Positions 1 through 64,000 of a stretch of DNA of 64,000 bases are shown here, piece by piece. The DNA is from Clostridia bacterium. GTDB lineage: Bacteria; Bacillota; Clostridia; Oscillospirales; CAG-272. The translations under genes were made by a program, and so were the position numbers. Below the pieces are notes generated by a model that saw only the letters and a list, made by a program, of their open reading frames with translations, did no database searches and was not told the DNA's origin. Location: positions 2,150 to 66,149 of the forward strand of contig JAFWYJ010000047.1 in the NCBI GenBank assembly GCA_017517745.1, given 5' to 3'. Each line of letters begins with the position of its first letter. Position 1 is the first letter of the stretch.

Positions 1-64
1 TGTGACTGGTATTGATTCTTCCGAATCTGCAAAGACTAATTCTATTAAGATTCGGAGGACGTAT

Positions 65-1363
65 ATGGAATCGGTATGGGAGAAAACAGCGTCAAAGCCG
101 CGGTTTGACGCTCTTAACGGAAATAAAAAGACCGCAGTTCTAATCATCGGCGGCGGGATTGCGGGCATCTTGTGCGCTTATAAACTCAAAAACGCGGGTG
201 TGGATTGTATGCTGGTAGAGGCGACGGAAATCTGCGGCGGCATTACGAAAAACACCACGGCGAAGATCACGCTCGGGCATGGCTTGATCTACGACAAGAT
301 AATCAAACGCTTTGGAGAGGACAAGGCGCGGCTGTATGCGGAGGCGCAAAGCAAGGCGATCAAGCAATATGCCCGACTTTGCGAGGATATTGGCTGCGAC
401 TATGAAACGCAGAATAACTACGTTTATTCCATAACTGATAGAAAAAAGATCGAAAAGGAGGTCGTTGCCCTTAACCGCCTCGGTGTGAAAGCCGATTTTT
501 CGGATGCGAACGAGTTGCCTTTTAAGGTGGCAGGCGCGGTTCGCGTGAAAGATCAAGCGCAGTTTCACCCATTGAAATTTTTATATACAATCGCAAAAGA
601 TCTGCCGATATACGAGAATACAAAGGTCACAGAACTAATGCCGTACAAGGCAAAAACCAACCGCGGCGAGATTGCTTTCAAAAAGTTGATTATCGCAACC
701 CATTTTCCGATGCTCAACAAGCACGGACTGTATTCCTTAAAGCTCTATCAGCACCGTTCCTATGTCATAGCCCTCAAGGGTGCGCAGAATGTCAGCGGTA
801 TGTACGTGGACGAATCGGACACGGGGTTGTCCTTCCGAAGCTACGGAGACCTGTTGCTCCTCGGTGGTGGCGGACACCGCACAGGCAAGAAGGGCGGATG
901 TTGGCAAGAGCTTGAAGATTTTGCCTGCAAGCACTACAAAAACGCCGAGATTGTCGGCGAATGGGCAACGCAGGATTGCATGACGCTGGACGACGTTCCC
1001 TATATCGGGCAGTATTCAAAATCTACCCCCGCCGTGTTCGTTGCGACGGGCTTTAATAAATGGGGTATGACAAGCGCCATGGTTGCTGCCGAACTTCTCT
1101 GCGACCTCGTGCAAGGCAAGGTGAATCCCTACGCAGCCGTTTTCGATCCTTCGCGCACCGTCCTGCGCTCACAGCTTGCCGTCAATGCTTTTGAATCGAC
1201 GGTAGGAATTCTCACCCCCACCGCGCCACGCTGCCCCCACCTCGGCTGCGCCCTCAAATACAACCGCGCCGAGCATACGTGGGATTGCCCATGCCACGGC
1301 TCACGCTTCACCGAGGGCGGTCAGCTTATCGACAACCCCGCAACCGATGACAAAAAGATGTAA
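65..1363 (+). CDS. FAD-dependent oxidoreductase with C-terminal Rieske [2Fe-2S] domain
   Basis: ORF 2..1363. Dinucleotide-binding motif VLIIGGGIAGILCA near the N-terminus. Rieske boxes CPHLGC and CPCHGS at the C-terminus. GGAGGA lies 6 nt upstream of the ATG at 65, so that start is preferred over the GTG at 2. Confidence 0.8.
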   Translation: MESVWEKTASKPRFDALNGNKKTAVLIIGGGIAGILCAYKLKNAGVDCMLVEATEICGGITKNTTAKITLGHGLIYDKIIKRFGEDKARLYAEAQSKAIKQYARLCEDIGCDYETQNNYVYSITDRKKIEKEVVALNRLGVKADFSDANELPFKVAGAVRVKDQAQFHPLKFLYTIAKDLPIYENTKVTELMPYKAKTNRGEIAFKKLIIATHFPMLNKHGLYSLKLYQHRSYVIALKGAQNVSGMYVDESDTGLSFRSYGDLLLLGGGGHRTGKKGGCWQELEDFACKHYKNAEIVGEWATQDCMTLDDVPYIGQYSKSTPAVFVATGFNKWGMTSAMVAAELLCDLVQGKVNPYAAVFDPSRTVLRSQLAVNAFESTVGILTPTAPRCPHLGCALKYNRAEHTWDCPCHGSRFTEGGQLIDNPATDDKKM

Positions 1364-1374
1364 CATTTAATCAC

Positions 1375-1415
1375 TTTTCCGACGATTGTTGAAATATTTT
1401 TCCGACGATTGTTGA
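1375..1415. repeat. Tandem direct repeat TTTTCCGACGATTGTTGA x2 (23-bp period) at the left edge of the AT-rich island
   Basis: Identical 18-mers at 1375..1392 and 1398..1415, read directly. They start 12 nt after the stop of the Rieske gene. Confidence 0.85.
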
Positions 1416-1430
1416 TAAACGCTCTTTTTT

Positions 1431-1476
1431 CGGCTAATTTTAAGAATTCTTATAAATTAGCCGAAGTTTTTCTTTT
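1431..1476 (+). terminator. Intrinsic terminator after the Rieske oxidoreductase gene
   Basis: Stem CGGCTAATTT (1431-1440) pairs with AAATTAGCCG (1454-1463), followed by a T-rich run. Confidence 0.6.
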
Positions 1477-1640
1477 TATACCTTGACCGTTCCACGTCCC
1501 ATACTCATTTTGAAATTGCAACAAATTATAAATCTCAGCTTTATTGGTAGAATGAGTCTGGTATAAATACATTTCCGAGGGCGACCGCCTCGGCAGTCTT
1601 TTTCTCTCAATTACTCACAGTGTTCCAAACACCATATATG

Positions 1641-1855
1641 ACATAAAAACAGCAAAATTTTTATGTAAAAATGATTCAAAAAATCGATGTTCAAAATACA
1701 TAAGTTCTTTCAGAGCAAATACAAGGTAATATAAGGTTTTTTGAGAGAATAAATAAGATTTTTACGGCAAAGCAGGCTTACAATATGCCGCAATTTTGTC
1801 CCAGCCAACATTCATTTGTGAGTGCAATTCACGACCCGGGCAGTCCTCACAATTC
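1641..1855 (-). repeat. Island junction repeat copy R1 (hairpins plus CCCGGGCAGTCCTCACAATTC box)
   Basis: Shares TTTTTATGTAAAAA, TTTCAGAGCA, the TTACGGCA/TGCCGCAA hairpin (1762-1769 / 1786-1793) and the box at 1835..1855 (20/21 identical to the R2 and R4 box). Confidence 0.8.
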
Positions 1856-2260
1856 TGTCAAATCCTGCACATTCCTAAAATGAGTCTGAGACACAATCGC
1901 GCACTTCTCGGCATTTCTTATACTTGCAAACAATTTTAATGCTCTATGCTTCCCTGTACAAAACTCACGACCATCTTTCTCGTATTCCGATGATAAAACA
2001 CCTTGAATACCACATGCAACCTCAGCAATGTAACTTATTATATCCAAAGTATCATTTCAAAGTATCAATTTGACACTTTGGAATCTCTATGTTTGATTTG
2101 AAACTTAGGTGCAAATCACCTAACTTTGCACTCAAATTCTCCATATTCATTTTGGATTCGTCCATACCGAGATGAAAACCGTACCAGAAATCAAATTTGG
2201 AATCGGTCTGATATGCGAGCGTTGTAGGAATACCCTCCACCCGGCAGTCTTCTGCGATTC
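1847..2260 (-). pseudogene. Decayed gene of unknown function, the most complete copy of the gene whose 3' end forms the island repeat family
   Basis: ORFs 2052..2240 and 1847..2047 become one frame if a 13-nt tandem duplication (GATACTTTGAAAT, minus strand, about 2040-2065) is removed. A further frameshift precedes a C-terminal NCEDCPGR reading across the box. The 5' end is cut by a stop just upstream of a second box copy at 2240..2260. Confidence 0.5.
2240..2260 (-). repeat. Degenerate extra copy of the 21-bp box (CCCGGCAGTCTTCTGCGATTC)
   Basis: Aligns to CCCGGGCAGTCTTCACAATTC with one deletion and three mismatches. On the minus strand it reads IAEDCR, versus NCEDCPG for the other copies. 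Confidence 0.55.
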
Positions 2261-2307
2261 TTTTAATACGACAAATCTATTGTTCGGACAAACCAATATA
2301 AACGAAA

Positions 2308-2344
2308 AGCCTGAACAGAGTACTTTTCTTGTACTGTTCAGGCT
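2308..2344 (-). terminator. Bidirectional stem-loop terminator downstream of the helicase-fusion gene
   Basis: AGCCTGAACAG..GTAC / GTACTGTTCAGGCT stem with a 2-nt bulge. A/T runs lie on both sides. Confidence 0.65.
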
Positions 2345-2356
2345 TCATTTTTGAAA

Positions 2357-5300
2357 TTATTGTAGATTCAGTTTCTTTCGGATAATTTCCAAACTTCTTT
2401 GAGTTGTATCCTCTTGCTTAAAACTTTCCACAATTTCTTCCATGATTTCAGAACTCCAATAAATCTTCAGTTTTTTCTTTGCCCTTGTAATTGCGGTATA
2501 GAAAATTCCATGAGTGATTTTTTCAGAGTTGCTTTTAGGAATAATAACTTTTACCGAATCATATTCCAAACCTTGTGCTTTGTGAATAGAAACAGCGTAT
2601 GCAAGTTGAAAAGGAATTACAGAATACATCCGATCCTCATCATTTGCATATTCAACAGAATCATCATGGGCGTACACGATAAATCTAATGCGCGTTGATT
2701 CTTCCGCTGCAGAGATAAAATCAATTCCTTCCTTCTCACAAAGATCTTTTGTTAAGTTCGTTGCAACATCAATCGTAAAAGATATATCCTTGCTTCGTTT
2801 TTCGATGTTGATAATAGTACCTTTTAGATTGTTGTAAAGGATGGAAAATCGTTGTGAGTCATTGAACAAAATGTGATCTCCAATTTTATAAGTCCATTCT
2901 TGCCATGTAACTGGTTCTCCACACGAATTGTCATTTTGAAAATAACTATTCATATTGTTCAACCCAAATTTACCATCATAATTCAAACACAAAACAACTT
3001 CGTCTTTATCCTTTTCTTCAAAAATTTTCTCACCAATTTCTTCAGAAAACGGACCATCCATAGCTAACTTTTCAACTATCAACTCGCCGCGATTTCTAAC
3101 ATCATCCCATAGACTAACAATATCCGGGTCTTTTGTTCGCCATGTATTTAATAATTCAACATTTGCTCCGTACGTATTGATTATGTCTTTTGCATAGAAA
3201 AACCAGTTTCCAAAATCAATAGATTCGATCTGATGAATGTCTCCGGCAAGCACTAAAAACGTATTCGGATTTATTTTTTTGAGGAATTCACACATCGTTC
3301 GATTATCAATGGTGCTGCACTCATCAACAAAAATAACATCATAATCGGTGAGGGTTACTTTCTTTGTAAAGCTGTCAATGCTTACGAATTCAGAGTCGGC
3401 ACCAGGATTGTCAATGCGTCTTTGTAAATTCTGTTTTGCAGTATGTGTTTTTGTGAGAAAGAGTTTCTTTTGCTTTGCCATCAAGTTCGATATATAATTA
3501 AGGAGCAGCGTTTTGCCCGTTCCGGCGGCGCCATAAATTAAAAGAATATGGGAGTTAACAAAAACATTTTGTAGAGCTACCCTCTTTAAATCATCCTCGA
3601 AAACAATACCACAGTTTCTTAGATATGTTTGATTAAACTCTTTTTGTCCGGGGTTATCAAGTTTTGAAAGTTCTAATAACTTGGATAAAATGCTTAGAGT
3701 GGTTTGTTCATATGATTCAATAGACACCAATCCATTGTTGATATTGATTTCGTATCCTTGAGCACGTTCCCAATCATCAAGGCACTTATTATACGTAATA
3801 ATTTGTTCTTCGCTTGCAATAGAATCGATATCAAAGAAAATTTCACCTGTTTTACCGATTTGACTTTGAATTTTTAAATACGGTTGAACAGTTTCAAGAT
3901 TAGCTCCTCCTGTTACATCTAAAATATTTCTAAAATTGCTTTCACCGCTTGTGTTGCTGCCAAAAAGATTAGAGATAAAAGGATTTTTTTCGAATGGGTA
4001 ACACCTGGTTGACAACCTTAAATTTGGTGACAACATCTTTCTTGCTCCAGGCCAAGGTTGCACTTTTTCGAGAGTTTCTTCTCGCAGATTGATAAGGAGA
4101 TATCTAACCGTGTTGCGACCAAATTCAAGAGAATCTTTTGAATAAGATTCTCTCAATTTTATCAGTACTTCTTTGAAATACGACGTGTTTGCATTGCAAT
4201 AAATTAAATCCACAATTTTAGAAAATGAAACTTCTTTTAAGTCAATTAGATCAAGCAAGTTGATACCAGACTCAGTTAGAAATCTCATAAGAGAATTGTA
4301 CTCGATGTAGTTTGAAGATATTGTCGTACGAATGTACAATATTTTTGCCAATTTATTAAGTGCGGACGGCTCAATTGCTACACCCCAATTAGTTATTATC
4401 TTGATTGTGGAAGCTACTCCCCACAAATCTAATTTTGCATTGATATATGCGATTTGTACCGAATAGTTAGTTGTAATGTTTTCTTTTGTATAAGCGGTGA
4501 TTCGGTTATACTTTGTTGCATATACACCAGCCAATTGCAGTGTAACCTCGTAATATCTTTCTTTCCCAACAAAGAATGGTGTCTTTTTTACAACATAAAA
4601 TTTTGAACCACTTAACTTTTGCGGAAGAATCTCTACAGATTTTATTACATCTGCAATTTGCTCATAATATTTCGTATCCGTTTTATCTATATGCAATGGG
4701 AATTTTTCTAAATTGTGTAGTACTGATATTCCATACTCTTTATAAAGGAAATCTCTAATTTGCCACAAAAAATTATAATATTTGAGCATTAATCGCTCTG
4801 ATTGTCCTTCATCCGGTTCTCGATCCTCAATATATTTAAGACCTTTTAGAAATGTAGCAAGATATTTCGTCTCCACCTTCAATAATGCTTGTTCCCAAGC
4901 TAACTGTAGGTTTGTTTGAGTATTTCCCAATCGCAACGAATTCAACAGCAAGGCAGAACGACACATATCGTATAGACGCGGTAAAATGTAATGAGAAACG
5001 TCGTCTCTGGTATATTCGGGATCATCTATAAGGTCTATGCCAGACGTTATATACTTATCACAAGCAGCAATAATCTTATCAATTTCACTTCTGCAAAGGT
5101 CTTTCTCGCTCAATTTGTTTACGAAAGAATGGCGTGCGGTGATTAATTCAAGTTTTTTGCAAAAAGAAACAATGCTATCTTCGGTATCAAAGATTTCTTC
5201 ATCCGCAGAGAAACTAATCGTAGCACTTTTCCTGTTGAAATCCAGCGAGTTAATAAAGTCTACTGACATGTACTTCCAAAACACTCTTTTTTTGCCTCGT

Positions 5301-5665
5301 TCATCTGGATTGAGCACAACAAAGAGAATTCCAGGATCTAATGTTACGCTTGTTGCAATATATGCCGGGAAAGCCAAACTGCGCAATGAATATTTAACGA
5401 TACCATCATTCTCTGTATAATCATGTGTTCCTTTAATTTGCACGTAAAAAGACTGCACAGGACGTCTGCACAAGTCGGGATTAGGGACAAGCTCAAAAAA
5501 ACCGTCTGTGTTTGGCCATTTGTCATTTTTTGAAAAATCACAATTGATTCTTCCGTTAGAATTAAGAAAAGACTCCAGTGTTGTAACAGCTGCAACATCT
5601 TCTGCTGATTGCTCAGTATGAGTTTTTACATGTACATCTATGATTTCTTTTGATTGTGATAACAT
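2357..5665 (-). CDS. Large fusion protein: N-terminal DUF4365-like (PD-(D/E)xK-type) module, about 500-aa helical middle region, C-terminal SF1 (RecD/AAA_30 + UvrD_C_2-like) helicase. Nhi-like architecture.
   Basis: 1102-aa ORF. N-terminus TDGFFELV...SFYVQIKGT resembles the D..E.K nuclease-like core. Helicase motifs: Walker A GAAGTGKT, Walker B FVDECS, GDIHQ, and C-terminal SIHKAQGLEYDSV and YTAITRAKKKL. Confidence 0.75.
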   Translation of the reverse strand: MLSQSKEIIDVHVKTHTEQSAEDVAAVTTLESFLNSNGRINCDFSKNDKWPNTDGFFELVPNPDLCRRPVQSFYVQIKGTHDYTENDGIVKYSLRSLAFPAYIATSVTLDPGILFVVLNPDERGKKRVFWKYMSVDFINSLDFNRKSATISFSADEEIFDTEDSIVSFCKKLELITARHSFVNKLSEKDLCRSEIDKIIAACDKYITSGIDLIDDPEYTRDDVSHYILPRLYDMCRSALLLNSLRLGNTQTNLQLAWEQALLKVETKYLATFLKGLKYIEDREPDEGQSERLMLKYYNFLWQIRDFLYKEYGISVLHNLEKFPLHIDKTDTKYYEQIADVIKSVEILPQKLSGSKFYVVKKTPFFVGKERYYEVTLQLAGVYATKYNRITAYTKENITTNYSVQIAYINAKLDLWGVASTIKIITNWGVAIEPSALNKLAKILYIRTTISSNYIEYNSLMRFLTESGINLLDLIDLKEVSFSKIVDLIYCNANTSYFKEVLIKLRESYSKDSLEFGRNTVRYLLINLREETLEKVQPWPGARKMLSPNLRLSTRCYPFEKNPFISNLFGSNTSGESNFRNILDVTGGANLETVQPYLKIQSQIGKTGEIFFDIDSIASEEQIITYNKCLDDWERAQGYEININNGLVSIESYEQTTLSILSKLLELSKLDNPGQKEFNQTYLRNCGIVFEDDLKRVALQNVFVNSHILLIYGAAGTGKTLLLNYISNLMAKQKKLFLTKTHTAKQNLQRRIDNPGADSEFVSIDSFTKKVTLTDYDVIFVDECSTIDNRTMCEFLKKINPNTFLVLAGDIHQIESIDFGNWFFYAKDIINTYGANVELLNTWRTKDPDIVSLWDDVRNRGELIVEKLAMDGPFSEEIGEKIFEEKDKDEVVLCLNYDGKFGLNNMNSYFQNDNSCGEPVTWQEWTYKIGDHILFNDSQRFSILYNNLKGTIINIEKRSKDISFTIDVATNLTKDLCEKEGIDFISAAEESTRIRFIVYAHDDSVEYANDEDRMYSVIPFQLAYAVSIHKAQGLEYDSVKVIIPKSNSEKITHGIFYTAITRAKKKLKIYWSSEIMEEIVESFKQEDTTQRSLEIIRKKLNLQ

Positions 5666-5777
5666 ACTTATATTTCTCCTTATCGAGCTATCAACTTAAA
5701 TATTTTGGAAATAGAAAACACTTATGATAAACGTGTTAAAAACCTTTTGTGTAAGCCCTATCACAATTAACAAACAT

Positions 5778-6860
5778 TTATTTCTTTCTAAAAGGTTTGT
5801 TTTGATATAAAACTACAGCATCTTGATCGTTGTCTATTATATCTTTTACATCACGATAAATAAGTTTCTTTTTGTGTATGGCATAATCCATTAGTGGAAC
5901 AATTTGTCCCGTTTTTTCATTAAGAATCGCGGGGGCTAAATAATATTCATTGAATTCATAATATATTTCTTTGAATAGATTATAATTTTTAAAATTATCA
6001 GTGGGATTAGCTCTTATAATTCTTGAAACATTGAGAATCATTGTTTCGTCGATAACACATCCCTGTGATTCAGCACGTTTGATTGCTTCGTCAAGGTTAG
6101 TTCCAACAACAACATAATATCCTTTCTCTTCATTAGGAACATCTCCTTCGATTAATGATATACGTATGTCATCATTTACATCATTTTTTCCAACGCTCGC
6201 AATCCAATCTGAAAATATCTTTTTAGCATACCTCTCATTGCAAAAAGGGAGTAATAATGTAGGCAAATCTGTATACCCAACACAAAAACCTGCCCCACGC
6301 CAAACCGCTTTATCCCATGTTTTTATGTCAATAAGAGATGTTACAAACAAAGTTTTTCTTTCCTTTTTAGGTAAAGGTCGTAGTTTCCCCAAAGGCGGTT
6401 TTTCACTTGTCTTGACGCCTCTTAAACGCCAATATAACTTATCAAAGCCTTTGTCGGAACTTACATTGTAATATGTAGCTCCTTGAATTGGAGTAGGAAT
6501 ATACTTTAAATCATCTTCTTCGAAAACAACGGGGATAAACCGATTATTATCAGAACCAGACATGTATAGTTTCTGATAAATAATATTGCTTTCCCATTTT
6601 ACACCTTTGCCTCCGTCTGTTTTACCCAAAACTTTCTGCTGGTAACCAGAAGAACCAATGATGATTACAAAGTCAGATTCTTCAATTTGTCTTTCCATCC
6701 ATCTTGGCCACCCTTCGGACGGAGACTCTTCGTATTGATCCAACGAAGTATCTATTCCTTCTTGTCTAAGATGATTGGAGAATTGTAAAACCTGGTCCGC
6801 AAACTCTACTGAGTCTTGCGAATAACTGATAAAAACTTTAGGATTATAGTTTTCTTCCAT
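5778..6860 (-). CDS. TIR-domain protein with about 190-aa uncharacterised C-terminal domain
   Basis: 360-aa ORF. N-terminus KVFISYSQDS...SDFVIIIGSSGY is a typical bacterial TIR/SEFIR-like beta-alpha core. Starts 18 nt after the M48 peptidase stop, with an AAAGGGA RBS. Confidence 0.7.
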   Translation of the reverse strand: MEENYNPKVFISYSQDSVEFADQVLQFSNHLRQEGIDTSLDQYEESPSEGWPRWMERQIEESDFVIIIGSSGYQQKVLGKTDGGKGVKWESNIIYQKLYMSGSDNNRFIPVVFEEDDLKYIPTPIQGATYYNVSSDKGFDKLYWRLRGVKTSEKPPLGKLRPLPKKERKTLFVTSLIDIKTWDKAVWRGAGFCVGYTDLPTLLLPFCNERYAKKIFSDWIASVGKNDVNDDIRISLIEGDVPNEEKGYYVVVGTNLDEAIKRAESQGCVIDETMILNVSRIIRANPTDNFKNYNLFKEIYYEFNEYYLAPAILNEKTGQIVPLMDYAIHKKKLIYRDVKDIIDNDQDAVVLYQNKPFRKK

Positions 6861-6878
6861 GCTATAAATGTCCCTTTC

Positions 6879-7541
6879 TCAAAGAATTTCCATTATTTTT
6901 CGGTTTGCTTTCAACCAGTTTTGTTCCAATTCAAACTTCGGAAGAACAGTTCTTACCCTCACCCAAAATTGTTTACTGTGGTTTTGGTAATCAATGTGAC
7001 TTAATTCGTGAACAACGACATAATCAATAACAGACATGGGGCACATTACTAATCTCCAAGCAAAATTCAAGGAATTATTTTGGCTACAGGAGCCCCATCT
7101 GTGCTTTGCATCTGTTATCTTTATGGAAGTTGCTTGTACTCCCATCAGCTTCGAATAGCGTTCAACCCGCTCTGAAATAATAAACAATGCTTGTTTTTTC
7201 AAATACTCAGTTAAAACATCTTTCGAATGTTCTGAATTTGGCAACTTGATTACTTTGCCATCGAAGGCGACATCTTGAGTTTCACAAAGCTCAACGATAT
7301 AATCTTCACCAACAAAAGGAACAACATCGCCCGTTGACATCGTTATTGAAGAATACTTCTCGTCAAAAGTCGCTACACTATTTATTTTTTTAGAAATCCA
7401 CCCTTGCTTTTCAGCAACAAACGAGTTGATTTCCATAGTGCTTGCAATGTGCGGAGCTCTGACGATCAATTCTCCATTTGTATTAACAACCAAAGCAATT
7501 GTTTTTCTATTGCTACGAATTATTTGTTTTGGTTCTATCAT
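6879..7541 (-). CDS. M48/YgjP-like (DUF45) zinc metallopeptidase associated with type I R-M
   Basis: HELSH zinc motif (VVHELSHI). The ATG at 7541 overlaps the hsdR TGA as ATGA. This family commonly follows hsdR. Confidence 0.8.
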   Translation of the reverse strand: MIEPKQIIRSNRKTIALVVNTNGELIVRAPHIASTMEINSFVAEKQGWISKKINSVATFDEKYSSITMSTGDVVPFVGEDYIVELCETQDVAFDGKVIKLPNSEHSKDVLTEYLKKQALFIISERVERYSKLMGVQATSIKITDAKHRWGSCSQNNSLNFAWRLVMCPMSVIDYVVVHELSHIDYQNHSKQFWVRVRTVLPKFELEQNWLKANRKIMEIL

Positions 7542-10500
7542 AATTCGTTCCTTCCATAGTGGCAATATGCCAATTCCATGATCTTTTGAGCTATATTCTT
7601 ACGATTGCTGAAAACTGACGGAATTGAACTGAACAAAGGATTTCTCAGCAGAACATTGATAATGTATGTACGCAATTGCTTTTGAAGAGAAATATTGCCC
7701 CAGAAATTGATAGCACTTGTATTCTTCTTAATGGTGCACAAAATATCGGTAACAATATCCTTGAGTTGATTGAAGTCCTGTTCGGACAAATCCTCGTATG
7801 ACTTATCTCCGAAGATCTCTTTTTTTACTAATGCAAAGAAAGGCATCTCAGTTTTAGGATCAAAGCCATATGTGTTTTCACGCTCACGTCCAAGTATAAT
7901 ATCTTCCTGACGCATTTTTTCAAGAGCTGCGTAAAGATCGTTCCAATTGTCTTTTAGAAGTTGCAATATCTTATCCAATTTATCGCTCATTCTATCAAAG
8001 AATTCGGGGTCTTTAGGCTGATTAATATTGATATACTCTCTAATTGCGTAAGTTAATTCATCACACTTTTGGCGAACAGACTTTGTGCCCTTGTCTTTTA
8101 CCCCAAATTCGGGTGACAAAATAGAAACAGGCGGTATCTTGGGGTCAACTCCGTTAACCTTCAAGTATTCTTCAACAATTGCCCTTACTTTGTCACTTGC
8201 ATCATGCATGGAAAATCGAGGATCTCGGCAACTGTTGGCTACCGATTGGCGTATAAACGACAGCATTTTGTAGTCGTTTTTGTAATCCAATGCTGCAGGA
8301 TCGGGCAAAACTCTGTCAAACAACTTTGAAATTTGCCTGAACAGTGCATTGAATTTTTCGCGCAATTCGGGATCAGCAACAAGCTCCTGAATAATCAGCG
8401 GAGCTTCATCAATTGATTTTGCTCCAATATTATCTCGTATAAATTGCTTCATAGTCAAGAAAAAAGTGTGAAGCTTATCGATATCTTCTTCTTTCTTCTG
8501 CAAGACATCCAACATTTCTTCAATGTCAGGGTCTGCATATTTTGACAAAGCGGATTTAAGATGATTGGTAACACCAATATAGTCAACCACATAACCGCAT
8601 TTTTTATTATTTCCGCAGGTTCTGTTAACTCTTGCTATAGCTTGAAGCAGATTGTGATCTCTTATCACTTGATCGAGATACATAACCTGCTCAACGGGCG
8701 CATCAAATCCGGTTAACAGCATACTTTTAACGATAATAATACCGTAATTACTGTCGTTACCGTGTTCATCTTCTTCACCGAACTGCATCTTAAATCCAGC
8801 AATGATATTATCGTTTCTCGATTCATCTGCAAACTCTTTCAAATGAGGCTTATCGTTATTTGAAGAAGATATGATACAAGCCGCTTTTAGCTTCTCCAAC
8901 AATTCAATATTCACATTGTTGGGATTGCTTTCTTTCAACTCTGCAATTTTGATTGGCAAAAGTTCATTGATAGCACAATAGTAGCGATATGCTGCCTCTC
9001 TTGAGTAAGCAACAATTTGTGCCTTGAATCCGTTAACAAAAACAGTGTTGATGTAGTGATTCAACATATCGTTTGCTTTATTACGGATAACAGCCTTGTC
9101 CTCAAGATATGCTTTCAATACTGTTTTATTCAAAAGCATTTCTTGTTCTTCCGAAGTAATCATGCCGAATATATCGGCGAATTTTTCATTCATTGCTTCG
9201 GGATCTGTAATCTCACTCTCGGTGGCTCTGCCCTCGTATTTGATTTCAACAACGACTTCATCTTCCACCGCTTGACGCATGGAATAAGTATCTATATATC
9301 CACCAAAGGTTTCTGCCGTTTTGTCGATGGGCGTTCCAGTAAATGCAACCTTGACGGAATTCGGCATGGATTTCCACATGTTAGCCGCAAGATCACTATA
9401 TTGGCTTCTATGAGCTTCGTCAATCATCAACAAAATATTGGATGATTCATTGAGAACGGGGAAGCTTGTTTCTTCGCCACGCTCTCCAAACTTATGCACC
9501 ATTGCAATGGTGATGTCAGAAGCTGTATTTTGTATCAGTTTACGAAGACCTTCACTACTTTTTGCAACATGGCAAGTGTACTTTACGCTACTACTTGTCT
9601 TATATAATTGCTTTTGCAAGTCTGTGCGGTCAAGCAGCAAAACGATTTTGTAGTTCGCAAGATCCGCAGAATTGTACATTTTTCGGATAACGAACATCAT
9701 GGTAAGCGATTTGCCGCTACCTTGTGTATGCCAAACCGTACCGCCTTTATTAAAGGTGTTTTCGCCGTTGCGTAACCGTTCAATGATCTTTCTTGCACCA
9801 CGATATTGTTGGTATCTTGCTACGATTTTTAGAGTACGACCTTCATCATCTTCTTTATAAACGGTATAGTTCTGCAAAATATCCATGAAATTGGAAGGAG
9901 AAAGCATTCCTTGAATCAGTATTTCTTGACTCGAGGGAGCTCTGCCTTCTACGATGTCAGAGAGACGATAGGGATAAGGATCTTTCCACTCGATATAGTG
10001 TGCGTGTTTTCCCGTAATTGTTGAATAGCGTGCTTCATTAAACGACGTCGATATCATGAACTGATTATAAAAGAACAGTTCGGGAACACCTTCAGCTTCA
10101 GCAGCACCGCGACGATCCTGATATCTCATCAATTGCTCGATGCCTTCATGAATCGGATCGGTAATTCCGGGGGACTTACATTCGATTACAACCAGAGGCA
10201 AACCATTAACGAACAGTACGATATCGGGAATAATATGTGCACCGATTCCAGGGATTTGAATTTTATACTGCGAAATAGCAAGATAGCTATTAAGCGTATT
10301 ATTGGGATCAAAATGATCCACATCAGAGAAATCAATAACACGCACAGGACAATTTACTTCTCCCGTTTCTTCATTGAACGCGGAAAAGCCCAGTGTTATT
10401 CTGTCAAAAACCTCAACATTGGCGTCCAATAGGTTTCTTGAAGAATACTGTTGCATTTCCATCACAAGATCATCTGCTTGTGCATCGGTGAGCCAAGGGT

Positions 10501-10705
10501 TTAATCGAAGGAGTGCGGAACGAAATTCACTGACGATAATAACTTCTGACAACGAAGTTCTATATGAGCTTTCGGGATCATGCTTTTGACTATCATTCAG
10601 TGCAAGTGTTTTCCAACCTAATGCCGATAACTGATCCATGAAAGGCTTTTCGACAAAGCTATATTCACTTGCTCTGACTCTATCTCTTTCACTCATTTTC
10701 AACAC
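7538..10705 (-). CDS. hsdR: Type I restriction enzyme R subunit
   Basis: 1055 aa. Motifs TQGSGKSLTM (Walker A), MIDEAHRSQ (DEAH box) and QAIARVNR (motif VI). Position is downstream of hsdM and hsdS. Confidence 0.9.
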   Translation of the reverse strand: MLKMSERDRVRASEYSFVEKPFMDQLSALGWKTLALNDSQKHDPESSYRTSLSEVIIVSEFRSALLRLNPWLTDAQADDLVMEMQQYSSRNLLDANVEVFDRITLGFSAFNEETGEVNCPVRVIDFSDVDHFDPNNTLNSYLAISQYKIQIPGIGAHIIPDIVLFVNGLPLVVIECKSPGITDPIHEGIEQLMRYQDRRGAAEAEGVPELFFYNQFMISTSFNEARYSTITGKHAHYIEWKDPYPYRLSDIVEGRAPSSQEILIQGMLSPSNFMDILQNYTVYKEDDEGRTLKIVARYQQYRGARKIIERLRNGENTFNKGGTVWHTQGSGKSLTMMFVIRKMYNSADLANYKIVLLLDRTDLQKQLYKTSSSVKYTCHVAKSSEGLRKLIQNTASDITIAMVHKFGERGEETSFPVLNESSNILLMIDEAHRSQYSDLAANMWKSMPNSVKVAFTGTPIDKTAETFGGYIDTYSMRQAVEDEVVVEIKYEGRATESEITDPEAMNEKFADIFGMITSEEQEMLLNKTVLKAYLEDKAVIRNKANDMLNHYINTVFVNGFKAQIVAYSREAAYRYYCAINELLPIKIAELKESNPNNVNIELLEKLKAACIISSSNNDKPHLKEFADESRNDNIIAGFKMQFGEEDEHGNDSNYGIIIVKSMLLTGFDAPVEQVMYLDQVIRDHNLLQAIARVNRTCGNNKKCGYVVDYIGVTNHLKSALSKYADPDIEEMLDVLQKKEEDIDKLHTFFLTMKQFIRDNIGAKSIDEAPLIIQELVADPELREKFNALFRQISKLFDRVLPDPAALDYKNDYKMLSFIRQSVANSCRDPRFSMHDASDKVRAIVEEYLKVNGVDPKIPPVSILSPEFGVKDKGTKSVRQKCDELTYAIREYININQPKDPEFFDRMSDKLDKILQLLKDNWNDLYAALEKMRQEDIILGRERENTYGFDPKTEMPFFALVKKEIFGDKSYEDLSEQDFNQLKDIVTDILCTIKKNTSAINFWGNISLQKQLRTYIINVLLRNPLFSSIPSVFSNRKNIAQKIMELAYCHYGRNEL

Positions 10706-11975
10706 TCCTTTCTAATAACGGGTCTACGGATACTTTGTGTGTTAGGAGATCTTGCATCAAACCGTTTTTTACCGCAAAATATTTTGATAAATTAAGCATC
10801 TCAACTGCTATTTTCGAATCGATAGAATTCAAACGAGATACAATAACTTCTTGTTCTTTAACGTCCCGAGGAAGTGCAATCAAAAAACTTTCGAGTTCTT
10901 TTTTGGGCAATTCCAAAAATGTAGTTCCAGAAGAAACACGTTCAAGAGAAGATTTCTTTCCTATCAAGCTATAATACAAATACTCGCTAACAATAAGCTC
11001 ATTAGGAACTATGGATTTACATCCTTGGTTATGGGAAAACGGGACGCGTACAATTGCACAATATCCTACGGGTGCTCGACAAGAGATAATAAAAGAGTTT
11101 GGAGGCAATAGTTGCCTTGTTGCTTGATTTAGTCCTTTATCCGTGATTTTCCTCTCAGAAGAAAAAACATATTTCCCTGATATGTTACTTAAGTCATTTG
11201 GAGTTATCCAAACATGTGTTTCGCCCCAATTGGAACTATCATTTGTTTTAGGGGTTGATCCTCCTAAAACCGTACCTAAACGTAGTATCGGCATAGCATC
11301 CCATTCAACGGGAATCTTGCCCAAAGGGGAATCTTTATACTTATGTGTTTTTGGAGAACGAATTACGCCGTTTTCGTCTATGCCATTGACCAGAAGATCC
11401 TGCATTAAGCCTTCTTTTATAGCCTTGTATTTTTCAATAATGGCTTTAGTTTTACCAATTACTTCATCGACCGTTGCAAGAATTTGAGCAATTTTTTCTT
11501 GCTCAGCTTTTTGTTTAGGATATGTGAAAGAAAACTTGTAGAAATGTTCTTGATTTAGATGCTTAATAGTTGATCCAGTCAAAATATTTCTCATAAACAA
11601 TTCAAACACATGAGAGTTTAAAACATAGTACAGATATTTGGAATTCAATTCGCGATTCAGCTGATGCAATACAAACACACCACTATTTAAAGCTGCTTGG
11701 GGCGGACAATTTGTTGCTACTGCTGTTTTGCCAATTGTTCCATCTTTTGTGATCAGCAAATCGTTTTCGTGAATTTGTATTCCAGTGTCCTGATTGTATC
11801 TTGCTTCTGAAATGCGATAACACTCATCCCAAGAAATTTTTCCATCATGAAAATTAGTACCCGTAATTAAATAGGGGCCGTCATCCAAAAACTCATGTGC
11901 TTTTAACCCTTGCCATCCTATACGTGCTCGCAGCCTATATAAGTCGCATATGGTTTTTTGACTCCACTCACCCAT
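10689..11975 (-). CDS. hsdS: Type I R-M specificity subunit (two target-recognition domains)
   Basis: 428 aa with two TRD halves separated by conserved helical spacers (KEGLMQDLL and KNGLMQDLL). Overlaps hsdM by 8 nt and hsdR by 17 nt. Confidence 0.85.
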
Positions 11976-14538
11976 TGATATACCCCAAACCTTTCAAGAA
12001 AGCATTAAGCGCTTTTTCCGCGTTAGAACGATCTGTGAGCAACGAATTAAGACTTGTAAAATATTTATCGTACAGATGTTGAACCGCTTTAACCGTTTTA
12101 TTTGATTCTTCTTTCAAATACTTATCAAGCTCTTGCACAAATCCTTCGTGAAGTATTTGCATGATCAAAGTCTCGCACTGTTCTTCTGTCAGTTCAATGC
12201 GGATAGCATCGATTTTTGCTTCCAATTCCTCGGTTTTTTTCTTAAGGATCTTGTTAAGATTTGTTTTAACTTTTTTGAGCTCGGTGATTCTCTTAAGTTG
12301 CTGTTTCGCCAATTCTACATCTTTCGCGTTCTTGGAGTTGTTTTTGATTGCATTCAGATATGCTCTTACAGTCTTTTCACTTACCTCAACTTCTTCGCCA
12401 TCTTCATCTGTTTCGGTGTCCATTTCTATGCTTGCAAGATATTCATCAAACTCGTTTTGTGCATCGGCAATAGACTTTTCGAGGTCGGCAATTGCAGCAA
12501 GTTCTTCAGGGAAGTGTTCAGTTGCAATTTTTTCATCGGAAACAAGCGCAGCAACAAAGCCCTCAGAACGAATCGTTTTGAAGACATTTTTAATCATGAT
12601 AACTTCTTTAACAGTTACCTTGGTTTCTGTTCCATCCGACGAAGTTTCAATTTCGGTTGACTCACGAACTGTATAGCTGTGATCCCACCAGTTAGCAAAA
12701 ACACCATTGCTTTGGAAGTTGTCAAGAATGCCGACAGGAGTTAATTCTGCTTCCAAAGCGGTGGTATAGGTTTTCTTGAAATTATATATATCAAGCTTTT
12801 CATGGATGTTTCTGATATCAACGATGGCTTTGCTCCAAAAGCTTTCAAAAGCAGCGTGCATTCTATCGTTTGCGCCGGTAACACCTTCACACGAAAGAAT
12901 AGTGTCCTTTATACCTTGTTTTGTGGAACAATTGCTATTAAACAAACAAAATTCATCGGTATACTCATCAAAAATAACATCCTCGGAAATGCCGTATTTC
13001 GCAATTTTACCGTTAAGCGCCGCTATTTCCGTCTTGGGTACGCCGCCTGAAATATGCGCACGCACATTGTGGGGCTCTTGTGCAGGACTATTATCTACAT
13101 AACGGCGAATATTCAAGTTGCTGTCGTTTGTATCCTCGTTAAGGATATCATCAATAGAGATGAATTTTGAATATCCGGGGACTTCCAATTTGTTATCAAA
13201 GACATTTACGATTTTTTCGCTATCTTCGGGGCGAAGATAGTTCTGATTTTTGCCCTCGCCATATTCCGCATCTGCGTTAATAATCAGAATACGTCTGTCC
13301 TTTACCTTCTTCTTATTAACAACAATCAAGCAAGTAGGGATGCTTGTCCCGTAAAACAAATCCGGAGGCAAACTGATAATTGCTTCAATGATATCATCAT
13401 CAAGGATGCCGCTTCTGATAACTTTTTCCTGACCACCACGGAACAAAACACCATGAGGCATAACGGTAATCATCATGCCGTCGGGCTTCAAACTTGCAAT
13501 CATGTGCTGAACGAACATAAGGTCTGCTTTTTTGCCTGTTTCGGGAGCCCAACCATAGCAAAAACGATTTTGACAAATCATCTTGTCGCTACGCTTGTAG
13601 TTCTGAGAGAAGGGTGGGTTCGCAATAACTCGGTCAAATTGTTTTGTGTTGCCATTTTCTACCCAATGCGGTGTTTCCAGTGTATCTCCGTTTTCGATGT
13701 TTGCATCGGGAATATCGTGCATAATCATATTCATCTTACAAATAGACCATACACTCGCCGCATCATCCTGTCCGTAAAGTGCCAAATTGGTAGCATTTTG
13801 ACCTTGCTGCTCTACATACTGTTTGCTCTGAATCAGCATACCGCCCGAGCCAACGGTGGGGTCGTATATTTCGTTACCTTCCTGAGGCTTAATAAGACGA
13901 ACCATAAGTTGAACAACAGAAGCAGGGGTATAGAATTCGCCCCCCTTTTTGCCTGCGCTATCGGCAAAGTTCTTAATCATATACTCGTAAGCTGCACCAA
14001 GCAAATCGGGAAATACGAAGTTGTCATTTGTAAGCTTGTACTTGTTGAAATGACGGATAAGATCAATAAGCTTAGCATCGCTGATGATCTGTTTGCTTTT
14101 TACCTTTTTAGCAAAATCAATAGAGTCAAATACTCCGGTCAGTTCAACGTTGCTACGTGAAATCTCCAAAAGTGCACGCTTAAGTCGGGAAGCAACCGAT
14201 ACCTTGAGGTGTAATACACCCGAGAATTCTTCTTCGGGTCTACTATTGGGAACGATAAAAGGTTCGCATTCCCAACGTGCCAGTTTAGGAACAAAGAATG
14301 TAGCTCCGTAAGATTCGGGATCTTCCAGTCTTTCGGCAATCTGCGCCTCGGTATTTCCGTCTTTGCGATATTCAGCCTCGAGTTGCTTTCTCTTTTGCAT
14401 GAAGTTGTCAGACAGACGCTTCAAGAATAACATTCCAAAAATGTATTCCTTAAACTCGGAAGCATCCATTTTTCCTCTAAGTATATCAGCAGCTTTTAAT
14501 AGATAGTTTTCTAACTGTGAAATTGTTATTTTGCTCAT
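11968..14538 (-). CDS. hsdM: Type I R-M N6-adenine DNA methyltransferase with about 350-aa coiled-coil-rich C-terminal extension
   Basis: 856 aa. HsdM_N-like start ([25 protein letters not shown]), an AdoMet region, and the catalytic NPPF motif (VIANPPFS). The C-terminal third is E/K-rich. Confidence 0.9.
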
Positions 14539-14607
14539 TTTAATTACCTCGTTTTTCGTCTATATGGCAATGGACAGAGCCTATTTGCCCCTAAATTCGC
14601 ATAAGTA

Positions 14608-15441
14608 TTATGCGTTAAGCAGAATGACAGAATTTGCAATTCGTTTTTCTCCCCCAACAGGAGTAGTATAAAAACGCTGTTCGATTCCGAACAAAAGTTT
14701 TTTCATATCATCTTCAGTTCCTATATTAAACGAATTTTCTGAAACTTGAAGTTCGGGGCAGTAACTACCAATATAAGCAAAGATGTTTTTTCTATCATCT
14801 TCTTCGAGTTCGCTCAATGTTTTCATTGCTAAAGCTATTCTTTTTCTATTAGGTGTTTTAACACTTTTTGCAGAATAGCCATCCGTTAGATTTATAAAGT
14901 CATTATTCAAGAACTGCGTTGTTTCTTCTTCGGTTGCTTCGCGATAAAGTTGGTCAATTCCTTTAAATATACTTGTAATAGCTTCAAGTCGCTTAAAATA
15001 CAAGATGTCGTTCGACTTGTCATAGATTGCATCGGGCAGATCATTGATAACTATTTCACTACAGTCATCTTGATATTCGTATGCTTCACCCAAGGCGAGT
15101 ACACGCCTCTTAGAAAGCAACTTTGATTTAGATGTATTTTGAAATGCTATATAGTTATCAGACAACACGAAGATGAAGTCAATTCGTGAAAAATCTTTTC
15201 TATCTAACGTTTGGAAATCGACAGCTGTATCGGTTGACGATAGAAGATCAATAGCATACTCTGTTTCCGATGCCTTCTCAATACAAAACCATTCACCTTC
15301 TTCAAGAAGCGTACCCGGAGCGTATGTGATCGATAAATCTTTGGTAATCGTAGGAATATTGTACAACGCACCATCCACAGAAATAATAGCCCTGTACTTA
15401 TTTTTCTCTCTTTGTTTTAACTTGGCACAAATACTATCCAT
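14608..15441 (-). CDS. Soluble 277-aa protein, possibly KwaB/DUF4868-like
   Basis: Clean ORF. Its start overlaps the stop of the upstream 4-TM gene (ATGGATAG). The architecture matches Kiwa, but family membership was not verifiable by eye. Confidence 0.55.
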   Translation of the reverse strand: MDSICAKLKQREKNKYRAIISVDGALYNIPTITKDLSITYAPGTLLEEGEWFCIEKASETEYAIDLLSSTDTAVDFQTLDRKDFSRIDFIFVLSDNYIAFQNTSKSKLLSKRRVLALGEAYEYQDDCSEIVINDLPDAIYDKSNDILYFKRLEAITSIFKGIDQLYREATEEETTQFLNNDFINLTDGYSAKSVKTPNRKRIALAMKTLSELEEDDRKNIFAYIGSYCPELQVSENSFNIGTEDDMKKLLFGIEQRFYTTPVGGEKRIANSVILLNA

Positions 15442-15979
15442 TTTTATTCTTCCTTCCTGTGAGTTCTATGAAAGTAGTGTCATTGATACGGTATAGGGTA
15501 TCAGTTGATAGTTCTGATGCTTTTCGAGCAACTGATCCTTTTTTTATCAAAAATATTCGCGTTCCACTTTCCGTAAGGATATTATAGTAGTGATATCCAA
15601 ACAGAAGGAAAATAGGGTTGAAATATTGAGTTTGTGATACAAGGGTAAAAACAAACACGATGACAAAAACAAATAGCATTGTCAAATGTTCTGAGACACT
15701 AATGGAAACAAAGAAATACCCAAGGTATATTGGGAGAAAATCTCCGTCTGCCAACGACAGTTCTTTACATCCTTTAAGCGTGTCTTTTTTGAATTTTTTT
15801 GTTATAAGCAATGAAAGTGCTGATAACGCAATTGAACATCCTATCAATAATAATCCCAAAAACCACACGGGAATTATCCAAAAAGTCCATCCATTTTTTA
15901 TCACATAAATTATTCCCATCCATGATGTAGCATTAAATGCAAGTAAAAGTTTAAATATAAAATTCATTATTATCCTCAA
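15434..15979 (-). CDS. Small 4-TM membrane protein with cytosolic tail, possibly KwaA-like
   Basis: 181 aa with four hydrophobic segments, then a charged C-terminal tail. Lies 21 nt downstream of the GIY-YIG gene. Ends in TAG, overlapping the next ATG. Confidence 0.6.
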   Translation of the reverse strand: MRIIMNFIFKLLLAFNATSWMGIIYVIKNGWTFWIIPVWFLGLLLIGCSIALSALSLLITKKFKKDTLKGCKELSLADGDFLPIYLGYFFVSISVSEHLTMLFVFVIVFVFTLVSQTQYFNPIFLLFGYHYYNILTESGTRIFLIKKGSVARKASELSTDTLYRINDTTFIELTGRKNKNG

Positions 15980-16000
15980 TGCATAAGTTTGTTGAGCGCG

Positions 16001-16849
16001 TTATTTTCTATAAAGCTCGTCCAATGTTTTTCCGTCCTTGTCCTTCCATTCAACCCAACCGTTGATGCTGCCGCCCAAAACGAACATAGCTGCAGAACTT
16101 GGTGAGGTGAAGGATACCGAAACAGTCAATTTGTACTTCATGTCAACGCAAACAATATTGCCGTTAGCAAGAGCCGTTTGGCGTTGCTTTTCCATTGTTG
16201 CGGAATGACACTTACGCTTTATGTCGATTTCTGAACCTTCAAGAACCTCGAAGTTCTCACCATCGTAAACACCAAAAGCAAGAATACCGTTTCGAGTGGT
16301 ATGTAAAGTGTTAGCTTCGTTCAAGGTAACCTTGGTGTTATCCATTTTGTAACCTTGAGTTGCCATAATGAACTGAATTTCTTCGTAAACTTCCTCGATC
16401 AAAGGAAGATCATATTCATCAATCTCGTACTTGGGATTGACTGAATTTTCCACTTTGTAGCGTTTGGAATCGTGCGCCTTGCCAATGGCATAAGCTTCAA
16501 GACCGCTTATCATATCAAGGGAGAAGGTTTTATTGTCAGCCAAAAACATAATTGCCTTGTTCCAAAAGTCCTTTGAACGATTATGATCATCAAGGCGAAC
16601 AACGCCATTTCTCGTCTGACCGATATAAATCTGAGCGATCTTGTTATCGTCGTTCTCGCTGATCAGATAGTAAATGCCAGGACGATTGATGCCCGAAAGC
16701 TTCTTTGCTTCTGACAGTAGAGGACGAGGAATAACATAGGTTGTCATCGTGGAGAGATGTCTGCGAATGGATCGAATTCCATCGGGCTGACCGTTGTGAT
16801 ATATGATTTCAAGCTTTTTGCTGATTCCCATTTTTGTTTCCCCTTTCAT
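16001..16849 (-). CDS. GIY-YIG nuclease domain protein with DUF4357-like C-terminus
   Basis: GIYYL...YIGQT...R...H motif series in the N-terminal half. The C-terminal part SPSSAAMFVLGGSINGWVEWKDKDGKTLDELY resembles DUF4357. An alternative start is at 16831. Confidence 0.75.
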   Translation of the reverse strand: MKGETKMGISKKLEIIYHNGQPDGIRSIRRHLSTMTTYVIPRPLLSEAKKLSGINRPGIYYLISENDDNKIAQIYIGQTRNGVVRLDDHNRSKDFWNKAIMFLADNKTFSLDMISGLEAYAIGKAHDSKRYKVENSVNPKYEIDEYDLPLIEEVYEEIQFIMATQGYKMDNTKVTLNEANTLHTTRNGILAFGVYDGENFEVLEGSEIDIKRKCHSATMEKQRQTALANGNIVCVDMKYKLTVSVSFTSPSSAAMFVLGGSINGWVEWKDKDGKTLDELYRK

Positions 16850-16850
16850 A

Positions 16851-17933
16851 TTATATTAAAACTTCCCATTTGCCGTAGCGCTTTCCGCTTTCACGACGGA
16901 TATAATTCTTATCTTGCAGGGATTTCATCACACGTTTAACGGTGCTGAGAGATTTTCCTGTGGTATCGGCCAGCTCTTGCTGCTTGATGTTGGGGTTCTT
17001 TGCAACCAATTCCAGTACCGCCAATTCTTCCAAAGTACAGTCCAAAGTATCAAATTGAGACTTTGGAACTTCAGAAATGACACTTTGGGAATCGTTTTCC
17101 TCCACATAATCCACGTGCATATATCTGTTTTTCAACTCGTGATTGGTTTCCAAGAGGAGATTTCCGAAGAACATTTCCAAAAATTTCGTTGTGGAGTGAA
17201 TGCCTTTTTGCAAATTGTTATAGTTCGCCCTGACGAGCGCATTGCGGAAATACCACGAATTCTTTTGGAAAGCATCGTTATTTACGCGAAAGCCAAAGGT
17301 TTTCATATATTTGATCATAAAGACGGCAGTCGCTCTCGTGTTGCCCTCGCAGAAGGGATGAATCTGCCAGATGTCAGATGCGAATTTTGCGAGGTGTCTG
17401 ACGGCCGCTTCTACGGACAAAACCTCGTAGGAAAACTGCTTTTCGGTTGCAAAATCGTAGTCCAGAGTGTCACGAATGCTGTTGAAATCCGCATAGATGA
17501 CCGTATCGCCGTTCAGCACCCATTCCTTCTTGGTAATGTTGTAGGTCCTCACTTGACCTGCGTACTTGAACACACCCTCAAACAGTCTGCGGTGAATGGT
17601 CATCCACTCCGCTGGCGAGAACTGAAAGCTCTTTTCACCGAGGAGCTTTGCGATTCTTGCGGAAACAATGTCGGCTTCCTTGGTCGCGTCCTCAATTTCG
17701 GTGCGCTCGGTGCGCTGCTCATAGTAGCTTTGAATGCGCTTTTGTGCCTCGTCTATACTGATATTGCCCTCGATATGCTCCTTGGCGGTATCCAAAAGAT
17801 ATTCAGAGGTTTTAAGACCATCAACCGCTTGCAGTCCGATAGCGGTTTGCCACGCCTCACTCTTTTCAATTTTGCCGGGCTCGCCCTGTTTTATATATTC
17901 TTCAAGTTCAAATTGCCAATTTTTCTCTGACAT
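16851..17933 (-). CDS. Fic family protein with C-terminal winged-HTH
   Basis: Fic motif HPFCEGNTRAT. C-terminal LADTTGKSLSTVKRVMKSLQDKNYIRR is wHTH-like. GGAGG lies 7 nt upstream of the ATG at 17933; the ORF extends to 17945. Confidence 0.8.
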   Translation of the reverse strand: MSEKNWQFELEEYIKQGEPGKIEKSEAWQTAIGLQAVDGLKTSEYLLDTAKEHIEGNISIDEAQKRIQSYYEQRTERTEIEDATKEADIVSARIAKLLGEKSFQFSPAEWMTIHRRLFEGVFKYAGQVRTYNITKKEWVLNGDTVIYADFNSIRDTLDYDFATEKQFSYEVLSVEAAVRHLAKFASDIWQIHPFCEGNTRATAVFMIKYMKTFGFRVNNDAFQKNSWYFRNALVRANYNNLQKGIHSTTKFLEMFFGNLLLETNHELKNRYMHVDYVEENDSQSVISEVPKSQFDTLDCTLEELAVLELVAKNPNIKQQELADTTGKSLSTVKRVMKSLQDKNYIRRESGKRYGKWEVLI

Positions 17934-17946
17934 ATTTGCCTCCATA

Positions 17947-18363
17947 TTACTTTTCGTTTTTCTGCCTATAAATCTCTTTCAGATCCTCGATTGCCACTTC
18001 GGGGGCGAGGGTGTGAAAGATAAGCCAATTGCGGCTCATGGTTTCGGCAGGAGCTTGGCGGTAGATGTCCTTACTATCCTCGCCTGTGGCGAAGTGCCAG
18101 AAGCGGTAGAGGTAGCCTGCCCAATAAAGCACCTCTTTATCGTACACGGTGCCGCCTTTGGTGAGCTCTGCGTTATCGGCAATCTCCGCGAGAAGATATT
18201 CTTCGCCTGCCCATTGCATACGATTGAACTTGGAGTCAAGTCCTTTGGCAACCTCGCCTGTCATAAACGCTTTGATGAAGGTTGCGCTATCGTAACCGTT
18301 CGCACCTGACAGCTCGAAAAGTCTGCCTTGTATGTCACACATTTTCAGTTGGAGTTCGTTCAT
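17947..18363 (-). CDS. Hypothetical 138-aa protein, possibly DUF3791-like partner of the upstream DUF3990-like gene
   Basis: Clean ORF. Its stop is 1 nt from the Fic ORF and its start is 12 nt after the upstream gene. The assignment rests on gene context and a weak C-terminal resemblance only. Confidence 0.5.
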   Translation of the reverse strand: MNELQLKMCDIQGRLFELSGANGYDSATFIKAFMTGEVAKGLDSKFNRMQWAGEEYLLAEIADNAELTKGGTVYDKEVLYWAGYLYRFWHFATGEDSKDIYRQAPAETMSRNWLIFHTLAPEVAIEDLKEIYRQKNEK

Positions 18364-18375
18364 TGTGTCCTCCTA

Positions 18376-19239
18376 TTATTTCGCCTCGTCAAGTATCTCG
18401 TCGTAGAACTTTCCTTCGCGGCGGTAGTTCTTGCAAATGTCGTTTGCAAGTGTTATTCCCCTCACGCGGTTGGCTTCGCTCTCGTCCTGAAGAAATCTGC
18501 GCTCCATCATCGAAATGGGAAGCTCCCTTTCCACTCGAACGGCTGCACACGCCTTTTCGGTGGTCGCTACGTACTGCTTTCCGAGTTTAAGGGCGGAAAG
18601 ACTATTAACGAGAGCCATATCTGTGATGCCGCCGGTGAAGAAGTTATCCAGCACGTAGAACATTCTGTCGTTTGCGATACTGCCGATCACGAGATCCTTA
18701 CCTGCATCAAGCTGACTGTATTTTCCGTAGAAGTCCGTACCCTTGATCTGCTCCATTCTGCCACGGTGGTAGGCAACAAGCATTGCCCAATCGAGATCGG
18801 CCTTGATCTCAACCGAGTCGAGCTCACGCATATCGATCGACACGATGTAGAACTTGGATTTTTCGAAATCGCAGATAAGCGTCAGCGGTTGTCCGGGCTC
18901 GGTGCCCATGTAGAAGCCCTTGCCGAAGTCACACATTTCTCGGCTCTTGGGCGCGATGTCGCCAACGATACCCGACTTTGAGCCGTGGTAAAGCAGAACA
19001 CGACCTTCTTCAAGTGCGATTTCCTCGGTGGCTGTCTTGATCTTATCGAGGATCATCTGATAGACGGGAACGCCCTGCGCCTTGCAGTATTCGTAAATAG
19101 TTGCTTGCGCCAATTTCGTGGGGAGCGCACGACCGTTTTCCCAACGGTTGACCGTAGCAAATGTCACGCTCAACTTCTCGGCGAAGTCGGCTTGGCTCAG
19201 CCCCAAATATTCTCTTATACCCTTGATTAGCTTTTGCAT
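18376..19239 (-). CDS. XRE-family HTH fused to a DUF3990-like domain
   Basis: HTH LGLSQADFAEKLSVTFATVNRWENG. Downstream LLYHGSKSG...CDFGKGFYMGT matches the DUF3990 signature as remembered. GGAGG RBS precedes the ATG at 19239; the ORF track extends to 19392. Confidence 0.7.
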   Translation of the reverse strand: MQKLIKGIREYLGLSQADFAEKLSVTFATVNRWENGRALPTKLAQATIYEYCKAQGVPVYQMILDKIKTATEEIALEEGRVLLYHGSKSGIVGDIAPKSREMCDFGKGFYMGTEPGQPLTLICDFEKSKFYIVSIDMRELDSVEIKADLDWAMLVAYHRGRMEQIKGTDFYGKYSQLDAGKDLVIGSIANDRMFYVLDNFFTGGITDMALVNSLSALKLGKQYVATTEKACAAVRVERELPISMMERRFLQDESEANRVRGITLANDICKNYRREGKFYDEILDEAK

Positions 19240-19278
19240 TTTATGCCTCCAATAGATATAACAAATATCATCTCTTAT

Positions 19279-19307
19279 ATTATACCAAATGTTATATCGT
19301 TTGTCAA
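19279..19307 (-). promoter_or_regulatory. Consensus sigma-A promoter for the HTH-DUF3990 operon
   Basis: Minus strand reads TTGACA-17 nt-TATAAT (plus-strand TGTCAA at 19302-19307 and ATTATA at 19279-19284), about 40 nt upstream of the ATG at 19239. Confidence 0.7.
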
Positions 19308-19317
19308 TATCCGTGCC

Positions 19318-19520
19318 AAAAAACATGGGTATTTTTTGAACAAAAAACAGCTTCAAAAAGTACCCATAATTTTGAAGGGCAAAAATCACCACAATCCCTT
19401 ACGCCGCCTTGCTTTTTTCTGCCTGCATTTCCTCAAATTACGTTAGAGAGAGGCTTCATCATAACGCAATTTCACAATGATTGTCTTTTTTCTTTCCGTC
19501 CCGGGCAGTCTTCACAATTC
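19318..19520 (-). repeat. Island junction repeat copy R2
   Basis: AAAACATGGGTATTTTT...AAAAAGTACCCAT terminator-type hairpin. Hairpin AAATTACGTTA (19435-19445) / TAACGCAATTT (19462-19472). Box CCCGGGCAGTCTTCACAATTC at 19500..19520. Confidence 0.85.
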
Positions 19521-19633
19521 TCCAGATTCGTGCTATTCTTAGGATGAGTTATAAAGCGAATTTGCTATAATGATCGTCGCTCTATGCCGATTTTCCGATT
19601 GCTTTGTTCGGATTATCGCCCTCTAATATTCAG

Positions 19634-19925
19634 AAAAACATGGGTATTTTCGAGTGAAAATTGGCTTTGAAAAATACGCCATGTCTCAACTGCGCAACAA
19701 TCCTCCTTTGCACATTTAAAAATGAAGAAATTTTTTATGTAAAAACCACCTTAAAATCGGGTGCTCTAATTACATAAAAAATTTCGCGGAAAAGTCTTAT
19801 TTTTCAGAGCATTCATGAGGTTATTGCTCAAAAATTACGCCAAAGAGAGCAGTCTATGTGGCGCAATTTCGCAAGTTCTCAACTTTACAAAAGCCCCCGG
19901 GTAGTCTTTGCAATTCACACAATTC
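19634..19925 (-). repeat. Island junction repeat copy R3 (long form)
   Basis: Starts AAAACATGGGTATTTT. Contains the perfect 11-bp stem TTTTTATGTAA / TTACATAAAAA, the hairpin AAATTACGCCA (19832-19842) / TGGCGCAATTT (19858-19868), and a box variant with an internal 9-bp duplication at 19896..19925. Confidence 0.8.
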
Positions 19926-19999
19926 TTGCTGCTTTCAGAATCGGCATGGAGCGAAATTGCTTGTAAGAAATATGCCCCATACTCATTCTGTTGTTTCTA

Positions 20000-20027
20000 T
20001 TGATATTTTTCTAAAATGTGATATAAT
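20000..20027 (+). promoter_or_regulatory. Sigma-A promoter with extended -10 upstream of the DUF6933/pRiA4b gene
   Basis: TTGATA (20000-20005), 16 nt spacer, TGTGATATAAT (TATAAT at 20022-20027). Confidence 0.55.
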
Positions 20028-20062
20028 GTATTATAGAAGTGAGTGCGAGGAAGGAGAAAAAG

Positions 20063-21184
20063 ATGGTTATAGGCTGTACGAAAAAACTGCTTGATTTTTT
20101 GGGAATAAAGCCACAGAAATTAACGACCGAGACCGATCCACTGTTTTCTTGGACGGCGAATCTCATCATACTCAATCGCCGCAAGACGTTGGTTGCGGTA
20201 AACAATGCGACCAAATGTTGTTTTGTCCTTCACGGTCTGACAGCAAAGAGCATTTCAAAATTGCCCGAGCTGATAAAAGACGGTATTCGCGCGGTGTTGC
20301 AAAGTGAGTATGTTGCTTCCGAGATTATAGGAAAATATCTTGACGAATGTGGGTAGGACTTAACATTTGCATCAACTGCATCTCGGTCTGACGTGGCATA
20401 TTGCAACAAGGCGTGTGAGCGTGTGGAGCGTTTTGTGAATTTGTTTGAGTCTGATAGTATATTTCAAGAGAAATATCTGCCGTGGATCAACAACGATATG
20501 ATCGCAAAAGAAGATTATTCGTTTATCTATGAAAAGTTGATTGCCACGCTTACCGAAAGATACGGCTCACCCGTGCAGTCTGCTCACGTGGCAGAGCTCG
20601 AAGTCACGCTTGATCTCCTTACTCCCTGTAAGAGAACGCTGGTCGTTCCGAGTGATCTCAATTTCTATCAGCTTCACAGGATTTTGCAAGACGCATTTGA
20701 GTGGCACGATTGTCATCTGCATCAGTTTGTTTTGAAAAAGGACAGTATGGGCAGACCAATGAAAATCATACAACCCGGATTTATGAAAAACGAAGATTGG
20801 CTTGCGCTTGACGAAAACCTTGAAAGCATCGACAGCACGACGGTTACTATTCGTGAAATTTTCGAATCACAAAATAAGATTGAATATGAATACGATTTCG
20901 GTGACGGTTGGATACATATGATCAAGCTGAAGCGTTTTATTCCCGACTGCACCACACCATATCCACACTGTACCGAGGCGATTGGTGACGCGCCTATGGA
21001 GGACAGCGGCGGACCGTATGGGTTTGACGAGAAGATGAAAATCCTGAACGATCCCGATCATCCCGAACACGAATGGATCTCGGAATGGGTGAGGAGTGCC
21101 TGGTGGCATTCCCTTGATTTTGATGCGATCAATCGCAGAATCAGGCAGGAACACCGTCGTTGCATCCCCGTTCAATACGACTAA
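20063..21184 (+). pseudogene. DUF6933-like N-terminus plus pRiA4b ORF-3-like (MM3350-like) domain, interrupted by a single in-frame TAG at 20354..20356
   Basis: ORFs 20039..20356 and 20393..21184 are in the same frame, and the 36 nt between them have no other stop. N-terminus KKLLDFLGIKP...LFSWTANLIILNRRK. C-terminus YEYDFGDGWIHMIKL. AAGGAG RBS precedes the ATG at 20063. Confidence 0.6.
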
Positions 21185-21192
21185 AACCATCA

Positions 21193-21394
21193 AAAAACAT
21201 GGGTATTTTTCGATCAAAAATCAGCTTCGAAAAGTACACATGTTTTTTCTTTTATTCGCCCTCAAAACTCCTTGTAATATAAGGACTTTCGGCGGTAGGT
21301 CTGTTTCAAATTACGCATGAGAGAGGCTTGTGCAGTGCGTAATTTCGCAATTTTCCCACGTTACATAAGCCGCCCCGGGCAGTCTTCACAATTC
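21193..21394 (-). repeat. Island junction repeat copy R4
   Basis: Terminator-type hairpin CATGGGTATTTTTCGA / TCGAAAAGTACACATG with T-runs on both strands. Hairpin AAATTACGCA (21308-21317) / TGCGTAATTT (21336-21345). Box at 21374..21394 is identical to the R2 box. Confidence 0.85.
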
Positions 21395-21448
21395 TTGCAA
21401 TATACGTCTGTTGACATACCACGATTTCGAAATTACACACTGCCCCTA

Positions 21449-21540
21449 CGACGTCTATCATACTCGCACAAATCAAAATGAGGTCACGTTTCCGTCCTTT
21501 CGGTTGCGTGACCTTTGTGCTTTATTTGCGATAGACGTCG
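21449..21540. repeat. Nested inverted repeats upstream of the recombinase module
   Basis: CGACGTCTATC (21449-21459) pairs with GATAGACGTCG (21530-21540). These arms enclose the hairpin AGGTCACG...CGTGACCT (21481-21514). Confidence 0.7.
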
Positions 21541-21625
21541 TCGAGGGTAAGCAGCGTTACAAATCTCCTTTCCTTGCAAATAACTGTATCACGAGTTAGT
21601 AACTTATGAATTAGTTTTTATCATG

Positions 21626-21721
21626 TCCCGTTTGTCAATAGTTTTTTGCACTTTTTCAGTGAAAATGAAATGGCACAAAATAGGCAAAAAGTTGGCGGAG
21701 TTTCGCCGATGACAAACGGGA
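21626..21721. repeat. 12-bp perfect inverted repeat TCCCGTTTGTCA / TGACAAACGGGA flanking a 72-bp AT-rich spacer
   Basis: Arms at 21626..21637 and 21710..21721, read directly. Lies immediately upstream of a TATACTATAAT -10-like element. Confidence 0.7.
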
Positions 21722-21815
21722 TGTTATGGTTTATACTATAATCGTACACACCGACGGTGAGCATAGTGTACAGGCTCTCCGTCATACTAATTTAGTAAAT
21801 CGAAAGGAGACAATC

Positions 21816-21950
21816 ATGAAAGAACAGACACATGTAACAAGTGTTTTTAAAAACAAAACATTGACAAAGGAGGATTACACGCGTATATGGATAGAACTAA
21901 TTTCAGCATTAGAACGCAGAAAAAGTGTAAATTTTTCTCTAAGTCAATGA
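21816..21950 (+). CDS. Small 44-aa protein upstream of the serine recombinase; a role as directionality factor or regulator is speculative
   Basis: AAAGGAG RBS 7 nt before the ATG at 21816, within ORF 21726..21950. No recognisable motif. Confidence 0.35.
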   Translation: MKEQTHVTSVFKNKTLTKEDYTRIWIELISALERRKSVNFSLSQ

Positions 21951-22023
21951 CAAAATACCCCTCTGTATGTTATAATAGAGGTGGAGGAAAACAGCTTGTT
22001 CTTATCGTGGAGGAGATAAGAAC

Positions 22024-23583
22024 ATGAGAGAAAAAGTAGCAATCTATTGCAGACTGTCCGAAGAGGACAAAAACAAGCAGAACACCACCGACGATTCGGG
22101 CAGTATTCAAAACCAAAAGGCGATGCTCCGCGACTATGCCGACCGCATGGGCTGGGAGCTTTACGGCATTTACAGTGACGACGATTATGCGGGTTCGGAC
22201 CGTAACCGCCCCGAGTTCAAGCGGTTACTTGCCGACGCGCAGACAAAGAAATTTGACATTATCCTCTGCAAAACACAATCCCGTTTCACCCGTGAGCTTG
22301 AGCTTGTGGAGCGATACATACACGGTCTGTTCCCTATTTGGGGCATTCGTTTTGTCAGCATCGTGGATAACGCCGACACCGCCAACAAGGGCAACAAAAA
22401 AAGCCGTCAGATCAACGGACTTGTCAACGAGTGGTATCTGGAGGATATGTCGGACAGCATCAAATCCGCACTTGACAGCCGCCGCAAAAACGGCTTTCAT
22501 ATCGGCTCGTTTGCGCTCTACGGTTACAAGAAGGATCCCGATCTCAAAGGTCATCTGATTATCGACGAGGAAGCCGCCGCTGTGGTGCGAGAAGTGTTTA
22601 CGTTATTCTCGCAGGGCTATGGCAAAACGGCAATCGCTCGGATGCTCAACGACCGAGGGATACCCAATCCCACCGAGTACAAACGAATGCAGGGGCTTCG
22701 CTTTAGTCTGCCACCAAGCAAGAACAGCACACTGTGGAAGTATTTCGCCATCTCGGATATGCTGATCAACGAGACCTATATCGGCAATTTGGTGCAAGGC
22801 AAGTATGAGAGCATTTCATACAAGACTTCAATCAACCGCCCACGCCCCAAGGAGCAATGGTTCAGGGTGGAAGGCACACACGAGCCGATCATTGACCGCG
22901 CCTTGTGGGATAGGGTACAGAAAATGATCGCCGAGCGAGCCAAGCCGTTTAAAGTCGGTACGATCGGACTATTTGCCAAAAAGGTACGGTGCGCATTCTG
23001 CGGATACGTGATGCGCTCGTCAAAGTCGGGCGGCAAACACTTTCTGCAATGCCCCAACCGACACTACGCCAAAGGTGCTTGCGAGGGTGCGTTTATTTCG
23101 GTGGATAGGCTTGAACGAATGGTCATTGCGGAGCTTCGACGACTCAATGCAGAATATCTTAACATGGATGAATTAGAGTGTAAGGTACAATTTAACGCCG
23201 AACTCCTCACGCAGAAGCAAGAAATCGAAGCCGAAATTTCGACCTATCAAGGAAAGATCAATCAATTCTCCAAGGGTGTGCGCGACCTTTATCTTGACAA
23301 GGTGAAGGGCTTGATTTGTGAGGCAGATTTCATCGAGCTGTCAAAGGACTTCACCTCACAAAAAGAACGCCTTGAAGCGCAGGTGCTGGAATGTCAAAAG
23401 CGAATTGCCGAGATTGAAATCAAAATTGCCGTTGGTGACAACCGCCGTGAATTGATTGAAAAATACGTCAAAGTAGAGCATCTGACGCGGGAAATGGTGG
23501 AGATTTTGATTGACAAAATCATGGTCGGAAAGCGTATTCCGGGGACACGAAATGTGCCCATCGAAATTCACTGGAATTTCTAA
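22024..23583 (+). CDS. Large serine recombinase (resolvase catalytic domain + recombinase domain + zinc ribbon + coiled coil)
   Basis: 519 aa. N-terminus VAIYCRLSEED carries the catalytic Ser region. Contains DIILCKTQSRFTR, the Cys cluster CAFCGY...LQCPNRHY...C, and a C-terminal coiled coil. Confidence 0.9.
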   Translation: MREKVAIYCRLSEEDKNKQNTTDDSGSIQNQKAMLRDYADRMGWELYGIYSDDDYAGSDRNRPEFKRLLADAQTKKFDIILCKTQSRFTRELELVERYIHGLFPIWGIRFVSIVDNADTANKGNKKSRQINGLVNEWYLEDMSDSIKSALDSRRKNGFHIGSFALYGYKKDPDLKGHLIIDEEAAAVVREVFTLFSQGYGKTAIARMLNDRGIPNPTEYKRMQGLRFSLPPSKNSTLWKYFAISDMLINETYIGNLVQGKYESISYKTSINRPRPKEQWFRVEGTHEPIIDRALWDRVQKMIAERAKPFKVGTIGLFAKKVRCAFCGYVMRSSKSGGKHFLQCPNRHYAKGACEGAFISVDRLERMVIAELRRLNAEYLNMDELECKVQFNAELLTQKQEIEAEISTYQGKINQFSKGVRDLYLDKVKGLICEADFIELSKDFTSQKERLEAQVLECQKRIAEIEIKIAVGDNRRELIEKYVKVEHLTREMVEILIDKIMVGKRIPGTRNVPIEIHWNF

Positions 23584-23584
23584 A

Positions 23585-23640
23585 AAATCGTCAACTTCAA
23601 AAGCACCGAAAACCCTTGAAATATAAGGATTTTTCGCGTT
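23585..23640 (-). repeat. Truncated island junction repeat copy R5
   Basis: AAAAATCGTCAACTTCAAAAGCACC...CTTGAAATATAAGGATTTTTCGCG aligns with the R1 segment at 1680-1748 and the R4 segment at 21210-21295. Similarity stops at the junction with the catalase fragment. Confidence 0.6.
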
Positions 23641-23669
23641 TTTTAACACCCCAAAAACCTTGCGAATAC

Positions 23670-23888
23670 GTGATAGTAACAGAGCAGAAGGCGCGCACGA
23701 CCTACGACAACATTCTGCGTCTGGTCGACGATCCCGACGTTTGCGATCCGATCAAATATCTGCGCGCGCGTGAGATCGTGCATTACCAGCGCTTCGGCGA
23801 TGCCCTCCGCATCACACAGGAGAAGCTGGACAGCAAGAATTTTTACGCGATCAACCCCGCGTTTGACAAGAATTGCGGGAAGAAATAA
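23670..23888 (+). pseudogene. Orphan 3' fragment of a manganese catalase / CotJC-family gene
   Basis: EQKARTTYDNILRLVDDPDVCDPIKYLRAREIVHYQRFGDAL matches the conserved C-terminal helix region of Mn catalases (compare B. subtilis CotJC EEKARATYQWLIDISDDPDLNDSLRFLREREIVH). No N-terminal two-thirds is present in this window. GC content rises at this point. Confidence 0.65.
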
Positions 23889-23934
23889 GCGCATGAGCGG
23901 CGGAGTCTTCCGCGAAGGCCCTCGGTGAGAAAAA

Positions 23935-23969
23935 CGCCCACGTCTCGATGAAAAAGCGAGGCGTGGGCG
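23935..23969 (+). terminator. Stem-loop of the conserved CACGCC...GGCGTG terminator family (copy a)
   Basis: CGCCCACG...CGTGGGCG stem downstream of the catalase fragment. The T-run is weak. Confidence 0.5.
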
Positions 23970-24010
23970 TGTTGTGTGCTCGGTGGTACATGGGAGCGGG
24001 AGGAACGCGC

Positions 24011-24039
24011 TTGACAAAAACGGCAGGATTTGGTATAAT
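24011..24039 (+). promoter_or_regulatory. Consensus sigma-A promoter
   Basis: TTGACA (24011-24016), 17 nt spacer, TATAAT (24034-24039). Confidence 0.6.
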
Positions 24040-24163
24040 GACAATGGAGATACTCGTTCACATAGATAGAATGTAAAAATCAAGAAGAACACAGAGAACC
24101 GTCCCCTGTGTTCATTCAGGTAATCTACGATTTGTTCTTTGATTGATGAAAGAGAGGGATAAT

Positions 24164-24631
24164 ATGGAATATAGCGCATATGATGCTATCGTATATGGCG
24201 ACATAAAAACAACGTGTATCTTTTTGGTTGTATTGTTGTGTTTTGCCGTATTTGTGATTCCTCTTTTTATCATTCCTTTTTCTAAATCCAAAGACAAAGA
24301 AGATAAAACGTCTGCAAAATTGATTGCCCTCCTACTGCTTATAACCTTTTTGGCAGGAGCTGTTAGCTTGATTCCCGGAATCTTGGATATTACTCAAGAT
24401 TCATATGTGCGATTTGAAGGTTTCATTATTGTTGAAGAAATGCATATTTCGTCGGGAGGGAAAAATCCATATTATGCAACAATTACACTTCCAAATGAAT
24501 CTGATTCAAAAAAATATAAGGTAAAATGTTCTTATGAAGTATTCTCATCCATGGACGAAGGACAGGTCTACGGTTATGTAGTGATTTCAAAACATACACA
24601 ATTTGTTCTTGATTGGGGCATTTTGCAATGA
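24164..24631 (+). CDS. Small AT-rich membrane protein (two TM segments); a role as orphan immunity-type protein is speculative
   Basis: ORF 24143..24631. The ATG at 24164 has a GAGAGGG RBS. Two hydrophobic helices are followed by a soluble domain. Lies next to an RHS remnant. Confidence 0.5.
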   Translation: MEYSAYDAIVYGDIKTTCIFLVVLLCFAVFVIPLFIIPFSKSKDKEDKTSAKLIALLLLITFLAGAVSLIPGILDITQDSYVRFEGFIIVEEMHISSGGKNPYYATITLPNESDSKKYKVKCSYEVFSSMDEGQVYGYVVISKHTQFVLDWGILQ

Positions 24632-24710
24632 TTTTTCTCCACCCCAGCATGGAATTTTCGATTTTGTGCTGAGGGCGGAGTTTTTTATTGACAAAAAGCA
24701 GCTTGTATGA

Positions 24711-25061
24711 TATAACGATGCGAACGGCAACCCGACCAACCCTCTCGGCACTGCGGCAACGTGGGAAAAGGGGAGACAAATTAAAACCTTCGGGACTCAC
24801 TCTTACAAGTACAACGACGAAGGTATTCGTATCGGAAAGCAAACGAGTACGGAATATCATGAATAGATTCTCGACGGCACCAATATCGTAAAGGAAATTG
24901 TAAGCGATCTTGGCTGTTCACCCAAGTACACCAACGAGTATCTTTACGATCTTGACGGTACGGTTTGCGGTTTGAAACACGAAGGCGCGGCATATTATTT
25001 TTATAAGAACTTGCAAGGTGATGTTATTGCGGTTACTGATGATACGCGTGAACACAGTTGA
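24711..25061 (+). pseudogene. Internal fragment of an RHS/YD-repeat protein with an in-frame TAG at 24864..24866
   Basis: My own translation gives YNDANGNPTNPLG...YKYNDEGIRIGK...EYHE*ILDGTNIVKE...EYLYDLDGTV...AAYYFYKNLQGDVIAVTDD. These are YD-repeat and RHS-core-like motifs. The fragment has no start codon and no C-terminal toxin. Confidence 0.6.
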
Positions 25062-25098
25062 CGGTTCTGTGTGTTCTCTGCGTTTTTATAACAATTGT

Positions 25099-25139
25099 GC
25101 CCACGTCTTGGCTTTTTCCTTGGCGTGGGTGCTTTTTTC
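25099..25139 (+). terminator. Conserved terminator family copy b
   Basis: GCCCACGTCTTGGCTTTTTCCTTGGCGTGGGTGC followed by TTTTTT. Confidence 0.65.
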
Positions 25140-25162
25140 TTGGATGCAAGTGCCGAAAGGGG

Positions 25163-25192
25163 TTGACAAAGGGCGCACTTTTTTGGTATAAT
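25163..25192 (+). promoter_or_regulatory. Sigma-A promoter of the isomerase gene
   Basis: TTGACA (25163-25168), 18 nt spacer, TATAAT (25187-25192). Confidence 0.55.
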
Positions 25193-25248
25193 AAGGCAAG
25201 CGGTCAAAAGACCTTGGAGAATTTTGAAATCAAACGGAGGAACAAACA

Positions 25249-25989
25249 ATGAGTTACGGTGTGCAACTGTGCAGCGTCCACGATGTGGCGCAAAAGAGTC
25301 TGGAGGATGCCATTCGTCAGGTGGCTGCCATCGGATACAAGGAAGTCGAGTTCTTTAGTTTTTATAAGAATCCCGTTGACAAGGTCAAGGGCTGGCTCGA
25401 CGAGTGCGGACTGACGGTCTGCGCCTACCACGCGCCCTTCCGTCAGCTCTTTGGACAGTTTGAAAAAACCGTTGCCGACTATGAAATGATCGGCGTCAAG
25501 GAGATCGTTCTTGCCGACATTCTTTCGGAGACGAAGGAGGATCTCGACTATATGGTCGCTTCGATCAACCGCTGGCAGCCCGAGCTGGCAAAGCGGGGAA
25601 TTGGACTGCATTTTCATCCCCACGCCAAGGATTATTGGAAGAACCGCGACGGTTTGATCCCGATCAAGGAGCTGGAGGAGAGAACCAACGTGCTCTTTGA
25701 GATCGACTCCTTCTGGGCGTTTGACGCGGGTGAGGATATCGAGGAGGTTCTCGAGCACTACAAGGGCAGAATGAAGCTGATGCACGTCAAGGACGGTATT
25801 CGTCACACCGACACCGACCGTGCCCGCAACCGCGTGCTGGGCGAGGGGGTTGCCACCGTCGAGCAGGCACTTGCCAAGGCAGAGGAGCTGGGGCTGAAGA
25901 TCGTGGTGGAAAGCGAGAGCTGGACGCCCTCGGGTCCCGACGAGATCAAGAGATGTTTGGAATACCTCAACAAGAGGGACGCGAAGTAA
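25249..25989 (+). CDS. Sugar phosphate isomerase/epimerase (xylose isomerase-like TIM barrel)
   Basis: 246 aa with an AGGAAC RBS. General family resemblance (IGYKEVEFF..., HVKDG...). The antisense ORF 25204..26010 is judged spurious. Confidence 0.7.
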   Translation: MSYGVQLCSVHDVAQKSLEDAIRQVAAIGYKEVEFFSFYKNPVDKVKGWLDECGLTVCAYHAPFRQLFGQFEKTVADYEMIGVKEIVLADILSETKEDLDYMVASINRWQPELAKRGIGLHFHPHAKDYWKNRDGLIPIKELEERTNVLFEIDSFWAFDAGEDIEEVLEHYKGRMKLMHVKDGIRHTDTDRARNRVLGEGVATVEQALAKAEELGLKIVVESESWTPSGPDEIKRCLEYLNKRDAK

Positions 25990-26003
25990 AATCGAACAAA
26001 ACA

Positions 26004-26044
26004 CGCTCACGCCTCGGCTTTTGCCTTGGCGTGGGCGTTTTTTA
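26004..26044 (+). terminator. Conserved terminator family copy c
   Basis: CGCTCACGCCTCGGCTTTTGCCTTGGCGTGGGCG followed by TTTTTT. Confidence 0.75.
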
Positions 26045-26143
26045 GCGCTTCAAAACAGATTGATAAAAATTTTGAAAAACCTCTTGCGTTTTGAGGAAAA
26101 AAGGTGTAAAATATACTCCTGTAATCAAATTTGAAGAAAAGGA

Positions 26144-27424
26144 ATGTTTATGAAAATATTCAAGCCAAAACTCTTCGAGGTGTTTCAAGGATATTCGAAA
26201 AAACAGCTCGTCTCCGACCTTGTTGCCGGAATCATCGTCGCGATCATCGCATTGCCGCTTTCCATCGCATTGGCAATCGCTTCGGGCGTTTCTCCCGAGC
26301 GGGGACTTTATACTGCCATTGTTGCGGGCTTCGTCATCGCACTCTTGGGCGGCAGCCGAGTCAATATTTCAGGTCCCACTGCAGCCTTTGCCGCCATTGT
26401 GGCGGGGATCGTCGCGGATCACGGCATCGACGGCCTTGCGATCGCAACGCTGATGGCGGGTGTGATGCTTGTGATCATGGGGCTTTTGCGGCTCGGTACG
26501 CTGATCAAATACATTCCCGAAGCCATCACCGTGGGCTTTACCTCGGGAATTGCCGTCACGATCGTGATCGGGCAGATCAAGGATTTTCTCGGACTGACCT
26601 TCGCGCCCGGGACGAATGCCGTTGAGACGGTTGAAAAGATCGAGGCGATCGGAAGATCGATCAAAACGGTGAATCCGTGGGCGATCGCCGTGGGTGTCGC
26701 GGCACTCGCCATTTTGATCGTGTGGCCGAAGATCAGCAAACGGATCCCCGGCTCTCTGATCGCGGTGTTGGTGATGACCGTGATCGTGGCGCTTGTCGGA
26801 ATTGGCGTCAATACCATTGGGGATCTTTACACCATCAACGCCTCTTTGCCTCCGTTCTCGCTTCCCAACGTGACGCTTGACCGCATCGTTTCGTTGCTTC
26901 CGAGTGCATTTACCATTGCACTGCTTGCGGCGATCGAATCTCTGCTTTCCTGCGTGGTGTCAGACAAAATGATCGACGACACGCACAACTCCAACACCGA
27001 GCTCATCGCGCAAGGAATGGGCAACGTCTGCTCGGCACTGTTTGGAGGTATTCCCGCCACGGGAGCCATCGCAAGAACCGCGGCAAACGTCAAGAACGGC
27101 GGCCGTTCTCCGATCTCGGGAATCGTGCACGCCTTGGTGCTTCTTCTGGTGCTTGTGGTGCTGATGCCGTTTGCGGCGTGGATCCCGATGCCCGTCATCG
27201 CGGCGGTGCTGTTTATCGTTGCCTACAATATGAGTGAGTGGCGTCATTTCGTTGCGATCTGCAAAAGCGCGCCGATCTTCGAAACGCTCGTGCTCGTGCT
27301 GACCTTCGTGCTCACTGTGGTCTTTGATCTGGTGGTGGCGATCGCGGTCGGTCTGGGCGTCTATTATCTGATCGTCCTGATCAAAAAGCTGAAAAAAAGA
27401 AAAGAAGATGCGCGCACGGAATGA
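26144..27424 (+). CDS. SulP-family anion transporter lacking a C-terminal STAS domain
   Basis: 426 aa. The SulP-type N-terminus (DLVAGIIVAIIALPLSIALAIASGV) is followed by multiple TM segments. The protein ends right after the last TM segment. Confidence 0.8.
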   Translation: MFMKIFKPKLFEVFQGYSKKQLVSDLVAGIIVAIIALPLSIALAIASGVSPERGLYTAIVAGFVIALLGGSRVNISGPTAAFAAIVAGIVADHGIDGLAIATLMAGVMLVIMGLLRLGTLIKYIPEAITVGFTSGIAVTIVIGQIKDFLGLTFAPGTNAVETVEKIEAIGRSIKTVNPWAIAVGVAALAILIVWPKISKRIPGSLIAVLVMTVIVALVGIGVNTIGDLYTINASLPPFSLPNVTLDRIVSLLPSAFTIALLAAIESLLSCVVSDKMIDDTHNSNTELIAQGMGNVCSALFGGIPATGAIARTAANVKNGGRSPISGIVHALVLLLVLVVLMPFAAWIPMPVIAAVLFIVAYNMSEWRHFVAICKSAPIFETLVLVLTFVLTVVFDLVVAIAVGLGVYYLIVLIKKLKKRKEDARTE

Positions 27425-27464
27425 GGAGCTCCCGTTCGCCGAACATATCTTCCTGATGAAAAAA

Positions 27465-27505
27465 GCTCACGCCTCGGCATTTGCCTTGGCGTGAGCGTGT
27501 TTTTT
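27465..27505. terminator. Conserved terminator family copy d, bidirectional between convergent genes
   Basis: GCTCACGCCTCGGCATTTGCCTTGGCGTGAGC, flanked by AAAAA upstream and TTTTTT downstream. Confidence 0.75.
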
Positions 27506-27517
27506 GTATGTTTGCTC

Positions 27518-28906
27518 TTATTTCTTGATGGCGGGGAGGCTTGCTGCTGCGATGGATTGCCCCACGCGACGGCTGCTCTCATCGGGAAGATGGATGGTGA
27601 TCTTCTTTGCCAGCTCGGGGAATTCCTCTGCAAGCACCTTCTGTGCGTTTTTGTGCAGAATGCTTCCACCCTCACCGGAGGATACGCGGCCCATCAGGAG
27701 AACGTGCTTGATGTCGTAGAAGATTGCGTAGTAAGCAACGGCATAGCCAAAGTATGCGCCGATGGTCTCGTAGATCTTTGCCGCACGCTCGTCGCCCTGC
27801 GCCATCAGACCCTGAACCACCTTGAGCTTCTCGGCGGGAGATGCCTTCTCATCGAGCTCGATGCCGGCAGCGGGAGCCAGCTTGATGACAGAATCCTGGG
27901 AGAAATACTTCACGCCGCAGCCGTAGTCACCCGACCACTCGTCGAGCATTGCTTCTTTGTTGAAGTCGGCGGGCACGAATGCAAGCTCGTTGAGCCAGCC
28001 CGTGATGTTGCCGTTTCCGTCAACGTATCCGCCCGCCTCACTGGTACCCATTGCGACGCCGAGAACGTTGGTGTCACCCAGATCCATCGCGCCTGCAAGT
28101 GCGGTCACGTCACCGTCGTTTGCGACCTCGATCGGAACGTTGCCAAGCTCCTTCGCGATGTCGGTGTAGATATTCTTGACGACCTTCTCAAATGCCTCGG
28201 GGTTCTCGTTCTTGACCTTGAGGAAGAGGGAAGAAGTCATGATGCGGTTGCCGATGACGACGCCTGCGGTGGAAACGCCGATCGCGTCGACTCTGGGCAT
28301 CTTGGAAGCGGCGGTCTTCATGGCACTCATGATGCCGTCGTAGTGATATTGAGGATCGTTCTGCAGCTTCGGGAACCAGACGACCTCCTCGGAGTAGGTT
28401 GCCTCGCCCTCGACAACGGCGCTGACCTTACGGTCGCTTCCGCCTGCGTCAAAGCCGATGCGGCAGCCGTCCAGGTGACGTCCGACGGGAGCGGCGGTCT
28501 CGTTGGCAACGGGAGCCTCTGCGAAGGGGACGTGAACCACCTCGAACGGAGCTTCGTAAACGCCCGACATGAACTCGCTGTCAAACGCGCGGATGCCTCC
28601 CTCGGCGTAATCTGCCTTGATCTGATCTGCGATCAGCTTGGAGCCGGCGATGATGATCTTGTAGCCGCCGCGTACCCAGAGAAGCGTCTTCACGATTCTC
28701 TCAACGAACGCGTGGTTCTCCTCGTCGTGTCCCGTGCCGTCCTTGAATACGTCAAGGGTGAAAACGGAGACAAGACCGTTGTTTCTCTCAAGTCCGATGG
28801 TCAGCTTCTCGCCGCCCTCTGCCTTGACGGCTGCTTCAAAATCGCGGTAAACTACCGCCATCGGCATAAAGCCGGGATCGAGTGGTGCATTTACTTTAAG
28901 CTTCAT
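27518..28906 (-). CDS. ROK-family sugar kinase-like protein with N-terminal extension (likely GlcNAc kinase by context)
   Basis: 462 aa with IGFDAGGSDRKV, ANDGDVTALAG and GTSEAGGYVD motifs. Overlaps the nagA stop by 11 nt. Confidence 0.7.
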   Translation of the reverse strand: MKLKVNAPLDPGFMPMAVVYRDFEAAVKAEGGEKLTIGLERNNGLVSVFTLDVFKDGTGHDEENHAFVERIVKTLLWVRGGYKIIIAGSKLIADQIKADYAEGGIRAFDSEFMSGVYEAPFEVVHVPFAEAPVANETAAPVGRHLDGCRIGFDAGGSDRKVSAVVEGEATYSEEVVWFPKLQNDPQYHYDGIMSAMKTAASKMPRVDAIGVSTAGVVIGNRIMTSSLFLKVKNENPEAFEKVVKNIYTDIAKELGNVPIEVANDGDVTALAGAMDLGDTNVLGVAMGTSEAGGYVDGNGNITGWLNELAFVPADFNKEAMLDEWSGDYGCGVKYFSQDSVIKLAPAAGIELDEKASPAEKLKVVQGLMAQGDERAAKIYETIGAYFGYAVAYYAIFYDIKHVLLMGRVSSGEGGSILHKNAQKVLAEEFPELAKKITIHLPDESSRRVGQSIAAASLPAIKK

Positions 28907-30047
28907 AGATGGTTCTTCCTTTCTTGATGGTCCTTATGATATTGATATTCTCATCGGTGATAATGATGTCCGCATCCTTGCCTTCTTCGAGCGAACCGAT
29001 GCGATCCGCGCAACGGATCGCGGTTGCAGCGTTGAGAGACGCCATGTTGAAGACCTCGTTCACGGGAAGGTCGGTGTGATCAAGCACGTTCTTGACCGCG
29101 CTGTTGAGCTTGAGAACGCTTCCCGCGATGGTACCGTCTGCCAAACGGCACTCGATGCCCTTGAGGAAGATCGGTTGTCCGCCGAGGTCATACTCACCGT
29201 CGGGCATGCCGCCCGCGCGGGTACAGTCGGTGATCAGCACCATCTTGTCGCCCTTGACCTTGGCAACGATGGAGTAGAGTCCGGGATTGATGTGGAAGGT
29301 GTCGGCGATCACCTCGACCGATACGTTATCGGAGGACAGAGCCGCGCCGACCACGCCGGGATTTCTGTGTGCCAGAGCCGACATCGCGTTGAAGAGGTGG
29401 GTGGCGTGGTTGACACCGTCCCGGGCGGCGCTCATGGCTTCCTCAAATTTCGCGTCGGTGTGTCCCATGGAAACCAACACGTTTGATTCTGCCGCCAGCT
29501 TCTTGATGCACTTGTGTCCCTCGTCCATTTCGGGCGCGAGCGTGACGGAGGTGATGATGTCGGCGTTTTCAATGATGAAATCAGCGTCGGGCTTGAGGAT
29601 GTTCTCCTCTGCCTGCGCGCCCTTCTTGGAGGGATTGATGAAGGGACCTTCCGCGTGAACGCCGATGATCTCTGCACCGTCCCAGGTCTTGCTCTCTTCC
29701 TTGAGCGAGCGAACCGCGTTCAGCGCGGCGACGATCTCGGGCTTGGAAACCGTCATGGTGGTGGGAAGGAACGACGTCACGCCGTTTTTCGCCACACCGT
29801 AAGCCATCTTTTTGATGCCTTCGGGCTTCGCGTCGCTGGTGTCCTCTCCGAGATAACCGTGAATATGGATGTCCACAAGTCCGGGGGCGACGTAATTGCC
29901 TGCCGCATCGATGACGTCTGCACCTGCGGGCAGCGTGTCCACCACGCCGCTGATCTTTCCGGTCTCACGGTCAAATGCAAGCGATTTGCCGCACACGACC
30001 GAGTCGGGAAGAACGATTTTGCCATTGGTTATGTATGTCAATGCCAT
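28896..30047 (-). CDS. nagA: N-acetylglucosamine-6-phosphate deacetylase
   Basis: GLVDIHIHG metal-binding motif and amidohydrolase-fold features. AAGGAG RBS precedes the ATG at 30047; the ORF extends to 30098. Confidence 0.85.
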   Translation of the reverse strand: MALTYITNGKIVLPDSVVCGKSLAFDRETGKISGVVDTLPAGADVIDAAGNYVAPGLVDIHIHGYLGEDTSDAKPEGIKKMAYGVAKNGVTSFLPTTMTVSKPEIVAALNAVRSLKEESKTWDGAEIIGVHAEGPFINPSKKGAQAEENILKPDADFIIENADIITSVTLAPEMDEGHKCIKKLAAESNVLVSMGHTDAKFEEAMSAARDGVNHATHLFNAMSALAHRNPGVVGAALSSDNVSVEVIADTFHINPGLYSIVAKVKGDKMVLITDCTRAGGMPDGEYDLGGQPIFLKGIECRLADGTIAGSVLKLNSAVKNVLDHTDLPVNEVFNMASLNAATAIRCADRIGSLEEGKDADIIITDENINIIRTIKKGRTIYEA

Positions 30048-30285
30048 AATCCGTAACTCCTTATTTGAATAATTTTTTGTCAGATTACAGTATATCAAAA
30101 TATGATGAATTTTTTGTGAACTTCATATAAACTTTCTGTGTTTTTATGCATAAAAAATGGTAGAGAAACGAAGGGAAGAACTTGTTTTTTCTTGATTTTT
30201 CAACCGCTTTTCGCAGATTGAAAAAACGTTCGCATTTCGCCCTTCTCCTTGGCGATGACGGTTTTGCGGTGAAAAAAGAAAATGC

Positions 30286-30314
30286 TTGACAAGCGCATGA
30301 GAATTTGATATAAT
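30286..30314 (+). promoter_or_regulatory. Consensus sigma-A promoter of the aminotransferase gene
   Basis: TTGACA (30286-30291), 17 nt spacer, TATAAT (30309-30314) with TTTGATATAAT. Confidence 0.6.
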
Positions 30315-30406
30315 AAACGTATAGACAACCGAAGGGAAGGGCGACAGAGAGTGGTTTCTGTCCCCCCGTGTCTAAAAAAATAAAACAGAAAAAGAGGTAT
30401 ACCGTC

Positions 30407-31681
30407 ATGGCAAAAAAAGAAGATCTCGTAATGAACGGCGCGGGCGTTGAGGAAATCGGTTTTCCGGGTTGGCCCCAATTCGCCCCCGAGGTGCCTGCCG
30501 AGGTAACCAAGGTGCTCAATTCGGGAAGAGTCAATTATTGGACGGGTAAGGTCGGCATGGAGTTTGAGGATGCGTTTGCCAAATGGGCGGGCGCGGACTT
30601 CGCGATCTCCTGCACCAACGGAACCGCAGCTTTGCACATCGCGCTCTCGGCGCTTGGCGTCGGCCCCGGCGATGAGGTCATCGTTCCGTCCTACACCTTC
30701 ATCGCTTCCTCTTTCTCGGTCGTGCAGGCAGGCGCGATTCCCGTGTTTGGTGACGTGACCGCAGATCATACGCTCGATCCCAAGTGCATCGAGGCGCTGA
30801 TCACGCCCAGAACCAAGGCGATCGTCGTCGTGCATCTTTACGGTGTGGTTGCAGATATGGGACCCATCGTGGAAATCGCAAAGAAGCACAATCTGTACGT
30901 CGTTGAGGACTGCGCACAGTGTATCGGCGGAAAATACCGCGACACGATGGTCGGTCTCGTCGGTGACGTCGGATGCTATTCCTTCTGCCAATCCAAGCAC
31001 TTCACCACCGGCGGTGAGGGCGGTATGGTCATCACCAACAATGAGGATCTCGCATGGGAGTGCCGTTCCTTCCGTGACCACGGATATGACGTTCGCACCC
31101 GCATGAACATGCTGGCTCTTGAGGAAAAGCTACCTTACATCCATCGCCGCGTCGGTTTCAACTACCGTATGACCGAAATGCAGTCTGCGATCGGTCTTTG
31201 CGAGCTTCGCCGCTTTGACAATTGGAACATGAAGCGCCGTCTCGAGTACGCCGCAATGTACGACAAGGCGTTTGACGGCATGAAGGGCATCGCTGCGATC
31301 CCCTATAACTCCGAGGAGCGCCGCAACGCTTATTGGTGGTATCCGATCCTGATCGACACCGACACCCTGGACATCGTTGCCAAGGAATTCATCGGTGAGC
31401 TGATCGGCATGGGCATTCCTTGCAGCGGCATTCTTTGGCCCGAGAGCTATCTGGAGCAGGCATATCAGGACGGTGTCGGCTTCGGTTCGGCACATTTCCC
31501 CTTCCGTTCGAAGGAATACACCGATGCGAAGTCCGCGGACTATTCCAAGGTCATCTGCCCCGTGGCAAAATCGCTCCGCGACAAGACCGTCTCTCTCTTC
31601 CTGCACCCCTCTTGGGAGCCTGCTCACATCGAGAAGGTCATCGCAGGCGTGAAGGCTGTCATCGCAAAGCACAGTAAATAA
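30407..31681 (+). CDS. DegT/DnrJ/EryC1/StrS-family PLP-dependent aminotransferase
   Basis: SCTNGTAALHIAL and the SFCQSKHFTTGGEGGMV motif (PLP-binding Lys). AGAGG RBS precedes the ATG at 30407. Confidence 0.8.
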   Translation: MAKKEDLVMNGAGVEEIGFPGWPQFAPEVPAEVTKVLNSGRVNYWTGKVGMEFEDAFAKWAGADFAISCTNGTAALHIALSALGVGPGDEVIVPSYTFIASSFSVVQAGAIPVFGDVTADHTLDPKCIEALITPRTKAIVVVHLYGVVADMGPIVEIAKKHNLYVVEDCAQCIGGKYRDTMVGLVGDVGCYSFCQSKHFTTGGEGGMVITNNEDLAWECRSFRDHGYDVRTRMNMLALEEKLPYIHRRVGFNYRMTEMQSAIGLCELRRFDNWNMKRRLEYAAMYDKAFDGMKGIAAIPYNSEERRNAYWWYPILIDTDTLDIVAKEFIGELIGMGIPCSGILWPESYLEQAYQDGVGFGSAHFPFRSKEYTDAKSADYSKVICPVAKSLRDKTVSLFLHPSWEPAHIEKVIAGVKAVIAKHSK

Positions 31682-31716
31682 GAAAGCGACACGGTATCCT
31701 TTTATCGTGTAAAAAA

Positions 31717-31757
31717 CGCTCACGTTCGGGCTTTTTGTCCGGACGTGGGCGCGTTTT
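31717..31757 (+). terminator. Conserved terminator family copy e (divergent)
   Basis: CGCTCACGTTCGGGCTTTTTGTCCGGACGTGGGCG followed by CGTTTTGTG. Confidence 0.6.
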
Positions 31758-31810
31758 GTGCGCTAAACTAAAGACGTGGACCGAAAAATGGAAAGGAAGG
31801 ACGTTTTTTC

Positions 31811-32473
31811 GTGAAGCTTTTGTTTTTTGATATGGAATTTGCCGACGGGCGTGTGCCGGGATCGATCTATTCGTTCGGCTACGTGATGACCGACGAGGAG
31901 TTTGCGGTGATTCATCCGCAGACCGACCTCTTGATCGATCCCGACTCGACTTGGAACGAATACGTGTTGGAGAATATTTTGGCGTATCCCCGTGAGGAGG
32001 TCGAGGCGGCTCCGAAGTTTCCCGCGCACTACGATGCGCTGAAGGCGCTGTTTGCGGAGGCCGATCTTGCAGTCGGATTTGCCGTAAATAATGACACACG
32101 TGCCATCAGAAAAGACTGTGAACGGTACGGATTGCCGCCGATCGCGTTTCGCACGTTGGACATGGAGAAGCTCTGCCGCCTCATGGATGAGCATCACGAG
32201 GCGCGAGGGCTTGCAGGCTGTGTGCGGGCGTGGTGCGGCGAGGACCCCGACCATCAGCACCGCAGTGACGGTGATGCTTGCGCGACGATGATGCTTTTGC
32301 GCGCGATCTGCCGCGCAAAGCACGTTACGCCCGAGATGCTTGTGACTGCCTATCCCGCGTGTTGCGGTGTTTCCGTGACACCGTCCAAATCCGCGCGCGT
32401 TGGGCGGCGCAGAGGGAATCGCCGCGGCGGACGTGCGGTCGAGCGGAAACCGATGCCGCAAACAGCGGAATGA
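31811..32473 (+). CDS. DEDDh-type 3'-5' exonuclease domain protein
   Basis: Exo motifs FFDMEF (D-x-E), FAVNNDTRAI and HRSDGDA (H-x4-D). GTG start with GGAAGGA upstream. Confidence 0.65.
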   Translation: MKLLFFDMEFADGRVPGSIYSFGYVMTDEEFAVIHPQTDLLIDPDSTWNEYVLENILAYPREEVEAAPKFPAHYDALKALFAEADLAVGFAVNNDTRAIRKDCERYGLPPIAFRTLDMEKLCRLMDEHHEARGLAGCVRAWCGEDPDHQHRSDGDACATMMLLRAICRAKHVTPEMLVTAYPACCGVSVTPSKSARVGRRRGNRRGGRAVERKPMPQTAE

Positions 32474-32611
32474 TTTTTGGATACAACCGTTTTGTGAGAA
32501 GGTTTTGAATGCCTTTTTGTGCAAAACGGTTGTTTTTTTGCGCTCTTTTTACGAAATTCGGCGGTGGACAAAAAAAGAATGTGAAAAAATTGAAAAATAT
32601 ATGGGGAAGTG

Positions 32612-32640
32612 TTTACAAAGAGAAAAAAGTATGATATAAT
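32612..32640 (+). promoter_or_regulatory. Sigma-A promoter of the yybS-gdpP-rplI-dnaB cluster
   Basis: TTTACA (32612-32617), 17 nt spacer, TATAAT (32635-32640) with a TG-extended -10. Confidence 0.55.
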
Positions 32641-32688
32641 ATTATAATAGGTTTACTATGTAAAAACGAAAGGAGGCGGAAGAGTCTC

Positions 32689-33921
32689 ATGAACGCTGCA
32701 CCTGCCGGAATCGAATTGGAAAATCCTTGGAAACAGAAGGATCGGCTTCCCAAGGCTTCCGTGAAACATATCATTCTTGCCGCCGTCATGTGTCTGGTGT
32801 CTGCCGTCGGAATTCCTTTGTGCGGACATGCATGGTTTGGGCCTTTGGCAGTGGTTCTCGCGCTTTGCTTTTACGTCGTGTTTGCGGCGCGTTCACCTTT
32901 TTCGATCCTCATCATTCTGCTCACCGCCTTTTCCACGATGGCGATCGGCGTCGGCATCCCCGGCGTTTCCGTGGTGCTTTCTCTGATTGTCGGTGCCATG
33001 ACGCTGGCGTATCTTCTCACCCTCATCAAGCACTTTTATCTTGCTTTTTTGATTCCCCTTGCGGGATTTGGAATCGTTTTTGCCCTGAGCGGAGATTGGC
33101 GATTTTCCCTGCTTGCGCTCGTTTTTGTGCCTGCGGGCATTTTGCTTGCGGTTGCGACTTTGGGCGCGAAGCCGCGCACGGCTGCCATTTGCTTCACCGC
33201 CGCGGGATTTTTGATCTCGTTGCTGACGTTGTTCGGAGTATGGGTGTATTCGGAAACCGGCGGCTTTGGACGAGAGCAGATTCTGGCGGTGATTGAGGCC
33301 GTCAAGGATGCCGTCATGCAACAGATCGAACCGATCCGCGAGGAGATCTTTGCCCTTGCGAAAGAATCGCAAAATCCGTCCGCGATGCAGTTGGCGGAAG
33401 CTTTCGCCGCGATGTATAGTGAGGAGATGATCATGCAGCTGATGCAGCTGGTCCCCGCCGTAGCGGTGGTGGCTTGCAGCATTCTTGCCTTCGATGCCCA
33501 GCTGTTGCTGGGAATGAACTATTTCAGCACGGGGCTTGGAGAACTCGTGCCGAAGCAGGCGCGGATCTTCAACATGAGCCTGACCGCCGCCGTGCTGTAC
33601 GCCGCCTCCTTCTTGCTGTTGCTGTTCATGCCGACGGGTTCTTTGGCTGCCGCCGTCATGCAGAACCTCTCCTTGATCCTGATGCCGGGATTCGCGCTTT
33701 TGGGCATTCGGGGACTTGCGATCAGCTTTTCGAGAGCGCGCGGAGGATTTCGAGTCTTTTTGATCCTCTTTGTGGGGGCGATGCTGTGCTGTTCCTCCGA
33801 GTTGATTTTCTATATTCTCGGTTTGTGGGGGGCTTACGGCAGAATCTCGGAAGCCGTTCAGCGGAGAATTTTGGAAAAGATGATTCAAAACGGCAACGAT
33901 TCCTCCGACGGCGAGGAATGA
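32689..33921 (+). CDS. yybS: DUF2232 (YybS-like) polytopic membrane protein
   Basis: 410 aa with many TM segments. Occupies the conserved position immediately upstream of gdpP-rplI-dnaB. Confidence 0.7.
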   Translation: MNAAPAGIELENPWKQKDRLPKASVKHIILAAVMCLVSAVGIPLCGHAWFGPLAVVLALCFYVVFAARSPFSILIILLTAFSTMAIGVGIPGVSVVLSLIVGAMTLAYLLTLIKHFYLAFLIPLAGFGIVFALSGDWRFSLLALVFVPAGILLAVATLGAKPRTAAICFTAAGFLISLLTLFGVWVYSETGGFGREQILAVIEAVKDAVMQQIEPIREEIFALAKESQNPSAMQLAEAFAAMYSEEMIMQLMQLVPAVAVVACSILAFDAQLLLGMNYFSTGLGELVPKQARIFNMSLTAAVLYAASFLLLLFMPTGSLAAAVMQNLSLILMPGFALLGIRGLAISFSRARGGFRVFLILFVGAMLCCSSELIFYILGLWGAYGRISEAVQRRILEKMIQNGNDSSDGEE

Positions 33922-34003
33922 GTTCGCGCAATCCCCAAAGGACGTTTGCCGCATGCTGTTTGATCTTTGCGATATTAGTTTGCGATATTAGGAGGATAGA
34001 CTT

Positions 34004-36121
34004 ATGCAAAAGAAGAAACGCCATTCGTTTCGCACCGATCTGCGCCCGCCGCTGATCGTTGCCTCCCTCATCGGAGTTGCGTTGCTTGGAGTGTTCACGC
34101 TCCTTTCTCTGATCGTCACGCCCGAGGAGCTTCCTCTGTACGGCGCGTCGCTCTGCGGAATCTACGTGCTTTCCGTGGGGTGTATTCTGTTTCCGTATTT
34201 GTTGCGCTACCGCCGCATTACGAGAGCGAATGACGCCGCCGACCTGATGACCACCGAGATCAGCGACATGTTCCGTTACGTGGTCGACATTCCTTACGCC
34301 ATCATCGGCGGTGACGGAATGGTCAAGATCGTCAGCGGAGCACTGCAGGATATTCTGCAATTCCGCTCTCCCGTGTGCAACGTGCCGCTGTCGACCTTTT
34401 GTTCGGTCCCGATGGATGATGTGATTGCCTATGCGCATAACGGCGCGCAGGTCAGAGACATCACCATCACGGAGGACGGTGTGCCGCTGGACAATACCAA
34501 GCCGATGATTACCGAGATCGACGGAAAGAAGTATGGCATGCAATGCTACGTCATGCGCTCGCGCGGAAAGGATTATTTTTTCGTGATCTTCGAGGACATT
34601 ACCGAGGATCTCGCAATGCGCAAGAAAATGTATGAAGAGGATCCCGTGGTTGCCTACGTGGTCATCGACAGCTTGCAAGAGTTGGCACAGTATATCCGCG
34701 TCAGCTACCGAACCGCGGTCAATGAGATCGAAAACAAGCTCAAGGAATGGGCTGCTGGCTTTGGCGGCATTCTCAGGGAATACGAGCGAGAAAAATATTT
34801 GCTGGTCTTCACCCGTGCCGCGTTGGACAAATGCATCAAAAACAAATTCCGCATTTTGGATACCGTTCGCAGCATCGAGCTGGGCGACAACAGCTTCCCC
34901 GTGACGATTTCGATCGGCGTGGGCGCGATCAACGGCAGCTTTGAGGACAAGGAACGTGCCGCGAGAGACGCGTTGGATATCGCGCTGCAAAAGGGCGGTG
35001 ACCAAGCGGCGGTCAACGACGGAAAATCGGTCACGCCTTACGGCGGACGTGTCAATACGATGTACGGTTCGACCACCATCACATCGCGCGTCAACTCCTC
35101 GCACCTGACCAAGCTGATGAAGGATGCGGGCAACATTCTGATCATGGGACACCGTTCGCCCGACTATGACTCGATCGGTTCTTGTGTCGGTCTTGCGAGA
35201 TTGGCGATCTGCGCGCGCGGAGATGCCTCCAAGATTCGCATCGTGGTCAATCGCGATCACGTTAATTTCCGCGTTTGCTACGATCTCTTGGCGCATCTGC
35301 CGGAATATCGCGCGATGTTCATCAGCGGAGACACCGCGTTGGATGCCGTGAGATCGGATACGCTTTTGATCATGAGTGACGTCAACAACGTCTTCAACAC
35401 CGAGACGCCGCGACTCCTCAAATGTGTGAAAAACGTGGTGATCATCGACCACCACCGCAGGCAGGATCAGCTCTATGAATTCAAGCCGTTGATGACCTAT
35501 ATCCGTCCTGCCGTTGCCGCGGCGAGCGAGCTGGTCAGCGAAATGCTCGAATTCAGTCCTTACCGCGACAGACTTCTCAAGGAAGAGGCGAATCTGATGC
35601 TTGCGGGTATGATGTTGGATACCAAGAACTTTACGCAGGGCGCGGGAATGCAAACCTTCTCCGCGGTGCAATATCTGTATGGAAGAGGCGCGCATGCCAA
35701 CTCGGTCCGCACCTTCTTCTCCGAGTCGATGTCGAATCTGTTTACGGCATGCGATATCGACAGCCGCACACGTACCTATCGCGAAAAGATCGCGCTGACC
35801 TGGCTCAGCGTGGACCATCCGGCGACCGAAGAAGACAACATCGCGGTGGCGAAAGCGGCGGACAAGCTGATGACCATTTCGGGCATCGAAGCATCGTTTG
35901 CGCTTTTGCGCGCCGACGATACCGTGACGATCTCCGCACGTTCGCACGATAAGATCAACGTGCAGATCATCATGCAACGCTTGGGCGGCGGCGGACACTA
36001 CGATATGGCGGGAACGCGCATGACGCACACCACGCTTGAAGCCGCGTGTGTGCAGCTCAAGACCGTGATCGACGAATACATGGACAATGAGTACGAATCC
36101 GAAAAAGGTATGAAACGATAA
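34004..36121 (+). CDS. gdpP: Cyclic-di-AMP phosphodiesterase GdpP (TM + PAS-like + degenerate GGDEF + DHH/DHHA1)
   Basis: 705 aa. Two N-terminal TM segments, DHH motif (IIDHHRR), DHHA1 motif (GGGGH). Synteny with rplI and dnaB. Confidence 0.85.
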   Translation: MQKKKRHSFRTDLRPPLIVASLIGVALLGVFTLLSLIVTPEELPLYGASLCGIYVLSVGCILFPYLLRYRRITRANDAADLMTTEISDMFRYVVDIPYAIIGGDGMVKIVSGALQDILQFRSPVCNVPLSTFCSVPMDDVIAYAHNGAQVRDITITEDGVPLDNTKPMITEIDGKKYGMQCYVMRSRGKDYFFVIFEDITEDLAMRKKMYEEDPVVAYVVIDSLQELAQYIRVSYRTAVNEIENKLKEWAAGFGGILREYEREKYLLVFTRAALDKCIKNKFRILDTVRSIELGDNSFPVTISIGVGAINGSFEDKERAARDALDIALQKGGDQAAVNDGKSVTPYGGRVNTMYGSTTITSRVNSSHLTKLMKDAGNILIMGHRSPDYDSIGSCVGLARLAICARGDASKIRIVVNRDHVNFRVCYDLLAHLPEYRAMFISGDTALDAVRSDTLLIMSDVNNVFNTETPRLLKCVKNVVIIDHHRRQDQLYEFKPLMTYIRPAVAAASELVSEMLEFSPYRDRLLKEEANLMLAGMMLDTKNFTQGAGMQTFSAVQYLYGRGAHANSVRTFFSESMSNLFTACDIDSRTRTYREKIALTWLSVDHPATEEDNIAVAKAADKLMTISGIEASFALLRADDTVTISARSHDKINVQIIMQRLGGGGHYDMAGTRMTHTTLEAACVQLKTVIDEYMDNEYESEKGMKR

Positions 36122-36141
36122 TCAAAGGAGACAATAGAACA

Positions 36142-36588
36142 ATGAAAGTCATTTTACTTGCAGACGTCAAGGGACAGGGAAAAAAGAACGACGTGATTGA
36201 GGTGTCCGACGGATATGCGAAGAACTTTTTGATTCCGCGCAAGCTCGCGAAGGCGGCAGACGCGCAATCGCTCAACGAGATCAAGACCAAGGAAGCGGCA
36301 AGACTTTACCGCATCGAGCAGGAAAAGCAGGAGGCGAGAGCCCTTGCAGAGCGTTTGAAGGGCATTTTGGTGAAGATCCCCGCATCGTCGGGAGCAGACG
36401 GCAGACTTTACGGAGCCATCACGTCGAAGGATATTTGCGAGCGTTTGCAGGCAGACCACGGCATTGAGATCGACAAGCGCAAGCTGGTGATGAGCGATCC
36501 GATCAAGGCGTACGGAAAATATGAGGTCGAGGTCAAGCTTTATACCGAGGTGCAGGGAAAGATCTACTTCCTCGTCTGTGAGAAATAA
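36142..36588 (+). CDS. rplI: 50S ribosomal protein L9
   Basis: MKVILLADVKGQGKKNDVIEVSDGYAKNFLIPRKLA is the canonical L9 N-terminus. Confidence 0.95.
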   Translation: MKVILLADVKGQGKKNDVIEVSDGYAKNFLIPRKLAKAADAQSLNEIKTKEAARLYRIEQEKQEARALAERLKGILVKIPASSGADGRLYGAITSKDICERLQADHGIEIDKRKLVMSDPIKAYGKYEVEVKLYTEVQGKIYFLVCEK

Positions 36589-36594
36589 GCGCGT

Positions 36595-37938
36595 ATGCAA
36601 GACGAATTGATGAAAAAACTGCCGTTTTCGATGCCCGCCGAGCAATCCCTACTCGGTTCGATCCTCATCGATCCGGCGGCTTTGGATGAGGTGGCGGATT
36701 TGCTCAACGCCGAAGATTTTTATCTTTCCGAGCACAAGCAGATCTATCTGGCAATGCGCGAGCTGTTCATGACGAACAGCGAGATCGACGTGGTGACGCT
36801 GATCGATATGCTGACCGTCAAGGGGATCTACGACAAGTCGGGTGGAGAGGATTATATCCGCACGCTGACCGAGGCGGTTCCCGACGCGCTCAACGTGAAG
36901 GATTATGCTCGCATCGTCAAGGAAAAAAGCGTGTTGCGGCAGCTGATCGGCGCTTGCAACGAGATCTCGGAAACGGCGTATTCCGAGCAGAAATCGGTTT
37001 CGAGCATTCTCGATCATGCGGAGCATCTGATCTTTGACATTGCGCAGGGACGCGATACGAAAAATTTCCAGCATATTCAGGACGTTCTGCGCGACGTCTA
37101 TCAGCATTTGCACGATCTGAACACCAACAAAGAGGCGACGCAAGGAACCCAAACCGGCTTTTCGGGACTTGACCGCGTGCTTGCGGGCATGGGAAAGAGC
37201 GATCTGGTTTTGGTCGGTGCGCGCCCCGGTATGGGTAAGACCGCGTTCGCATTGAATATTGCCACAAACGTCGCAAAGCAAACCAAGAAAGCCGTTTGCA
37301 TCTTCTCTTTGGAAATGTCTGCCAGCCAATTGGTCAGCCGTATGATTGCCAGCGAGGCACTCATTAACAGCTACGCCCTCCGCACGGGAGAGCTGAAACC
37401 CGAGGATTGGGAGCATTTGGCGAAGGCATCCGGAGAGCTGGCGGGATGCAATATTTTGATTGACGATACGGCGGGAGTGACCGTCACGGCGATGAAGGCA
37501 AAGCTGCGCCGCGTCAAGGATCTCGGTCTGGTTGTCATCGACTATCTCGGTCTGATGCAGGGAGACGGACACAAGGATAACCGCGTGCAAGAGGTCGCGG
37601 AGATCTCGCGTTCGCTCAAGATCATGGCGAAGGAACTGATGGTTCCGATCATCTGTTGCGCACAGCTGTCGCGTGGACCCGAGTCGCGTACCGATAAAAG
37701 ACCGCTGCTTTCCGATCTGCGTGACTCGGGAGCCATCGAGCAGGATGCGGATACAGTCATTTTCCTGTATCGAAGTGAATATTATAAACCCGACGAGCAG
37801 GGCAGTCAGGATACCAGCATCGCCGAGGTGATCATCGCGAAAAACCGTCACGGCTCGCCCGGAACCGTGGAAATGGGCTGGAACGGTCAGTACACCAAGT
37901 TTATTACGATTGATAAGACACAGGAAGGCAATGGATGA
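36595..37938 (+). CDS. dnaB: Replicative DNA helicase (DnaB family)
   Basis: PFSMPAEQSLLGSILIDP N-terminus, Walker A GARPGMGKT, and RecA-like C-terminal domain motifs. Confidence 0.95.
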   Translation: MQDELMKKLPFSMPAEQSLLGSILIDPAALDEVADLLNAEDFYLSEHKQIYLAMRELFMTNSEIDVVTLIDMLTVKGIYDKSGGEDYIRTLTEAVPDALNVKDYARIVKEKSVLRQLIGACNEISETAYSEQKSVSSILDHAEHLIFDIAQGRDTKNFQHIQDVLRDVYQHLHDLNTNKEATQGTQTGFSGLDRVLAGMGKSDLVLVGARPGMGKTAFALNIATNVAKQTKKAVCIFSLEMSASQLVSRMIASEALINSYALRTGELKPEDWEHLAKASGELAGCNILIDDTAGVTVTAMKAKLRRVKDLGLVVIDYLGLMQGDGHKDNRVQEVAEISRSLKIMAKELMVPIICCAQLSRGPESRTDKRPLLSDLRDSGAIEQDADTVIFLYRSEYYKPDEQGSQDTSIAEVIIAKNRHGSPGTVEMGWNGQYTKFITIDKTQEGNG

Positions 37939-39344
37939 CGAAGGATAGCTTACGGTTGCCAAGCGCGTTTTGCGCGCCTGCCGAGTTGGCGAAGCTGCCG
38001 CCCGAAACCCCCGTTTTGTTGGCGTTCTCGGGCGGAGCCGACTCACGCGCGCTCTTGCACATGCTCGCAATGCTCGCCAAGGAGCGAGGCTTTCGGTTGA
38101 CGCTCGCGCATGTCGAGCACGGAATCCGCGGAGACGCCTCGCGAAGGGATCTGGCATTTTGTCGGATGGTTGCTTCTCAATATGGGTTGGAAATCTGCAC
38201 GCTTTCCGCCGACGTTCCCGCCTTGGCGAAGGAGCGCGGCAGAGGCTTGGAGGAGACGGCGCGCGAGGTGCGATACGCCTTTTTTGACCGCTTGATGAGG
38301 GAAAAAGGAATCCCTCTGCTTGCCACGGCGCACCATGCCGACGATCAGGCGGAAACGATGCTGTTTCGGCTTTGCCGCGGAACGGGACTCGGCGGACTTT
38401 CGGGAATCGCCCCCGTCCGTCCGTTTTCGGTTGGAATGCTGACGCGTCCGCTCTTGCATCTTTCCAAACAAGAAATTTTGAATTACTGTGCCGAGCATCA
38501 ATTGGAGTTTGTAACCGACGCGACCAATTTGAATTGCGCATATGCGCGAAATCGACTCCGCGCGCAGGTGCTCCCCGTGATGGAAGAACTTTTTGAAGGA
38601 AGCGCACAGCGGATCTCGGCGACAGCCGATGCCTTGCGAGAGGACGCGCGGTTGTTGGACGAAATGGCGGCGGAAGCTTTGGCGCGGGCAAGCGTTGGCG
38701 ACGGTCTGTCGCTGGATGCCTTGCGCGCCGCACCGACACCGATCTGCCGTCGGATGCTCATTCGTTGGATTGCCGATGAGACCGGAAGAACACCGGAGCG
38801 TGTGCATATCAATGCTGTGATGAACCTGCTTTTTGAGGATGGCGCGCGGGCATGCGCGGCTTTGTCGGGCGGGACGTCTGCCGTGGCGGAGTTTGGGCGC
38901 TTGCGCTTGATTTTGGGGCGCGAGGAGCGTCCGACCGTTGACGTTGTCCCCTTGCGAGAGGGCGAAACGCTGCTCGGAAACACGGGAATTCGTGTATTGG
39001 TGCAGAAAAATACTGCCGAGAGAAAAAAAGTTCACAATTCGGATACAGAAATTGATATCAATTTAAATATAGATTCTGCTATGATAGAAAGAGGGCTTTT
39101 TTGGCGCTTCCGACGCGACGGCGATCGGCTGCTGATGAACGGAATGCACAAAAGGCTGCGCAGACTTCTTCGGGCGGCAGGAATCCCGCCGCGCCTGAGA
39201 GACAGGATTCCGTTGCTGTGTGACGGGGATGGCATCGTATGGGTGCCGTACGTCGGATTGCGGGATCACGTGGAACGTGAGGGGATCTCTTACCGCGTGT
39301 CGCTGGAGATGCCTGAGATTCCTCTTGAAAATGCAGAGGAATGA
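37935..39344 (+). CDS. tilS: tRNA(Ile)-lysidine synthetase
   Basis: PP-loop LLAFSGGADS. ATGA overlap with dnaB. Conserved tilS-hpt-ftsH order. Confidence 0.85.
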   Translation: MTKDSLRLPSAFCAPAELAKLPPETPVLLAFSGGADSRALLHMLAMLAKERGFRLTLAHVEHGIRGDASRRDLAFCRMVASQYGLEICTLSADVPALAKERGRGLEETAREVRYAFFDRLMREKGIPLLATAHHADDQAETMLFRLCRGTGLGGLSGIAPVRPFSVGMLTRPLLHLSKQEILNYCAEHQLEFVTDATNLNCAYARNRLRAQVLPVMEELFEGSAQRISATADALREDARLLDEMAAEALARASVGDGLSLDALRAAPTPICRRMLIRWIADETGRTPERVHINAVMNLLFEDGARACAALSGGTSAVAEFGRLRLILGREERPTVDVVPLREGETLLGNTGIRVLVQKNTAERKKVHNSDTEIDINLNIDSAMIERGLFWRFRRDGDRLLMNGMHKRLRRLLRAAGIPPRLRDRIPLLCDGDGIVWVPYVGLRDHVEREGISYRVSLEMPEIPLENAEE

Positions 39345-39360
39345 TAAAAGAAAGGAAATC

Positions 39361-39936
39361 ATGACCACCATGTATTGTATGGAACAGGACGTCGAACAGA
39401 TTTTGTTTGACAAAAACGAATTGAATGAGATTTGCGACCGATTGGCGGCGCAGATCACCGAGACCTACCGCGACAGCGGAAGAGAGTTGGTATTCATTGT
39501 CGTGCTGAAGGGATCGATGTTTTTTGCATCCGATCTTCTCAGCCGCATTCCCTTGGCGTGTGAAATCGAATTTATGAAGGTCTCCTCCTATGGCTCGGCA
39601 ACCGAGACCTCGGGAAATCTTCAGATCCATTTGGACCTCAAGCGTGACGTGCGCGATGCCGACGTGGTGGTGCTGGAGGATATTGTTGACAGCGGCAGAA
39701 CGCTGAGCAAATTGACGGCATTGCTTTCCGATCGCGGTGCCAACAGCGTGAGATGTTGCACGCTGTTGGATAAACCCGAACGCCGTCAGGTCGCATTTGA
39801 CGCGGATTACGTGGGGGCTGAAATTCCCGATGCATTTGTGATTGGATACGGTCTTGACTATGCTGAGACATACCGCAATCTTCCATACGTTGGCATTCTG
39901 AAGCCGACGGTATATACTACATCAGACGAATCTTAA
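39361..39936 (+). CDS. hpt: Hypoxanthine phosphoribosyltransferase
   Basis: PRPP-binding motif VVVLEDIVDSGRTL. AGGAAA RBS precedes the ATG at 39361; the ORF track extends to 39220. Confidence 0.9.
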   Translation: MTTMYCMEQDVEQILFDKNELNEICDRLAAQITETYRDSGRELVFIVVLKGSMFFASDLLSRIPLACEIEFMKVSSYGSATETSGNLQIHLDLKRDVRDADVVVLEDIVDSGRTLSKLTALLSDRGANSVRCCTLLDKPERRQVAFDADYVGAEIPDAFVIGYGLDYAETYRNLPYVGILKPTVYTTSDES

Positions 39937-39954
39937 TGAAAACGGAGGAAATCC

Positions 39955-42006
39955 ATGAAAAAGCGAAGTTTTCTTCATGAAATCCTGTTTTATATTGTGA
40001 TATTGGTGGCAATTGTCATCGTGCTTTCAACGCTCTTCAACGATGCCAATCAGAAGGAGCCGCTGACCTATGACGATATTCTCAGGTATTTTGACAACAA
40101 GCAGGTCACTGAGGTGATCGTTACCGAGGATAACAAACTGATCCTGACGGTGATGGTCGAGGGATCGCCGACAAAGGTCGAGTATCAGCTTCGAAGCTTT
40201 GACGTGTTCTATTATGATCTGAGCAGTGTGATCAACGAGCAGATCAAGGAGGGTGTGATCACCAAGTATGAGCCTCAGCCTCCGACCAAGATCCCCGTCT
40301 GGGTGAGCTGGCTTCCCGTGATCCTGATCGTTTTGGTTTTCGTCATTCTGTATTTTGTCGCGATGCGTCAGGCAAGTGGCAAGGGCGGCGGAAAATTCAA
40401 TTCGTTTGGCAAGGCGCGTGTGAAGGTGCCGAGCGGCAACGATAAAAACAAGGTTCTCTTCCGCGACGTTGCGGGTGCGGATGAGGAAAAGGAAGAGCTG
40501 GTCGAGATCGTGGAGTTCCTCAAGGATCCCTCCAAGTTCACCAAGCTCGGCGCAAAGATCCCGCACGGCGTGCTTTTGCAGGGCCCTCCCGGAACGGGTA
40601 AGACGTTGCTCGCGAAGGCGGTTGCCGGAGAGGCGGGCGTGCCGTTCTATTCGATCTCCGGATCGGATTTTGTGGAAATGTACGTGGGTGTCGGCGCATC
40701 CCGTGTGCGCGATCTGTTTGAGACGGCGCGCAAGTCTCCCGCCGCGATCATCTTCATTGACGAGATCGACGCTGTGGGACGTCACCGCGGAGCAGGACTT
40801 GGCGGCGGACATGACGAAAGAGAGCAGACGCTCAACCAATTGCTGGTGGAAATGGACGGTTTCGGCTCGCATGACGGCATCATTGTGATGGCGGCAACCA
40901 ACCGCCCCGACATTCTCGACCCCGCGCTTCTGCGCCCGGGACGCTTTGACCGTCAGGTCACGGTGAACTATCCCGACATCAGGGGCAGAGAAGAGATCCT
41001 GAAGGTTCACGCGCGCAACAAGCCGATGGAATCGGGTGTTGATTTCCACAAGATCGCGCAGTCGACCGTGGGCTTTACGGGCGCGGATCTTGCCAATCTG
41101 TTGAACGAGGCGGCACTTGCTGCTGCGAAGAAGAACAAATCACTGATCGGTATGGATGACATCGAGGACGCCTACATGAAGGAGCTTCTCGGCCCTCAGA
41201 AAAAGTCGCGCATCCGTTCCGAGAAGGAGAACAAGCTGACGGCATATCACGAGGCGGGACACGCGGTGGTTTCCTATTATTGCAAGAACACCGATCCCGT
41301 CAAGCTGATCACCATCATTCCCGCAGGCAGAGCCGGCGGTGTGACCGTCAGCCGTCCCGAAGACGACAAGCATTACGCGACGCGCGACGGCATGCTGGAT
41401 GATATTCGCATGAGCCTTGGCGGACGCGTTGCCGAGGAATTGATCATGGATGACATCTCCACGGGCGCGTCGGGCGATATTCAGCAGGCAACGCAAATGG
41501 CGCGCGGCATGGTTACGCGCTACGGCATGAGCGACAAGCTGGGTATGGTTCTGTACGGTTCTGGTCACGCCGAGGTCTTCCTTGGCAGAGATTACGGAAC
41601 GGGCAAGGAATATTCCGAGCAGACCGCTGCCGCGATCGACGAGGAGATCCAGCGCATCATCGGAGAGTGCCATGATGACGCGAAGGCGATTCTTTCCGAG
41701 CACATCGACAAGCTGCACTTTGTGGCACAGTATCTCTTGAAGCACGAGAGCATGGACGGCGATCAGTTCGAGGCTGCCATGAAGGACGGTGCGACCGAGG
41801 AGGATCTGCTTGCGATTGCCGAGCAGAAGGCAGAGCAGAGCCGCCGCGATAACGAGGCGCGTGCCGCCGAGGAACAGGCGAAAGAGGAAGAGGCAAGACG
41901 TGCCGCAGATCCGGAGAACGCCGAGCAAGTGCCGACGGATGACGCGGGAGACTTCTATGAACCTGCCGACAAAACCGATTCGGCGGATGATGCCGATCAA
42001 AATTGA
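39955..42006 (+). CDS. ftsH: ATP-dependent zinc metalloprotease FtsH
   Basis: AAA+ Walker [12 protein letters not shown] region, and zinc motif HEAGHAV. Confidence 0.95.
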
Positions 42007-42026
42007 TTGCTTCCGAGAAACAAAGA

Positions 42027-42052
42027 GGGGAAGGGATGAAAATCCCTTCCCC
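42027..42052 (+). terminator. Stem-loop after ftsH
   Basis: GGGGAAGGGA / TCCCTTCCCC stem. The T-run is weak. Confidence 0.45.
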
Positions 42053-42228
42053 TAAAATGTTGTTGAAAAGTGTTGGGAGATGTTGATTTTGTTGCGCTGA
42101 TATGCTATAATAAAGGGCGGTCAACCGTCATGGAAACCAACGGTCGGGCGGATTCCACTGTCGGTCGGTTGATTTGGGTATGATTTTGTGATAGAATAGA
42201 GATATCAAATATACGGGAGGATGAAGAC

Positions 42229-42636
42229 GTGATGGAAGAGAGCTTTGGAAAAACGATTGCGGCATTGCGCCGAGAGAAGAATATGACACAAGCGGAGCTG
42301 GCGGAACGGATGGGCGTGACCGACAAAGCGGTTTCCAAATGGGAGCGCGATTTGTCCTATCCCGACACGGCGTCGTTGCCGCGCCTTGCCGAGGTGCTGG
42401 GCGTGACGATCGACGAATTGATGCTGGCAAACGGAGAGGCGGCGAGGCCCGAGAAGAGTGAGCTTCGAGACGTCACGCTCCTGGTGTGCAAATCGGTCGC
42501 GCTTGCCATGGGCATCTGTGTGACGGTTTTGTCCTTTTTGGGAAAGATTGAAATCACGTCCGCCATCACCATGCTCGGCATTGGTTTGACCGCGCTCGCC
42601 ATGACCTCGTTCGTGGGGAAGCATAAGAACAACTGA
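42229..42636 (+). CDS. XRE-family HTH protein with C-terminal membrane anchor
   Basis: HTH MTQAELAERMGVTDKAVSKWERD, then two hydrophobic segments. Confidence 0.7.
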   Translation: MMEESFGKTIAALRREKNMTQAELAERMGVTDKAVSKWERDLSYPDTASLPRLAEVLGVTIDELMLANGEAARPEKSELRDVTLLVCKSVALAMGICVTVLSFLGKIEITSAITMLGIGLTALAMTSFVGKHKNN

Positions 42637-42700
42637 GCGCGTAAAAAAGAACCGCCAAGGGGTACCTTCCATAAAGCAGGTTTAACCTGCCGCAAAACCA

Positions 42701-42736
42701 AAGGAGTACGAGCATTTTGTTCGTACTCCTTTTGCT
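42701..42736 (+). terminator. Intrinsic terminator
   Basis: AAGGAGTACGA / TCGTACTCCTT stem followed by TTGC. Confidence 0.6.
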
Positions 42737-42755
42737 TACTGTCGGGCGGTAATGA

Positions 42756-42879
42756 GCCTCCCTTGTGTAAAGGGAGGTGGCACGGCTTGCCGTGACGGAG
42801 GGATTGTAAAATGTTAGATTTTCACTCAAAACAATCCCTCAGCCGCCTTCGGCGTCAGCTCCCTTTACACAAGGGAGCC
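42756..42879. repeat. Compound palindromic element, about 125 bp (REP/MITE-like)
   Basis: The left arm at 42756..42807 and the right arm at 42831..42879 are inverted copies. CTCCCTTGTGTAAAGGGAG and GGAGGGATTGT are shared. Each arm also contains its own small hairpins. Confidence 0.8.
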
Positions 42880-42976
42880 TTTCTTTCTTTATATTCATCT
42901 ATGCCTTATCAATTTTCCTGACAAGCACTGCTTTTGTGGACACAAAGCGAAGCCCCGCGAGAAGCGGGGCAAGAAT

Positions 42977-44035
42977 TTATTCTTCAAAAAGTTCTGAATA
43001 TTCTTTGTAATTACGAATTGTATCAAAGATTTTTCTGTTACACAATTCCTTAATATCATCTAAAAGGGTAGTGTTTCCGGTGTGACTCCATTTTCGGGTA
43101 TCAATTGTCACTTTGTTAAAAAGAGGTGCTGTATAAGCATATTCACCGGGAGATATACTATCCAACAAATCATATTCTCTTGCATGATAGATTGCCTTTT
43201 TTAGAAGATTTATTGCTTCATTAGTACGATGTTCCTTTGCTTCCATTTCAGCCTTGCGGAATTGTATATGTGCCATTTCATAATGAAATCCGCAGTAGTT
43301 TTCATCGGGTATCATAGCTTCAATAATTTTTTCTGCAACTATACAAGTGTATTTGTTTTCAGCGACTCCGTCCCACAAAAGTGTACGAACCAAAACTTGC
43401 AAATACCCTCCCAAATAATGCTGCTTGTGTTTGACTTGTTCTTCTCCTTCCAAACACATTCCGAGCAATTTGTCTTTATCGGAAGGAATAATTTTGGCTT
43501 CAGGGAATAAATTAACATACTTTTTTGCTTCTTTTTTACACCCCTTGTTGCACAAGCATTGTACAATTCCCGTAATTGCATTTGCTTTGGTTTCGTTCTT
43601 GTCTGTGTTTTCAATAACGGTATCAAATAACTTGATTGCTTTCTCACGTTCATCTTCGTAGGATTCTCCTATGGCGCGGCACCAAACCGTCCACGCATAC
43701 TTATTTAACCACTCCATATCACCTGGATATTCTTTTACTGCGGTTTCACACACATTCAATCGTGCAAGCATATCCCCATTTTTAAAGGTTTCGTCATAAT
43801 CCGCATTCAATTTCGAGTAACGCATATCATTGTTTTCAGGAATGGCTCCAAGCAACTCGTCGGTGGTAACGTTCAAAAGTTTTGCTAATGGAACAATCAA
43901 TGAAAGGTCGGGGCTTGACAAACCACACTCCCATTTAGAAACAGCTTGATACGATACGCAAAGATAATCAGCCAGTTTTTCTTGTGTTAAATCATTCTTT
44001 TTTCTTAATTGTTTAATTCTTTCACCAATCATCAT
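42977..44035 (-). CDS. XRE-family HTH regulator with TPR-like helical C-terminal domain (AT-rich gene)
   Basis: HTH LTQEKLADYLCVSYQAVSKWECG, followed by about 280 aa of helical repeats. Confidence 0.7.
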   Translation of the reverse strand: MMIGERIKQLRKKNDLTQEKLADYLCVSYQAVSKWECGLSSPDLSLIVPLAKLLNVTTDELLGAIPENNDMRYSKLNADYDETFKNGDMLARLNVCETAVKEYPGDMEWLNKYAWTVWCRAIGESYEDEREKAIKLFDTVIENTDKNETKANAITGIVQCLCNKGCKKEAKKYVNLFPEAKIIPSDKDKLLGMCLEGEEQVKHKQHYLGGYLQVLVRTLLWDGVAENKYTCIVAEKIIEAMIPDENYCGFHYEMAHIQFRKAEMEAKEHRTNEAINLLKKAIYHAREYDLLDSISPGEYAYTAPLFNKVTIDTRKWSHTGNTTLLDDIKELCNRKIFDTIRNYKEYSELFEE

Positions 44036-44151
44036 AAATTCACCTCGTAAAAATAATTGAATCCGGATTCTGTATTTATTATAGCATACACCCCAAAGTA
44101 ATACAATAACTTGTTTTTCGACCTAAATGCAACCACCGGTTGAGTTTGCGA

Positions 44152-44188
44152 ACAAAAAAATAGCGTACCTGCTTTATCGCAGGTACGC
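44152..44188 (-). terminator. Intrinsic terminator of the rubrerythrin gene
   Basis: GCGTACCTGC / GCAGGTACGC stem, followed on the minus strand by TTTTTTT. Confidence 0.7.
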
Positions 44189-44208
44189 CAACGGCGGTTC
44201 TTTTTTGA

Positions 44209-44865
44209 TCAATAGTTTTCTGCGTGGATCTCGAAATAGCTCTGAGGATGTGCGCAGGTGGGGCAGATCTCGGGTGCCTTGGTGCCAACCACGATGTGAC
44301 CGCAGTTGCGGCATTCCCAAACCTTGACCTCGCTCTTTTCAAAGACCTGTGCGGTCTCGACGTTCTTGAGCAGTGCGCGGTAACGCTCCTCGTGTTGCTT
44401 TTCAATTGCGGCAACCAGGCGGAACTTCTTTGCCAATTCGGTGAAGCCCTCCTCATCGGCGGTCTTTGCAAAGCCTTCGTACATATCGGTCCACTCGTAG
44501 TTTTCGCCCTCTGCGGCGTGGAGAAGGTTTTGTGCGGTGTCACCAATGCCAGCCAGCTCCTTGAACCACAGCTTTGCGTGCTCTTTTTCATTGTCCGCGG
44601 TCTTGAGGAAGAGCGCAGCAATCTGCTCGTAGCCCTCCTTCTTTGCGACGGACGCAAAGTAGGTGTACTTGTTTCTTGCCTGCGACTCACCCGCGAAGGC
44701 GGCCTCGAGATTCTTTTCGGTCTGCGTGCCGGCATACTTGGTCTTGGGGGACTCGGCGATCACCTCCAGCTTGTCGCCGGAAACGTGACATACGGGGCAG
44801 ATGACCTCGGTGCCCTCGGGAAGCTCAAACTCTGCCTTGCAGACCTTGCAACGGTATTTTTTCAT
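44209..44865 (-). CDS. Rubrerythrin-family protein with rubredoxin-like Cys4 motifs at both termini
   Basis: N-terminal CKVC...CPVC, a ferritin-like diiron core (E..H motifs), and C-terminal CRNC...CPTC. Confidence 0.85.
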
Positions 44866-44976
44866 GACGGTTTCTCCTTTTTATTTTGATTTTAATTTTA
44901 CAGTATTTAGTATTCTCATTATATCATGAAATAATTTCCGTTTCAAGAGTTTTTTGAAATTCTTTTTTTAATTCTC

Positions 44977-45005
44977 TTGCAAATCCGAGGCGAAAATGTT
45001 ATAAT
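44977..45005 (+). promoter_or_regulatory. Sigma-A promoter of the MFS-GH2 operon
   Basis: TTGCAA (44977-44982), 17 nt spacer, TATAAT (45000-45005) with a TG-extended -10. Confidence 0.5.
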
Positions 45006-45034
45006 GCAAGCAGAAAGCGTTTTAGGAGATTGCT

Positions 45035-46369
45035 ATGAAAGAATTTTTTGGAAAAAGAAGCTGGTTGATCCTGCTTTTGTTCGGTCTTGTGGGACAGATC
45101 TCATGGTCGGTGGAGAACATGTATTTCAACCTGTTCGTCTTCGAGACGGTCTCTCCCGATCTGGACGCCGTTACGTTGATGGTACAGCTCTCGGGCATCG
45201 TCGCGACGCTGACGACGCTGGTCGCGGGGACGCTGTCTGACAAGCTCGGAAACCGCCGCTCCTTTATTTCGATCGGTTATCTGATCTGGGGTGTGAGCGT
45301 GGGCGCGTTTGGCTTTATGAAGGTGGATACGGTGCAGGCGCTGCTCGGGACCGACGCAGCGCGCGCCGTCGCGATCACGCTCGTCGCCGTCATCGTGGGT
45401 GACTGCGTGATGACGCTCTTCGGCTCGACTGCCAACGACGCGGCGTTCAACGCGTGGGTGACCGACAATACCCATTCCTCTTATCGCGGACGCGTGGAGG
45501 GCGTTTTGTCGATCCTTCCTCTCGTTGCCATGCTGATCGTCGCGGGCGGCTTTGGGATCCTCGTGGAATTTGTCGGCTATCAAGGGCTCTTTTTGGGGCT
45601 TGGCACCGTGATCTCGCTTTGCGGTCTGCTCGGACTGTTCCTCGTCAAGGACAGCACGGAGCTGAAAAAGCAAGGCACGCTGAAGGACCTTTTTTACGGC
45701 TTCCGTCCCTCGGTCATTCGCAAGCTTCCGCCGCTCTATCTGACGCTTTGTCTCATTGGAATCTACGGCATCGCTTGTCAGATCTTCATGCCGTATCTGA
45801 TTATTTATATGAAGACCTATCTCGGCTTTTCGACCGTCGAATACAGCGTGGTGTTCGGGCTCGCCATCATTCTGGGCGCGGTGTTGAACCTCTTTTTGGG
45901 CGGTGTTTCCGACAAGAAAGACAAGGTCGGGCTGACGTATTTTGCGGCGGCGATCCTTTCCGCGGGGCTTTTGGGCATGTTCTTTGCCAACACGGGCAAC
46001 AAGAACGCCGATCTCGTGCTGTTCGGTGTGGCGGGATTTGTGATGATCACAGGCTATATCTTCGTGTCGGCGCTTTGCGGCGCGCTGGTCAGGGATTATA
46101 CCCCGACGGGAGATGCCGGAAAGCTGCAGGGCGTGCGCATGATCTTCAGCGTTTTGATCCCGATGCTCGTCGGTCCGATGATCGGTAACGCCATCAACCG
46201 CTCGGCGGCGATCCCGCTGCCCGATCTCGGCAGTGCCGATGCGATGACCACGCTCTATATTCCCGCACCCGCGATCTTTCTGGCGGGCGCGATCGCCACA
46301 CTTTTGATGTTTGCCTTGATCCCGCTTTTGGCACGTGCGGTGAAGAGGGGAAGGGAAGAGACGAAATGA
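45035..46369 (+). CDS. MFS transporter (glycoside/cation symporter-like)
   Basis: 444 aa with about 12 TM segments. ATGA overlap with the downstream GH2 gene. Confidence 0.75.
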   Translation: MKEFFGKRSWLILLLFGLVGQISWSVENMYFNLFVFETVSPDLDAVTLMVQLSGIVATLTTLVAGTLSDKLGNRRSFISIGYLIWGVSVGAFGFMKVDTVQALLGTDAARAVAITLVAVIVGDCVMTLFGSTANDAAFNAWVTDNTHSSYRGRVEGVLSILPLVAMLIVAGGFGILVEFVGYQGLFLGLGTVISLCGLLGLFLVKDSTELKKQGTLKDLFYGFRPSVIRKLPPLYLTLCLIGIYGIACQIFMPYLIIYMKTYLGFSTVEYSVVFGLAIILGAVLNLFLGGVSDKKDKVGLTYFAAAILSAGLLGMFFANTGNKNADLVLFGVAGFVMITGYIFVSALCGALVRDYTPTGDAGKLQGVRMIFSVLIPMLVGPMIGNAINRSAAIPLPDLGSADAMTTLYIPAPAIFLAGAIATLLMFALIPLLARAVKRGREETK

Positions 46370-48102
46370 ATTTGAAAACGAAATACGCGGTGGGCAAGCT
46401 CCCACACGGAGAATATCCGCGTCCGCAAATGCGGCGCGAGGATTGGGTTTGCCTCAACGGTACGTGGGATCTTTGCAAACGGAAACCGGACGGAAGTGTC
46501 ACCGATTGGCAGAAGATCCTGGTGCCGTTTTCCCCCGAAACGGTCAACAGCGGCGTTGCCGAGGGCTTTGTGCTTGAGGTGGGCGAGGAGTTGATCTATC
46601 AAAGAAGCTTTGAGGCGGACGCCTCCTTGCTTCGCGGCGTGACGCTCCTGCATTTCGGCGCGGTGGACAGCGAATGCAAGGTCTTTCTCAACGGGAAATC
46701 GGTCAGCTCGCACGTGGGCGGTTTTACCGCCTTTGTCTGCGACGTCAGCGACGTGATTCGCCCCGGGCAAAACGAGCTGCGCGTGGAGTGCCGCGACGAG
46801 GCGACGCGCAACAGCGGCGCGAGAGGAAAGCAAAGCGATCAGCGCGGCGGGATCTGGTACACGCCTCAGAGCGGCATCTGGCAGACGGTTTGGCTGGAAA
46901 GCATGCCGCGCGCATATATTCGCGATTTGAAGATCGTCCCGGACGCGCAGGAGAAGCGCGTGGAGATTTTTGCACAGAGCGACGGCGAGGAGATCGAGCT
47001 GACGCTCTTTGACGGTGAACGGGAGATCCTTTCGACCTCGTTCGTCGGTCACGTCACGCTCTCGCATGATTTCGAGCTTTGGTCGCCCGAGCATCCGAAG
47101 CTCTACGATTTCACGCTCAAGACGCGATCGGGTGATCTCGTGCGCTCCTATTTTGGTGTGCGCTCCTTCGGAAAGACGACCGACAAAAACGGACGGGCGC
47201 GCCTGACGCTCAACGGAAAGCCCTATTTTTTCAACGGTGTGCTGGATCAGGGCTATTGGTCGGACGGCATGCTGACCTACCCTTCCGACGAAGCCGCGAT
47301 CGAGGAGCTCGAGCGGCTCAAGGCGATGGGCTTCAATACGTTGCGCAAGCACATCAAGATCGAGCCGATGCGGTGGTATTATCACTGCGACCGTCTCGGG
47401 CTTGTCGTGTGGCAGGATTTTGTGAACGGCGGCGGGGAGTATTCCTTCGCGCACGTGGCGGCGCTTCCGTTCCTCGGATTCCATCACAAGGACCACGATT
47501 ACAAGTATTTTGCCCGTGAGGACGCGCGCGGCAGAGAAGAATTTTGGACGTCGGTTGACGAAACGCTTTCTCAGCTCGGAAACTGCGTCAGCATTGGCGT
47601 TTGGGTACCCTTCAACGAGGGCTGGGGACAGTTTGATTCGGCAAGCGTGACCGAGCACATCCGAAAAACAGATCCCACGCGCATCATCGATTCGGTCAGC
47701 GGTTGGCACGATCAGGGCGTGGGAAAGACCGAGCTTCGCAGTTTGCACACCTATTATACCAAGCTCAAGGTTCCCAAGGATACGCGTCCCGTGGTGCTGA
47801 GCGAGTTCGGTGGCTATTCGATGAAGATCGACGGTCACGTGTTTGATGAGGAAAAAGAATTCGGCTACAAAAAATTCCGCGACGCGAACGCGCTTCTCGG
47901 GGCGGTGCGCACGCTCTATCTGAAAAAGCTGAAGCCTTTGATCGCAAAAGGACTTTGCGGATGCATTTACACGCAGGTCTCCGACGTGGAGGAGGAGATC
48001 AACGGACTTTGGACCTATGACAGGGAGATCGTGAAGCTCCCGATCGAAGAAATGAAAAAGATCAACGACGAGATCGCCGCCGAGGCGGAAAAAGTCGAGT
48101 GA
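46366..48102 (+). CDS. Glycoside hydrolase family 2 (beta-glucuronidase/galactosidase-like)
   Basis: 578 aa. GH2 sugar-binding and TIM-barrel features (NGKSV..H.GGFT.F..DV, WSDGMLTYPSDEA, VPFNEGWGQ). Confidence 0.75.
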   Translation: MNLKTKYAVGKLPHGEYPRPQMRREDWVCLNGTWDLCKRKPDGSVTDWQKILVPFSPETVNSGVAEGFVLEVGEELIYQRSFEADASLLRGVTLLHFGAVDSECKVFLNGKSVSSHVGGFTAFVCDVSDVIRPGQNELRVECRDEATRNSGARGKQSDQRGGIWYTPQSGIWQTVWLESMPRAYIRDLKIVPDAQEKRVEIFAQSDGEEIELTLFDGEREILSTSFVGHVTLSHDFELWSPEHPKLYDFTLKTRSGDLVRSYFGVRSFGKTTDKNGRARLTLNGKPYFFNGVLDQGYWSDGMLTYPSDEAAIEELERLKAMGFNTLRKHIKIEPMRWYYHCDRLGLVVWQDFVNGGGEYSFAHVAALPFLGFHHKDHDYKYFAREDARGREEFWTSVDETLSQLGNCVSIGVWVPFNEGWGQFDSASVTEHIRKTDPTRIIDSVSGWHDQGVGKTELRSLHTYYTKLKVPKDTRPVVLSEFGGYSMKIDGHVFDEEKEFGYKKFRDANALLGAVRTLYLKKLKPLIAKGLCGCIYTQVSDVEEEINGLWTYDREIVKLPIEEMKKINDEIAAEAEKVE

Positions 48103-48123
48103 AGCAAAGAAAGGAACACGACC

Positions 48124-48831
48124 ATGAAAGTACCAACCCCTCATATTGCGGCAAAAGCCGATCAGATCGCCAAAACCGTCCTGATGCCGGGAGATCCGCT
48201 TCGTTCAGAATTCATCGCGAAGACCTATCTCGAAAATCCCGTGCTGGTCAATTCGATCCGAGGTGTCAACGGCTATACGGGAACCTATCACGGCAAGCCC
48301 GTGACCGTCATGGCGTCCGGCATGGGACAGCCCTCGATCGGAATCTATTCCTACGAGCTTTATCACGGCTACGACGTTGACGCGATCATCCGCGTCGGCT
48401 CTTGCGGCGCGTTTCATCCCGATCTGCACGTTCGCGACATCGTGATCGCGATGGGCGCTTGCACGAACGGCAACTACGCATCGCAGTTCCGCATGCCCGG
48501 AACCTTCTGCCCGATCGCCGATTTCGATCTGGTGCGCCGCGCGGCGGATCTCTGCCAAGCACGCGGTGTCAACTATAAGGTGGGCAATATCTTCTCGTCC
48601 GATACCTTCTACAACGCCGCCAACAGCGACACCGAATGGGCGAAAATGGGCGTTTTGGGCGTGGAGATGGAATCCGCCGCGCTCTATTGCAACGCCGCGT
48701 GGGCAGGGAAGAAGGCACTCTGCATCTGCACGGTGAGCGACAATTTCCTCGCCCCCGAGGAAAACGCTACCGCCGAGGAGCGGCAGACCTCCTTTACCGA
48801 CATGATGGAGATCGCGTTGGGGCTGCTTTGA
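48124..48831 (+). CDS. deoD: Purine nucleoside phosphorylase, DeoD type
   Basis: TPHI...AKTVLMPGDPLR...GYTGTYHGKPVTVMASGMGQPS and VEMESAALY motifs. Confidence 0.9.
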   Translation: MKVPTPHIAAKADQIAKTVLMPGDPLRSEFIAKTYLENPVLVNSIRGVNGYTGTYHGKPVTVMASGMGQPSIGIYSYELYHGYDVDAIIRVGSCGAFHPDLHVRDIVIAMGACTNGNYASQFRMPGTFCPIADFDLVRRAADLCQARGVNYKVGNIFSSDTFYNAANSDTEWAKMGVLGVEMESAALYCNAAWAGKKALCICTVSDNFLAPEENATAEERQTSFTDMMEIALGLL

Positions 48832-49052
48832 CGCTGCCTTGGGAATCATAAAAACAAAGCTGTAATTTGTGCGGATAAGAAACAAGCGGCTGAGTCAAAA
48901 GCTTTTTAAAGAGCAATTGACTCAGCCTTTTGCTATTTACCGGTAATTTCATGATACGGCAAAGCAAGCGGATGCTCAATACCCCCACGGTAAAGAACAT
49001 CCGCTTTTTTTGACGGCTGAGTTCATGACTCAGCTCCACAGTGTGCTTGGGA

Positions 49053-50768
49053 TTAATTGAAGTTTTTTTCTGTTACCCAGCCGGCTTCCGTGTGATAATA
49101 TACGGTGACGTTTTTTAGATCGAAGCCGCTTTGGATTTTCCTGAATTCTTCGGGGCTGCCGTAGAAATAAATGTTGGACAAAGCATCGCAGGAATAAAAC
49201 GCACCGGAACCTATTGTGGCAACACTGTCCGGAATCGTGATTTCTGTCAGTGCAGCACAGACGCTAAATGCAGACTCTCCAATGGTTGTAACGCTGTCGG
49301 GAATGGTAACGGATTTTAAATTTTCGCAATTTTCGAAGGAGGACTTCCCAATAGAAATAACGGAATCGGGAATCGTAACCTTTGTAATACTTGCGCAATT
49401 TCTGAACGCATTTTCATTAATCGTTGTAATTGTATTGGGAATCTCAAGCTCGGTAATTGGACTTCCATTTAATATCAACGAGAAAGGTCCGCCATAAAAG
49501 AGAGGGGTACGACTGGCCCATTTGATCGTGCACCAAGATTCAAGAGAGCTGATATTTACGTTCTCGGTACGCATGTAATCATCCCAACCTGATTGAACCT
49601 CTTTTAAAGTACTTGGAATTGTGATGCTTTTTAGGTCGAGACCATCAAAAGCCAGAATTTCGGTTTTAGTAACTCCTTCGGGAATAACGATGTGTTCAAT
49701 TTGATCGCATCCTTGAAATGCCCAAGCCGGTATTGTAGTTATTCCGTCGGCAATAATAACGGTGGTAAGATTTGTGCAATTTGCAAAAAAATCACGGAAG
49801 TTGTGAATGGATGCGGAATTTGCGGGTTTTGACTTCATTGCTCCGCTTGAAATCGTTGCGGATCTCAGCCCACTGCAGTTGTTAAATGCATATTGCTCCA
49901 TTGTGGTCACGCTCTGGGGAAGCTTGACCTCGGTCAAGCCGGTGCAGGAGTCAAACGCATATTGATTGATTCTTGTTACCTTGTCGGTAAATTCTACTTC
50001 TTTAATATTGGTGCCATGATAGCAGATATATGCGGGAACCGTGCTTCCGCCAAACACGACCTTGGTGATGGACGGTTGATTCAGGAATACGGTTTCCTCG
50101 GTAGGTGCGTATGCGGAATCGTAATACACGGTCTTTAAGTTGTCCGCTTTATAAAAGATCTGACTTCCAATGGCGGTGACGGAGGCGGGAATGTGAATTT
50201 CGGTCAGCCCTGTGCATTTATAAAACGCGCGTGTGCCGATTTCTTTTAAGTCTTCCAGCGGGAATACGATTTTTGTGATCGTCTCGTTTTCCGCAAACGC
50301 TTTGCTTCCGATTGCCGTGACTGCATAGCTTCCGATCTTTTGCGGGATGTAAATTTCCGTATCCTTGCAATCTCCGATGCCCGTGATTGTGCAGGTGTAC
50401 TGATCACCGTTTACTTCATACGAAAGCCCCGAGGAGCCGATCGGCGAAACGAAGTCGTCGTGGTAACTGTCGCTGCAATAGATGCATTTGTATACCGTGT
50501 ATCCCGGCTCTGTTTTTGTAGGCTTCTTTTTTTCGCCGGGCTTGTAGGTGTGTGTGTGCGTATCCTCGGCGTCGCTTCTATCCTCTTTCTTGGGCGGTGT
50601 ATCTTCCTTCTCGTTCTTGTTATCGGATGGATCGGCTTGCTCCAATGAATCCTTGGTGGGATCCTCACCTGCCGTGGGGGGCGTGTTATCTCCGTTGTTG
50701 ACACCGCAGGAGACAAGTATCAACAGTACCAATAAGAGGGATAAGAGTGCGGAAAGTTGCTTTTTCAT
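49053..50768 (-). CDS. BspA-type leucine-rich-repeat surface lipoprotein
   Basis: Lipobox LLILVSCG. Many IPDSVTxIGxxAFxxCxxL repeats. GC content is lower than its neighbours. Confidence 0.8.
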   Translation of the reverse strand: MKKQLSALLSLLLVLLILVSCGVNNGDNTPPTAGEDPTKDSLEQADPSDNKNEKEDTPPKKEDRSDAEDTHTHTYKPGEKKKPTKTEPGYTVYKCIYCSDSYHDDFVSPIGSSGLSYEVNGDQYTCTITGIGDCKDTEIYIPQKIGSYAVTAIGSKAFAENETITKIVFPLEDLKEIGTRAFYKCTGLTEIHIPASVTAIGSQIFYKADNLKTVYYDSAYAPTEETVFLNQPSITKVVFGGSTVPAYICYHGTNIKEVEFTDKVTRINQYAFDSCTGLTEVKLPQSVTTMEQYAFNNCSGLRSATISSGAMKSKPANSASIHNFRDFFANCTNLTTVIIADGITTIPAWAFQGCDQIEHIVIPEGVTKTEILAFDGLDLKSITIPSTLKEVQSGWDDYMRTENVNISSLESWCTIKWASRTPLFYGGPFSLILNGSPITELEIPNTITTINENAFRNCASITKVTIPDSVISIGKSSFENCENLKSVTIPDSVTTIGESAFSVCAALTEITIPDSVATIGSGAFYSCDALSNIYFYGSPEEFRKIQSGFDLKNVTVYYHTEAGWVTEKNFN

Positions 50769-50801
50769 GATGATTCCTTTCTTGCTTTTTCATTTTCCCA
50801 T

Positions 50802-50844
50802 ATGTAACAGATTGTTACATATATATTGTAACATAATGTTACAA
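50802..50844. promoter_or_regulatory. Two adjacent operator-like palindromes (TGTAAC-N5-GTTACA)
   Basis: ATGTAACAGATTGTTACAT at 50802..50820 and TTGTAACATAATGTTACAA at 50826..50844. They sit in the divergent intergenic region between the LRR gene and the small HTH gene. Confidence 0.6.
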
Positions 50845-50874
50845 TATTGTCAAGGGATATTCGGAGGATTTTTT

Positions 50875-51087
50875 ATGAAAATGATTGGATTGCGCGAAAT
50901 TCGGAAGAAAAAGCATTATAGTCAATTAAAAGTGGCAATGGATCTATCGATCAGTAGGGAAGCGCTCTCTTATTATGAAAACGGAAAACGAAGTCCGGAT
51001 ATTGAAATGTTGGTGACGTTCTCCAATTATTTTAACGTCTCGATTGATTATTTGATTTTGGGTAGGGAATTTGAAAATAAACAATAA
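50875..51087 (+). CDS. Small XRE-family HTH regulator
   Basis: 70 aa. HTH YSQLKVAMDLSISREALSYYENGKRSP. GGAGGA RBS precedes the ATG at 50875. Confidence 0.75.
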   Translation: MKMIGLREIRKKKHYSQLKVAMDLSISREALSYYENGKRSPDIEMLVTFSNYFNVSIDYLILGREFENKQ

Positions 51088-51120
51088 AAAAGAACCGCTG
51101 TGCGATTGCACAGCGGTTCT
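51085..51120 (-). terminator. Terminator downstream of rplL, shared with the convergent HTH gene
   Basis: GAACCGCTGTGC / GCACAGCGGTTC stem with TTTTTT on the minus strand. Confidence 0.75.
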
Positions 51121-51154
51121 TCTGTTATCACAGACAGAATTTTGAGGGTTGAAA

Positions 51155-51538
51155 TTACTTAATTTCAACAGTTGCGCCAGCCTCAACGAGAGCTGCCTTA
51201 ACCTTCTCAGCCTCGTCCTTGGAAACGCCTTCCTTCACGGTCTTGGGAGCGCCCTCAACCAGATCCTTCGCGTCCTTCAGACCCAGACCGGTGATCTCAC
51301 GAACAGCCTTGATAACGTTGAGCTTGTTAGCACCAAAGTTAGCGAGGATAACGTCGAACTCGGTCTTCTCTTCAGCTGCGGGAGCTGCTGCGCCTGCTGC
51401 TGCAACTACGCCAACGGGAGCTGCTGCGGAAACGCCAAATTCTTCCTCAACTGCCTTCACGAGGTCGTTGAGCTCAAGGATGGTCAGAGACTTGATCTCT
51501 TCCAGAATGTTAGTAATCTTTTCGGATGCCATTTTCAT
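51155..51538 (-). CDS. rplL: 50S ribosomal protein L7/L12
   Basis: Canonical sequence ...[41 protein letters not shown]. Confidence 0.95.
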
Positions 51539-51639
51539 TTACCTCCAAAATCAAAATAATCTTTTTTTGAATTTTTATGTTCCGATTTTAGGCGGGATTC
51601 GGTAACCCGTAGTGAACAGGGGCGGGCAGAATGCGAAAA

Positions 51640-52161
51640 TTATGCTTCTGCGGGAGCCTCTTCTCCACCGTTTTCCTTGTCCGTGATCGCTTTGATCGCG
51701 TACGCGAACTTGTAAAGCGGAGACTGGATGGAGCCAAGGAGCTTTGCAATGAGAGTTTCCTTGTTCGGAATCTCAGCCAGCTCGTTAACGGTCTTAGCAT
51801 CGATCACAGCGCCGTCTACATAACCTGCGAGAATGTTGAAGGACTCAACCTTCTCAGCGTAGGTCTTGAGAATTTTCGCAGCCACGACGGGATCGTTTTC
51901 GCTGATTGCGATTGCGGTCATTCCGCTGAGGTACTGCTTCATTTCTCCGTAGCCAACCATGTCGCAAGCTCTGCCGGTCATGGTGTTCTTCATGACGACA
52001 TACTTTACGCCTGCTTCACGGAGAGCCTTACGCATTGCGGTGTCGTTTTCCACGGTGATACCCTGATAGTTGACGACCACGCCTGCTGCGGAATTCTTGA
52101 TTTGCTCTGCCAGATCAGCAACGATTTGCTGCTTCTGCGCGAGAATGGAATTGCTCGGCAT
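51640..52161 (-). CDS. rplJ: 50S ribosomal protein L10
   Basis: 173 aa upstream of rplL with typical L10 sequence. Confidence 0.9.
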   Translation of the reverse strand: MPSNSILAQKQQIVADLAEQIKNSAAGVVVNYQGITVENDTAMRKALREAGVKYVVMKNTMTGRACDMVGYGEMKQYLSGMTAIAISENDPVVAAKILKTYAEKVESFNILAGYVDGAVIDAKTVNELAEIPNKETLIAKLLGSIQSPLYKFAYAIKAITDKENGGEEAPAEA

Positions 52162-52300
52162 TTCGTTTCACCTCCCAATGTGAATTGAGCGAATAAAAAA
52201 ATCTTTCTTCCGGCTCCGTACAAACATGCCGAAAAGAAAGATTGCATCACAAAAAATCTGTAATTCAATTCCTCTCCTCGGCAGGAAAGCTTTCGCTTTT
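52162..52300 (-). promoter_or_regulatory. rplJ 5' leader (probable L10 autoregulatory leader)
   Basis: Untranslated region of about 140 nt between rplJ and the next gene. Assigned by position only; the structure was not verified. Confidence 0.3.
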
Positions 52301-52437
52301 ACCGGAACCTGCTGTCTTTGGATAACGGCATATATTATATCACGAAGAAATTCCCTTGTCAAGGGGTTTTTGAAAAAAAGTTAAAAAAATCAAATTTTTT
52401 TGAATTTTCTATCAAAAAGGATATTTTTGAGGAAAAA

Positions 52438-53583
52438 TCAATAGGAAACCGAATAATAGGTGCGGTTGACCAGGGTCTTTGTGAAGTTGCTTCCCACGCG
52501 AACCAGATGGAAGACGCGGGAATCGCGGTCGACCGCAAAGACCGTCAGGCAATCCTCTGCCTTGGTGTTGCGCGCGCGCGGCAGGTCACAGCCGAGATTG
52601 TCCCAATTGTCGTTGGCGGAGGAGGGGAAGGCGACGACGTTCTGATCCGGATATGCCGCGCTGGTTCCCAAGAAATCGACGTGATTGTGTCCCGTGAGAT
52701 AGGCGATGAAGACGCCCTTTCCGCGTGCGGAAAAATCCGCGCGGACCTTCAGAGTCGGCAAAAGCTCGGTGTTGGCGATAGGGGCGTAGTCCTTGTTCAA
52801 AATGCTGCCGTTCACCCAGGCGTTGACAACGTCGGGGACCATTTCGCTTTTTCCGTAGGTCAGCGGAGCCGTGCCGCCGAAGCCTTTGATGCTTGCCTGC
52901 GTCCAATCGCACTCTGTGATCTTTCCGGAATCGGGATAGGCGTGGCGCGCGATCATGACGTGATAATCCTGCGGAACTGCCGCAAGCGTCTCGACCAGCC
53001 AATCCAGCTGCTCCTGACTCATGCATTCCACGGCACGCGTGATCTTGAAATCGCCGTTTTCATCGCGGTCGTCGGGCACCATATAGTCATCCAAGACGAT
53101 CAGCGTGACCTGATACTCGTCAAAATTGACCGAATAATAGGTTTTCTCCAGGGAGGGGAGTCCCATATATTTCAGATTGGGGCGGATCAGCTTGTCAAAG
53201 ACCTGCTGTTTGGTGCCGCTGACGTCCTGCTTGTCGCTGTTGCCGCCGTCGTGGTTTCCGATGACGGTATAAAACGGCTTGGGCGTGTTCTTCAGGGTGG
53301 CGCTCTTCAACGCGATCGAATACCAGGTTCCGTCGTTTTCCGAGTAGTTGCTTCCTTGAATGTCGCCAAGGCAAATGCCTGCGTCCAAAGCTTCCATCTC
53401 GTTCAGATACTCCAGCGCGTGGGAGAGCTGCTCGACAGAGCGGTGAATGTCCGCCGTGACCAGCATGGCAAAGCGCTTGGGCAGTTTGCGACCGTGTCCG
53501 TAGTCGCCCACGTTGGCAGCGGCGTTGACGATGTGCTCCACGTCCTTGTTGCGGATCGCGACGATTCCTTCGTAATGACTCAT
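52438..53583 (-). CDS. Calcineurin-like metallophosphoesterase
   Basis: GDIQGS, GNHDGG and GHNHVD motifs. Confidence 0.75.
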   Translation of the reverse strand: MSHYEGIVAIRNKDVEHIVNAAANVGDYGHGRKLPKRFAMLVTADIHRSVEQLSHALEYLNEMEALDAGICLGDIQGSNYSENDGTWYSIALKSATLKNTPKPFYTVIGNHDGGNSDKQDVSGTKQQVFDKLIRPNLKYMGLPSLEKTYYSVNFDEYQVTLIVLDDYMVPDDRDENGDFKITRAVECMSQEQLDWLVETLAAVPQDYHVMIARHAYPDSGKITECDWTQASIKGFGGTAPLTYGKSEMVPDVVNAWVNGSILNKDYAPIANTELLPTLKVRADFSARGKGVFIAYLTGHNHVDFLGTSAAYPDQNVVAFPSSANDNWDNLGCDLPRARNTKAEDCLTVFAVDRDSRVFHLVRVGSNFTKTLVNRTYYSVSY

Positions 53584-53736
53584 GGTTCCTTCTCCTTAGT
53601 TTGGTATGATACAGTCTTTTTTGCGAACAATCGCATTTGTGAGTATAGTATATCACAATTTTTCCAAAAAATCAATTTTTTTACAAAAGAAACACAAAAA
53701 AGAGTGGAGGAGGTAGGATGTGCGGCGAAAAGTTAC

Positions 53737-53765
53737 TTGACAGACGGTGGTTTGCGTGGTATAAT
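53737..53765 (+). promoter_or_regulatory. Consensus sigma-A promoter of the flavodoxin-like gene
   Basis: TTGACA (53737-53742), 17 nt spacer, TATAAT (53760-53765). Confidence 0.6.
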
Positions 53766-53808
53766 AAAAATGCTTTTCTATCATAATGTAAAAAGGGAGG
53801 AGAACGGC

Positions 53809-54354
53809 ATGAAAATTCTGATCGCCTATGCATCGAAGCACGGAACGGCAAAGATTTGTGTTGAGCGTTTGGTCAGCAATTGGCGCGGGTTGGACGTCAC
53901 CGCGGTGGATCTTGAACAACAGTCTGTGGATCCCGCGGAATACGATGCCGTTGTATTTGGCTCCTCCGTATATTTTGGGAAGCTCCGCCCCGCCGCACGC
54001 AGATTTCTGGACACCTATGAAACCGTCCTCCTTCAAAAAACGACGGTGCTCTTTTTGTGTTGCGGATTGACGGCTGAGGCTGAATATTACAAGAAAAAGC
54101 TCTTTCCTGCGGCTCTGCGAGAGAGTGCTTTTGACGTGCTTTTTTTCGGAGGCTCGCTGAGCACCCGCGGACTTTCCTTCTTTGAGAAGATTGCGGTTCG
54201 CTCGATGCGCTCGGCGCTTTACGAGGAGAGCATCGACAACGGAGATTATTCCGCCCCCTCACTCCCCGGGATTCTTCCCGAGAACATCGACAAGTTGGCA
54301 ACCGAGTTTCGCAGGCATCTTGCGCAGACACAAAGGGGATCGGAGGAAGGATAA
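53809..54354 (+). CDS. Flavodoxin-domain protein (HemG-like)
   Basis: MKILIAYASKHGTAK...VVFGSSVYFGK. GGGAGGAG RBS. This is the 3' part of the composite ORF 52318..54354. Confidence 0.75.
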   Translation: MKILIAYASKHGTAKICVERLVSNWRGLDVTAVDLEQQSVDPAEYDAVVFGSSVYFGKLRPAARRFLDTYETVLLQKTTVLFLCCGLTAEAEYYKKKLFPAALRESAFDVLFFGGSLSTRGLSFFEKIAVRSMRSALYEESIDNGDYSAPSLPGILPENIDKLATEFRRHLAQTQRGSEEG

Positions 54355-54416
54355 AAAGCACAATGCCGTCGGATGAAAATTCTCACTCTTTTGGCAAATT
54401 GACCAAATAAAAAATC

Positions 54417-54445
54417 TTGACAAAGGAAAACAAATGTGATATAAT
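54417..54445 (+). promoter_or_regulatory. Consensus sigma-A promoter of tRNA-Lys
   Basis: TTGACA (54417-54422), 17 nt spacer, TATAAT (54440-54445) with a TG-extended -10. Confidence 0.65.
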
Positions 54446-54466
54446 GTTATGGTAACCGAAAAATAA

Positions 54467-54542
54467 GACCCATTAGCTCAGATGGCAGAGCACATGACTT
54501 TTAATCATGGTGTCCGGAGTTCGACTCTCCGATGGGTCACCA
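54467..54542 (+). tRNA. tRNA-Lys (anticodon UUU), CCA encoded
   Basis: Acceptor stem GACCCAT/ATGGGTC, D arm GCTCAGATGGCAGAGC, anticodon stem CATGA/TCATG with loop CTTTTAA, T arm CGGAGTTCGACTCTCCG. Confidence 0.9.
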
Positions 54543-54546
54543 AAAA

Positions 54547-54584
54547 GAGAGCAGACATCGCAATGCGATGTCTGCTCTCTTTTT
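54547..54584 (+). terminator. Intrinsic terminator after tRNA-Lys
   Basis: GAGAGCAGACATCGCA / TGCGATGTCTGCTCTC stem followed by TTTTT. Confidence 0.8.
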
Positions 54585-54681
54585 GCCGACTCGCGATGCG
54601 AGTCGGACTCTGCGAGGCGAAGCCTCGCCGGAACGTGCGCTGCCGCAGAGAAATGCTTTTGGAGGACAATGGCGCACGTTT

Positions 54682-54704
54682 GAGTTCTGACTCTCCGATG
54701 GATC
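54682..54704 (+). repeat. Degenerate duplicate of the tRNA-Lys 3' end
   Basis: GAGTTCTGACTCTCCGATGGATC compared with GAGTTCGACTCTCCGATGGGTC at 54517..54538. Confidence 0.6.
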
Positions 54705-54737
54705 GCGTTCGCGATCCTCTTTTTTATTTTTCGCGTC

Positions 54738-55151
54738 TCATTTCAGAAGCTCGTCGGTCAGGCGAATGATCTCGGGTGCAAGTTGCTTGCGCTTGGCTTT
54801 TACGATGGCGGCATAGACGGGGTATGCAAGGCTTGCAAGGATGCCCCCGACAACACCGATGCTGATGCCGATCACCATTGCCGTCCCCGCTGAAAGACCG
54901 AGGAGTTCTGCAAGCTCTGTCATGATAAGGCTCATGCCAAAACCAAGAATCAGCGCACCGATGATGCCAAAACCAAGAGCCACCGCCTGCGCGGTATTGG
55001 TTACGCTTGCATCGAGTTTGCGCAGACGCGCCATCTTGTCTTCTTCTTCCGTAGGCTCGGTATATTTCGCGCGGATCTTTTTCAGCTCTGCCTGCTCTTT
55101 GGCGGAGTAGCTATAAGTGAATCCGTTTTGTTCCTGATGGTTACGTTCCAT
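54738..55151 (-). CDS. Small 2-TM membrane protein, paralog 1 of 3
   Basis: FTYSYSAKEQAELKKIRAKY...KLD...GFGIIGALILGFGMS...YPVY...LAPEI..L. GAGGT RBS precedes the ATG at 55151. Confidence 0.65.
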   Translation of the reverse strand: MERNHQEQNGFTYSYSAKEQAELKKIRAKYTEPTEEEDKMARLRKLDASVTNTAQAVALGFGIIGALILGFGMSLIMTELAELLGLSAGTAMVIGISIGVVGGILASLAYPVYAAIVKAKRKQLAPEIIRLTDELLK

Positions 55152-55167
55152 TTTCAACCTCTGTTTT

Positions 55168-56034
55168 TCATTGTTTGAGTTTCTTTGTTCCAACCGCGAT
55201 CATATAAATCGCCATTGCAACGATCAAAAGGGAGATCGCGCCGCCGGTGGCTCCAAGCATCCATTTTTGCTCCGTTGCCGTCATGGTTCCGTCACCGAAG
55301 GTCGTAAGCATCGTGGATTCCAGCGTCAGCATTGACACGAGAGCCGCCGCGAGGCTGATGGTTTTGGATGCCGAAAAGACGGGGCTGTTATATTTTCGAT
55401 ACTTGATGACGTTGATGATCGCGGCGGTCAGTGCGGTAAAGGTATAAGCTGCCATTGCGATCGCCGTAATCATATGATGGTGGAAGGTTCTGTTCCAATA
55501 GACCATAAAGAAGATGATCAGCGCCAAGGCTAAATTCATAACGAGAAATACGATGCCGCAGATGCGGTATTTTTCCAGCTCGGTCTTCATCTTTTCGCCC
55601 GGGGCATACCTTGTGGTATGACGCGCCAAGAAGAATCGCATGACGCCAAGACAAACGTAGTACGCTCCGAGGGAACAGAACCAGAAGGTGTGATGATAAA
55701 ATCCAAGCCACAACTGAAAGATCCCATACAAGGCGTTCCACGCGAGTGCGCCGTAAAGAGATACGTTCACCCGCAAGCGCGTATCGTCCAGCCAGCGTCT
55801 TGCGAACTTATTTTCTTCCTTAAAAGTGCGAAAAAAACGGATCAGATAGGGGGTTTTGAAGCACCAGATCGTCAACGTGTAGGCGGAAAGAACGTAAGAC
55901 ATGATCGTGATCGGGGATTCCGTACCGATGAAAACCATAGAGCCGACGAGCAGAACGGTGGCGATGGGAAGCAGCACGATCATGATTGCGATGTGAGGAA
56001 ACAGCAGGGCTTTACCGATTTTCTTCCAATTCAT
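55168..56034 (-). CDS. Polytopic membrane protein of unknown function, downstream of the two-component system
   Basis: 288 aa with about 7 hydrophobic segments. Overlaps the histidine kinase stop. Confidence 0.6.
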   Translation of the reverse strand: MNWKKIGKALLFPHIAIMIVLLPIATVLLVGSMVFIGTESPITIMSYVLSAYTLTIWCFKTPYLIRFFRTFKEENKFARRWLDDTRLRVNVSLYGALAWNALYGIFQLWLGFYHHTFWFCSLGAYYVCLGVMRFFLARHTTRYAPGEKMKTELEKYRICGIVFLVMNLALALIIFFMVYWNRTFHHHMITAIAMAAYTFTALTAAIINVIKYRKYNSPVFSASKTISLAAALVSMLTLESTMLTTFGDGTMTATEQKWMLGATGGAISLLIVAMAIYMIAVGTKKLKQ

Positions 56035-57109
56035 CCTGAGTCCTCCTGATTTTCACGGTGAAGGTCGTGCCAACACCCAACGCGCTTTCAACAGCGATCT
56101 CGCCCTGCATAATATCAACCACTCGTTTTACAAGCGGCAGTCCGAGTCCGTTGCCTTGTGTGGCGTGAGAGGTGTCGCCTTGATAAAATTTCTCAAAAAT
56201 ATGTGCGCCCACGTCCGCACTCATTCCGCACCCCGTGTCGGCTATTTTAACAGTGGCATATTCTTTGTCTGCCGTGAGGATCAGCGTCACCTTTCCGCCT
56301 TCTTCGGTAAACTTGAAAGCGTTTGAGAAAAGATTGTTCCAGACGAGCGAGAGAAGCTCCGCATCGGCACAAACCAACACGTTCTCGGTTATCTCCGTTT
56401 CAATTTCAATATTCTTTCTTTCCCACGTGCTTTCATATTGCAAAAGACTTTCGCAGAGCTGCTCTCCGAGGTCGAAGGTGGTGGGGCTGGGATAGATCTG
56501 TTGATTTTCAAGGCGATTGAGCTTGAGAATGTTCGTCATCATGTCGGACAGACGGCGAGAAGCGTCGGTGATCGCTTTTGCATACTCCATGCGCTTTTCT
56601 TCGGATAGATCGGGCGTTTGCAAAAGCGTTCCGTAGTTCTGCATGACGGCAAGGGGGGTTTTCATTTCGTGGGAGACGTTGGCGATAAAATCGGTGCGGA
56701 GTGTTTCCACGCCCGAAAGCTCTTCCGCCATTTTGTTGATCGCCGCGATGATCTCGTTAAAGCTGTCGTCGCTCCCAAGCTTTGCGATCGGCTCGATCCG
56801 AACGCTGAAATCGCCCTCGATCATTTTTGAGGTCGCCTCGGTGATTTTCTTCACGGGTCGCTCCACGGTGGTTTTGCGGCGCAGATGGTCAATGATCGCC
56901 ATCGCGACACTGATCAGCACCACGTTGATCATCGTGATCTTCGCGGCAAGCGCGATCTCATTTTCTGTAAATTCTCTGCCGACCGACTCCTGCAACGTGG
57001 ATATGAAGAGCATAATACAGCAGGTTGTGACGAAGGCGGCAAGCAAAAAGAAAATGAAGAAATTGCTGACCGTGCTGATCAGGCGTTGGGATTTTTGTCC
57101 GCGCTTCAT
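56012..57109 (-). CDS. Sensor histidine kinase
   Basis: Two TM segments, HisKA H-box SHEMKTPL, and HATPase motifs (DTGCGM, GNGLGLPLV). Confidence 0.85.
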   Translation of the reverse strand: MKRGQKSQRLISTVSNFFIFFLLAAFVTTCCIMLFISTLQESVGREFTENEIALAAKITMINVVLISVAMAIIDHLRRKTTVERPVKKITEATSKMIEGDFSVRIEPIAKLGSDDSFNEIIAAINKMAEELSGVETLRTDFIANVSHEMKTPLAVMQNYGTLLQTPDLSEEKRMEYAKAITDASRRLSDMMTNILKLNRLENQQIYPSPTTFDLGEQLCESLLQYESTWERKNIEIETEITENVLVCADAELLSLVWNNLFSNAFKFTEEGGKVTLILTADKEYATVKIADTGCGMSADVGAHIFEKFYQGDTSHATQGNGLGLPLVKRVVDIMQGEIAVESALGVGTTFTVKIRRTQDELEENR

Positions 57110-57777
57110 TTGATCACCGCCTTGTAGCCGAGACCATGGACGGTTTGGATCTCAAAAGTGTCGCACGCCGAGAGCTTGGCGCGGAGCTTGGTCATATAGA
57201 CGTCCACCGTTCGCGTGCTCGTCTGTGTGTCCACCTCCCAAAATTCGTCCATCAGTTGCGTGCGTGTGAAGGTCTTTTTCGGATAGGACAGAAGCTTATA
57301 AAGAAGATCAAATTCTCTTGCCGTGAGTGAGATTTCTTCGCCGTTGAGCGTTGCGCTTCGCTCGTCTGCATCCATCACGAAATTGCCAACCTCCAAACGG
57401 CGGCTCGATGCGATCTTGGAGCGGCGCAGAAGGGCGCCGATTCGAAGGAAGAGCTCGTCGAGGTCGATGGGCTTGGTCATATAATCGTCGATCCCGATGC
57501 GGAAGCCTCTCTGCTTGGATGCGAAATCATCGCGAGCGGACATGAACAGGATCGGGATGTCGTTGTTGAGCGCGCGCACGGTCTTGGCAAACTCAAAGCC
57601 GTCGACGTTCGGCATCATGATATCCGACACAATCAGGTCGAAGGTGGTCTTATACATCTCGTCATAGGCGCTTTCCGCGTCAAGACAACCGATCGCTTCG
57701 TATCCCGAATTGTTCAAAAAAGAACAAACGCTGCGGTTCAGATCTCTGTCGTCCTCCACAATCAAAATTTTGAACAT
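57106..57777 (-). CDS. OmpR-family response regulator
   Basis: Receiver domain (ILIVEDD...DLIVSDIMMP) plus a winged-helix output domain. ATGA overlap with the kinase gene. Confidence 0.9.
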   Translation of the reverse strand: MFKILIVEDDRDLNRSVCSFLNNSGYEAIGCLDAESAYDEMYKTTFDLIVSDIMMPNVDGFEFAKTVRALNNDIPILFMSARDDFASKQRGFRIGIDDYMTKPIDLDELFLRIGALLRRSKIASSRRLEVGNFVMDADERSATLNGEEISLTAREFDLLYKLLSYPKKTFTRTQLMDEFWEVDTQTSTRTVDVYMTKLRAKLSACDTFEIQTVHGLGYKAVIK

Positions 57778-57929
57778 TTTTCATCCTCCCTGGGCGCATT
57801 TTTGCTTTTACGTTTCTATTATAACATAGAATTGTTAAAGTTTTGTTTGTGTTTTGGACGTTTTTGAAAAAATATTGGGAAAACGGTATCTTTTTGCTTT
57901 CGTGAAGGGGAGTGGCAAAAGAGGAACGT

Positions 57930-57960
57930 CAAAAAGGCAACGCCGCGTTTGGCGTTGCCT
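57930..57960 (-). terminator. Terminator after the HMA-domain gene
   Basis: AGGCAACGCC / GGCGTTGCCT stem followed by TTTTT on the minus strand. Confidence 0.6.
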
Positions 57961-58342
57961 AAGCAAATGATTCGTTTTTTGTAATGGGATTTTGGGCTTC
58001 TTCGACCGTATATCCCGCCTGCCTGATCTTTGATTTCAAAATCTCATCGTCGACGTCATCGGCGCAGAACACGGTCAGCTCGCCCTTTTTCAGATTGACC
58101 TTTCCGGCAACGTCCTTTACGCCGTTCACGGCGTCCTCCACACGGCGACCACAGTGCGCACAGTGCATTCCGCCGATCCGGAAGATCTTTCGATATTTCA
58201 TGTTGGAAAGCCTTTTCTTTTTCGGCCGATTGCGCCCTCCGCCTCCGCAACAACCGCTCTCCCCCTTGAAGTGCTTTACGCTTGAGATGACGCCAAGAAC
58301 CAAGATTGCGGCGAGGAGCACGATGAGAATACAGTCTCCCAT
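57959..58342 (-). CDS. Membrane-anchored Cys-rich protein with heavy-metal-associated (HMA) domain
   Basis: N-terminal TM segment, CCGGGG, then GMHCAHCGRRVE (MxCxxC metal-binding motif). Confidence 0.7.
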   Translation of the reverse strand: MGDCILIVLLAAILVLGVISSVKHFKGESGCCGGGGRNRPKKKRLSNMKYRKIFRIGGMHCAHCGRRVEDAVNGVKDVAGKVNLKKGELTVFCADDVDDEILKSKIRQAGYTVEEAQNPITKNESFA

Positions 58343-58350
58343 ATGCTGTC

Positions 58351-58725
58351 TCACCTTGCCTTTTTGCGATATAGTTCGTCGAGCATTTCATGCGGCATAT
58401 CCGCAAGCAAGCCGCAGATCGCCTTCTCGCTTGCCGCACCGCTGCCGCAGACCTCTGACATTTTCTGTTCTAAAATGCTATAACAAAAGGCATATTTTTG
58501 TGCCAACGCGCGCCCTCGGTCCGTGAAAAAAGCAAGTCCAAAGCTCTCTTGTCTGACAATGCCGAGATCTGCAAGAGATTTCAGCATTTTGTGCACGCTG
58601 GGCTTGCTCAAGCCCAGCGTGCTTGCAAGTTCGACGTTCTTGACACCGTATCCGCTTTGTGACAGGCGGTAAAGAGAGACGATATATCTGATTTGCGCGA
58701 ACGTGAATTTGATATTGTGATCCAA
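58351..58725 (-). CDS. DtxR/MntR-family metal-dependent regulator (N-terminal DNA-binding and dimerisation part)
   Basis: LASTLGLSKPSVHKMLKSLADLGIV winged-HTH. Sits within a feo gene context. Confidence 0.65.
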   Translation of the reverse strand: MDHNIKFTFAQIRYIVSLYRLSQSGYGVKNVELASTLGLSKPSVHKMLKSLADLGIVRQESFGLAFFTDRGRALAQKYAFCYSILEQKMSEVCGSGAASEKAICGLLADMPHEMLDELYRKKAR

Positions 58726-58744
58726 AACGAACCTCCGTTGCTCA

Positions 58745-58775
58745 AAAAGGATGCGCGCTTGGCACGCATCCTTTT
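58745..58775 (-). terminator. Stem-loop after the feo genes
   Basis: AAAAGGATGCG / CGCATCCTTTT stem. Confidence 0.5.
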
Positions 58776-58781
58776 ACAAAT

Positions 58782-58967
58782 TTATTGACTGTTGTCTTTG
58801 TCGGCTTCAACTTGCGCGTAGCCGCCGTGACACTTGCCGCCGCATTGCTTGGCATAAGGACAGCCGACGCATTTTTCACCGCGCCGCTTGGCACGTGCGA
58901 TGTAGAAGACTGCGGCACCGACGATCAGCGCGATCGCGACGATCGCAATATAATCAACGGCTCCCAT
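58782..58967 (-). CDS. FeoB-associated Cys-rich membrane protein
   Basis: 61 aa: a TM helix followed by CVGCPYAKQCGGKC. TAATG overlap with feoB. Confidence 0.7.
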   Translation of the reverse strand: MGAVDYIAIVAIALIVGAAVFYIARAKRRGEKCVGCPYAKQCGGKCHGGYAQVEADKDNSQ

Positions 58968-60985
58968 TATGCTGCGTTCAGAGCGTATTCGGTGCTCAGC
59001 TGCTTGTTCTTTCTAATGATCATTGCCGTAAAGATCGCTGCAATGGCGAGAATGATCGCCCAGCCAACGATGGGCATCCAAGCGGCACCGAAGCTTCCGC
59101 CCGTGAAGAGTGTGCCGAAGAAGAAGACAAGGAATCCGATCACGTATCCAACTGCAAACTGAAGTCCGATACCTGCCCAAAGCCACTTACGGCTCTTGAT
59201 CTCGGAGTTCATGGCCCCGAGAGCTGCAAAGCAAGGAGGGGTGAAAAGGTTGAACATCAGGAATGCAAGGCCCGCAACGACCGAAATGCCGCCCATGTTG
59301 GATGCGCTGATCGCGCCGACAGCCTCAAGGTCCTCGTTGATCAGATGCTCAAACATAAATACGGTCGCAAGAGTGGAAACGACACACTCTTTTGCGATAA
59401 AGCCCGTAACAGCCGCTGCCGCGAGCTGCCAGAGCGCCACGCCGACGATCGGAGCGATCACGTAGCCGATCGGAGTCGCGATGGTAGCAAGAATGGAATT
59501 GGAGGGATCTTCAACCGCTTGGAAGTTCCAGCCGTAGGTCTGCATCATGTAAACGACGAAGTTACAGACCAGAATGACCGTTCCTGCTTTTACGATGTAA
59601 GACCAACCTCTCTGGCACATCGACTTGAGTGCCTGAGGGAAGGAGGGGGCTTTATACTCGGGAAGCTCGATGATGAAGAAGGACTTTCTTGCTCTGTGAC
59701 CGGTAAGCGCGTTGATCAGGAGAGCGCAAAGTAGGATGATCGCGATGCCCGCAAAATACATCGTTGTGCCAACCCATTCCGCGCCGTCAAAGAAGGCGCC
59801 GGCAAAGAGTGCGATCACGGGGAGCTTTGCGCCGCAAGGCATAAAGGGCGTGAGCATGGCGGTCGCTCTGCGCTCGCGCTCGTTACGAATGGTACGGCAA
59901 GCCATGACACCGGGAATCGCGCAACCTGTGCCGATGATGAAGGGGATCACGGATTTACCGGAAAGACCGACTTTCTTGAAGATAGGATCAAGAACAACGG
60001 TCGCGCGAGCCATGTAGCCGCAATCCTCAAGCAAAGCGATGAGGAAATACATCACCATGACGAGCGGCAAGAAACCGACGACGGCGGCAACGCCCTCAAT
60101 CATACCTTCCAGGATGATTGCTTGGATCAGGTCGTGAGCGCCGCTGAGCCAGCCCGCGACGACGTCTTTGAACCAAGCGATGCAATCCACAAGTCCCCAA
60201 AGGTGCGTTTCCCCAACGTCAAGACCTTCCGCAAGCCAGACACCGGGACCTGCCTGAGAGATCCAGAACACAGCCCACATGATGAGCGCGAAGATCGGGA
60301 TCCCCAGCCACTTGTTTGTCAGAATGGCGTCGATCTTGTCGCCGAGATTTCGTTCCTTTGTGAACACCTTGCGGGTTTCAACCGCCTTTACGATTCCGTT
60401 GACAAATTCGAAGCGCTTGCGGTCGGCGGCTTCCACAACGGCTTTGTCGGAAAGGTCGAGCTCTCCCTGGCGATAGGGGGCGTTCTGTTCTTTGCCTGCC
60501 AAGGACGCGGCAGTTTCAACAAGTGCTTTAAGCCCTTTTGACGAGGTGGAAACGGTGGTGATGACGGGACAGCCAAGCTTTTCCGACAGCGCGTCGGCAT
60601 CAATTTTGGTTTCCTTCTTCTCGTTTAGGTCGCTCTTGTTCAGTGCAATGACAACGGGAACGCCAAGCTCAAGAAGCTGCGTGGTGAAGAAAAGGCTGCG
60701 GCTGAGGTTGGTGGCATCCACGATGTTGATGATCACGTCGGGATTTTCTTTTTTTACGTAGGAGCTTGTGATGCTTTCCTCGCTCGTGAAGGGGGACATG
60801 GAGTATGCACCGGGAAGGTCGACGGCGATGAGGTGTTCGCCCCCTGCATACGCCTTTTTGATGGGGTGTTCTTTCTTGTCAACGGTAACACCTGCCCAGT
60901 TGCCGACCTTCTCACTGCGTCCGGTCAGAGCATTATACATGGTGGTCTTACCTGAGTTGGGATTGCCCGCCAAAGCAATTCTCAT
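58967..60985 (-). CDS. feoB: Ferrous iron transporter FeoB
   Basis: G-domain IALAGNPNSGKTT, followed by a polytopic permease. AGGAGG RBS precedes the ATG at 60985; the ORF extends to 61105. Confidence 0.9.
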   Translation of the reverse strand: MRIALAGNPNSGKTTMYNALTGRSEKVGNWAGVTVDKKEHPIKKAYAGGEHLIAVDLPGAYSMSPFTSEESITSSYVKKENPDVIINIVDATNLSRSLFFTTQLLELGVPVVIALNKSDLNEKKETKIDADALSEKLGCPVITTVSTSSKGLKALVETAASLAGKEQNAPYRQGELDLSDKAVVEAADRKRFEFVNGIVKAVETRKVFTKERNLGDKIDAILTNKWLGIPIFALIMWAVFWISQAGPGVWLAEGLDVGETHLWGLVDCIAWFKDVVAGWLSGAHDLIQAIILEGMIEGVAAVVGFLPLVMVMYFLIALLEDCGYMARATVVLDPIFKKVGLSGKSVIPFIIGTGCAIPGVMACRTIRNERERRATAMLTPFMPCGAKLPVIALFAGAFFDGAEWVGTTMYFAGIAIILLCALLINALTGHRARKSFFIIELPEYKAPSFPQALKSMCQRGWSYIVKAGTVILVCNFVVYMMQTYGWNFQAVEDPSNSILATIATPIGYVIAPIVGVALWQLAAAAVTGFIAKECVVSTLATVFMFEHLINEDLEAVGAISASNMGGISVVAGLAFLMFNLFTPPCFAALGAMNSEIKSRKWLWAGIGLQFAVGYVIGFLVFFFGTLFTGGSFGAAWMPIVGWAIILAIAAIFTAMIIRKNKQLSTEYALNAA

Positions 60986-61045
60986 ATTGGAGTTCCTCCT
61001 GTTTTTGAATCCTTTCGGATATAGATTACAAGACACAGACAATCG

Positions 61046-61061
61046 GTTAGCAATTGCTAAC
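61046..61061. promoter_or_regulatory. Palindrome GTTAGCAATTGCTAAC between feoA and feoB
   Basis: Perfect 6-4-6 inverted repeat. It belongs to a group of four GTTAG-N6-CTAAC sites. Confidence 0.5.
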
Positions 61062-61124
61062 TTCATGCCAAAAAAATAATCAGCTTGCTGCTTTTTTGAG
61101 AACACAATTTTTGTGTCTGCAAAA

Positions 61125-61337
61125 TTATATCATGATAGCTTCAGCAAGCTGATTGTCGATGTTATATCTTCCGTCCTTGATGGCGACGATGCAACCGCCC
61201 TTCAGGTGGCGAATGACGGTGATCGCCTCACCGCTATAGCATCCAAGAGAAAACAAAAAAGCATTGAGCTCTTCGTCATCGGTTTCAATTCTGCTTATGA
61301 TGTATTCCACGCCGTCTTTTGCCTCTTTGAGATTCAT
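61125..61337 (-). CDS. feoA: FeoA-family protein
   Basis: 70 aa with an SH3-like FeoA pattern (G....I..I......L..LG...G..I). Start taken as the ATG at 61337. Confidence 0.8.
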   Translation of the reverse strand: MNLKEAKDGVEYIISRIETDDEELNAFLFSLGCYSGEAITVIRHLKGGCIVAIKDGRYNIDNQLAEAIMI

Positions 61338-61380
61338 CGCAAGCTCCTTTCTCCGATCTCGGCCGTTTGGTTGCAAACTG

Positions 61381-61537
61381 GTTAGTTGTTGCTAACTGCG
61401 AATATTATACAGCATTTTTCGGCTTTTGTCAACCGTTTTGGATCCGTTTTTTTAATTTCGTATGCTTTCACAAATCGGTTAGGTCTTGCTAACTGACGAA
61501 GAGGAAAGTTTATACAAAATCGTTAGCTTGGGCTAAT
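61381..61537. promoter_or_regulatory. Three GTTAG-N6-CTAAC operator-like sites upstream of feoA
   Basis: GTTAGTTGTTGCTAAC at 61381..61396, GTTAGGTCTTGCTAAC at 61478..61493, GTTAGCTTGGGCTAAT at 61522..61537. Confidence 0.5.
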
Positions 61538-62027
61538 TTTCTTTTTGGCGGGAAGCAGGTTTGAGAATGATTTGCGGGCTGAACGGTCGACGTTCAGCCC
61601 GCAAATGGATTTGTCTCGGATTTATACCAAGTGAACAGCTTTTAAATTTGAGGCTTGCGTTATCCTCCATACGTACGAGCTCAAGCACACGGTGAATCTC
61701 CTCGTCTGCGTTCTCGATGCCGAGATTGATGCATTGCATCATAAGGTTTTGATATACGCTTGATCCGGGAAAACAGCCTGCATTCTCAATCAGTGCGCCG
61801 ACTCTTACGCGCACGCCGGGATCGGTGTAATCTCTGCCGAACAGCTTGATCTCGCCGCCGTCTGGAACGAGGTGACCGCAGATCAGCTTCTCGGTGGTGG
61901 ATTTTCCCGAACCGTTCTCACCGATGAAGCCGTAAATAGCCCCCTGCGGAACGGTCATATTCAGATGATCTACCGCATACATTGAGCGAAAGCTTTTTGA
62001 AAGATTTCTGATTTCAATCGCGTTCAT
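61533..62027 (-). pseudogene. Truncated ABC-transporter ATPase (Walker A only)
   Basis: N-terminal roughly 125 aa are ABC-like (GENGSGKST). Similarity is lost at ...FKSCSLG, before the signature and Walker B motifs. The remaining frame runs through a 16-bp perfect palindrome. Confidence 0.6.
61570..61606. repeat. Perfect 16-bp inverted repeat with a 5-nt loop
   Basis: ATTTGCGGGCTGAACG (61570-61585) / CGTTCAGCCCGCAAAT (61591-61606). Confidence 0.85.
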
Positions 62028-62106
62028 TTTTTACTCCTTCATTTTGATGTGTAAATGCAACACAAGCGAGCCGCTGACATGCGACTCGCTGATGCTGTTT
62101 GCTTTC

Positions 62107-62355
62107 TTATTTCTTTTTTGCGGCATCAATGCGTGCATCGGCTGCCGCTTTGCGCTCGTTCGCTGCCGCGATCTGAGCATCGCGCTCTTCCTGCATCTTT
62201 GCCTGCCTTTGCGAAGGCGACATCTTGGCTTCCTCCCAATTCGCCTTGGCTTCTGCCTTTGCTGCGGCAAAGTTTGCCTTGTCGACCTCGTGCTGTGCTT
62301 TGGTGCTTTCCTTCATATCACCGAATGCCTTCTTAAAAAATGCTTTGATTCCCAT
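62107..62355 (-). CDS. Small Lys/Ala/Glu-rich hypothetical protein
   Basis: 82 aa. AAGGAG RBS lies about 10 nt upstream of the ATG. Confidence 0.45.
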   Translation of the reverse strand: MGIKAFFKKAFGDMKESTKAQHEVDKANFAAAKAEAKANWEEAKMSPSQRQAKMQEERDAQIAAANERKAAADARIDAAKKK

Positions 62356-62385
62356 TGTAATTGATCTCCTTTTTATTATTTACTT

Positions 62386-62760
62386 TTATTGCCGATTCAT
62401 GATCTTGTCGCTGAGACTGAGAATTTCAGCGCCGTACTTTTTCTTGCGCGAATTGAGAATACCCTTATACATCGGATAGGTGAGAAGCGCCATACCAAGC
62501 CCTACAACACCGATTGCAATTCCAGGAACCATTGCGCTTGCGATGCCGATCGTCGCACCGATATCGGTCATGACGAGGCTCATGCCTGCGCCCATAATGA
62601 TTGCGGAAATGCTTCCGAACACGTAGGCGAACACGTTTGCGGGACGCTTCACCTTTGCATCAAGCTCGCGAAGAGCGTCAAGCTCGGAGGGAGTCTTTTC
62701 CATGTACTGCGTGCGGATCTTCTGTGCCATAAACTGCTGATCGTTTCTGTTCATCATCAA
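62386..62760 (-). CDS. Small 2-TM membrane protein, paralog 2 of 3
   Basis: Aligns with 54738..55151 and 62856..63236 (..LD..V...A..F...G....G.GMS.....YP.Y...). Confidence 0.6.
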   Translation of the reverse strand: MMMNRNDQQFMAQKIRTQYMEKTPSELDALRELDAKVKRPANVFAYVFGSISAIIMGAGMSLVMTDIGATIGIASAMVPGIAIGVVGLGMALLTYPMYKGILNSRKKKYGAEILSLSDKIMNRQ

Positions 62761-62855
62761 TTACCTCTCTTGTGTTTATATTTGAATTTTGTGATTGTAT
62801 TATAACAGCCGATTGTTTTTGATTGTTTTGTGAAATGTTTGCGTTTTGTTAATCC

Positions 62856-63236
62856 TTAATTTTTTGCGGATTTTATAATTTCCTCGGACAAACGAAGAAT
62901 TTCGGGAGTCAACTCCGCCTTGGTTTTACGGGCAATTCGTCTGTATATCGGGTAGGCGGGGATCATGATCAGAGTGCCGATGCTCATAAAGAGTGCCGAG
63001 AGCCAAGCCGCGCCTGCGAACACGTCAAGAAAAAAACACATTCCGATCCCGAACACGAGCGCGCCTGCGATACCCAAGCAAAGGCTCTCGACGGTGCCAG
63101 CCGTTTGAACGTGAAGGTCAAGACGTTTTAAGGTCTCGAGCTTGTTTTCTTCTTCGGGCAGATATTTTCTTCTGATTCTTTCGACTTCCTTGTTTCTTTG
63201 TGCCGAATAATTGTAGCTAAACGTGTTGTTTTTCAT
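62856..63236 (-). CDS. Small 2-TM membrane protein, paralog 3 of 3
   Basis: FSYNYSAQRNKEVERIRRKY...RLD...GIAGALVFGIGMC...YPIY...LTPEILRL. Confidence 0.6.
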   Translation of the reverse strand: MKNNTFSYNYSAQRNKEVERIRRKYLPEEENKLETLKRLDLHVQTAGTVESLCLGIAGALVFGIGMCFFLDVFAGAAWLSALFMSIGTLIMIPAYPIYRRIARKTKAELTPEILRLSEEIIKSAKN

Positions 63237-63378
63237 GATACTCCTGTTTCTTTCGTTTCATTGTGGTTATATTTTACCGTACCGTTTTTTGCGTTTTGTT
63301 GGAGATTTGTTTCCAAAACGTTATAAAAACAATTTTTATGAATTTTGATGCGGATCACGTCCCGAGATCCACTTGTTT

Positions 63379-63705
63379 TTACCGAAACGCTCGGAAATCG
63401 CCGCCGCCTTGTCGTAAAAGCAAACAAGCCATCCTGCCTTTGTTTGGGGCGGTATCGGTGTGAGCGGAAACATAAAATTCGCTGTCGGCTTGCCCGTGCA
63501 ACCGAGAAAACGGGGTGACTTCCATACCGAGTTTTTTCAGTTCTTCAAGACGGCGAATGAATTTCTTCCGGAGCTTTCGGGAGTAGAATAGGAAGTACAG
63601 CATAAATCCTGCGATCGGCAAAATGCGAACGAACAAATGGATTGCTTTTGTGTCTTTAATTAAGTCAGTGCTTGTCAAGAAAAAAGACAGAGAGTGTAAA
63701 AACAT
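63379..63705 (-). CDS. Hypothetical small membrane protein
   Basis: ORF only, with one hydrophobic segment. Confidence 0.3.
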   Translation of the reverse strand: MFLHSLSFFLTSTDLIKDTKAIHLFVRILPIAGFMLYFLFYSRKLRKKFIRRLEELKKLGMEVTPFSRLHGQADSEFYVSAHTDTAPNKGRMACLLLRQGGGDFRAFR

Positions 63706-63777
63706 TCTCTGCCTTTTTTCTGTGGGTGGGGAGTATATTTCTATTTAACTTAAAACTATTGTTAAGAGTACAACCCT

Positions 63778-64000
63778 TTATACCCGTCCTTGTTTTGTGA
63801 TCAACGGCTTTGTTCTGTGATACGCTGTTTGGCAGTGTCTGTTTTTGTTCAGACTTTCATTTGCCATCAGAAGAATTGCCAATGGCTTGTGATTGTAGAC
63901 GTAGGAATAGAGTGTGTGCTGTTTGCCGTTGAGAGAGAGTTCCTGCTTGGTGATCGAGCGAAGCTCTATGAGATCCTGCAGGACCTCCTCCATGCGCTCC
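63778..64000 (-). CDS. Hypothetical protein, possibly continuing beyond the window edge
   Basis: ORF 63778..63993. The frame stays open to the end of the window. No motif recognised. Confidence 0.3.
   Translation of the reverse strand, partial: ERMEEVLQDLIELRSITKQELSLNGKQHTLYSYVYNHKPLAILLMANESLNKNRHCQTAYHRTKPLITKQGRV

Follow-up and report, generated by a model that had tools for sequence, protein, structure and literature searches.

Strand-specifically folded, composite non-coding modules in the defence island of a cotJC-associated Clostridia element

Repeat units R1–R4, together with a degenerate box copy (R0) and a sixth box remnant at 1575–1608, form a family of composite non-coding modules, restricted to one lineage, in the 64,000-nucleotide stretch of Clostridia DNA analysed here (the window). 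Judging from comparison with related loci, the whole region is carried as cargo by an element that encodes a large serine recombinase and has inserted in the spore-coat gene cotJC, and the units sit in the conserved framework of that cargo, between independently transcribed defence modules. The reading we favour, held tentatively and at slightly below an even chance, is that R1–R4 are locally duplicated, cis-acting RNA 3'-end or insulator modules with a recognition box rather than recombination junctions. Such units would act on transcripts in cis and keep transcription from running on from one convergent or tandem defence module into the next; the box, with a conserved hairpin (H1), would provide a recognition site for a protein or RNA partner, and the copies would have multiplied by local duplication within the element.

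The 21-nt box (GAATTGTGAAGACTGCCCGGG) was found on the minus strand with 0 mismatches in R2 and R4, 1 in R1 and 3 in R3, compared to 0 matches expected from dinucleotide shuffles. The preliminary description, which had placed R1–R4 at their positions in one orientation, with identical boxes in R2 and R4, one difference in R1 and more divergence in R3, was correct in this respect. The box core (ARGACTRCCSRGG) matched 7 times against 0.43 expected, 6 of the 7 on the minus strand of the island. A covariance model of box plus H1 recovered exactly R4, R2, R3 and R1 (113–73 bits) and, weakly, R0 (10.8 bits), with nothing convincing in the remaining ~40 kb of the window.

Table 1. Repeat units, cargo genes and element features, in window coordinates
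Feature	Coordinates	Strand	Description
R4	21193–21394	-	box 21374–21394; H1 ~21307–21346; small hairpin TCCTT-N7-AAGGA; bidirectional predicted terminator H3 21193–21250
R3	19634–19916	-	diverged box 19896–19916; H1 ~19832–19871; R1-type AT-rich hairpins ~19720–19790; H3 19634–19690
R2	19318–19520	-	box 19500–19520; H1 ~19434–19473; H3 19318–19373
R1	1641–1855	-	box 1835–1855; longer spacer; H1 ~1758–1797; AT-rich hairpins replace H3
R0	2229–2266 (box ~2239–2262)	-	degenerate box alone (GAATCGCAGAAGACTGCCGGG)
Sixth box remnant	1575–1608	-	degenerate box AATTGAGAGAAAAAGACTGCC fused to GC hairpin CCGAGGcggtcgCCCTCGG
'R5'	23585–23640	-	small hairpin AAAACCCTTGAAATATAAGGATTTTT between recombinase stop and attR
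Defence array	2357–19242	-	HTH-DUF3990 and 138 aa (PDC-M42/M13-like), Fic-wHTH (PDC-S72), GIY-YIG/DUF4357 (PDC-S14), KwaA/KwaB, type I R-M (HsdM, HsdS, HsdR), YgjP peptidase, bSEFIR/TIR, SF1 helicase (PDC-S53)
HTH-DUF3990 operon promoter	19279–19307	-	TTGACA-17-TATAAT, 12/12 consensus
DUF6933/pRiA4b-ORF3 gene (PDC-S63-like)	20039–21184	+	here two ORFs: 20039–20356 and 20393–21184
ATPase_2/DUF234 (PDC-S27) cassette remnant	21522–21650	-	promoter-like TTGACA 21633–21638, leader, ribosome-binding site, last 39 nt of gene
Small conserved ORF, 44 aa	21816–21950	+	upstream of recombinase; candidate recombination directionality factor
Large serine recombinase	22024–23583	+	Resolvase, Recombinase, Zn ribbon and DUF4368; right end of element
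cotJC 3' fragment (Mn-catalase family spore-coat gene)	23654–23888	+	attR crossover region ~23640–23680
FAD oxidoreductase/Rieske gene	2–1363	+	part of intervening element, not chromosomal flank

The general plan of a unit is the box, a 10–11-bp H1 with a C/U-rich loop ~27 nt further on, and a 3' end module, which is H3 (A-run, 16-bp stem, T-run) in R2, R3 and R4 and a set of AT-rich hairpins in R1 and R3. The distance from box to H1 is nearly fixed in R2–R4 (26–28 nt), and the same three copies keep the H1 loop (GCCUCUCUC), which is anti-Shine-Dalgarno-like; the R1 loop differs. R1 is without the terminator ATGGGTAC...GTACCCAT and has the AT-rich hairpins TTATGTA...TACATAA and ACATAAAAA...TTTTTATGT, while R3 carries hairpins of this type plus H3. 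The three-part composition of box, hairpin and terminator hairpin originally ascribed to every full copy is thus present in R2 and R4, with H3 in R3 too, and does not extend to R1. The extra box originally noted at 2240–2260 exists as R0, in degenerate form, ~80 nt past the last cargo gene's terminator; a fuller version is present in a relative (L012), and the remnant at 1575–1608 is a second extra copy. The spacer between R0 and R1 was considered as a remnant of a Fic-wHTH gene 3' end and rejected, having only a 41-nt palindrome in common. R5, originally taken for a truncated fifth copy, shares with R4 only the small CCTT-N7-AAGG hairpin (R4's middle hairpin) and a weak H3-like stretch. Its closest relatives (90–92% over 39 nt) lie just inside the left attachment site (attL) of sister elements.

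The box, H1 and H3 are conserved as blocks. Across 8 orthologous loci from related genomes, the fraction of invariant columns was 0.62–0.95 in the box, 0.74–0.88 in H1 and 0.84–0.88 in H3, compared to 0.25–0.73 in the spacers and 0.40–0.73 in the middle segments; the neighbouring gene scored 0.76–0.88 at codon positions 1–2 and 0.45–0.49 at position 3. Box, H1 and H3 match codon positions 1–2 in invariance, and the spacers, which are unstructured between the hairpins, drift like third positions. Each unit is a mosaic, and the alignment establishes purifying selection on the three blocks and not on the spacers. This pattern and the compensatory substitutions in H1 (below) make it exceedingly unlikely that the units are neutral, functionless relics of local duplication, even though their confinement to a single locus and the truncated or degenerate copies (R0, the 1575–1608 remnant and an extra unit in L019) would fit such an origin. 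A simple terminator needs no such conservation of box, outer H1 stem and H3 3' arm, which weighs against the favoured reading; a sequence-specific partner must be assumed. Coding potential was rejected as the source of the box: as an ORF 3' end ('...EL*' or '...NCEDCPG'), it holds no reading frame from copy to copy, L005 and L013 putting a stop in one frame and R3 removing the stop in the other, and Pfam searches of the box-frame ORF fragments returned nothing.

The H1 stem is kept by compensatory change. Of the cells in the aligned copies, 95.8% are paired, and both sides have changed in 5 of 10 pairs, a covariation reached by 0 of 500 shuffles; controls with the pairing slid along the alignment paired only 25–48%. 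Pair 72/99 is GU in 12 copies, AU in 9 and GC in 5, so that on the opposite strand half of the copies would be left with an A-C mismatch. These compensatory changes and the many G-U pairs, present on the minus strand only, demonstrate at the level of the alignment that H1 folds as a single-stranded molecule, RNA or DNA, of the same sense as the defence genes. H3 has the canonical A-run/stem/T-run form with one compensatory pair and is predicted to be an intrinsic (Rho-independent) terminator, given its 16-bp stem, A-run and TGTTTTTT in 16 distinct copies (-12 to -29 kcal/mol); it is missed by a simple terminator scanner because its stem is AT-rich. The folding energy of whole units is unexceptional (z = -2.1 for R4, -0.4 for R2), which counts against the favoured reading. 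No Rfam 15 family was assigned to the units at gathering or permissive thresholds, the best sub-threshold scores being far below gathering. Above threshold, the window contains a tRNA and an L10 leader only.

The genomic positions of the units bear on a cis-acting role in different ways. H3 of R4 lies directly against the stop codon of pRiA4b, a convergent gene, and in three relatives (L005, L013 and L039) R4 forms the 3' untranslated part of the ATPase_2/DUF234 (PDC-S27) gene. R2 ends ~10 nt ahead of the -35 element of the HTH-DUF3990 promoter. Neither R3 nor R2 follows a minus-strand gene, so a transcript carrying them is not evident. Also speaking against cis-acting RNA is the lack of a conserved promoter directly upstream of R4, where L039 has a 20-nt deletion and L005 and L013 differ. 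The absence of promoter conservation also counts against the units being sibling trans-acting small RNAs whose H1 loop pairs with the ribosome-binding sites of target mRNAs. Several tandem copies each ending in an intrinsic terminator, a pyrimidine-rich loop kept in R2–R4 and strand-specific folding are what such RNAs would show; however, the R1 loop differs, complementarity of box and loop to element sequences was not above shuffled controls, and a 9-nt match to the recombinase start was within chance and is lost in L019. We regard this reading as unlikely.

A role of box, H1 and H3 as double-stranded DNA sites for regulatory proteins, either operators or architectural sites at divergent defence promoters, is similarly improbable. 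It would explain why sequence and not structure alone is conserved, why box-to-H1 spacing is near-constant in R2–R4 and why R2 abuts a promoter, but the inner-stem compensatory changes and the asymmetry between G-T and A-C point to a folded single strand. The HTH-DUF3990 module offers a further comparison. Variable defence arrays at two or more kinds of locus start with the HTH-DUF3990 and 138-aa pair, and homology to the module in unrelated loci begins at its promoter, just outside R2. Four TGGGATATCCCA palindromes precede the homologous promoter in these other loci, with a half-site resembling the outer arms of H3, which again would favour protein-binding sites; TGGGATATCCCA was not found in the island, though, and the HTH is nearly identical in loci without units. 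H3 was therefore judged an unlikely operator of this HTH, and because the HTH is so similar where units are missing, its operator is more likely the palindrome GATATAACA/TGTTATATC in the shared promoter module.

Alignment of island alleles confirmed the expectation that cargo differs among relatives between conserved ends. The right framework (R4-pRiA4b-R3-R2-HTH/DUF3990-138aa) and the left framework (terminator-R0-R1-FAD oxidoreductase) are conserved, while the cargo between them differs. This turnover does not take place at the units. The breakpoints relative to relatives, at 17944, 16858 and 16001, fall at gene ends 1.3–3.3 kb inside R2, and all three resolvable indels are illegitimate deletions whose positions are not equivalent: in the window the ATPase/DUF234 gene is lost (a ~1355-bp internal deletion of the cassette), and in L039 the whole array is missing and, separately, R3 and R2 are fused. 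The pRiA4b gene, interrupted here, is a single ORF of ~370 aa in relatives. The proposal of the preliminary description that cargo is exchanged at conserved junction repeats finds no support in these breakpoints, nor does its alternative, tandem accretion of elements at one target, in attachment cores that lie in cotJC (...GCGGCAGAT... and ...GCAGCAGAGCA...) and have no similarity to the box. Nor do copies mark every module boundary, an overstatement given that no gene boundary within the 17-kb defence array has a unit.

On this evidence, the units are demonstrably neither attachment sites of the recombinase nor breakpoints of cargo turnover, as far as the aligned loci record it. That they are site-specific recombination junctions of the attC, pdif or SCC kind, with cassettes moved by the serine recombinase or an enzyme encoded elsewhere, is accordingly very unlikely, despite several features that recall such sites: direct, strand-specific copies, a compensatory-kept hairpin with an invariant box at one edge reminiscent of attC, variable cargo between R2 and R0/R1, and the extra L019 unit, located between R3 and R2. 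Besides the breakpoints, the indels and the recombinase's own sites, this reading is opposed by the units' absence from the variable cargo of relatives (covariance model) and by sister elements and other HTH-DUF3990 arrays that swap defence cargo without units. As previously stated, neither a tyrosine recombinase nor an integron integrase is encoded among the ORFs scanned: Pfam searches of 20 ORFs (minimum length 80 aa) in 1–27.4 kb detected no phage-integrase or IntI domain, and the sole recombinase is of the serine type.

The recombinase identifies the larger element. In sister loci L039, L042, L058 and L061, cotJC is split into 5' and 3' parts lying in the same orientation around the element; the window shows only the 3' part, and the left end of the element is outside it. 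In all loci the recombinase is at one end beside the attachment site, its stop codon 17–190 nt from the cotJC 3' fragment. The palindromic terminator at 1425–1470, after the FAD oxidoreductase gene, was rejected as an attachment site because it is a recurrent terminator and the site proper is in cotJC. R1 and R5, once proposed as the island ends, are not its limits, since the FAD oxidoreductase gene to the left of R1 belongs to the same element and the attachment sites are in cotJC.

The units are confined to this locus. A scan for the box pattern in 185,579 species genomes and a metagenome collection detected only syntenic copies, in 9 Clostridia/Oscillospiraceae MAGs and 1 metagenome contig; the other matches fit chance, for which we estimate ~35 in the genome collection. 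Searches of the R3–R2 block against plasmids and phages (blastn) gave no matches, and a box scan of viral contigs gave nothing. Together with the covariance model on the window, these scans support the earlier view that the units are not a generic genome-wide REP repeat. No units were found in sister elements with other defence cargo, and a sister element with a 76% identical recombinase has no analogous repeat family. The units were also rejected as obligatory partners of the pRiA4b gene or HTH-DUF3990, homologues of which (57–70% and 85% protein identity) occur elsewhere without them. Comparison by eye with dif/Xer, CodY, cre and Spo0A boxes, IS200/IS605 and MITE ends gave partial AT-rich matches only, and revealed neither inverted terminal repeats nor an 11-6-11 architecture.

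Several known systems resemble the units in part. Like integron attC sites, they are direct copies 3' of gene modules with strand-specific folding kept by compensatory change and a short invariant edge box. In contrast to integrons, there is no IntI among the Pfam-scanned ORFs (1–27.4 kb), no cassette presence/absence polymorphism is bounded by units (indels and breakpoints of relatives fall off unit positions), the modules are driven by promoters of their own and lie in both orientations, and separate short hairpins (H1 of 10–11 bp, H3 of ~16 bp) replace the one imperfect palindrome R''-L''...L'-R' of attC. SCC composite islands also combine a large serine recombinase with direct repeats between modules, but their repeats consist of the core that the recombinase itself uses at the target gene, whereas the core here is in cotJC and unrelated to the box. 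Temperate-phage boundary sequences, moron terminators and repeated intergenic terminators are likewise short conserved non-coding terminator modules between accessory genes that are transcribed independently within mosaic mobile elements; our units have, in addition, a box that is invariant and a hairpin that covaries, both under selection, and no mosaic joint was found at them. REP/BIME elements share structured repeats downstream of genes and differ in being dispersed, compared to 4–6 copies at a single locus in about ten related genomes.

A more radical proposal would make the units cis-acting, strand-specifically folded junction signals of a Clostridia defence cassette platform, integron-like without an integron integrase, inside sporulation-gene intervening elements; we give it only a slender chance. 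The same system might include the 25-nt palindromes that lie between cassettes in related arrays anchored by HTH-DUF3990. A less radical variant would be a new class of structured RNA with a role in regulating or insulating defence modules. Should the units work as RNA 3'-end or insulator modules, as we tentatively favour, they would show how potentially toxic defence genes, acquired independently of one another, stay transcriptionally separate in a compact mobile element, and would bring a structured motif not described before to the non-coding RNA of Clostridia.

The cotJC context outweighs the repeats in importance, as the recombinase family marks cotJC-splitting elements with a defence-gene hotspot. 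Intervening elements in sporulation genes include skin in sigK, SPbeta in spsM and gin in gerE, and a skin-like element has been reported in cotJC of Laceyella sacchari (PMC5595907, PMC4191935, bioRxiv 10.1101/2022.02.25.481979). The present element likewise has a large serine recombinase at one end, preceded by a small ORF, and splits a mother-cell sporulation gene, sister loci reading CotJA-CotJB-CotJC', element, 'CotJC; like gin, it carries non-phage cargo that includes restriction-modification genes. It differs in that its cargo is a large variable defence island, and no internal repeat modules of the R1–R4 kind are described for intervening elements in the cited literature. The cotJC elements and the HTH-DUF3990/138-aa pair are handles for new defence systems in uncultured gut spore-formers. 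The recombinase family, 75–98% identical, is very common in gut Oscillospiraceae assemblies.

The sequence around the island placed it within a larger mobile element. Directly after the recombinase gene lies the C-terminal third of a CotJC/Mn-catalase protein (23654-23888, plus strand), and recombinase followed by a cotJC 3' fragment was the order in all context loci, which are contigs whose recombinases are 76-91% identical to that of the window (related loci and contigs carry L numbers). In L039, the 5' end encodes CotJA-CotJB-CotJC'(140 aa) and the 3' end 'CotJC(99 aa), with CBAH, Mn-catalase, FAD oxidoreductase, DUF6933-pRiA4b, ATPase/DUF234, a small ORF and the recombinase between the cotJC parts; L042, L058 and L061 show the same division of cotJC around the element. 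attL and attR have in common ...GC(G/A)GCAGA... within codons for 'AA(D/E)'. Based on the cotJC 3' fragment and the sister loci, the element interrupts the spore-coat gene cotJC, and its right-hand ~24 kb lie in the window; from sequence comparison, this large-serine-recombinase element carries the island as cargo. Skin, SPbeta and the non-phage gin are elements of the same class (PMC4191935, PMC5595907); a cotJC gene holding a skin-like element has been noted in Laceyella sacchari (bioRxiv 10.1101/2022.02.25.481979). Recombinases of this family (75-98% identical, >100 protein clusters) abound in assemblies of gut Oscillospiraceae/Ruminococcaceae. Upstream of the recombinase, a 44-aa ORF preceded by a good ribosome-binding site (21816-21950, plus strand), kept in L042 and L058 (...TSVFK...YT..W.E.I..LE.R...), is a candidate recombination directionality factor. 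At ~24700-25060 (plus strand), between the cotJC fragment and the gene that follows, translated fragments resemble by eye Rhs/YD-repeat pieces (...YKYNDEGIRIGK..., ...YYFYKNLQGDVIAVTDD...), with stops between them; they are probably the remains of a pseudogene.

The FAD oxidoreductase gene (2-1363) also belongs to the element, so R1 and R5 are not the island ends at which the preliminary description had placed one repeat copy each. In L042 and L058, the small ORF and recombinase directly adjoin this gene without defence cargo; L061 is a compact version with HTH-DUF3990, Fic and pRiA4b only, and L043-L048 carry other cargo (type I R-M, GmrSD, Fic). Judged across these loci, defence cargo fills a hotspot between the FAD oxidoreductase gene and the small ORF plus recombinase. 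Annotation with Pfam and PADLOC showed that the minus strand at 2357-19242 encodes a true defence island. G+C is 34-45% across ~1.4-25 kb, reaching 52% at 18-19 kb and over the recombinase gene, and mostly >50% in the flanking chromosome. The DUF6933/pRiA4b gene, a single ORF of ~370 aa in relatives, is probably a frameshift or nonsense pseudogene in the window. In another recombinase-bearing element (L054-L057), a single operon comprises DUF6788, DUF3990, a 78-aa ORF, DUF3791 and DUF6933-pRiA4b, which suggests that the DUF3990 and pRiA4b proteins work together.

Features of the window and of related loci
Feature	Position	Strand	Source or remark
R1	1641-1855	-
R2	19318-19520	-
R3	19634-19916	-
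R4	21193-21394	-
Box, exact	21374-21394; 19500-19520	-
Box, 1 mismatch	1835-1855	-
Box, 3 mismatches	19896-19916	-
HTH-DUF3990 + 138-aa partner (PDC-M42/M13-like)	within 2357-19242	-	Pfam/PADLOC
Fic-wHTH (PDC-S72)	within 2357-19242	-	Pfam/PADLOC
GIY-YIG/DUF4357 (PDC-S14)	within 2357-19242	-	Pfam/PADLOC
Kiwa KwaA/KwaB	within 2357-19242	-	Pfam/PADLOC
Type I R-M system	within 2357-19242	-	Pfam/PADLOC
YgjP peptidase	within 2357-19242	-	Pfam/PADLOC
bSEFIR	within 2357-19242	-	Pfam/PADLOC
SF1 helicase (PDC-S53)	within 2357-19242	-	Pfam/PADLOC
DUF6933/pRiA4b gene (PDC-S63-like), split into ORFs of 105 + 263 aa	20039-21184	+	Pfam/PADLOC
Large serine recombinase with DUF4368 tail	22024-23583	+	Pfam/PADLOC
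Palindrome CCAAAGTGYCAANTTGRCACTTTGG, window	2057-2081; 17042-17066		first copy in R0-R1 spacer
Palindrome CCAAAGTGYCAANTTGRCACTTTGG, other loci	L062 6310; L065 6796; L067 2767; L069 4000; L070 1948, 3434
37-bp palindromic terminator	window 1425-1470; L001 772-808, 2238-2282; L013 5002-5047; L039 4838-4880
GC-rich terminator hairpins	window 25093-25137, 25999-26043, 27459-27503, 30222-30266
~100-nt repeat of L061	7020-7125; 9830-9935

The repeats are biologically meaningful, and their units represent a non-coding motif that is new and of narrow distribution, in a mobile element of known type. Four copies of the 21-nt box were found in the window versus 0 expected from shuffles, and its 13-nt core occurs 7 times versus 0.43 expected, with 6 of the 7 on the island's minus strand. 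On that strand R2 and R4 read box, spacer, hairpin H1, variable middle and T-run hairpin H3, which has the make-up of a canonical bidirectional intrinsic terminator (A-run, 16-bp stem, T-run). R3 shares this layout but carries an AT-rich hairpin block as an insertion; the block is also found in R1, after the box, a longer spacer and H1. The preliminary description was largely right about the repeats, but R1 lacks H3; its extra box was recovered among the core copies (2239-2251), and a further one at 1588-1600 had been missed. A covariance model of box and H1 scored R4, R2, R3 and R1 at 113-73 bits and the degenerate R0 (~2229-2266) at 10.8 bits, with nothing credible in the other ~40 kb of the window. 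No Rfam family matched the units.

A degenerate-box scan of 185,579 species, one genome per species, returned 24 loci, with ~35 chance matches expected by our own estimate. Matches in Proteobacteria, Acidobacteria and similar were discarded as chance, since the hairpin was missing. True units were confined to 11 loci, often with two or three units each, in nine MAGs (Clostridia, Oscillospiraceae or 'Eubacteriales'); scanning a metagenome collection for the box added one real contig, and none were found in viral contigs, plasmids or phages. All true copies lie in synteny with the window and keep the order R4-[pRiA4b]-R3-R2, with an extra diverged unit between R3 and R2 in L019. The family is thus narrow in distribution and not dispersed, and the dispersed-repeat outcome envisaged for a box search in relatives was not seen.

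Across eight relatives aligned over the orthologous R4-to-R2 region (83-93% nucleotide identity), the fraction of invariant columns was 0.62-0.95 in boxes, 0.74-0.88 in H1 and 0.84-0.88 in H3, versus 0.25-0.73 in box-H1 spacers and 0.40-0.73 in middle segments. Aligned along with them, the pRiA4b gene gave 0.76-0.88 at codon positions 1-2 and 0.45-0.49 at position 3; by this yardstick, the three blocks are under purifying selection and the remainder drifts. Among 26 distinct H1 copies, paralogues and orthologues, pairing was 95.8%, compared to only 25-48% in slid controls; both sides had changed at 5 of 10 pairs, and the observed covariation was matched by 0 of 500 shuffles. A central base pair reads G-U 12 times, A-U 9 times and G-C 5 times, so the helix is intact on the minus strand only. 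This argues that H1 folds as single-stranded nucleic acid (RNA or DNA) in the sense orientation of the defence genes, and speaks against a protein-binding palindrome in duplex DNA. The same strand asymmetry disfavours the units as double-stranded operator sites, as does the HTH protein, which is nearly identical in loci without units that keep only a palindrome inside the shared promoter.

The preliminary description had suggested either tandem accretion of several elements at one target or cargo exchange by recombination at a conserved junction sequence. Cargo differs among relatives, but homology to the window stops at gene boundaries, not at R2: at 17944 in L005 (right after the 138-aa gene), 16858 in L019 and 16001 in L022. 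On the left, homology resumes near the last cargo terminator and R0 (~2340-2250). The ATPase/DUF234 gene, which sits between its own promoter and R4 in L005, L013 and L039, was lost from the window through an internal deletion of ~1355 bp, leaving behind at 21522-21650 (minus strand) an orphaned promoter with leader and ribosome-binding site and the final 39 nt of ATPase_2/DUF234 (PDC-S27). In L039 the array is missing altogether: the HTH-DUF3990 promoter is cut after its first half and fused there to one arm of the 1425-1470 terminator, and in the single R3/R2 unit of this locus R3, 20 nt after H1, is joined to the middle of R2's H1. By their sequences, both joints are illegitimate and at non-equivalent positions. 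Nor do units occur in sister elements whose cargo differs, with pRiA4b homologues of other elements or in ten loci where one and the same HTH-DUF3990 protein (85% identity to that of the window) heads five different defence arrays, and the att cores bear no resemblance to the box. The evidence thus says that the units are not recombination junctions, and neither accretion nor cassette exchange is borne out as an interpretation.

R5 (23585-23640), between the recombinase stop and attR, had been described as a truncated repeat copy. Its best matches are sequences just inside attL of L058 and L061 (90-92% over 39 nt), all bearing the small hairpin AAAACCCTTGAAATATAAGG..TTTT, of the same kind as R4's middle hairpin. 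Since attR directly adjoins the recombinase stop in L042-L047, the R5 stretch is an insertion inside the element rather than a shortened box-H1-H3 unit. At this position L039 has ~190 nt of tandem-like TGTGAAATAAT/ATTTCACA repeats (11560-11750) and L041 a different insert.

The position of the units is the best clue to their function. By position, R4 would form the 3' UTR of the ATPase/DUF234 mRNA, with an H3 that would serve the convergent pRiA4b gene as terminator too; R2 stops ~10 nt short of a promoter that matches the consensus at 12/12 positions, a place taken in L061 by an R1-like unit; R1 and R0 follow the array's last gene. Based on these positions, the units are best read as cis-acting 3'-end/insulator modules, which would separate independently transcribed, potentially toxic defence modules, with box and H1 as a sequence-specific recognition site for a putative partner. 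Weak points of this reading are that R3 and R2 follow no minus-strand gene, that no conserved promoter upstream of R4 was found in relatives, and that whole-unit folding energies are unremarkable. Sibling small RNAs, with a C/U-rich loop resembling an anti-Shine-Dalgarno sequence, found no support from promoters or complementarity searches.

Several other repeats were observed. The module of promoter, HTH-DUF3990 and 138-aa gene (19308-17954, minus strand) is found again, with 77% nucleotide identity, in loci of a different type (L062-L071), where one identical protein heads at least 5 different defence arrays; the variable part begins right after the 138-aa gene, and the module appears to serve a defence hotspot as its conserved anchor. 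Upstream of its promoter in non-cotJC loci, palindrome TGGGATATCCCA occurs four times (L063 ~4800-4930). A second family, the 25-nt palindrome CCAAAGTGYCAANTTGRCACTTTGG, shows compensatory arm changes and occupies gaps between defence cassettes in related arrays; its second window copy lies in frame within the Fic-wHTH gene, in the linker between its two domains. A near-perfect 37-bp palindromic terminator (TTCGGCTAATTT...AAATTAGCCGAA) recurs in related elements and flanks the FAD oxidoreductase gene on both sides in L001. Near-identical GC-rich terminator hairpins (GCTCACGCCTCGGC...GCCTTGGCGTGAGC) lie between chromosomal genes right of the element, and a ~100-nt repeat (AAAAATGCTTGCTTGCA...GGGCG.AGCCC.AAGG.TTGCG) precedes both the Fic and recombinase genes of L061.

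Follow-up and report, generated by a model that had tools for sequence, protein, structure and literature searches.

The window analysed here is a stretch of 64,000 nt from Clostridia bacterium GCA_017517745.1 (contig JAFWYJ010000047.1, positions 2,150-66,149, forward strand). It holds four copies of a non-coding module, distributed within and next to a serine-recombinase element. This element interrupts the spore-coat gene cotJC, and its cargo includes many defence (anti-phage) systems. The true junctions of this element lie within cotJC, at ~23683 of the window and at ~48340 of contig C26, and have only CAGA in common. The genes next to the right junction are the following:

21816..21950, plus strand, 44-aa ORF upstream of the recombinase, with no Pfam match
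22024..23583, plus strand, large serine recombinase (domain matches to Resolvase, Recombinase, Zn_ribbon_recom and DUF4368)
23684..23890, plus strand, C-terminal segment of the interrupted cotJC (Mn-catalase family), at the right junction (~23683)

Judging by its position alone, the 44-aa ORF may encode a directionality factor. No tyrosine-recombinase family match was obtained among the 22 ORFs scanned (1-26 kb), and no excision product of the cotJC element was seen. Comparable elements that interrupt sporulation genes and encode a large serine recombinase are skin in sigK, SPbeta in spsM and gin in gerE (PMC5025042, PMC4191935, PMC5595907). Like them, the host element interrupts a mother-cell sporulation gene and bears its large serine recombinase at one end; unlike them, it targets cotJC and its cargo is a dense anti-phage set. 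The element unites the developmentally excised interrupters of sporulation genes and the anti-phage defence islands.

Each module is built around a stem-loop, hairpin 1, and a box of 21 nt, CCCGGGCAGTCTTCACAATTC, found 25-45 nt after every hairpin in plus-strand order. The four stem-loops reported by a first-pass annotation were recovered at the claimed positions, with arms exactly as quoted. In this list and the next, no strand is assigned to features given without one:

1762..1793, hairpin 1 of R1, arms TTACGGCA / TGCCGCAA (fold and covariation analysis)
19435..19472, hairpin 1 of R2 (pattern search, fold and covariation analysis)
19832..19869, hairpin 1 of R3 (same analyses as R2)
21308..21345, hairpin 1 of R4 (same analyses as R2)
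1835..1855, box of R1, CCCGGGCAGTCCTCACAATTC, containing the TGA codon that ends the minus-strand ORF 1847-2047
19500..19520, box of R2 (repeat family and genome-wide box search)
19896..19916, box of R3, with 3 substitutions (same searches as R2)
21374..21394, box of R4 (same searches as R2)
2238..2258, minus strand, extra degenerate copy of the box, GAATCGCAGAAGACTGCCGGG
1572..1606, minus strand, degenerate box fused to a GC-rich terminator hairpin (1575-1593), AAGACTGCC

The arms follow the consensus AAATTRCG / CGYAATTT, the hairpins are spaced by 397 and 1476 nt, and the likeness between copies is only 65-87%. R1 to R4 are the sole copies in the 2.17-Mb genome. The pattern AAATTACG..CGYAATTT gives 4 matches at 3 places, for an expectation of 0.00 (100 shuffles); R1 escapes it because it lacks the outer AAA. 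A covariance model run on the genome itself returns these four copies only, at E < 0.2, and the four occurrences of the box detected with up to 4 substitutions in the whole 2,168,539-nt assembly are all located here. The family is thus unlike the REP/BIME-type palindromes, which are dispersed in many chromosomal copies; the box has four, at a single locus. Another oriented motif, YRCAATTY, is present 10 times in the three regions that hold modules, for a genome-wide density of 0.142 per kb, in repeats of the same orientation ~47-49 nt apart.

The complete module measures ~210-290 nt and comprises, in minus-strand order, the box, a spacer of 25-45 nt, hairpin 1, an AT-rich CCTT..AAGG motif, a long hairpin and a T-run. 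Three stem-loops of the module have A/T flanks, hairpin 1 among them. The other elements are listed below:

19319..19373, hp2 of R2, long A/T-flanked hairpin, followed by T6 on the minus strand, -18.3 kcal/mol
19634..19690, copy of hp2 between R2 and R3, followed by T5 on the minus strand
21192..21248, hp2 of R4, resembling a terminator in either direction (T6 on both strands), -17.2 kcal/mol
1655..1705, hp2b-type hairpin of R1, TTATGTA..TACATAA, with a T-rich tail on the minus strand
19732..19785, hp2b-type hairpin of R3 (repeat analysis and terminator-signal scan)
21265..21294, R4 copy of the AT-rich CCTT..AAGG motif, 80% like the one adjoining the right end of the element (z 7.1)
23606..23638, CCTT..AAGG hairpin downstream of the recombinase gene, adjoining the right attachment arm

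All four modules share one orientation and sit between gene blocks of the mobile island. R1 is placed between convergent genes, the last minus-strand ORF being the one whose stop codon its box contains, while R2 and R3 separate divergent operons. The hp2 of R2 lies directly upstream of a minus-strand promoter (19307-19279, 12/12 consensus), that of R4 begins 8 nt past the stop codon of the PRiA4_ORF3 gene, and the hp2a of R3 reaches -15.1 kcal/mol with T5 on the minus strand. A 17-mer, formed on that strand by the 3' arm and the T-run, is identical across 3 copies. The stretch 21180-21740 as a whole folds far better than its shuffles (z -8.3 for the plus strand, -7.5 for the minus strand).

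The first-pass annotation had proposed that the stem of hairpin 1 is maintained by compensatory substitutions. This claim was confirmed with an alignment of 20 distinct copies, belonging to 5 paralogue types and collected from the window and 10 other loci, the orthologues being contributed by 8 further Clostridia MAGs and a metagenome contig. Standard pairs occupy 199 of the 208 cells (95.7%), versus 81.9% in shuffles, and this level was attained by none of 500 shuffles; in controls where the arms were slid, just 23.5-38.9% of the cells pair. Changes affect both sides in 6 of the 11 pairs, and about eight or more independent double changes preserve pairing. These data support selection for pairing at hairpin 1, and it is because this selection acts on pairing rather than on sequence that the stem covaries. 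As minus-strand RNA, the hairpin is also steadier than shuffled sequence, with z of -2.6 (R1), -3.6 (R2), -3.0 (R3) and -1.6 (R4). Only 3-5 T follow the hairpin. Its loop of 16-18 nt behaves differently from the stem: the motif GAGAGAG (CUCUCUC on the minus strand) is kept in R2, R3, R4 and R5 despite their differing stems, R1 being devoid of it.

Conservation between genomes is strong. The R1 module shows ~8 differences in ~270 nt over three genomes, in a region of ~89% overall identity, and the non-coding stretch 21190-21730 scores 0.83-0.98, versus ~0.8-0.9 for the adjoining genes. R2, R3 and R4 form a syntenic block kept as a unit in 5 other loci (L006, L009, L011, L013, L014), with a variable number of tandem units, as an extra one, R5, is inserted between R2 and R3 in L011. 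In L013 the core of R2 is retained and its flanks are replaced, a single homology break falling precisely where the R2 box ends (19521); the breakpoints of the cargo between genomes (window positions 2251, 16001, 16858 and 18373) are located away from the modules. The distribution is restricted. Run against 150 genomes of the order, the covariance model gave chance-level matches only, and the module is absent beside all 29 recombinase relatives examined, which implies that this family of elements can do without it. No Rfam family (Rfam 15) matched the hairpin-plus-box: at the gathering threshold the whole window yields just tRNA and the L10 leader, and at E up to 5 the regions 19000-24200 and 1300-2400 yield chance-level miRNA, snoRNA and SraB rows, none of them on the hairpin-plus-box cores. 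This is a well-supported structured non-coding motif that belongs to no described family.

The evidence on the strand on which this structure would operate is divided. The A-C position described in the first-pass annotation is real, a mismatch on the plus strand that becomes G-U on the minus strand in R1-R3, with a standard pair in R4; over the whole alignment its minus-strand reading is G·U in 10 copies, A-U in 6 and G-C in 4. The assignment of the RNA to the minus strand on the basis of wobble pairs does not hold, however. Apart from the 187 Watson-Crick cells (of 208), the minus strand has 12 G·U and 9 mismatches, versus 8 G·U and 13 mismatches for the plus strand. Wobbles restricted to the plus strand are observed at position 3 in three R3-type copies and at position 11 in the R4-type copies, which read T·G or C-G there, and the fold of R4 favours a plus-strand RNA (-11.8 vs -9.0 kcal/mol for the minus strand). 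Two independent hints nevertheless point to the 3' region of minus-strand transcripts, namely the stop codon contained in the R1 box and the fact that every module, read on the minus strand, closes with a hairpin and then a T-run. Contigs from RNA libraries span R2, R3 and R4, those of run X16 covering 21321-21754 and 21835-22057; all are unstranded, and DNA carry-over may contribute to them.

Taken together, these features are best explained, if only tentatively, by a role of the module in marking transcript boundaries, as a stack of terminator-like hairpins bounding transcription units. The modules would be transcription barriers or 3'-end modules operating at the RNA level: transcripts entering them would fold the stems and be stopped or trimmed there, with their 3' ends protected, and the neighbouring units, including the defence genes and the recombinase, would thereby be insulated from one another. 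The A-rich 5' flank and the T-rich 3' flank (AAATT..AATTT) might let the hairpin work on either strand, the better termination signals being those of the minus-strand direction. The resemblance to bidirectional intrinsic (Rho-independent) terminators and terminator clusters resides in the placement at unit ends, the covarying stems, the flanks that allow both strands to fold and the T6 found on both strands at the hp2 of R4. Hairpin 1 departs from them by its conserved loop, its short T-run and the accompanying box. In an intrinsic terminator the stem is rich in GC, the loop spans 3-8 nt and a run of T comes immediately behind the stem; the T5-T6 of the module belong to its hp2 hairpins, and hairpin 1, with the loop and T-run given above and no call in the terminator scan, is a poor classical terminator. 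Moreover, a plain terminator would not preserve its loop, yet the loop motif persists, and termination leaves the box and YRCAATTY unexplained. R2 and R3 also count against this reading, because no terminator is needed between divergent operons. Recognition by some further factor may be involved as well, to judge from the box and the conservation of the loop. If the modules do insulate or time the expression of defence genes and recombinase, they would illustrate by what means toxic cargo is kept silent and modular in such islands. The practical gain will be slight before the transcribed strand has been established and the transcript ends have been mapped.

The constancy of the loop while the stem covaries is what would be expected if box and hairpin were the main part of a small RNA or of one derived from a 3' UTR (a sibling set), or a cis-acting leader, whose loop is recognised by a protein or by target pairing, a possible but rather unlikely alternative. 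The loop is CU-rich and anti-Shine-Dalgarno-like on the minus strand, and GA-rich and Shine-Dalgarno-like on the plus strand; the minus-strand units of ~210-290 nt finish in terminator-like hairpins, and their tandem number varies. Firmicutes possess sibling small RNAs with CU-rich loops, such as LhrC and the csRNAs, which resemble the modules by their several diverged copies, some in tandem, by the CU-rich loop on one strand and by the end terminator. Since the X16 contigs cover its vicinity, R4 may belong to a long leader of the recombinase operon. The folding of 21180-21740 and the plus-strand pairs at position 11 also speak for a regulatory RNA. The modules differ from LhrC and the csRNAs in that no target was identified and the boxes were found to have no common sigma-70-type promoter preceding them on the minus strand; the loss of the CUCUC motif in R1 and the lack of any Rfam match at permissive thresholds are likewise unfavourable. 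The modules could also be decaying, functionless copies, multiplied by duplication within the island, of a single ancestral gene's 3' end together with the region behind it. The overlap of the R1 box with a stop codon, the similarity of the last ~18 upstream codons between R1 and R4 (CAIVSQTHFRNVQDLTEL vs CVISKSWYVNRRILQEL), the stop codons in all frames at R2 and R3 and the limited likeness of the copies agree with such an origin. Inert duplicates would hardly accumulate the double changes that maintain pairing, retain their cores where flanks were swapped (R2 in L013) or be better conserved between orthologues than the adjoining genes, which makes this proposal improbable.

The proximity of the recombinase raises the question of a function at the DNA level. 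The modules might be clusters of protein-binding or recombination-related sites, either fossil or secondary attachment regions left by fused cotJC elements or sites of an island DNA-binding protein, whose arms would vary in concert because each supplies a half-site to the same dimer. Copies of the CCTT..AAGG motif that match the one in R4 adjoin both true ends of the element (z 7.1 at attR, 4.5 at attL), a degenerate look-alike of hairpin 1 follows CCTT..AAGG on contig C26, inward of the left end by ~60-110 nt (z 4.1), the 9-mer TTGCGTTAT is common to an arm of R2 and to the P' arm of the reconstructed attP, and the regularly spaced YRCAATTY repeats would suit such sites. We estimate however that the 9-mer match has a chance probability of ~0.03 and, when attP, attL and attR are aligned locally to the modules, only the CCTT motif scores better than shuffles. 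Attachment sites of large serine recombinases are imperfect palindromes of ~40-50 bp around the crossover, at element ends; hairpin 1 is a 38-bp palindrome. Dimer sites normally keep their arms and vary their centre, whereas the centre is conserved here and the inner arms vary. Considering in addition the 29 recombinase relatives devoid of an adjoining module and the cargo breakpoints that, save the one in L013, avoid the modules, this hypothesis appears unlikely.

The first-pass annotation had offered, as an alternative to an RNA, a strand-specific folded DNA site of the attC type. Sites of this kind have the core consensus R'' (RYYYAAC) and R' (GTTRRRY) and a length of 57-141 nt. As single-stranded substrates for cassette capture, they resemble these imperfectly paired, strand-sensitive hairpins lying in one orientation near a recombinase gene, at spacings similar to small cassettes. 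This alternative does not survive examination and is scarcely credible: the hairpin has only 38 nt, RYYYAAC and GTTRRRY cores are missing, none of the 22 ORFs scanned matched a tyrosine-recombinase family, and cargo differences do not break cassette by cassette at the modules. The integron reading is largely refuted, the only recombinase here being a large serine one and the R2-R3-R4 block being kept whole in 5 other loci.

Direct repeats that are integration site sequences also separate the stacked elements of SCCmec type, which are moved by large serine recombinases. The island shares with them a composite structure, direct repeats, one of which overlaps the 3' end of an ORF, and a large serine recombinase; it differs by its real junctions in cotJC, with only CAGA in common, and by breakpoints mostly off the modules. 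It is a long shot that box and hairpin are folded or protein-marked DNA landing sites where elements splitting sporulation genes stack and reshuffle non-coding units and defence modules, and that they jointly constitute a Clostridia accretion system, functionally like attC or SCCmec repeats but dependent on a large serine recombinase or else on some unknown enzyme. If the modules are recognition sites, they may explain island assembly. Hints in this direction are the att-proximal motif in R4, the hairpin look-alike at the left end, the extra R5 of L011 and the break of L013 at the end of the R2 box.

The four stem-loops described in the first-pass annotation are all present in the window, and their arms match the quoted ones exactly. 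They form hairpin 1 of each repeat module, R1 to R4, located as follows.

1762-1793, R1 hairpin 1
19435-19472, R2 hairpin 1
19832-19869, R3 hairpin 1
21308-21345, R4 hairpin 1

The pattern AAATTACG..CGYAATTT has 4 matches at 3 places, for an expectation of 0.00 (100 shuffles). The repeat unit extends beyond hairpin 1, with a 21-nt box, CCCGGGCAGTCTTCACAATTC, found 25-45 nt after each hairpin. This box contains TTGTGAA, possibly half of a Rex/CRP-like word. In minus-strand orientation, the box comes first in a module; a spacer separates it from hairpin 1, after which come an AT-rich motif and a longer A/T-flanked hairpin, hp2. The additional components are listed below.

21265-21294, CCTT..AAGG hairpin, the AT-rich motif of R4
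19319-19373, hp2 hairpin
19634-19690, hp2 hairpin
21192-21248, hp2 hairpin
1655-1705, hairpin of a second hp2 type, TTATGTA..TACATAA
19732-19785, hairpin of the same second hp2 type
2238-2258, degenerate extra box, same strand as the boxes
1592-1606, degenerate extra box fused to a GC-rich terminator, same strand as the boxes
21447-21545 and 21629-21722, two of the inverted repeats of the stretch 21180-21740

The claim that compensatory changes preserve the pairing was upheld when the alignment was extended to 20 distinct copies (5 paralogue types, about 10 sources), with an 11-pair helix and 208 cells. Standard pairs occupy 95.7% of these cells and 81.9% in shuffles, the observed value being reached by 0 of 500 shuffles; controls in which the arms were slid pair in 23.5-38.9% of cells. 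Changes on both sides are found at 6 of the 11 pairs (22 cells). Positions 9 and 10 of the helix each show three Watson-Crick pair types, position 3 is flipped from A-U to U-A in one copy, and positions 4 and 5 are C-G in R5, a fifth module type. In our own count, the double changes that arose independently number about eight or more. The helix of hairpin 1 is the only one predicted by RNAalifold, and a second helix involving the box was rejected accordingly. The loop motif GAGAGAG (CUCUCUC on the minus strand) is kept in R2, R3, R4 and R5 despite their differing stems. On the basis of these covariation counts, the predicted helix and the loop kept over varying stems, selection for pairing in hairpin 1 is well supported.

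The assignment of the RNA to the minus strand, deduced initially from wobble pairs, was lost once these copies were added, and a strand call of this type is unsafe. Watson-Crick pairs fill 187 of the 208 cells; the remainder reads as 12 G·U cells and 9 mismatches on the minus strand versus 8 and 13 on the plus strand. Helix position 6, which is found as G·U, G-C or A-U, favours the minus strand, and the plus strand is favoured by position 3 (three R3-type copies) and position 11 (R4-type copies). RNA folding is better on the minus strand for R1 (-11.6 vs -5.9 kcal/mol), R2 (-12.8 vs -6.4) and R3 (-15.6 vs -12.2), and on the plus strand for R4 (-11.8 vs -9.0). Hints for the minus strand come from the R1 box, within which the minus-strand ORF 1847-2047 has its TGA stop, from the long A/T-flanked hairpin followed by T5-T6 that closes each module on this strand, and from a 17-mer (3' arm of the hairpin plus T-run) identical in three copies. 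Hints for the plus strand are the location of R4, in 540 nt of non-coding sequence that precede a 44-aa ORF and the recombinase gene, and an extended -10-like TGCTATAAT after the R2 box. RNA-library contigs of run X16, spanning 21321-21754 and, after a gap, 21835-22057, were also counted as a plus-strand hint; these contigs are unstranded, with DNA possible, and give no strand, ends or level, their uncovered stretches meaning nothing. They show only the presence of the modules in RNA libraries. As strand indicators, the long hairpins that separate R4 from the recombinase were discarded, both strands folding about equally well in 7 orthologues.

The distribution of the motif is narrow. A search of all 62 contigs of the assembly (2,168,539 nt) that tolerated up to 4 substitutions located 4 boxes, each of them at the window's locus, and a covariance model recovers only the same four copies in this genome. 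A dispersed REP-type repeat is thereby rejected. Eight Clostridia/Oscillospiraceae MAGs contain the exact degenerate box pattern, in 11 stretches distributed over 9 contigs, and it was also found in 2 stretches of metagenome contigs. One of the latter was accepted as a further copy; the other, whose GC-rich flanks have no module likeness, is read as a chance match. No match was obtained in viral contigs with the box pattern, nor in phage and plasmid records by blastn with the R4 module. The box is absent from 60 relatives, 36 of which belong to the same genus; completeness is 60-85% for many of these MAGs. Over 150 further genomes of the order, the covariance model gave only three matches (E of about 0.006-0.008 per genome), read as chance. 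The copies found elsewhere are orthologues of the four types of the window, plus R5, whose stem is AAACCGCGCCA / TGGCGCGGTTT. This extra module lies between R2 and R3 in the locus L011 of one relative (L011:4086-4188) and shows a GC-rich stem followed by TTTTT and a degenerate box; the number of units in the array is thus variable.

The modules lie in or beside a dense defence island whose genes between 2357 and 19392 are all on the minus strand. The relevant features are the following.

2357-19392, minus: PDC-S53 helicase; bSEFIR/TIR protein; YgjP-like peptidase
2357-19392, minus: type I restriction system (hsdR, hsdS, hsdM); Kiwa (KwaA, KwaB)
2357-19392, minus: PDC-S14 GIY-YIG/DUF4357 protein; Fic-HTH protein; HTH-DUF3990 protein
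20039-21184, plus: DUF6933 and PRiA4_ORF3
22024-23583: large serine recombinase with DUF4368
23684-23890: C-terminal part of a Mn-catalase-family gene (cotJC), directly after the recombinase
47936-48340 of contig C26: N-terminal part of cotJC, preceded by cotJB (region C26:47538-48400, locus L059)
L059:2804-6349, beyond the C26 junction: 766-aa RNase III-domain protein next to viperin (pVip) and an Smr protein

The two parts of cotJC, located on two contigs, read through as ..NEDLAA followed by EQKARTTYDN.., and their junctions share CAGA; the element therefore splits this spore-coat gene. Relatives of the recombinase were collected at 29 loci out of 401 genomes of the order. The C-terminal part of cotJC directly follows the recombinase in 18 of the 29, and the N-terminal part is beside it in 4, suggesting insertion in either orientation. 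None of these 29 loci contains a module or matches the R4 region. The structured motif is real, statistically supported and a member of no described family, the module having no match among Rfam families. Its range is limited to a single lineage of defence islands that split cotJC, together with a neighbouring locus.

The R1 module shows about 8 differences in about 270 nt across three genomes, the whole matched regions being about 89% identical. Conservation reaches 0.83-0.98 in the stretch 21190-21730 (about 0.8-0.9 in the neighbouring genes), and at 21180-21740 the folding is much stronger than in shuffled sequence (z of -8.3 and -7.5). This non-coding region, about 540-560 nt long and preceding the 44-aa ORF and the recombinase, is built of long inverted repeats. 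In L013, a related locus, the R2 core is kept and the sequences on either side are replaced; likewise, the match of an RNA-library contig of run X18 is limited to 19435-19523, with different flanks. The word YRCAATTY occurs 10 times in three module regions, always in one orientation (0.142 per kb genome-wide). No promoter common to the copies was found upstream of the boxes. A perfect TTGACA-17-TATAAT with a TG extension lies at 19279-19307 on the minus strand, before the HTH-DUF3990 gene and directly downstream of the R2 hp2, and a second strong promoter is located at 20000-20027 (plus), ahead of DUF6933. A 28-nt operator-like palindrome, TTTCAAAGTATCAATTTGACACTTTGGA, is present at 2055-2082 and 17041-17068, 15 kb apart; the two copies show 89% complementarity to each other, and one is just upstream of a TATAAT, before a small minus-strand ORF beside R1.

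A coding origin of the box was rejected, as six-frame translation of all copies gave no common ORF. The minus-strand frames include one that reads NCEDCPG and one with EL-stop at its end; a real ORF is closed in R1 only. A longer-protein search with the 73-aa R1 ORF yielded 1 protein among 6 candidates, which looks like a read-through ORF, and Pfam gave nothing on the small ORFs. Integron-like cassettes do not fit either: the variable cargo breaks at 2251, 16001, 16858 and 18373, away from the modules.

What the modules do is at this stage a proposal, and unproven. All three kinds of hairpin are flanked by A-rich sequence on the 5' side and by T-rich sequence on the 3' side, an architecture shared with bidirectional terminators; the R4 hp2 begins 8 nt past the stop codon of a gene, and the R2 hp2 is proposed to shield the consensus promoter adjacent to it. 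On these grounds, it is possible, and we put it forward tentatively, that the modules would act at transcript boundaries and insulate the units of the island, hairpin 1 being maintained by selection on pairing. Inert duplication is decidedly improbable and fits poorly with the observed conservation.

Insulation of transcripts does not account for the box, the conservation of the loop, the single orientation of the YRCAATTY words or the placement of R2 and R3 between divergent operons, and these features keep two other explanations alive: a regulatory RNA, which we regard as rather doubtful, and a site recognized at the DNA level or a fossil recombination site, which appears unlikely. In favour of the DNA-level site, the CCTT motif proximal to the attachment site recurs in R4 (z 7.1) and a hairpin look-alike is found inside the left end (z 4.1); the remaining att similarity is not above shuffles, and the search for a fossil attachment site by sequence was negative but for CCTT. 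The folded site of attC type envisaged by the first-pass annotation was abandoned: its core sequences are absent from hairpin 1, 0 of 22 scanned ORFs match a tyrosine-recombinase family, and synteny of the R2-R4 block is retained in 5 loci.

R1 and the other modules can occur separately. Two MAGs (loci L004 and L008) carry R1 without R2-R4, and other loci (L010, L013) carry R2-R4 without R1. In L004 and L008, R1 is downstream of a yjbR locus in which a 3' fragment of yjbR is duplicated, and R1 and an FAD oxidoreductase gene are convergent. The full yjbR and/or its duplicated fragment flank inserted genes beside R1 (L004:3586-5512, L008:5321-5512), which in L008 encode a type III restriction system, a RES-domain protein and a T5orf172 protein. 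This arrangement suggests that yjbR is a second integration hot spot. In L004, 87 nt of the cotJC 3' end are also retained as a relic. The Rieske-fused FAD oxidoreductase exists in two diverged copies, at 2-1363 of the window and C26:53276-53974, about 85% identical at the protein level by eye, one being cut by the end of C26; this doubling could reflect duplication, an inter-island rearrangement or a mixture of strains within the MAG. Far from the modules, the L10 leader and the tRNA-Lys(UUU) gene, at 52187-52339 and 54467-54542, are ordinary chromosomal features.

What the first reader, a model, noticed from the sequence alone, without database searches (positions are those of the whole stretch)
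16001..19307. Tightly coupled four-gene operon: HTH-DUF3990-like, DUF3791-like, Fic-wHTH, GIY-YIG/DUF4357
Four minus-strand ORFs are separated by 12, 1 and 1 nt. They are driven by a perfect TTGACA-17-TATAAT promoter (19279..19307), which sits just downstream of a strong terminator hairpin. The operon therefore looks insulated and autonomous. It combines a DNA-binding regulator fused to an LYHGS...DFGKGFY domain, a small partner protein, an AMPylase-type Fic enzyme (HPFCEGNTRAT) with its own wHTH, and a GIY-YIG nuclease. Toxin-like enzymes sitting behind an XRE-type HTH are typical of toxin-antitoxin or abortive-infection logic. I do not know this four-gene combination as a named system.
Basis: partly seen in the sequence, partly recalled or inferred. 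Interest (0 to 1): 0.7.

Follow-up and report, generated by a model that had tools for sequence, protein, structure and literature searches.

The report
Conserved head pair leading swappable defence genes
The four genes are not one system: a conserved two-gene head (a DNA-binding protein fused to a toxin-like enzyme domain, plus a small partner) sits under its own strong promoter in front of anti-phage genes that differ from genome to genome, and the Fic and GIY-YIG genes are two of those interchangeable passengers.

Summary
The ORFs, the perfect TTGACA-17-TATAAT promoter and the upstream hairpin are real. The 1-nt gaps come from taking the longest ORF; likely gaps are 12, 13 and 19 nt. The gene run does not stop at 16001. 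It continues on the same strand through Kiwa, a type I R-M system, YgjP, bSEFIR and a PDC-S53 helicase to 2357.

In 80 species-level loci, g1 (HTH + DUF3990) is followed by g2 (divergent DUF3791) in all 75 loci with room. The genes after g2 vary: R-M types I-IV, Cas9, AbiH, GmrSD, TIR, Fic, GIY-YIG. All four genes occur together in only 2 loci. Of 62 Fic-anchored metagenome loci, 1 has g1.

The promoter and an inverted repeat (TATAACA/TGTTATA, 33 bp apart, bracketing the -10 box) are conserved even where g1 is only 65% identical.

Best reading: g1-g2 is an autonomous, self-repressed, toxin-antitoxin-like head whose promoter reads into independently acquired defence cargo. g3 matches PDC-S72 (SoFic-like, non-canonical motif) and g4 matches PDC-S14.

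A 23-nt palindrome lies inside the Fic gene and at the far end of the island. In related loci it marks cargo junctions. Its function is unknown.

The parts
19279..19307 (-). Sigma-70 promoter of the head module: TTGACA (19307-19302), 17-nt spacer, TATAAT (19284-19279), extended TG.
   Evidence: 12/12 match; perfect in 57 of 73 loci; the spacer is 17 nt in 72 of 73.
19255..19298 (-). Presumed operator. Inverted repeat GATATAACA (19298-19290, inside the spacer) and TGTTATATC (19263-19255, about +10 to +20). The arms start 33 bp apart and bracket the -10 box.
   Evidence: Sequence; both arms are present at exactly 33 bp in 59 loci. They are nearly invariant even in the group with 69% or lower protein identity, while neighbouring non-coding positions vary.
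19324..19368 (-). AT-rich hairpin followed by a T-run. It is one copy of a repeated intergenic element (D3).
   Evidence: dG -22.4 kcal/mol, z -4.1; second copy at 21191-21247, right after the PRiA4_ORF3 gene. It is conserved only in loci that share the serine recombinase backbone.
18376..19239 (-). g1, 287 aa. XRE-type HTH (aa 5-41) + DUF3990 (aa 82-234; Pfam ART clan) + a conserved C-terminal tail.
   Evidence: DUF3990 E 1e-28, HTH_3 E 1.7e-8. PDC-M13B, PDC-M13A and PDC-M42A. H85, D104, G106, F109, Y110 and Q222 are invariant across relatives down to 33% identity; 6198 relatives.
17947..18363 (-). g2, 138 aa. The obligate partner of g1 and a divergent DUF3791 relative. Predicted all-alpha, but the model has low confidence.
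   Evidence: PDC-M42B, E 1.4e-6; 52 of 80 homologues hit DUF3791; follows g1 in 75 of 75 loci with room. AGGAGG Shine-Dalgarno, 12-nt gap.
16851..17933 (-). g3, 360 aa. Fic domain + C-terminal winged HTH. Cargo module 1: PADLOC PDC-S72, SoFic-like.
   Evidence: Fic and HTH_24. PDC-S72 E 7.8e-133, SoFic E 2.8e-8; motif HPFxEGNTRATA in 93 of 93 homologues, and no [ST]xxxE[GN] motif; occurs without g1-g2 in 61 of 62 loci.
17043..17065 (.). Palindrome P (CAAAGTnnCAA-n-TTGnnACTTTG) inside the g3 coding sequence, in the linker before the wHTH. It encodes PKSQFDTL.
   Evidence: present at the same place in all Fic homologues recovered (89 in-frame copies). Arm variants keep the symmetry (AT|AT, GC|GC, GT|AC) while changing amino acids. 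Third-codon-position conservation is 0.82 here against 0.60-0.67 in the sequence further downstream.
16001..16831 (-). g4, 276 aa. GIY-YIG nuclease domain + C-terminal DUF4357. Cargo module 2: PADLOC PDC-S14.
   Evidence: DUF4357 E 1.6e-19, GIY-YIG E 8e-5. PDC-S14 E 9.5e-67. GIY at aa 52 and YIG at aa 69; an exact 276-aa entry exists; follows g2 without Fic in other loci.
14608..15979 (-). Kiwa-like pair: KwaA (membrane protein) and KwaB (DUF4868-like). Cargo module 3.
   Evidence: KwaA E 3.9e-11, KwaB E 1.8e-15; no terminator between g4 and KwaA.
6879..14538 (-). Type I restriction-modification system, cargo module 4: HsdM (11968-14538), HsdS (10689-11975), HsdR (7538-10705) and a YgjP-like metallopeptidase (6879-7565).
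2357..6860 (-). bSEFIR (5778-6860) and a PDC-S53 SF1 helicase-like protein (2357-5665). These are the last cargo genes.
   Evidence: SEFIR and TIR_2; bSEFIR E 1.5e-61, PDC-S53 E 1.4e-283.
2058..2251 (-). Start of the conserved distal flank of the cargo slot (2251), with a second copy of palindrome P (2058-2080).
   Evidence: L026, L016 and L175 carry different cargo, yet their homology to the window resumes at 2251 on this side and at the g2 stop (17944-17952) on the other; the P copy.

Best explanation
The 3.3-kb segment is the promoter-proximal end of a defence island of about 17 kb and 13 genes on one strand. It is not a four-gene machine.

What is shown:
- A compact 1.4-kb head is one conserved unit. 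It consists of the promoter, a flanking inverted repeat, g1 and g2.
- The same head is found in many unrelated genomic contexts.
- In most loci it is followed, on the same strand and usually without a terminator, by defence genes that differ from genome to genome.
- In the window the cargo slot runs from the g2 stop codon (17947) to about 2251.
- g3 (Fic-wHTH) and g4 (GIY-YIG-DUF4357) are two independently mobile single-gene cargo modules. They are followed by Kiwa, a type I R-M system, bSEFIR and a helicase.

What is inferred:
- g1 binds the TATAACA/TGTTATA repeat around the -10 box through its XRE HTH. It thereby represses its own promoter, which is also the main promoter reading into the cargo.
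- The DUF3990 domain of g1 belongs to the ADP-ribosyltransferase clan, has an invariant His and Tyr, and is used elsewhere as an Rhs toxin tip. I take it to be a latent NAD-dependent toxin or effector that the DUF3791-like g2 holds in check by binding. That makes the pair a type II toxin-antitoxin-like module.
- When the g1:g2 balance is disturbed (phage infection, or loss of the island), the enzyme domain acts and repression is relieved. The head would then both stabilise the island and set its expression level.
- g3 would act as a SoFic-like abortive-infection enzyme with a non-canonical active-site motif.
- g4 would act as a nuclease of the kind fused to type IV restriction modules.
For: Pairing and cargo turnover
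- g2 follows g1 in 75 of 75 species-level loci with room.
- The identical protein P0055 heads at least five different cargo sets.
- The first to third genes after g2 include Fic, GmrSD, type I, II, III and IIG R-M genes, Cas9-Cas1-Cas2, AbiH, TIR, Mrr, T5orf172 and DUF4357.
- Homology between loci ends within the last codons of g2.
- The slot boundaries are at 17947 and 2251.

Polarity
- The next gene is on the same strand in 53 of 68 loci.
- In 43 of 68 the gap is 150 nt or less and has no terminator-like hairpin.
- Upstream genes are heterogeneous and mostly not defence genes: 120 Pfam families among 131 proteins.

Operator
- Promoter and inverted repeat are conserved at a fixed 33-bp spacing in 59 loci, including those where g1 is only 65-69% identical.

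Autonomy of the pair
- In about 14 loci g2 is followed by a terminator and then by opposite-strand housekeeping genes.

Toxin-like nature of g1
- DUF3990 is in the Pfam ART clan (PMC7955679).
- It is the C-terminal toxin domain of Serratia Rhs5, which has a downstream immunity gene (PMC4524185).
- H85 and Y110 are invariant across 61 diverse relatives. They align with the HGS and GKGIYF motifs of PARP1.
- PADLOC matches PDC-M42A and PDC-M42B.

Independence of the cargo
- See the Fic-anchored census and the g4 contexts.
- Fic is 82-86% identical in loci where g1 is only 65-66% identical.
- GC content is mosaic: 52% in g1-g2, 45% in g3, 42% in g4 and 35% in Kiwa.
Against: - Nothing here is experimental. 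Binding of g1 to the repeat, toxicity, neutralisation by g2 and read-through into the cargo are all inferred.
- I could not verify the ART fold. The AlphaFold models were poor (pLDDT 55 and 45). The profile search of PDB sequences found only the HTH. The hhalign comparison with PARP1 was weak (probability 42% and 9%). The third catalytic residue is not identified.
- In canonical ART toxin-antitoxin pairs such as Xre-RES, the HTH is on the antitoxin, not on the enzyme.
- Some cargo has its own signals. A terminator separates g2 from cas9 in L044 and L055. Palindrome P with promoter-like hexamers precedes cargo in several loci.
- In L016 a GmrSD gene sits between g1 and g2.
- Most loci come from metagenome bins, and my gene calling in them was crude.
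Confidence: 0.6

Rival explanations
1. The four genes form one integrated, autonomous toxin-antitoxin or abortive-infection system in which the HTH-DUF3990 protein, its partner, the Fic enzyme and the GIY-YIG nuclease work together.
For: The four genes are adjacent, tightly spaced and share one strong promoter. The same four occur in that order in L014, L028 and the window's own contigs L001 and L002.
Against: All four occur together in only 2 of 80 species-level loci, both with 92% or higher g1 identity. Fic lacks g1-g2 in 61 of 62 anchored loci. g4 follows g2 without Fic in many loci. The operon continues into Kiwa and the R-M genes. PADLOC models the genes as three separate candidates. GC content differs between the modules.
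Confidence: 0.04
2. g1-g2 is purely a two-protein transcriptional switch for the downstream defence genes, analogous to CapH-CapP, CapK-CapS, BrxR/CapW or RptR. The DUF3990 domain would be a sensor or a self-modifying enzyme and not a toxin. The pair would have no toxin-antitoxin or abortive-infection activity of its own.
For: It sits at the 5' end of very diverse defence cargo, on the same strand, with short gaps and no terminator in 43 of 68 loci. The operator-like repeat on the promoter is conserved. Precedents exist for regulator modules upstream of diverse immune operons, some derived from enzyme-substrate pairs (PMC13373217, PMC9122601, PMC12255303, bioRxiv 10.1101/2022.04.27.489752).
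Against: The pair also occurs alone, followed by a terminator and housekeeping genes, in about 14 of 68 loci. The putative catalytic residues are invariant, and the same domain serves as an Rhs toxin tip (PMC4524185). There is no homology to any known regulator family beyond the HTH.
Confidence: 0.25
3. g1-g2 is only a selfish addiction module or a conserved hotspot flank. Defence genes accumulate next to it because the shared 1.4 kb offers homology for recombination. There would be no regulatory link to the cargo.
For: It occurs alone in some genomes. Cargo breakpoints fall exactly at the g2 stop. The pair is very highly conserved across bacterial families, which suggests horizontal spread.
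Against: There is a strong orientation bias: 53 same-strand against 14 opposite-strand neighbours. Terminators are missing precisely where cargo is present. No other strong promoter lies in the window's 17-kb array; the best internal sites score 10/12.
Confidence: 0.2
4. This is an integron-like cassette platform. The head supplies the promoter, and the 23-nt palindrome P is a site-specific recombination site at which defence cassettes, and even the wHTH tail of Fic, are exchanged. This can coexist with the main explanation.
For: In at least six pairs of loci with different cargo, homology ends within 0-4 nt of the right edge of P. A DUF6548+P unit sits at different positions in L005, L012 and L009. 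P copies lie 34 nt after g2, between modules, and at the distal end of the slot in the window, L026 and L175. The arms of P change in a compensatory way inside the Fic reading frame. Identity before and after P in Fic is less well correlated (r 0.57) than between two halves of the sequence upstream of P (r 0.85).
Against: No recombinase is consistently nearby; a serine recombinase occurs in 6 of 80 loci. The window has no P between most of its modules. P carries TTGACA or TTGATA and occurs in tandem arrays with half-sites, which looks more like an operator. A shared sequence will always appear as the end of homology, whatever its function.
Confidence: 0.2

Closest known systems
PADLOC candidate systems PDC-M42 (A+B) and PDC-M13
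   Same: g1 matches PDC-M13B, PDC-M13A and PDC-M42A. g2 matches PDC-M42B. The two genes are adjacent and lie in a defence island.
   Different: These are computational candidates with no published mechanism that I could find. The matches are modest (E 1e-8 and 1.4e-6 for M42). g1 carries an N-terminal XRE HTH, which about half of the DUF3990 relatives lack.
ART-fold toxin-antitoxin pairs: Xre-RES/MbcTA, ParST, DarTG
   Same: A two-gene operon with an ART-clan enzyme, a neutralising partner and an XRE-type HTH for autoregulation. DarTG2 also sits inside a type I R-M defence island (PMC12255303).
   Different: Here the HTH is fused to the enzyme, not to the antitoxin. The partner is a small all-alpha DUF3791-like protein, not a macrodomain (DarG) or an Xre/COG5642 antitoxin. 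There is no detectable sequence similarity to RES, DarT or ParT.
Regulators at the head of defence islands: BrxR/CapW, CapH-CapP, CapK-CapS, RptR and the C-proteins of R-M systems
   Same: A DNA-binding protein, here one of a two-protein module, is encoded upstream of many different defence systems. A conserved repeat lies in the promoter (PMC9122601, PMC13373217, PMC12255303).
   Different: There is no WYL, CapP-peptidase, kinase/STAS or RptR homology. The module is co-directional and usually co-transcribed with the cargo rather than divergent. It also occurs without cargo.
SoFic, a single-gene Fic anti-phage system
   Same: g3 is a Fic-domain protein with a regulatory C-terminal domain. It occurs as a stand-alone gene in defence contexts and gives a weak SoFic HMM match (PMC12249575).
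   Different: The best match is PDC-S72. The active-site motif is HPFxEGNTRATA, which lacks the second Gly and the last Arg of the AMPylation motif. The C-terminal domain is a MarR-like wHTH. A palindrome under selection at the DNA level is embedded in the gene.
DUF4357-containing restriction modules (McrB and GmrSD fusions) and PADLOC PDC-S14
   Same: g4 combines a nuclease domain with DUF4357, the domain found fused to type IV restriction proteins (PMC4619093, PMC11090510). It gives a strong PDC-S14 match.
   Different: The nuclease is of the GIY-YIG type. There is no GTPase or DUF262/DUF1524 domain. The activity and the target are untested.
Integron cassette arrays and pdif modules
   Same: A fixed promoter-bearing head is followed by exchangeable gene modules whose junctions coincide with a short palindromic element.
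   Different: There is no integrase next to the head. P is conserved in sequence and only 23-29 bp long, unlike attC. It is missing from many junctions and has operator-like features.

Membership tests
PADLOC PDC-M42 (two-gene candidate) | Protein A and protein B both match the HMMs and are adjacent | tested here: met
   g1 matches PDC-M42A (E 1e-8) but matches PDC-M13B better (E 6e-17). g2 matches PDC-M42B (E 1.4e-6). The gap is 12 nt.
Type II toxin-antitoxin with an ART-fold toxin (Xre-RES, ParST type) | Enzyme domain with the ART fold and catalytic residues | tested here: inconclusive
   Pfam DUF3990, E 1e-28, a member of the ART clan according to PMC7955679. H85 and Y110 are invariant. My own tests were weak: hhalign against PARP1 gave probabilities of 42% and 9%, and the AlphaFold model had pLDDT 55.
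Type II toxin-antitoxin with an ART-fold toxin (Xre-RES, ParST type) | DNA-binding domain on the antitoxin | tested here: not met
   The HTH_3 domain is on g1, the protein that carries the enzyme. g2 has no DNA-binding domain hit.
Type II toxin-antitoxin with an ART-fold toxin (Xre-RES, ParST type) | Toxicity of one partner, neutralised by the other | not testable with these tools
   This needs expression assays.
Defence-island transcriptional regulators (BrxR/CapW, CapH-CapP, CapK-CapS, RptR) | Encoded next to many different defence systems | tested here: met
   more than a dozen kinds of cargo follow g2.
Defence-island transcriptional regulators (BrxR/CapW, CapH-CapP, CapK-CapS, RptR) | Homology to one of those families (WYL, CapP peptidase, kinase/STAS, RptR) | tested here: not met
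   only the generic XRE HTH matches.
Defence-island transcriptional regulators (BrxR/CapW, CapH-CapP, CapK-CapS, RptR) | Binds a conserved site in the promoter and controls the operon | not testable with these tools
   A conserved inverted repeat brackets the -10 box. Binding and control were not shown.
SoFic / canonical AMPylating Fic | Fic motif HxFx(D/E)GNGRxxR | tested here: not met
   HPFCEGNTRATA. The Gly-to-Thr change and the loss of the final Arg are found in 93 of 93 homologues.
PADLOC PDC-S72 (single-gene candidate) | Full-length HMM match, and occurs as a stand-alone gene | tested here: met
   E 7.8e-133 over residues 14-350; present without g1, g2 or g4 in most loci.
PADLOC PDC-S14 (GIY-YIG + DUF4357) | HMM match, GIY and YIG motifs, C-terminal DUF4357 | tested here: met
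   E 9.5e-67. DUF4357 E 1.6e-19. GIY at aa 52 and YIG at aa 69.
Integron | Integrase gene and attI next to the promoter | tested here: not met
   No tyrosine recombinase was seen. A large serine recombinase lies upstream in only 6 of 80 loci.
Kiwa | A KwaA membrane protein followed by a DUF4868-type KwaB | tested here: met
   KwaA E 3.9e-11, KwaB E 1.8e-15. The two ORFs overlap.

The most novel reading that the evidence does not exclude
The head (promoter, operator, HTH-ART-like protein and DUF3791-like partner), together with palindrome P, would be a previously undescribed acquisition-and-expression platform for defence genes in gut Clostridia. Cassettes would be swapped at P or at the g2 stop and expressed from the head promoter. 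The ART-like domain would act as an infection-responsive switch, for example by ADP-ribosylation-controlled derepression, so that a whole variable island is switched on at once. On this reading the in-frame copy of P in Fic is a domain-swapping junction for its DNA-binding tail.
Probability: 0.18. Interest if true: 0.85.

Novelty: new variant of a known kind. Interest (0 to 1): 0.55.

Why it matters
How defence islands are assembled, kept and regulated is an open question. Only a few regulator families are known: BrxR/CapW, CapH-CapP, CapK-CapS and RptR.

Here a different module heads islands that carry almost every major class of restriction system, and CRISPR-Cas9, in abundant gut and rumen Clostridia. 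It is an XRE HTH fused to an ART-clan domain, with an obligate DUF3791-like partner and a sharply conserved operator.

This gives a concrete function to test for two domains of unknown function, DUF3990 and DUF3791. It also explains why PADLOC flags them as defence candidates, and it offers a simple anchor for mining new defence genes. Several genes that follow g2 have no Pfam hit.

It also corrects a tempting mistake: reading tight operon packing in a defence island as evidence for one multi-gene system.

Tried and rejected
- AlphaFold2 on g1 and g2. Only shallow alignments of 80-93% identical sequences were accepted by the tool. The models had pLDDT 55.5 and 44.8, so I ran no fold search.
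- Profile searches of PDB sequences. These found only the HTH and nothing for g2.
It aligned the His and Tyr motifs, with probabilities of only 42% and 9%. I count this as a lead, not a proof.
- Phage and plasmid collections. They hold no g1 relative beyond the HTH.
- Rfam. There was no family hit in 1300-24400, nor in the 5'-UTR insert of L026.
- Literature. I found nothing on PDC-M42, PDC-S72, DUF3791 function or the palindrome.
- P as a portable promoter. The -35-like hexamer is there, but a -10 box at the right spacing appears in only some copies. I left this as a possibility.
- Recombination at P inside Fic. An ungapped comparison was confounded by indels. The gapped version is suggestive only.
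- The N-terminal half of the Mn-catalase gene, sought to define the ends of the mobile element. It is not in the window.
- NCBIfam. It gave no specific names for any of the four proteins.

Full report
**1. The observation**

Four minus-strand ORFs lie at 16001-19392. The promoter at 19307..19279 is TTGACA-17-TATAAT with an extended TG. It is the only 12/12 match in the 7.5 kb scanned. Just upstream, an AT-rich hairpin followed by a T-run folds at -22.4 kcal/mol (z -4.1).

g1 starts at 19239 (MQKLIKG), downstream of the promoter.
- A GGAGG Shine-Dalgarno sequence sits between the first and second ATG of g3. An AAGGGG sequence does the same in g4.
- Gene calls on identical metagenome contigs use the second ATGs.
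- Related loci lack the first ATG.
- An exact 276-aa g4 protein is on record.

The likely genes are g1 18376-19239, g2 17947-18363, g3 16851-17933 and g4 16001-16831. The gaps are then 12, 13 and 19 nt.

The unit is not closed at its 3' end. No terminator follows g4, and the same-strand run continues to 2357.

**2. What the genes are**

- g1 has HTH_3 (aa 5-41) and DUF3990 (E 1e-28).
- g3 has a Fic domain and a MarR-like winged HTH.
- g4 has GIY-YIG and DUF4357.
- g2 has no Pfam hit itself, but 52 of 80 of its homologues hit DUF3791 (best E 1.5e-5).

PADLOC splits the four genes into three candidates:
- g1 matches PDC-M13B, PDC-M13A and PDC-M42A, and g2 matches PDC-M42B. Together they look like one two-gene candidate.
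- g3 matches PDC-S72 (E 7.8e-133).
- g4 matches PDC-S14 (E 9.5e-67).

The next genes are KwaA and KwaB (Kiwa), HsdM, HsdS, HsdR, a YgjP-like peptidase, bSEFIR and a PDC-S53 helicase. Upstream, on the other strand, lie DUF6933, PRiA4_ORF3 and a large serine recombinase.

The window therefore holds a defence island. GC content is mosaic: g1-g2 52%, g3 45%, g4 42%, Kiwa 35%, the rest 34-43%, and host flanks 49-60%.

**3. Census anchored on g1**

The exact g1 protein occurs on two metagenome contigs that carry the same island. The next results are more informative:
- A protein 85% identical to g1 (P0055) sits on 23 contigs. It is always followed by a 137- or 138-aa g2.
- After that g2 come at least five different gene sets: type III R-M; a 1350-aa ResIII+Eco57I enzyme; DUF6548 with type III R-M; T5orf172 with type I R-M; and DUF2971 with Kiwa. 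None includes Fic or DUF4357.
- P0001 (93% identical) heads an HsdR-DUF2971-HsdS set.

A scan of one genome per species gave 148 relatives, of which the best 80 were kept. They are 65-99% identical and come mostly from uncultured gut and rumen Clostridia.

| Feature | Loci (of the 80) | Source |
|---|---|---|
| g2 follows g1 | 75 of 75 with room; the 5 misses are contig ends | |
| Fic homologue present | about 14 | |
| g4 homologue present | 5 | |
| All four genes together | 2 (L014, L028) | |
| g4 directly after g2, no Fic | L020, L025, L061 | |

Where g1 is only 65-66% identical, Fic is still 82-86% identical. The cargo therefore moves independently of the head.

Among 56 loci, the first gene after g2 is Fic (12), GmrSD (4), ResIII (3), DUF4357 (3), Cas9 (2), EcoRI methylase (2), HsdM (2), HsdR (2), or once each AbiH, a C5 methylase and others. 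The second and third genes add HsdS, type III and IIG methylases, Cas1, Cas2, TIR, Mrr, HNH and T5orf172.

**4. Census anchored on the cargo**

I collected 80 metagenome loci that encode a Fic 68-86% identical to g3:
- Only 1 of the 62 with at least 1.5 kb upstream has g1.
- None of the 74 with room downstream has g4.
- Many read Fic-HsdM-HsdS-HsdR.

Close g4 relatives (P0444, 16 contigs) read g1, long g2, g4, HsdR, methylase, without Fic. One viral contig has g4 with no g1 or g2 in the 5.7 kb upstream.

**5. The head is a discrete, polar unit**

- *Conserved promoter.* Upstream alignments lose similarity just before the -35 box. From there on the promoter is conserved. TTGACA-17-TATAAT is perfect in 57 of 73 loci.
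- *Conserved inverted repeat.* TATAACA lies in the spacer and TGTTATA at about +10 to +20. The arms are exactly 33 bp apart in 59 loci. They are nearly invariant even in the most distant group, while neighbouring positions vary. In the window the arms are at 19298-19290 and 19263-19255.
- *Sharp 3' boundary.* Homology between loci stops within the last codons of g2.
- *Slot boundaries.* L026, L016 and L175 share both flanks with the window but carry different cargo. This places the window's cargo slot between 17947 and about 2251.
- *Varied insertion sites.* Genes upstream of the head are heterogeneous and mostly housekeeping: 120 Pfam families among 131 proteins, with few defence hits. The head with its cargo therefore sits at many chromosomal sites.
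- *Orientation bias.* The next gene downstream is on the same strand in 53 of 68 loci. In 43 of 68 the gap is 150 nt or less and has no terminator-like hairpin.
- *The pair can stand alone.* In about 14 loci g2 is followed by an intrinsic terminator and then by opposite-strand housekeeping genes, such as a class II tRNA synthetase in three loci.
- *One exception.* In L016 a GmrSD gene lies between g1 and g2.

**6. What the head probably does**

DUF3990 belongs to the Pfam ADP-ribosyltransferase clan (PMC7955679). It is also the C-terminal toxin domain of Serratia Rhs5, which has a cognate downstream immunity gene (PMC4524185).

Across 61 diverse relatives (33-69% identity), H85, D104, G106, F109, Y110 and Q222 are invariant. 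hhalign places H85 and Y110 on the HGS and GKGIYF motifs of PARP1, but the probability is low (42% and 9%).

My own check of the fold failed. The AlphaFold models were poor, and the PDB sequence searches saw only the HTH.

I infer an autoregulated toxin-antitoxin-like pair:
- The HTH of g1 binds the repeat around the -10 box.
- g2 restrains the enzyme domain.
- Because the cargo lies downstream without terminators, the same promoter sets cargo expression.

Comparable logic is established for other modules at the head of defence operons: CapH-CapP, CapK-CapS (PMC13373217), BrxR/CapW (PMC9122601, PMC11662680) and RptR with an embedded DarTG (PMC12255303). g1 and g2 share no homology with these beyond the HTH.

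**7. The cargo inside the finding**

*g3.* g3 resembles SoFic, a validated single-gene abortive-infection AMPylase (PMC12249575, bioRxiv 10.1101/2022.05.11.491447). Its motif, however, is HPFxEGNTRATA in all 93 homologues. That motif lacks the second glycine and the last arginine of the AMPylation motif. There is also no [ST]xxxE[GN] inhibitory motif. The label "AMPylase-type" is therefore unproven.

*g4.* g4 has intact GIY and YIG motifs. It also has DUF4357, a domain otherwise fused to McrB and GmrSD type IV enzymes (PMC11090510, PMC4619093).

**8. An unexplained element**

A 23-nt palindrome, CAAAGTnnCAA-n-TTGnnACTTTG, lies inside g3 at 17043-17065. There it encodes the linker PKSQFDTL. A second copy lies at 2058-2080, at the far end of the slot.

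*Signs of selection on the DNA itself:*
- It is present at the same position in every Fic homologue recovered.
- The arm variants keep the symmetry (AT|AT, GC|GC, GT|AC) while changing the amino acids.
- Third-codon positions are unusually conserved within it.

*Non-coding copies:*
- Non-coding copies lie 34 nt after g2, between cargo modules, and about 90 nt after some Fic genes.
- In at least six pairs of loci with different cargo, homology ends within 0-4 nt of its right edge.
- It carries TTGACA or TTGATA. In three viral contigs it occurs in tandem arrays with half-sites or just upstream of a ribosome-binding site.

It may be an operator (the Fic wHTH is a candidate binder), a recombination site, or both. 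Rfam and the literature offered nothing.

**9. Verdict**

The interpretation as a four-gene system is not.

The segment is a conserved two-gene head plus two independent cargo genes at the start of a long defence island. The families are already listed as computational candidates. I did not find described anywhere the head's constant pairing, its conserved operator, its position in front of highly diverse defence cargo, or the junction palindrome.

Noticed in passing
window 17043-17065 and 2058-2080; L003, L005, L009, L012, L026, L033, L043, L134-L163, L176-L178: A 23-nt palindrome, CAAAGTnnCAA-n-TTGnnACTTTG. It lies in-frame in every Fic homologue, with compensatory arm changes. Non-coding copies lie at cargo junctions and at the distal end of the slot. 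Homology between loci ends at its right edge.
   Followed up: partly
window 14608-15979 (-): A Kiwa-like pair (KwaA membrane protein, KwaB DUF4868-like) directly follows g4 with no terminator.
   Followed up: partly
window 2357-14538 (-): Type I R-M system (an 856-aa HsdM with a long C-terminal extension, HsdS, HsdR), a YgjP-like peptidase, bSEFIR and a 1102-aa PDC-S53 helicase-like protein. All lie on the same strand as the finding.
   Followed up: partly
window 19317-19526, 19634-19922, 21191-21400 and 1832-1861: A composite intergenic repeat of about 200 nt: hairpin D3, then a 46-nt D2, then a 30-nt D1 (CGnCCCGGGCAGTCnTCACAATTCT). Three copies lie between g1 and the serine recombinase. A lone D1 lies at the far end of the island, so D1 copies flank the head plus its cargo in direct orientation.
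   Followed up: no
window 22024-23583 (+) and 23673-23846 (+): A large serine recombinase (Resolvase, Recombinase, Zn ribbon, DUF4368) is followed at once by only the C-terminal ~58 aa of a Mn-catalase (CotJC-like) gene. The N-terminal part is nowhere in the 64 kb. This may be a remnant of an element that inserted into that gene.
   Followed up: partly
L016 4385-6514: A 709-aa GmrSD type IV restriction gene is inserted between g1 and g2, so a cassette can also sit inside the head.
   Followed up: partly
L026 9858-9989; also L016, L020, L022: A GC-rich, structured insert of about 132 nt lies in the 5' UTR of g1, between the right operator arm and the ribosome-binding site (dG -55.3 kcal/mol, z -2.8). 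It has no Rfam match.
   Followed up: partly
L019, L020, L025, L027, L035, L042, L179-L186; L026 11309-11632: g2 carries a C-terminal extension of about 100 aa (239-242 aa in total) in many loci. In L026 a related sequence is a separate 108-aa ORF. It has no Pfam hit.
   Followed up: no
L044 and L055: The head lies directly upstream of a complete type II CRISPR-Cas locus (cas9, cas1, cas2 and a ~220-aa gene). A terminator hairpin separates g2 from cas9.
   Followed up: no
window 20039-21184 (+): DUF6933 and PRiA4_ORF3 genes lie divergent from g1 behind an 11/12 promoter (20000-20027). They travel with the serine recombinase in 6 of the 80 loci.
   Followed up: no
L003 7430-8713, L004 7284-8852, L009 2026-2868: Several first genes after g2 (428, 187, 325 and 281 aa) have no Pfam hit. 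Their position makes them candidate new defence genes.
   Followed up: no
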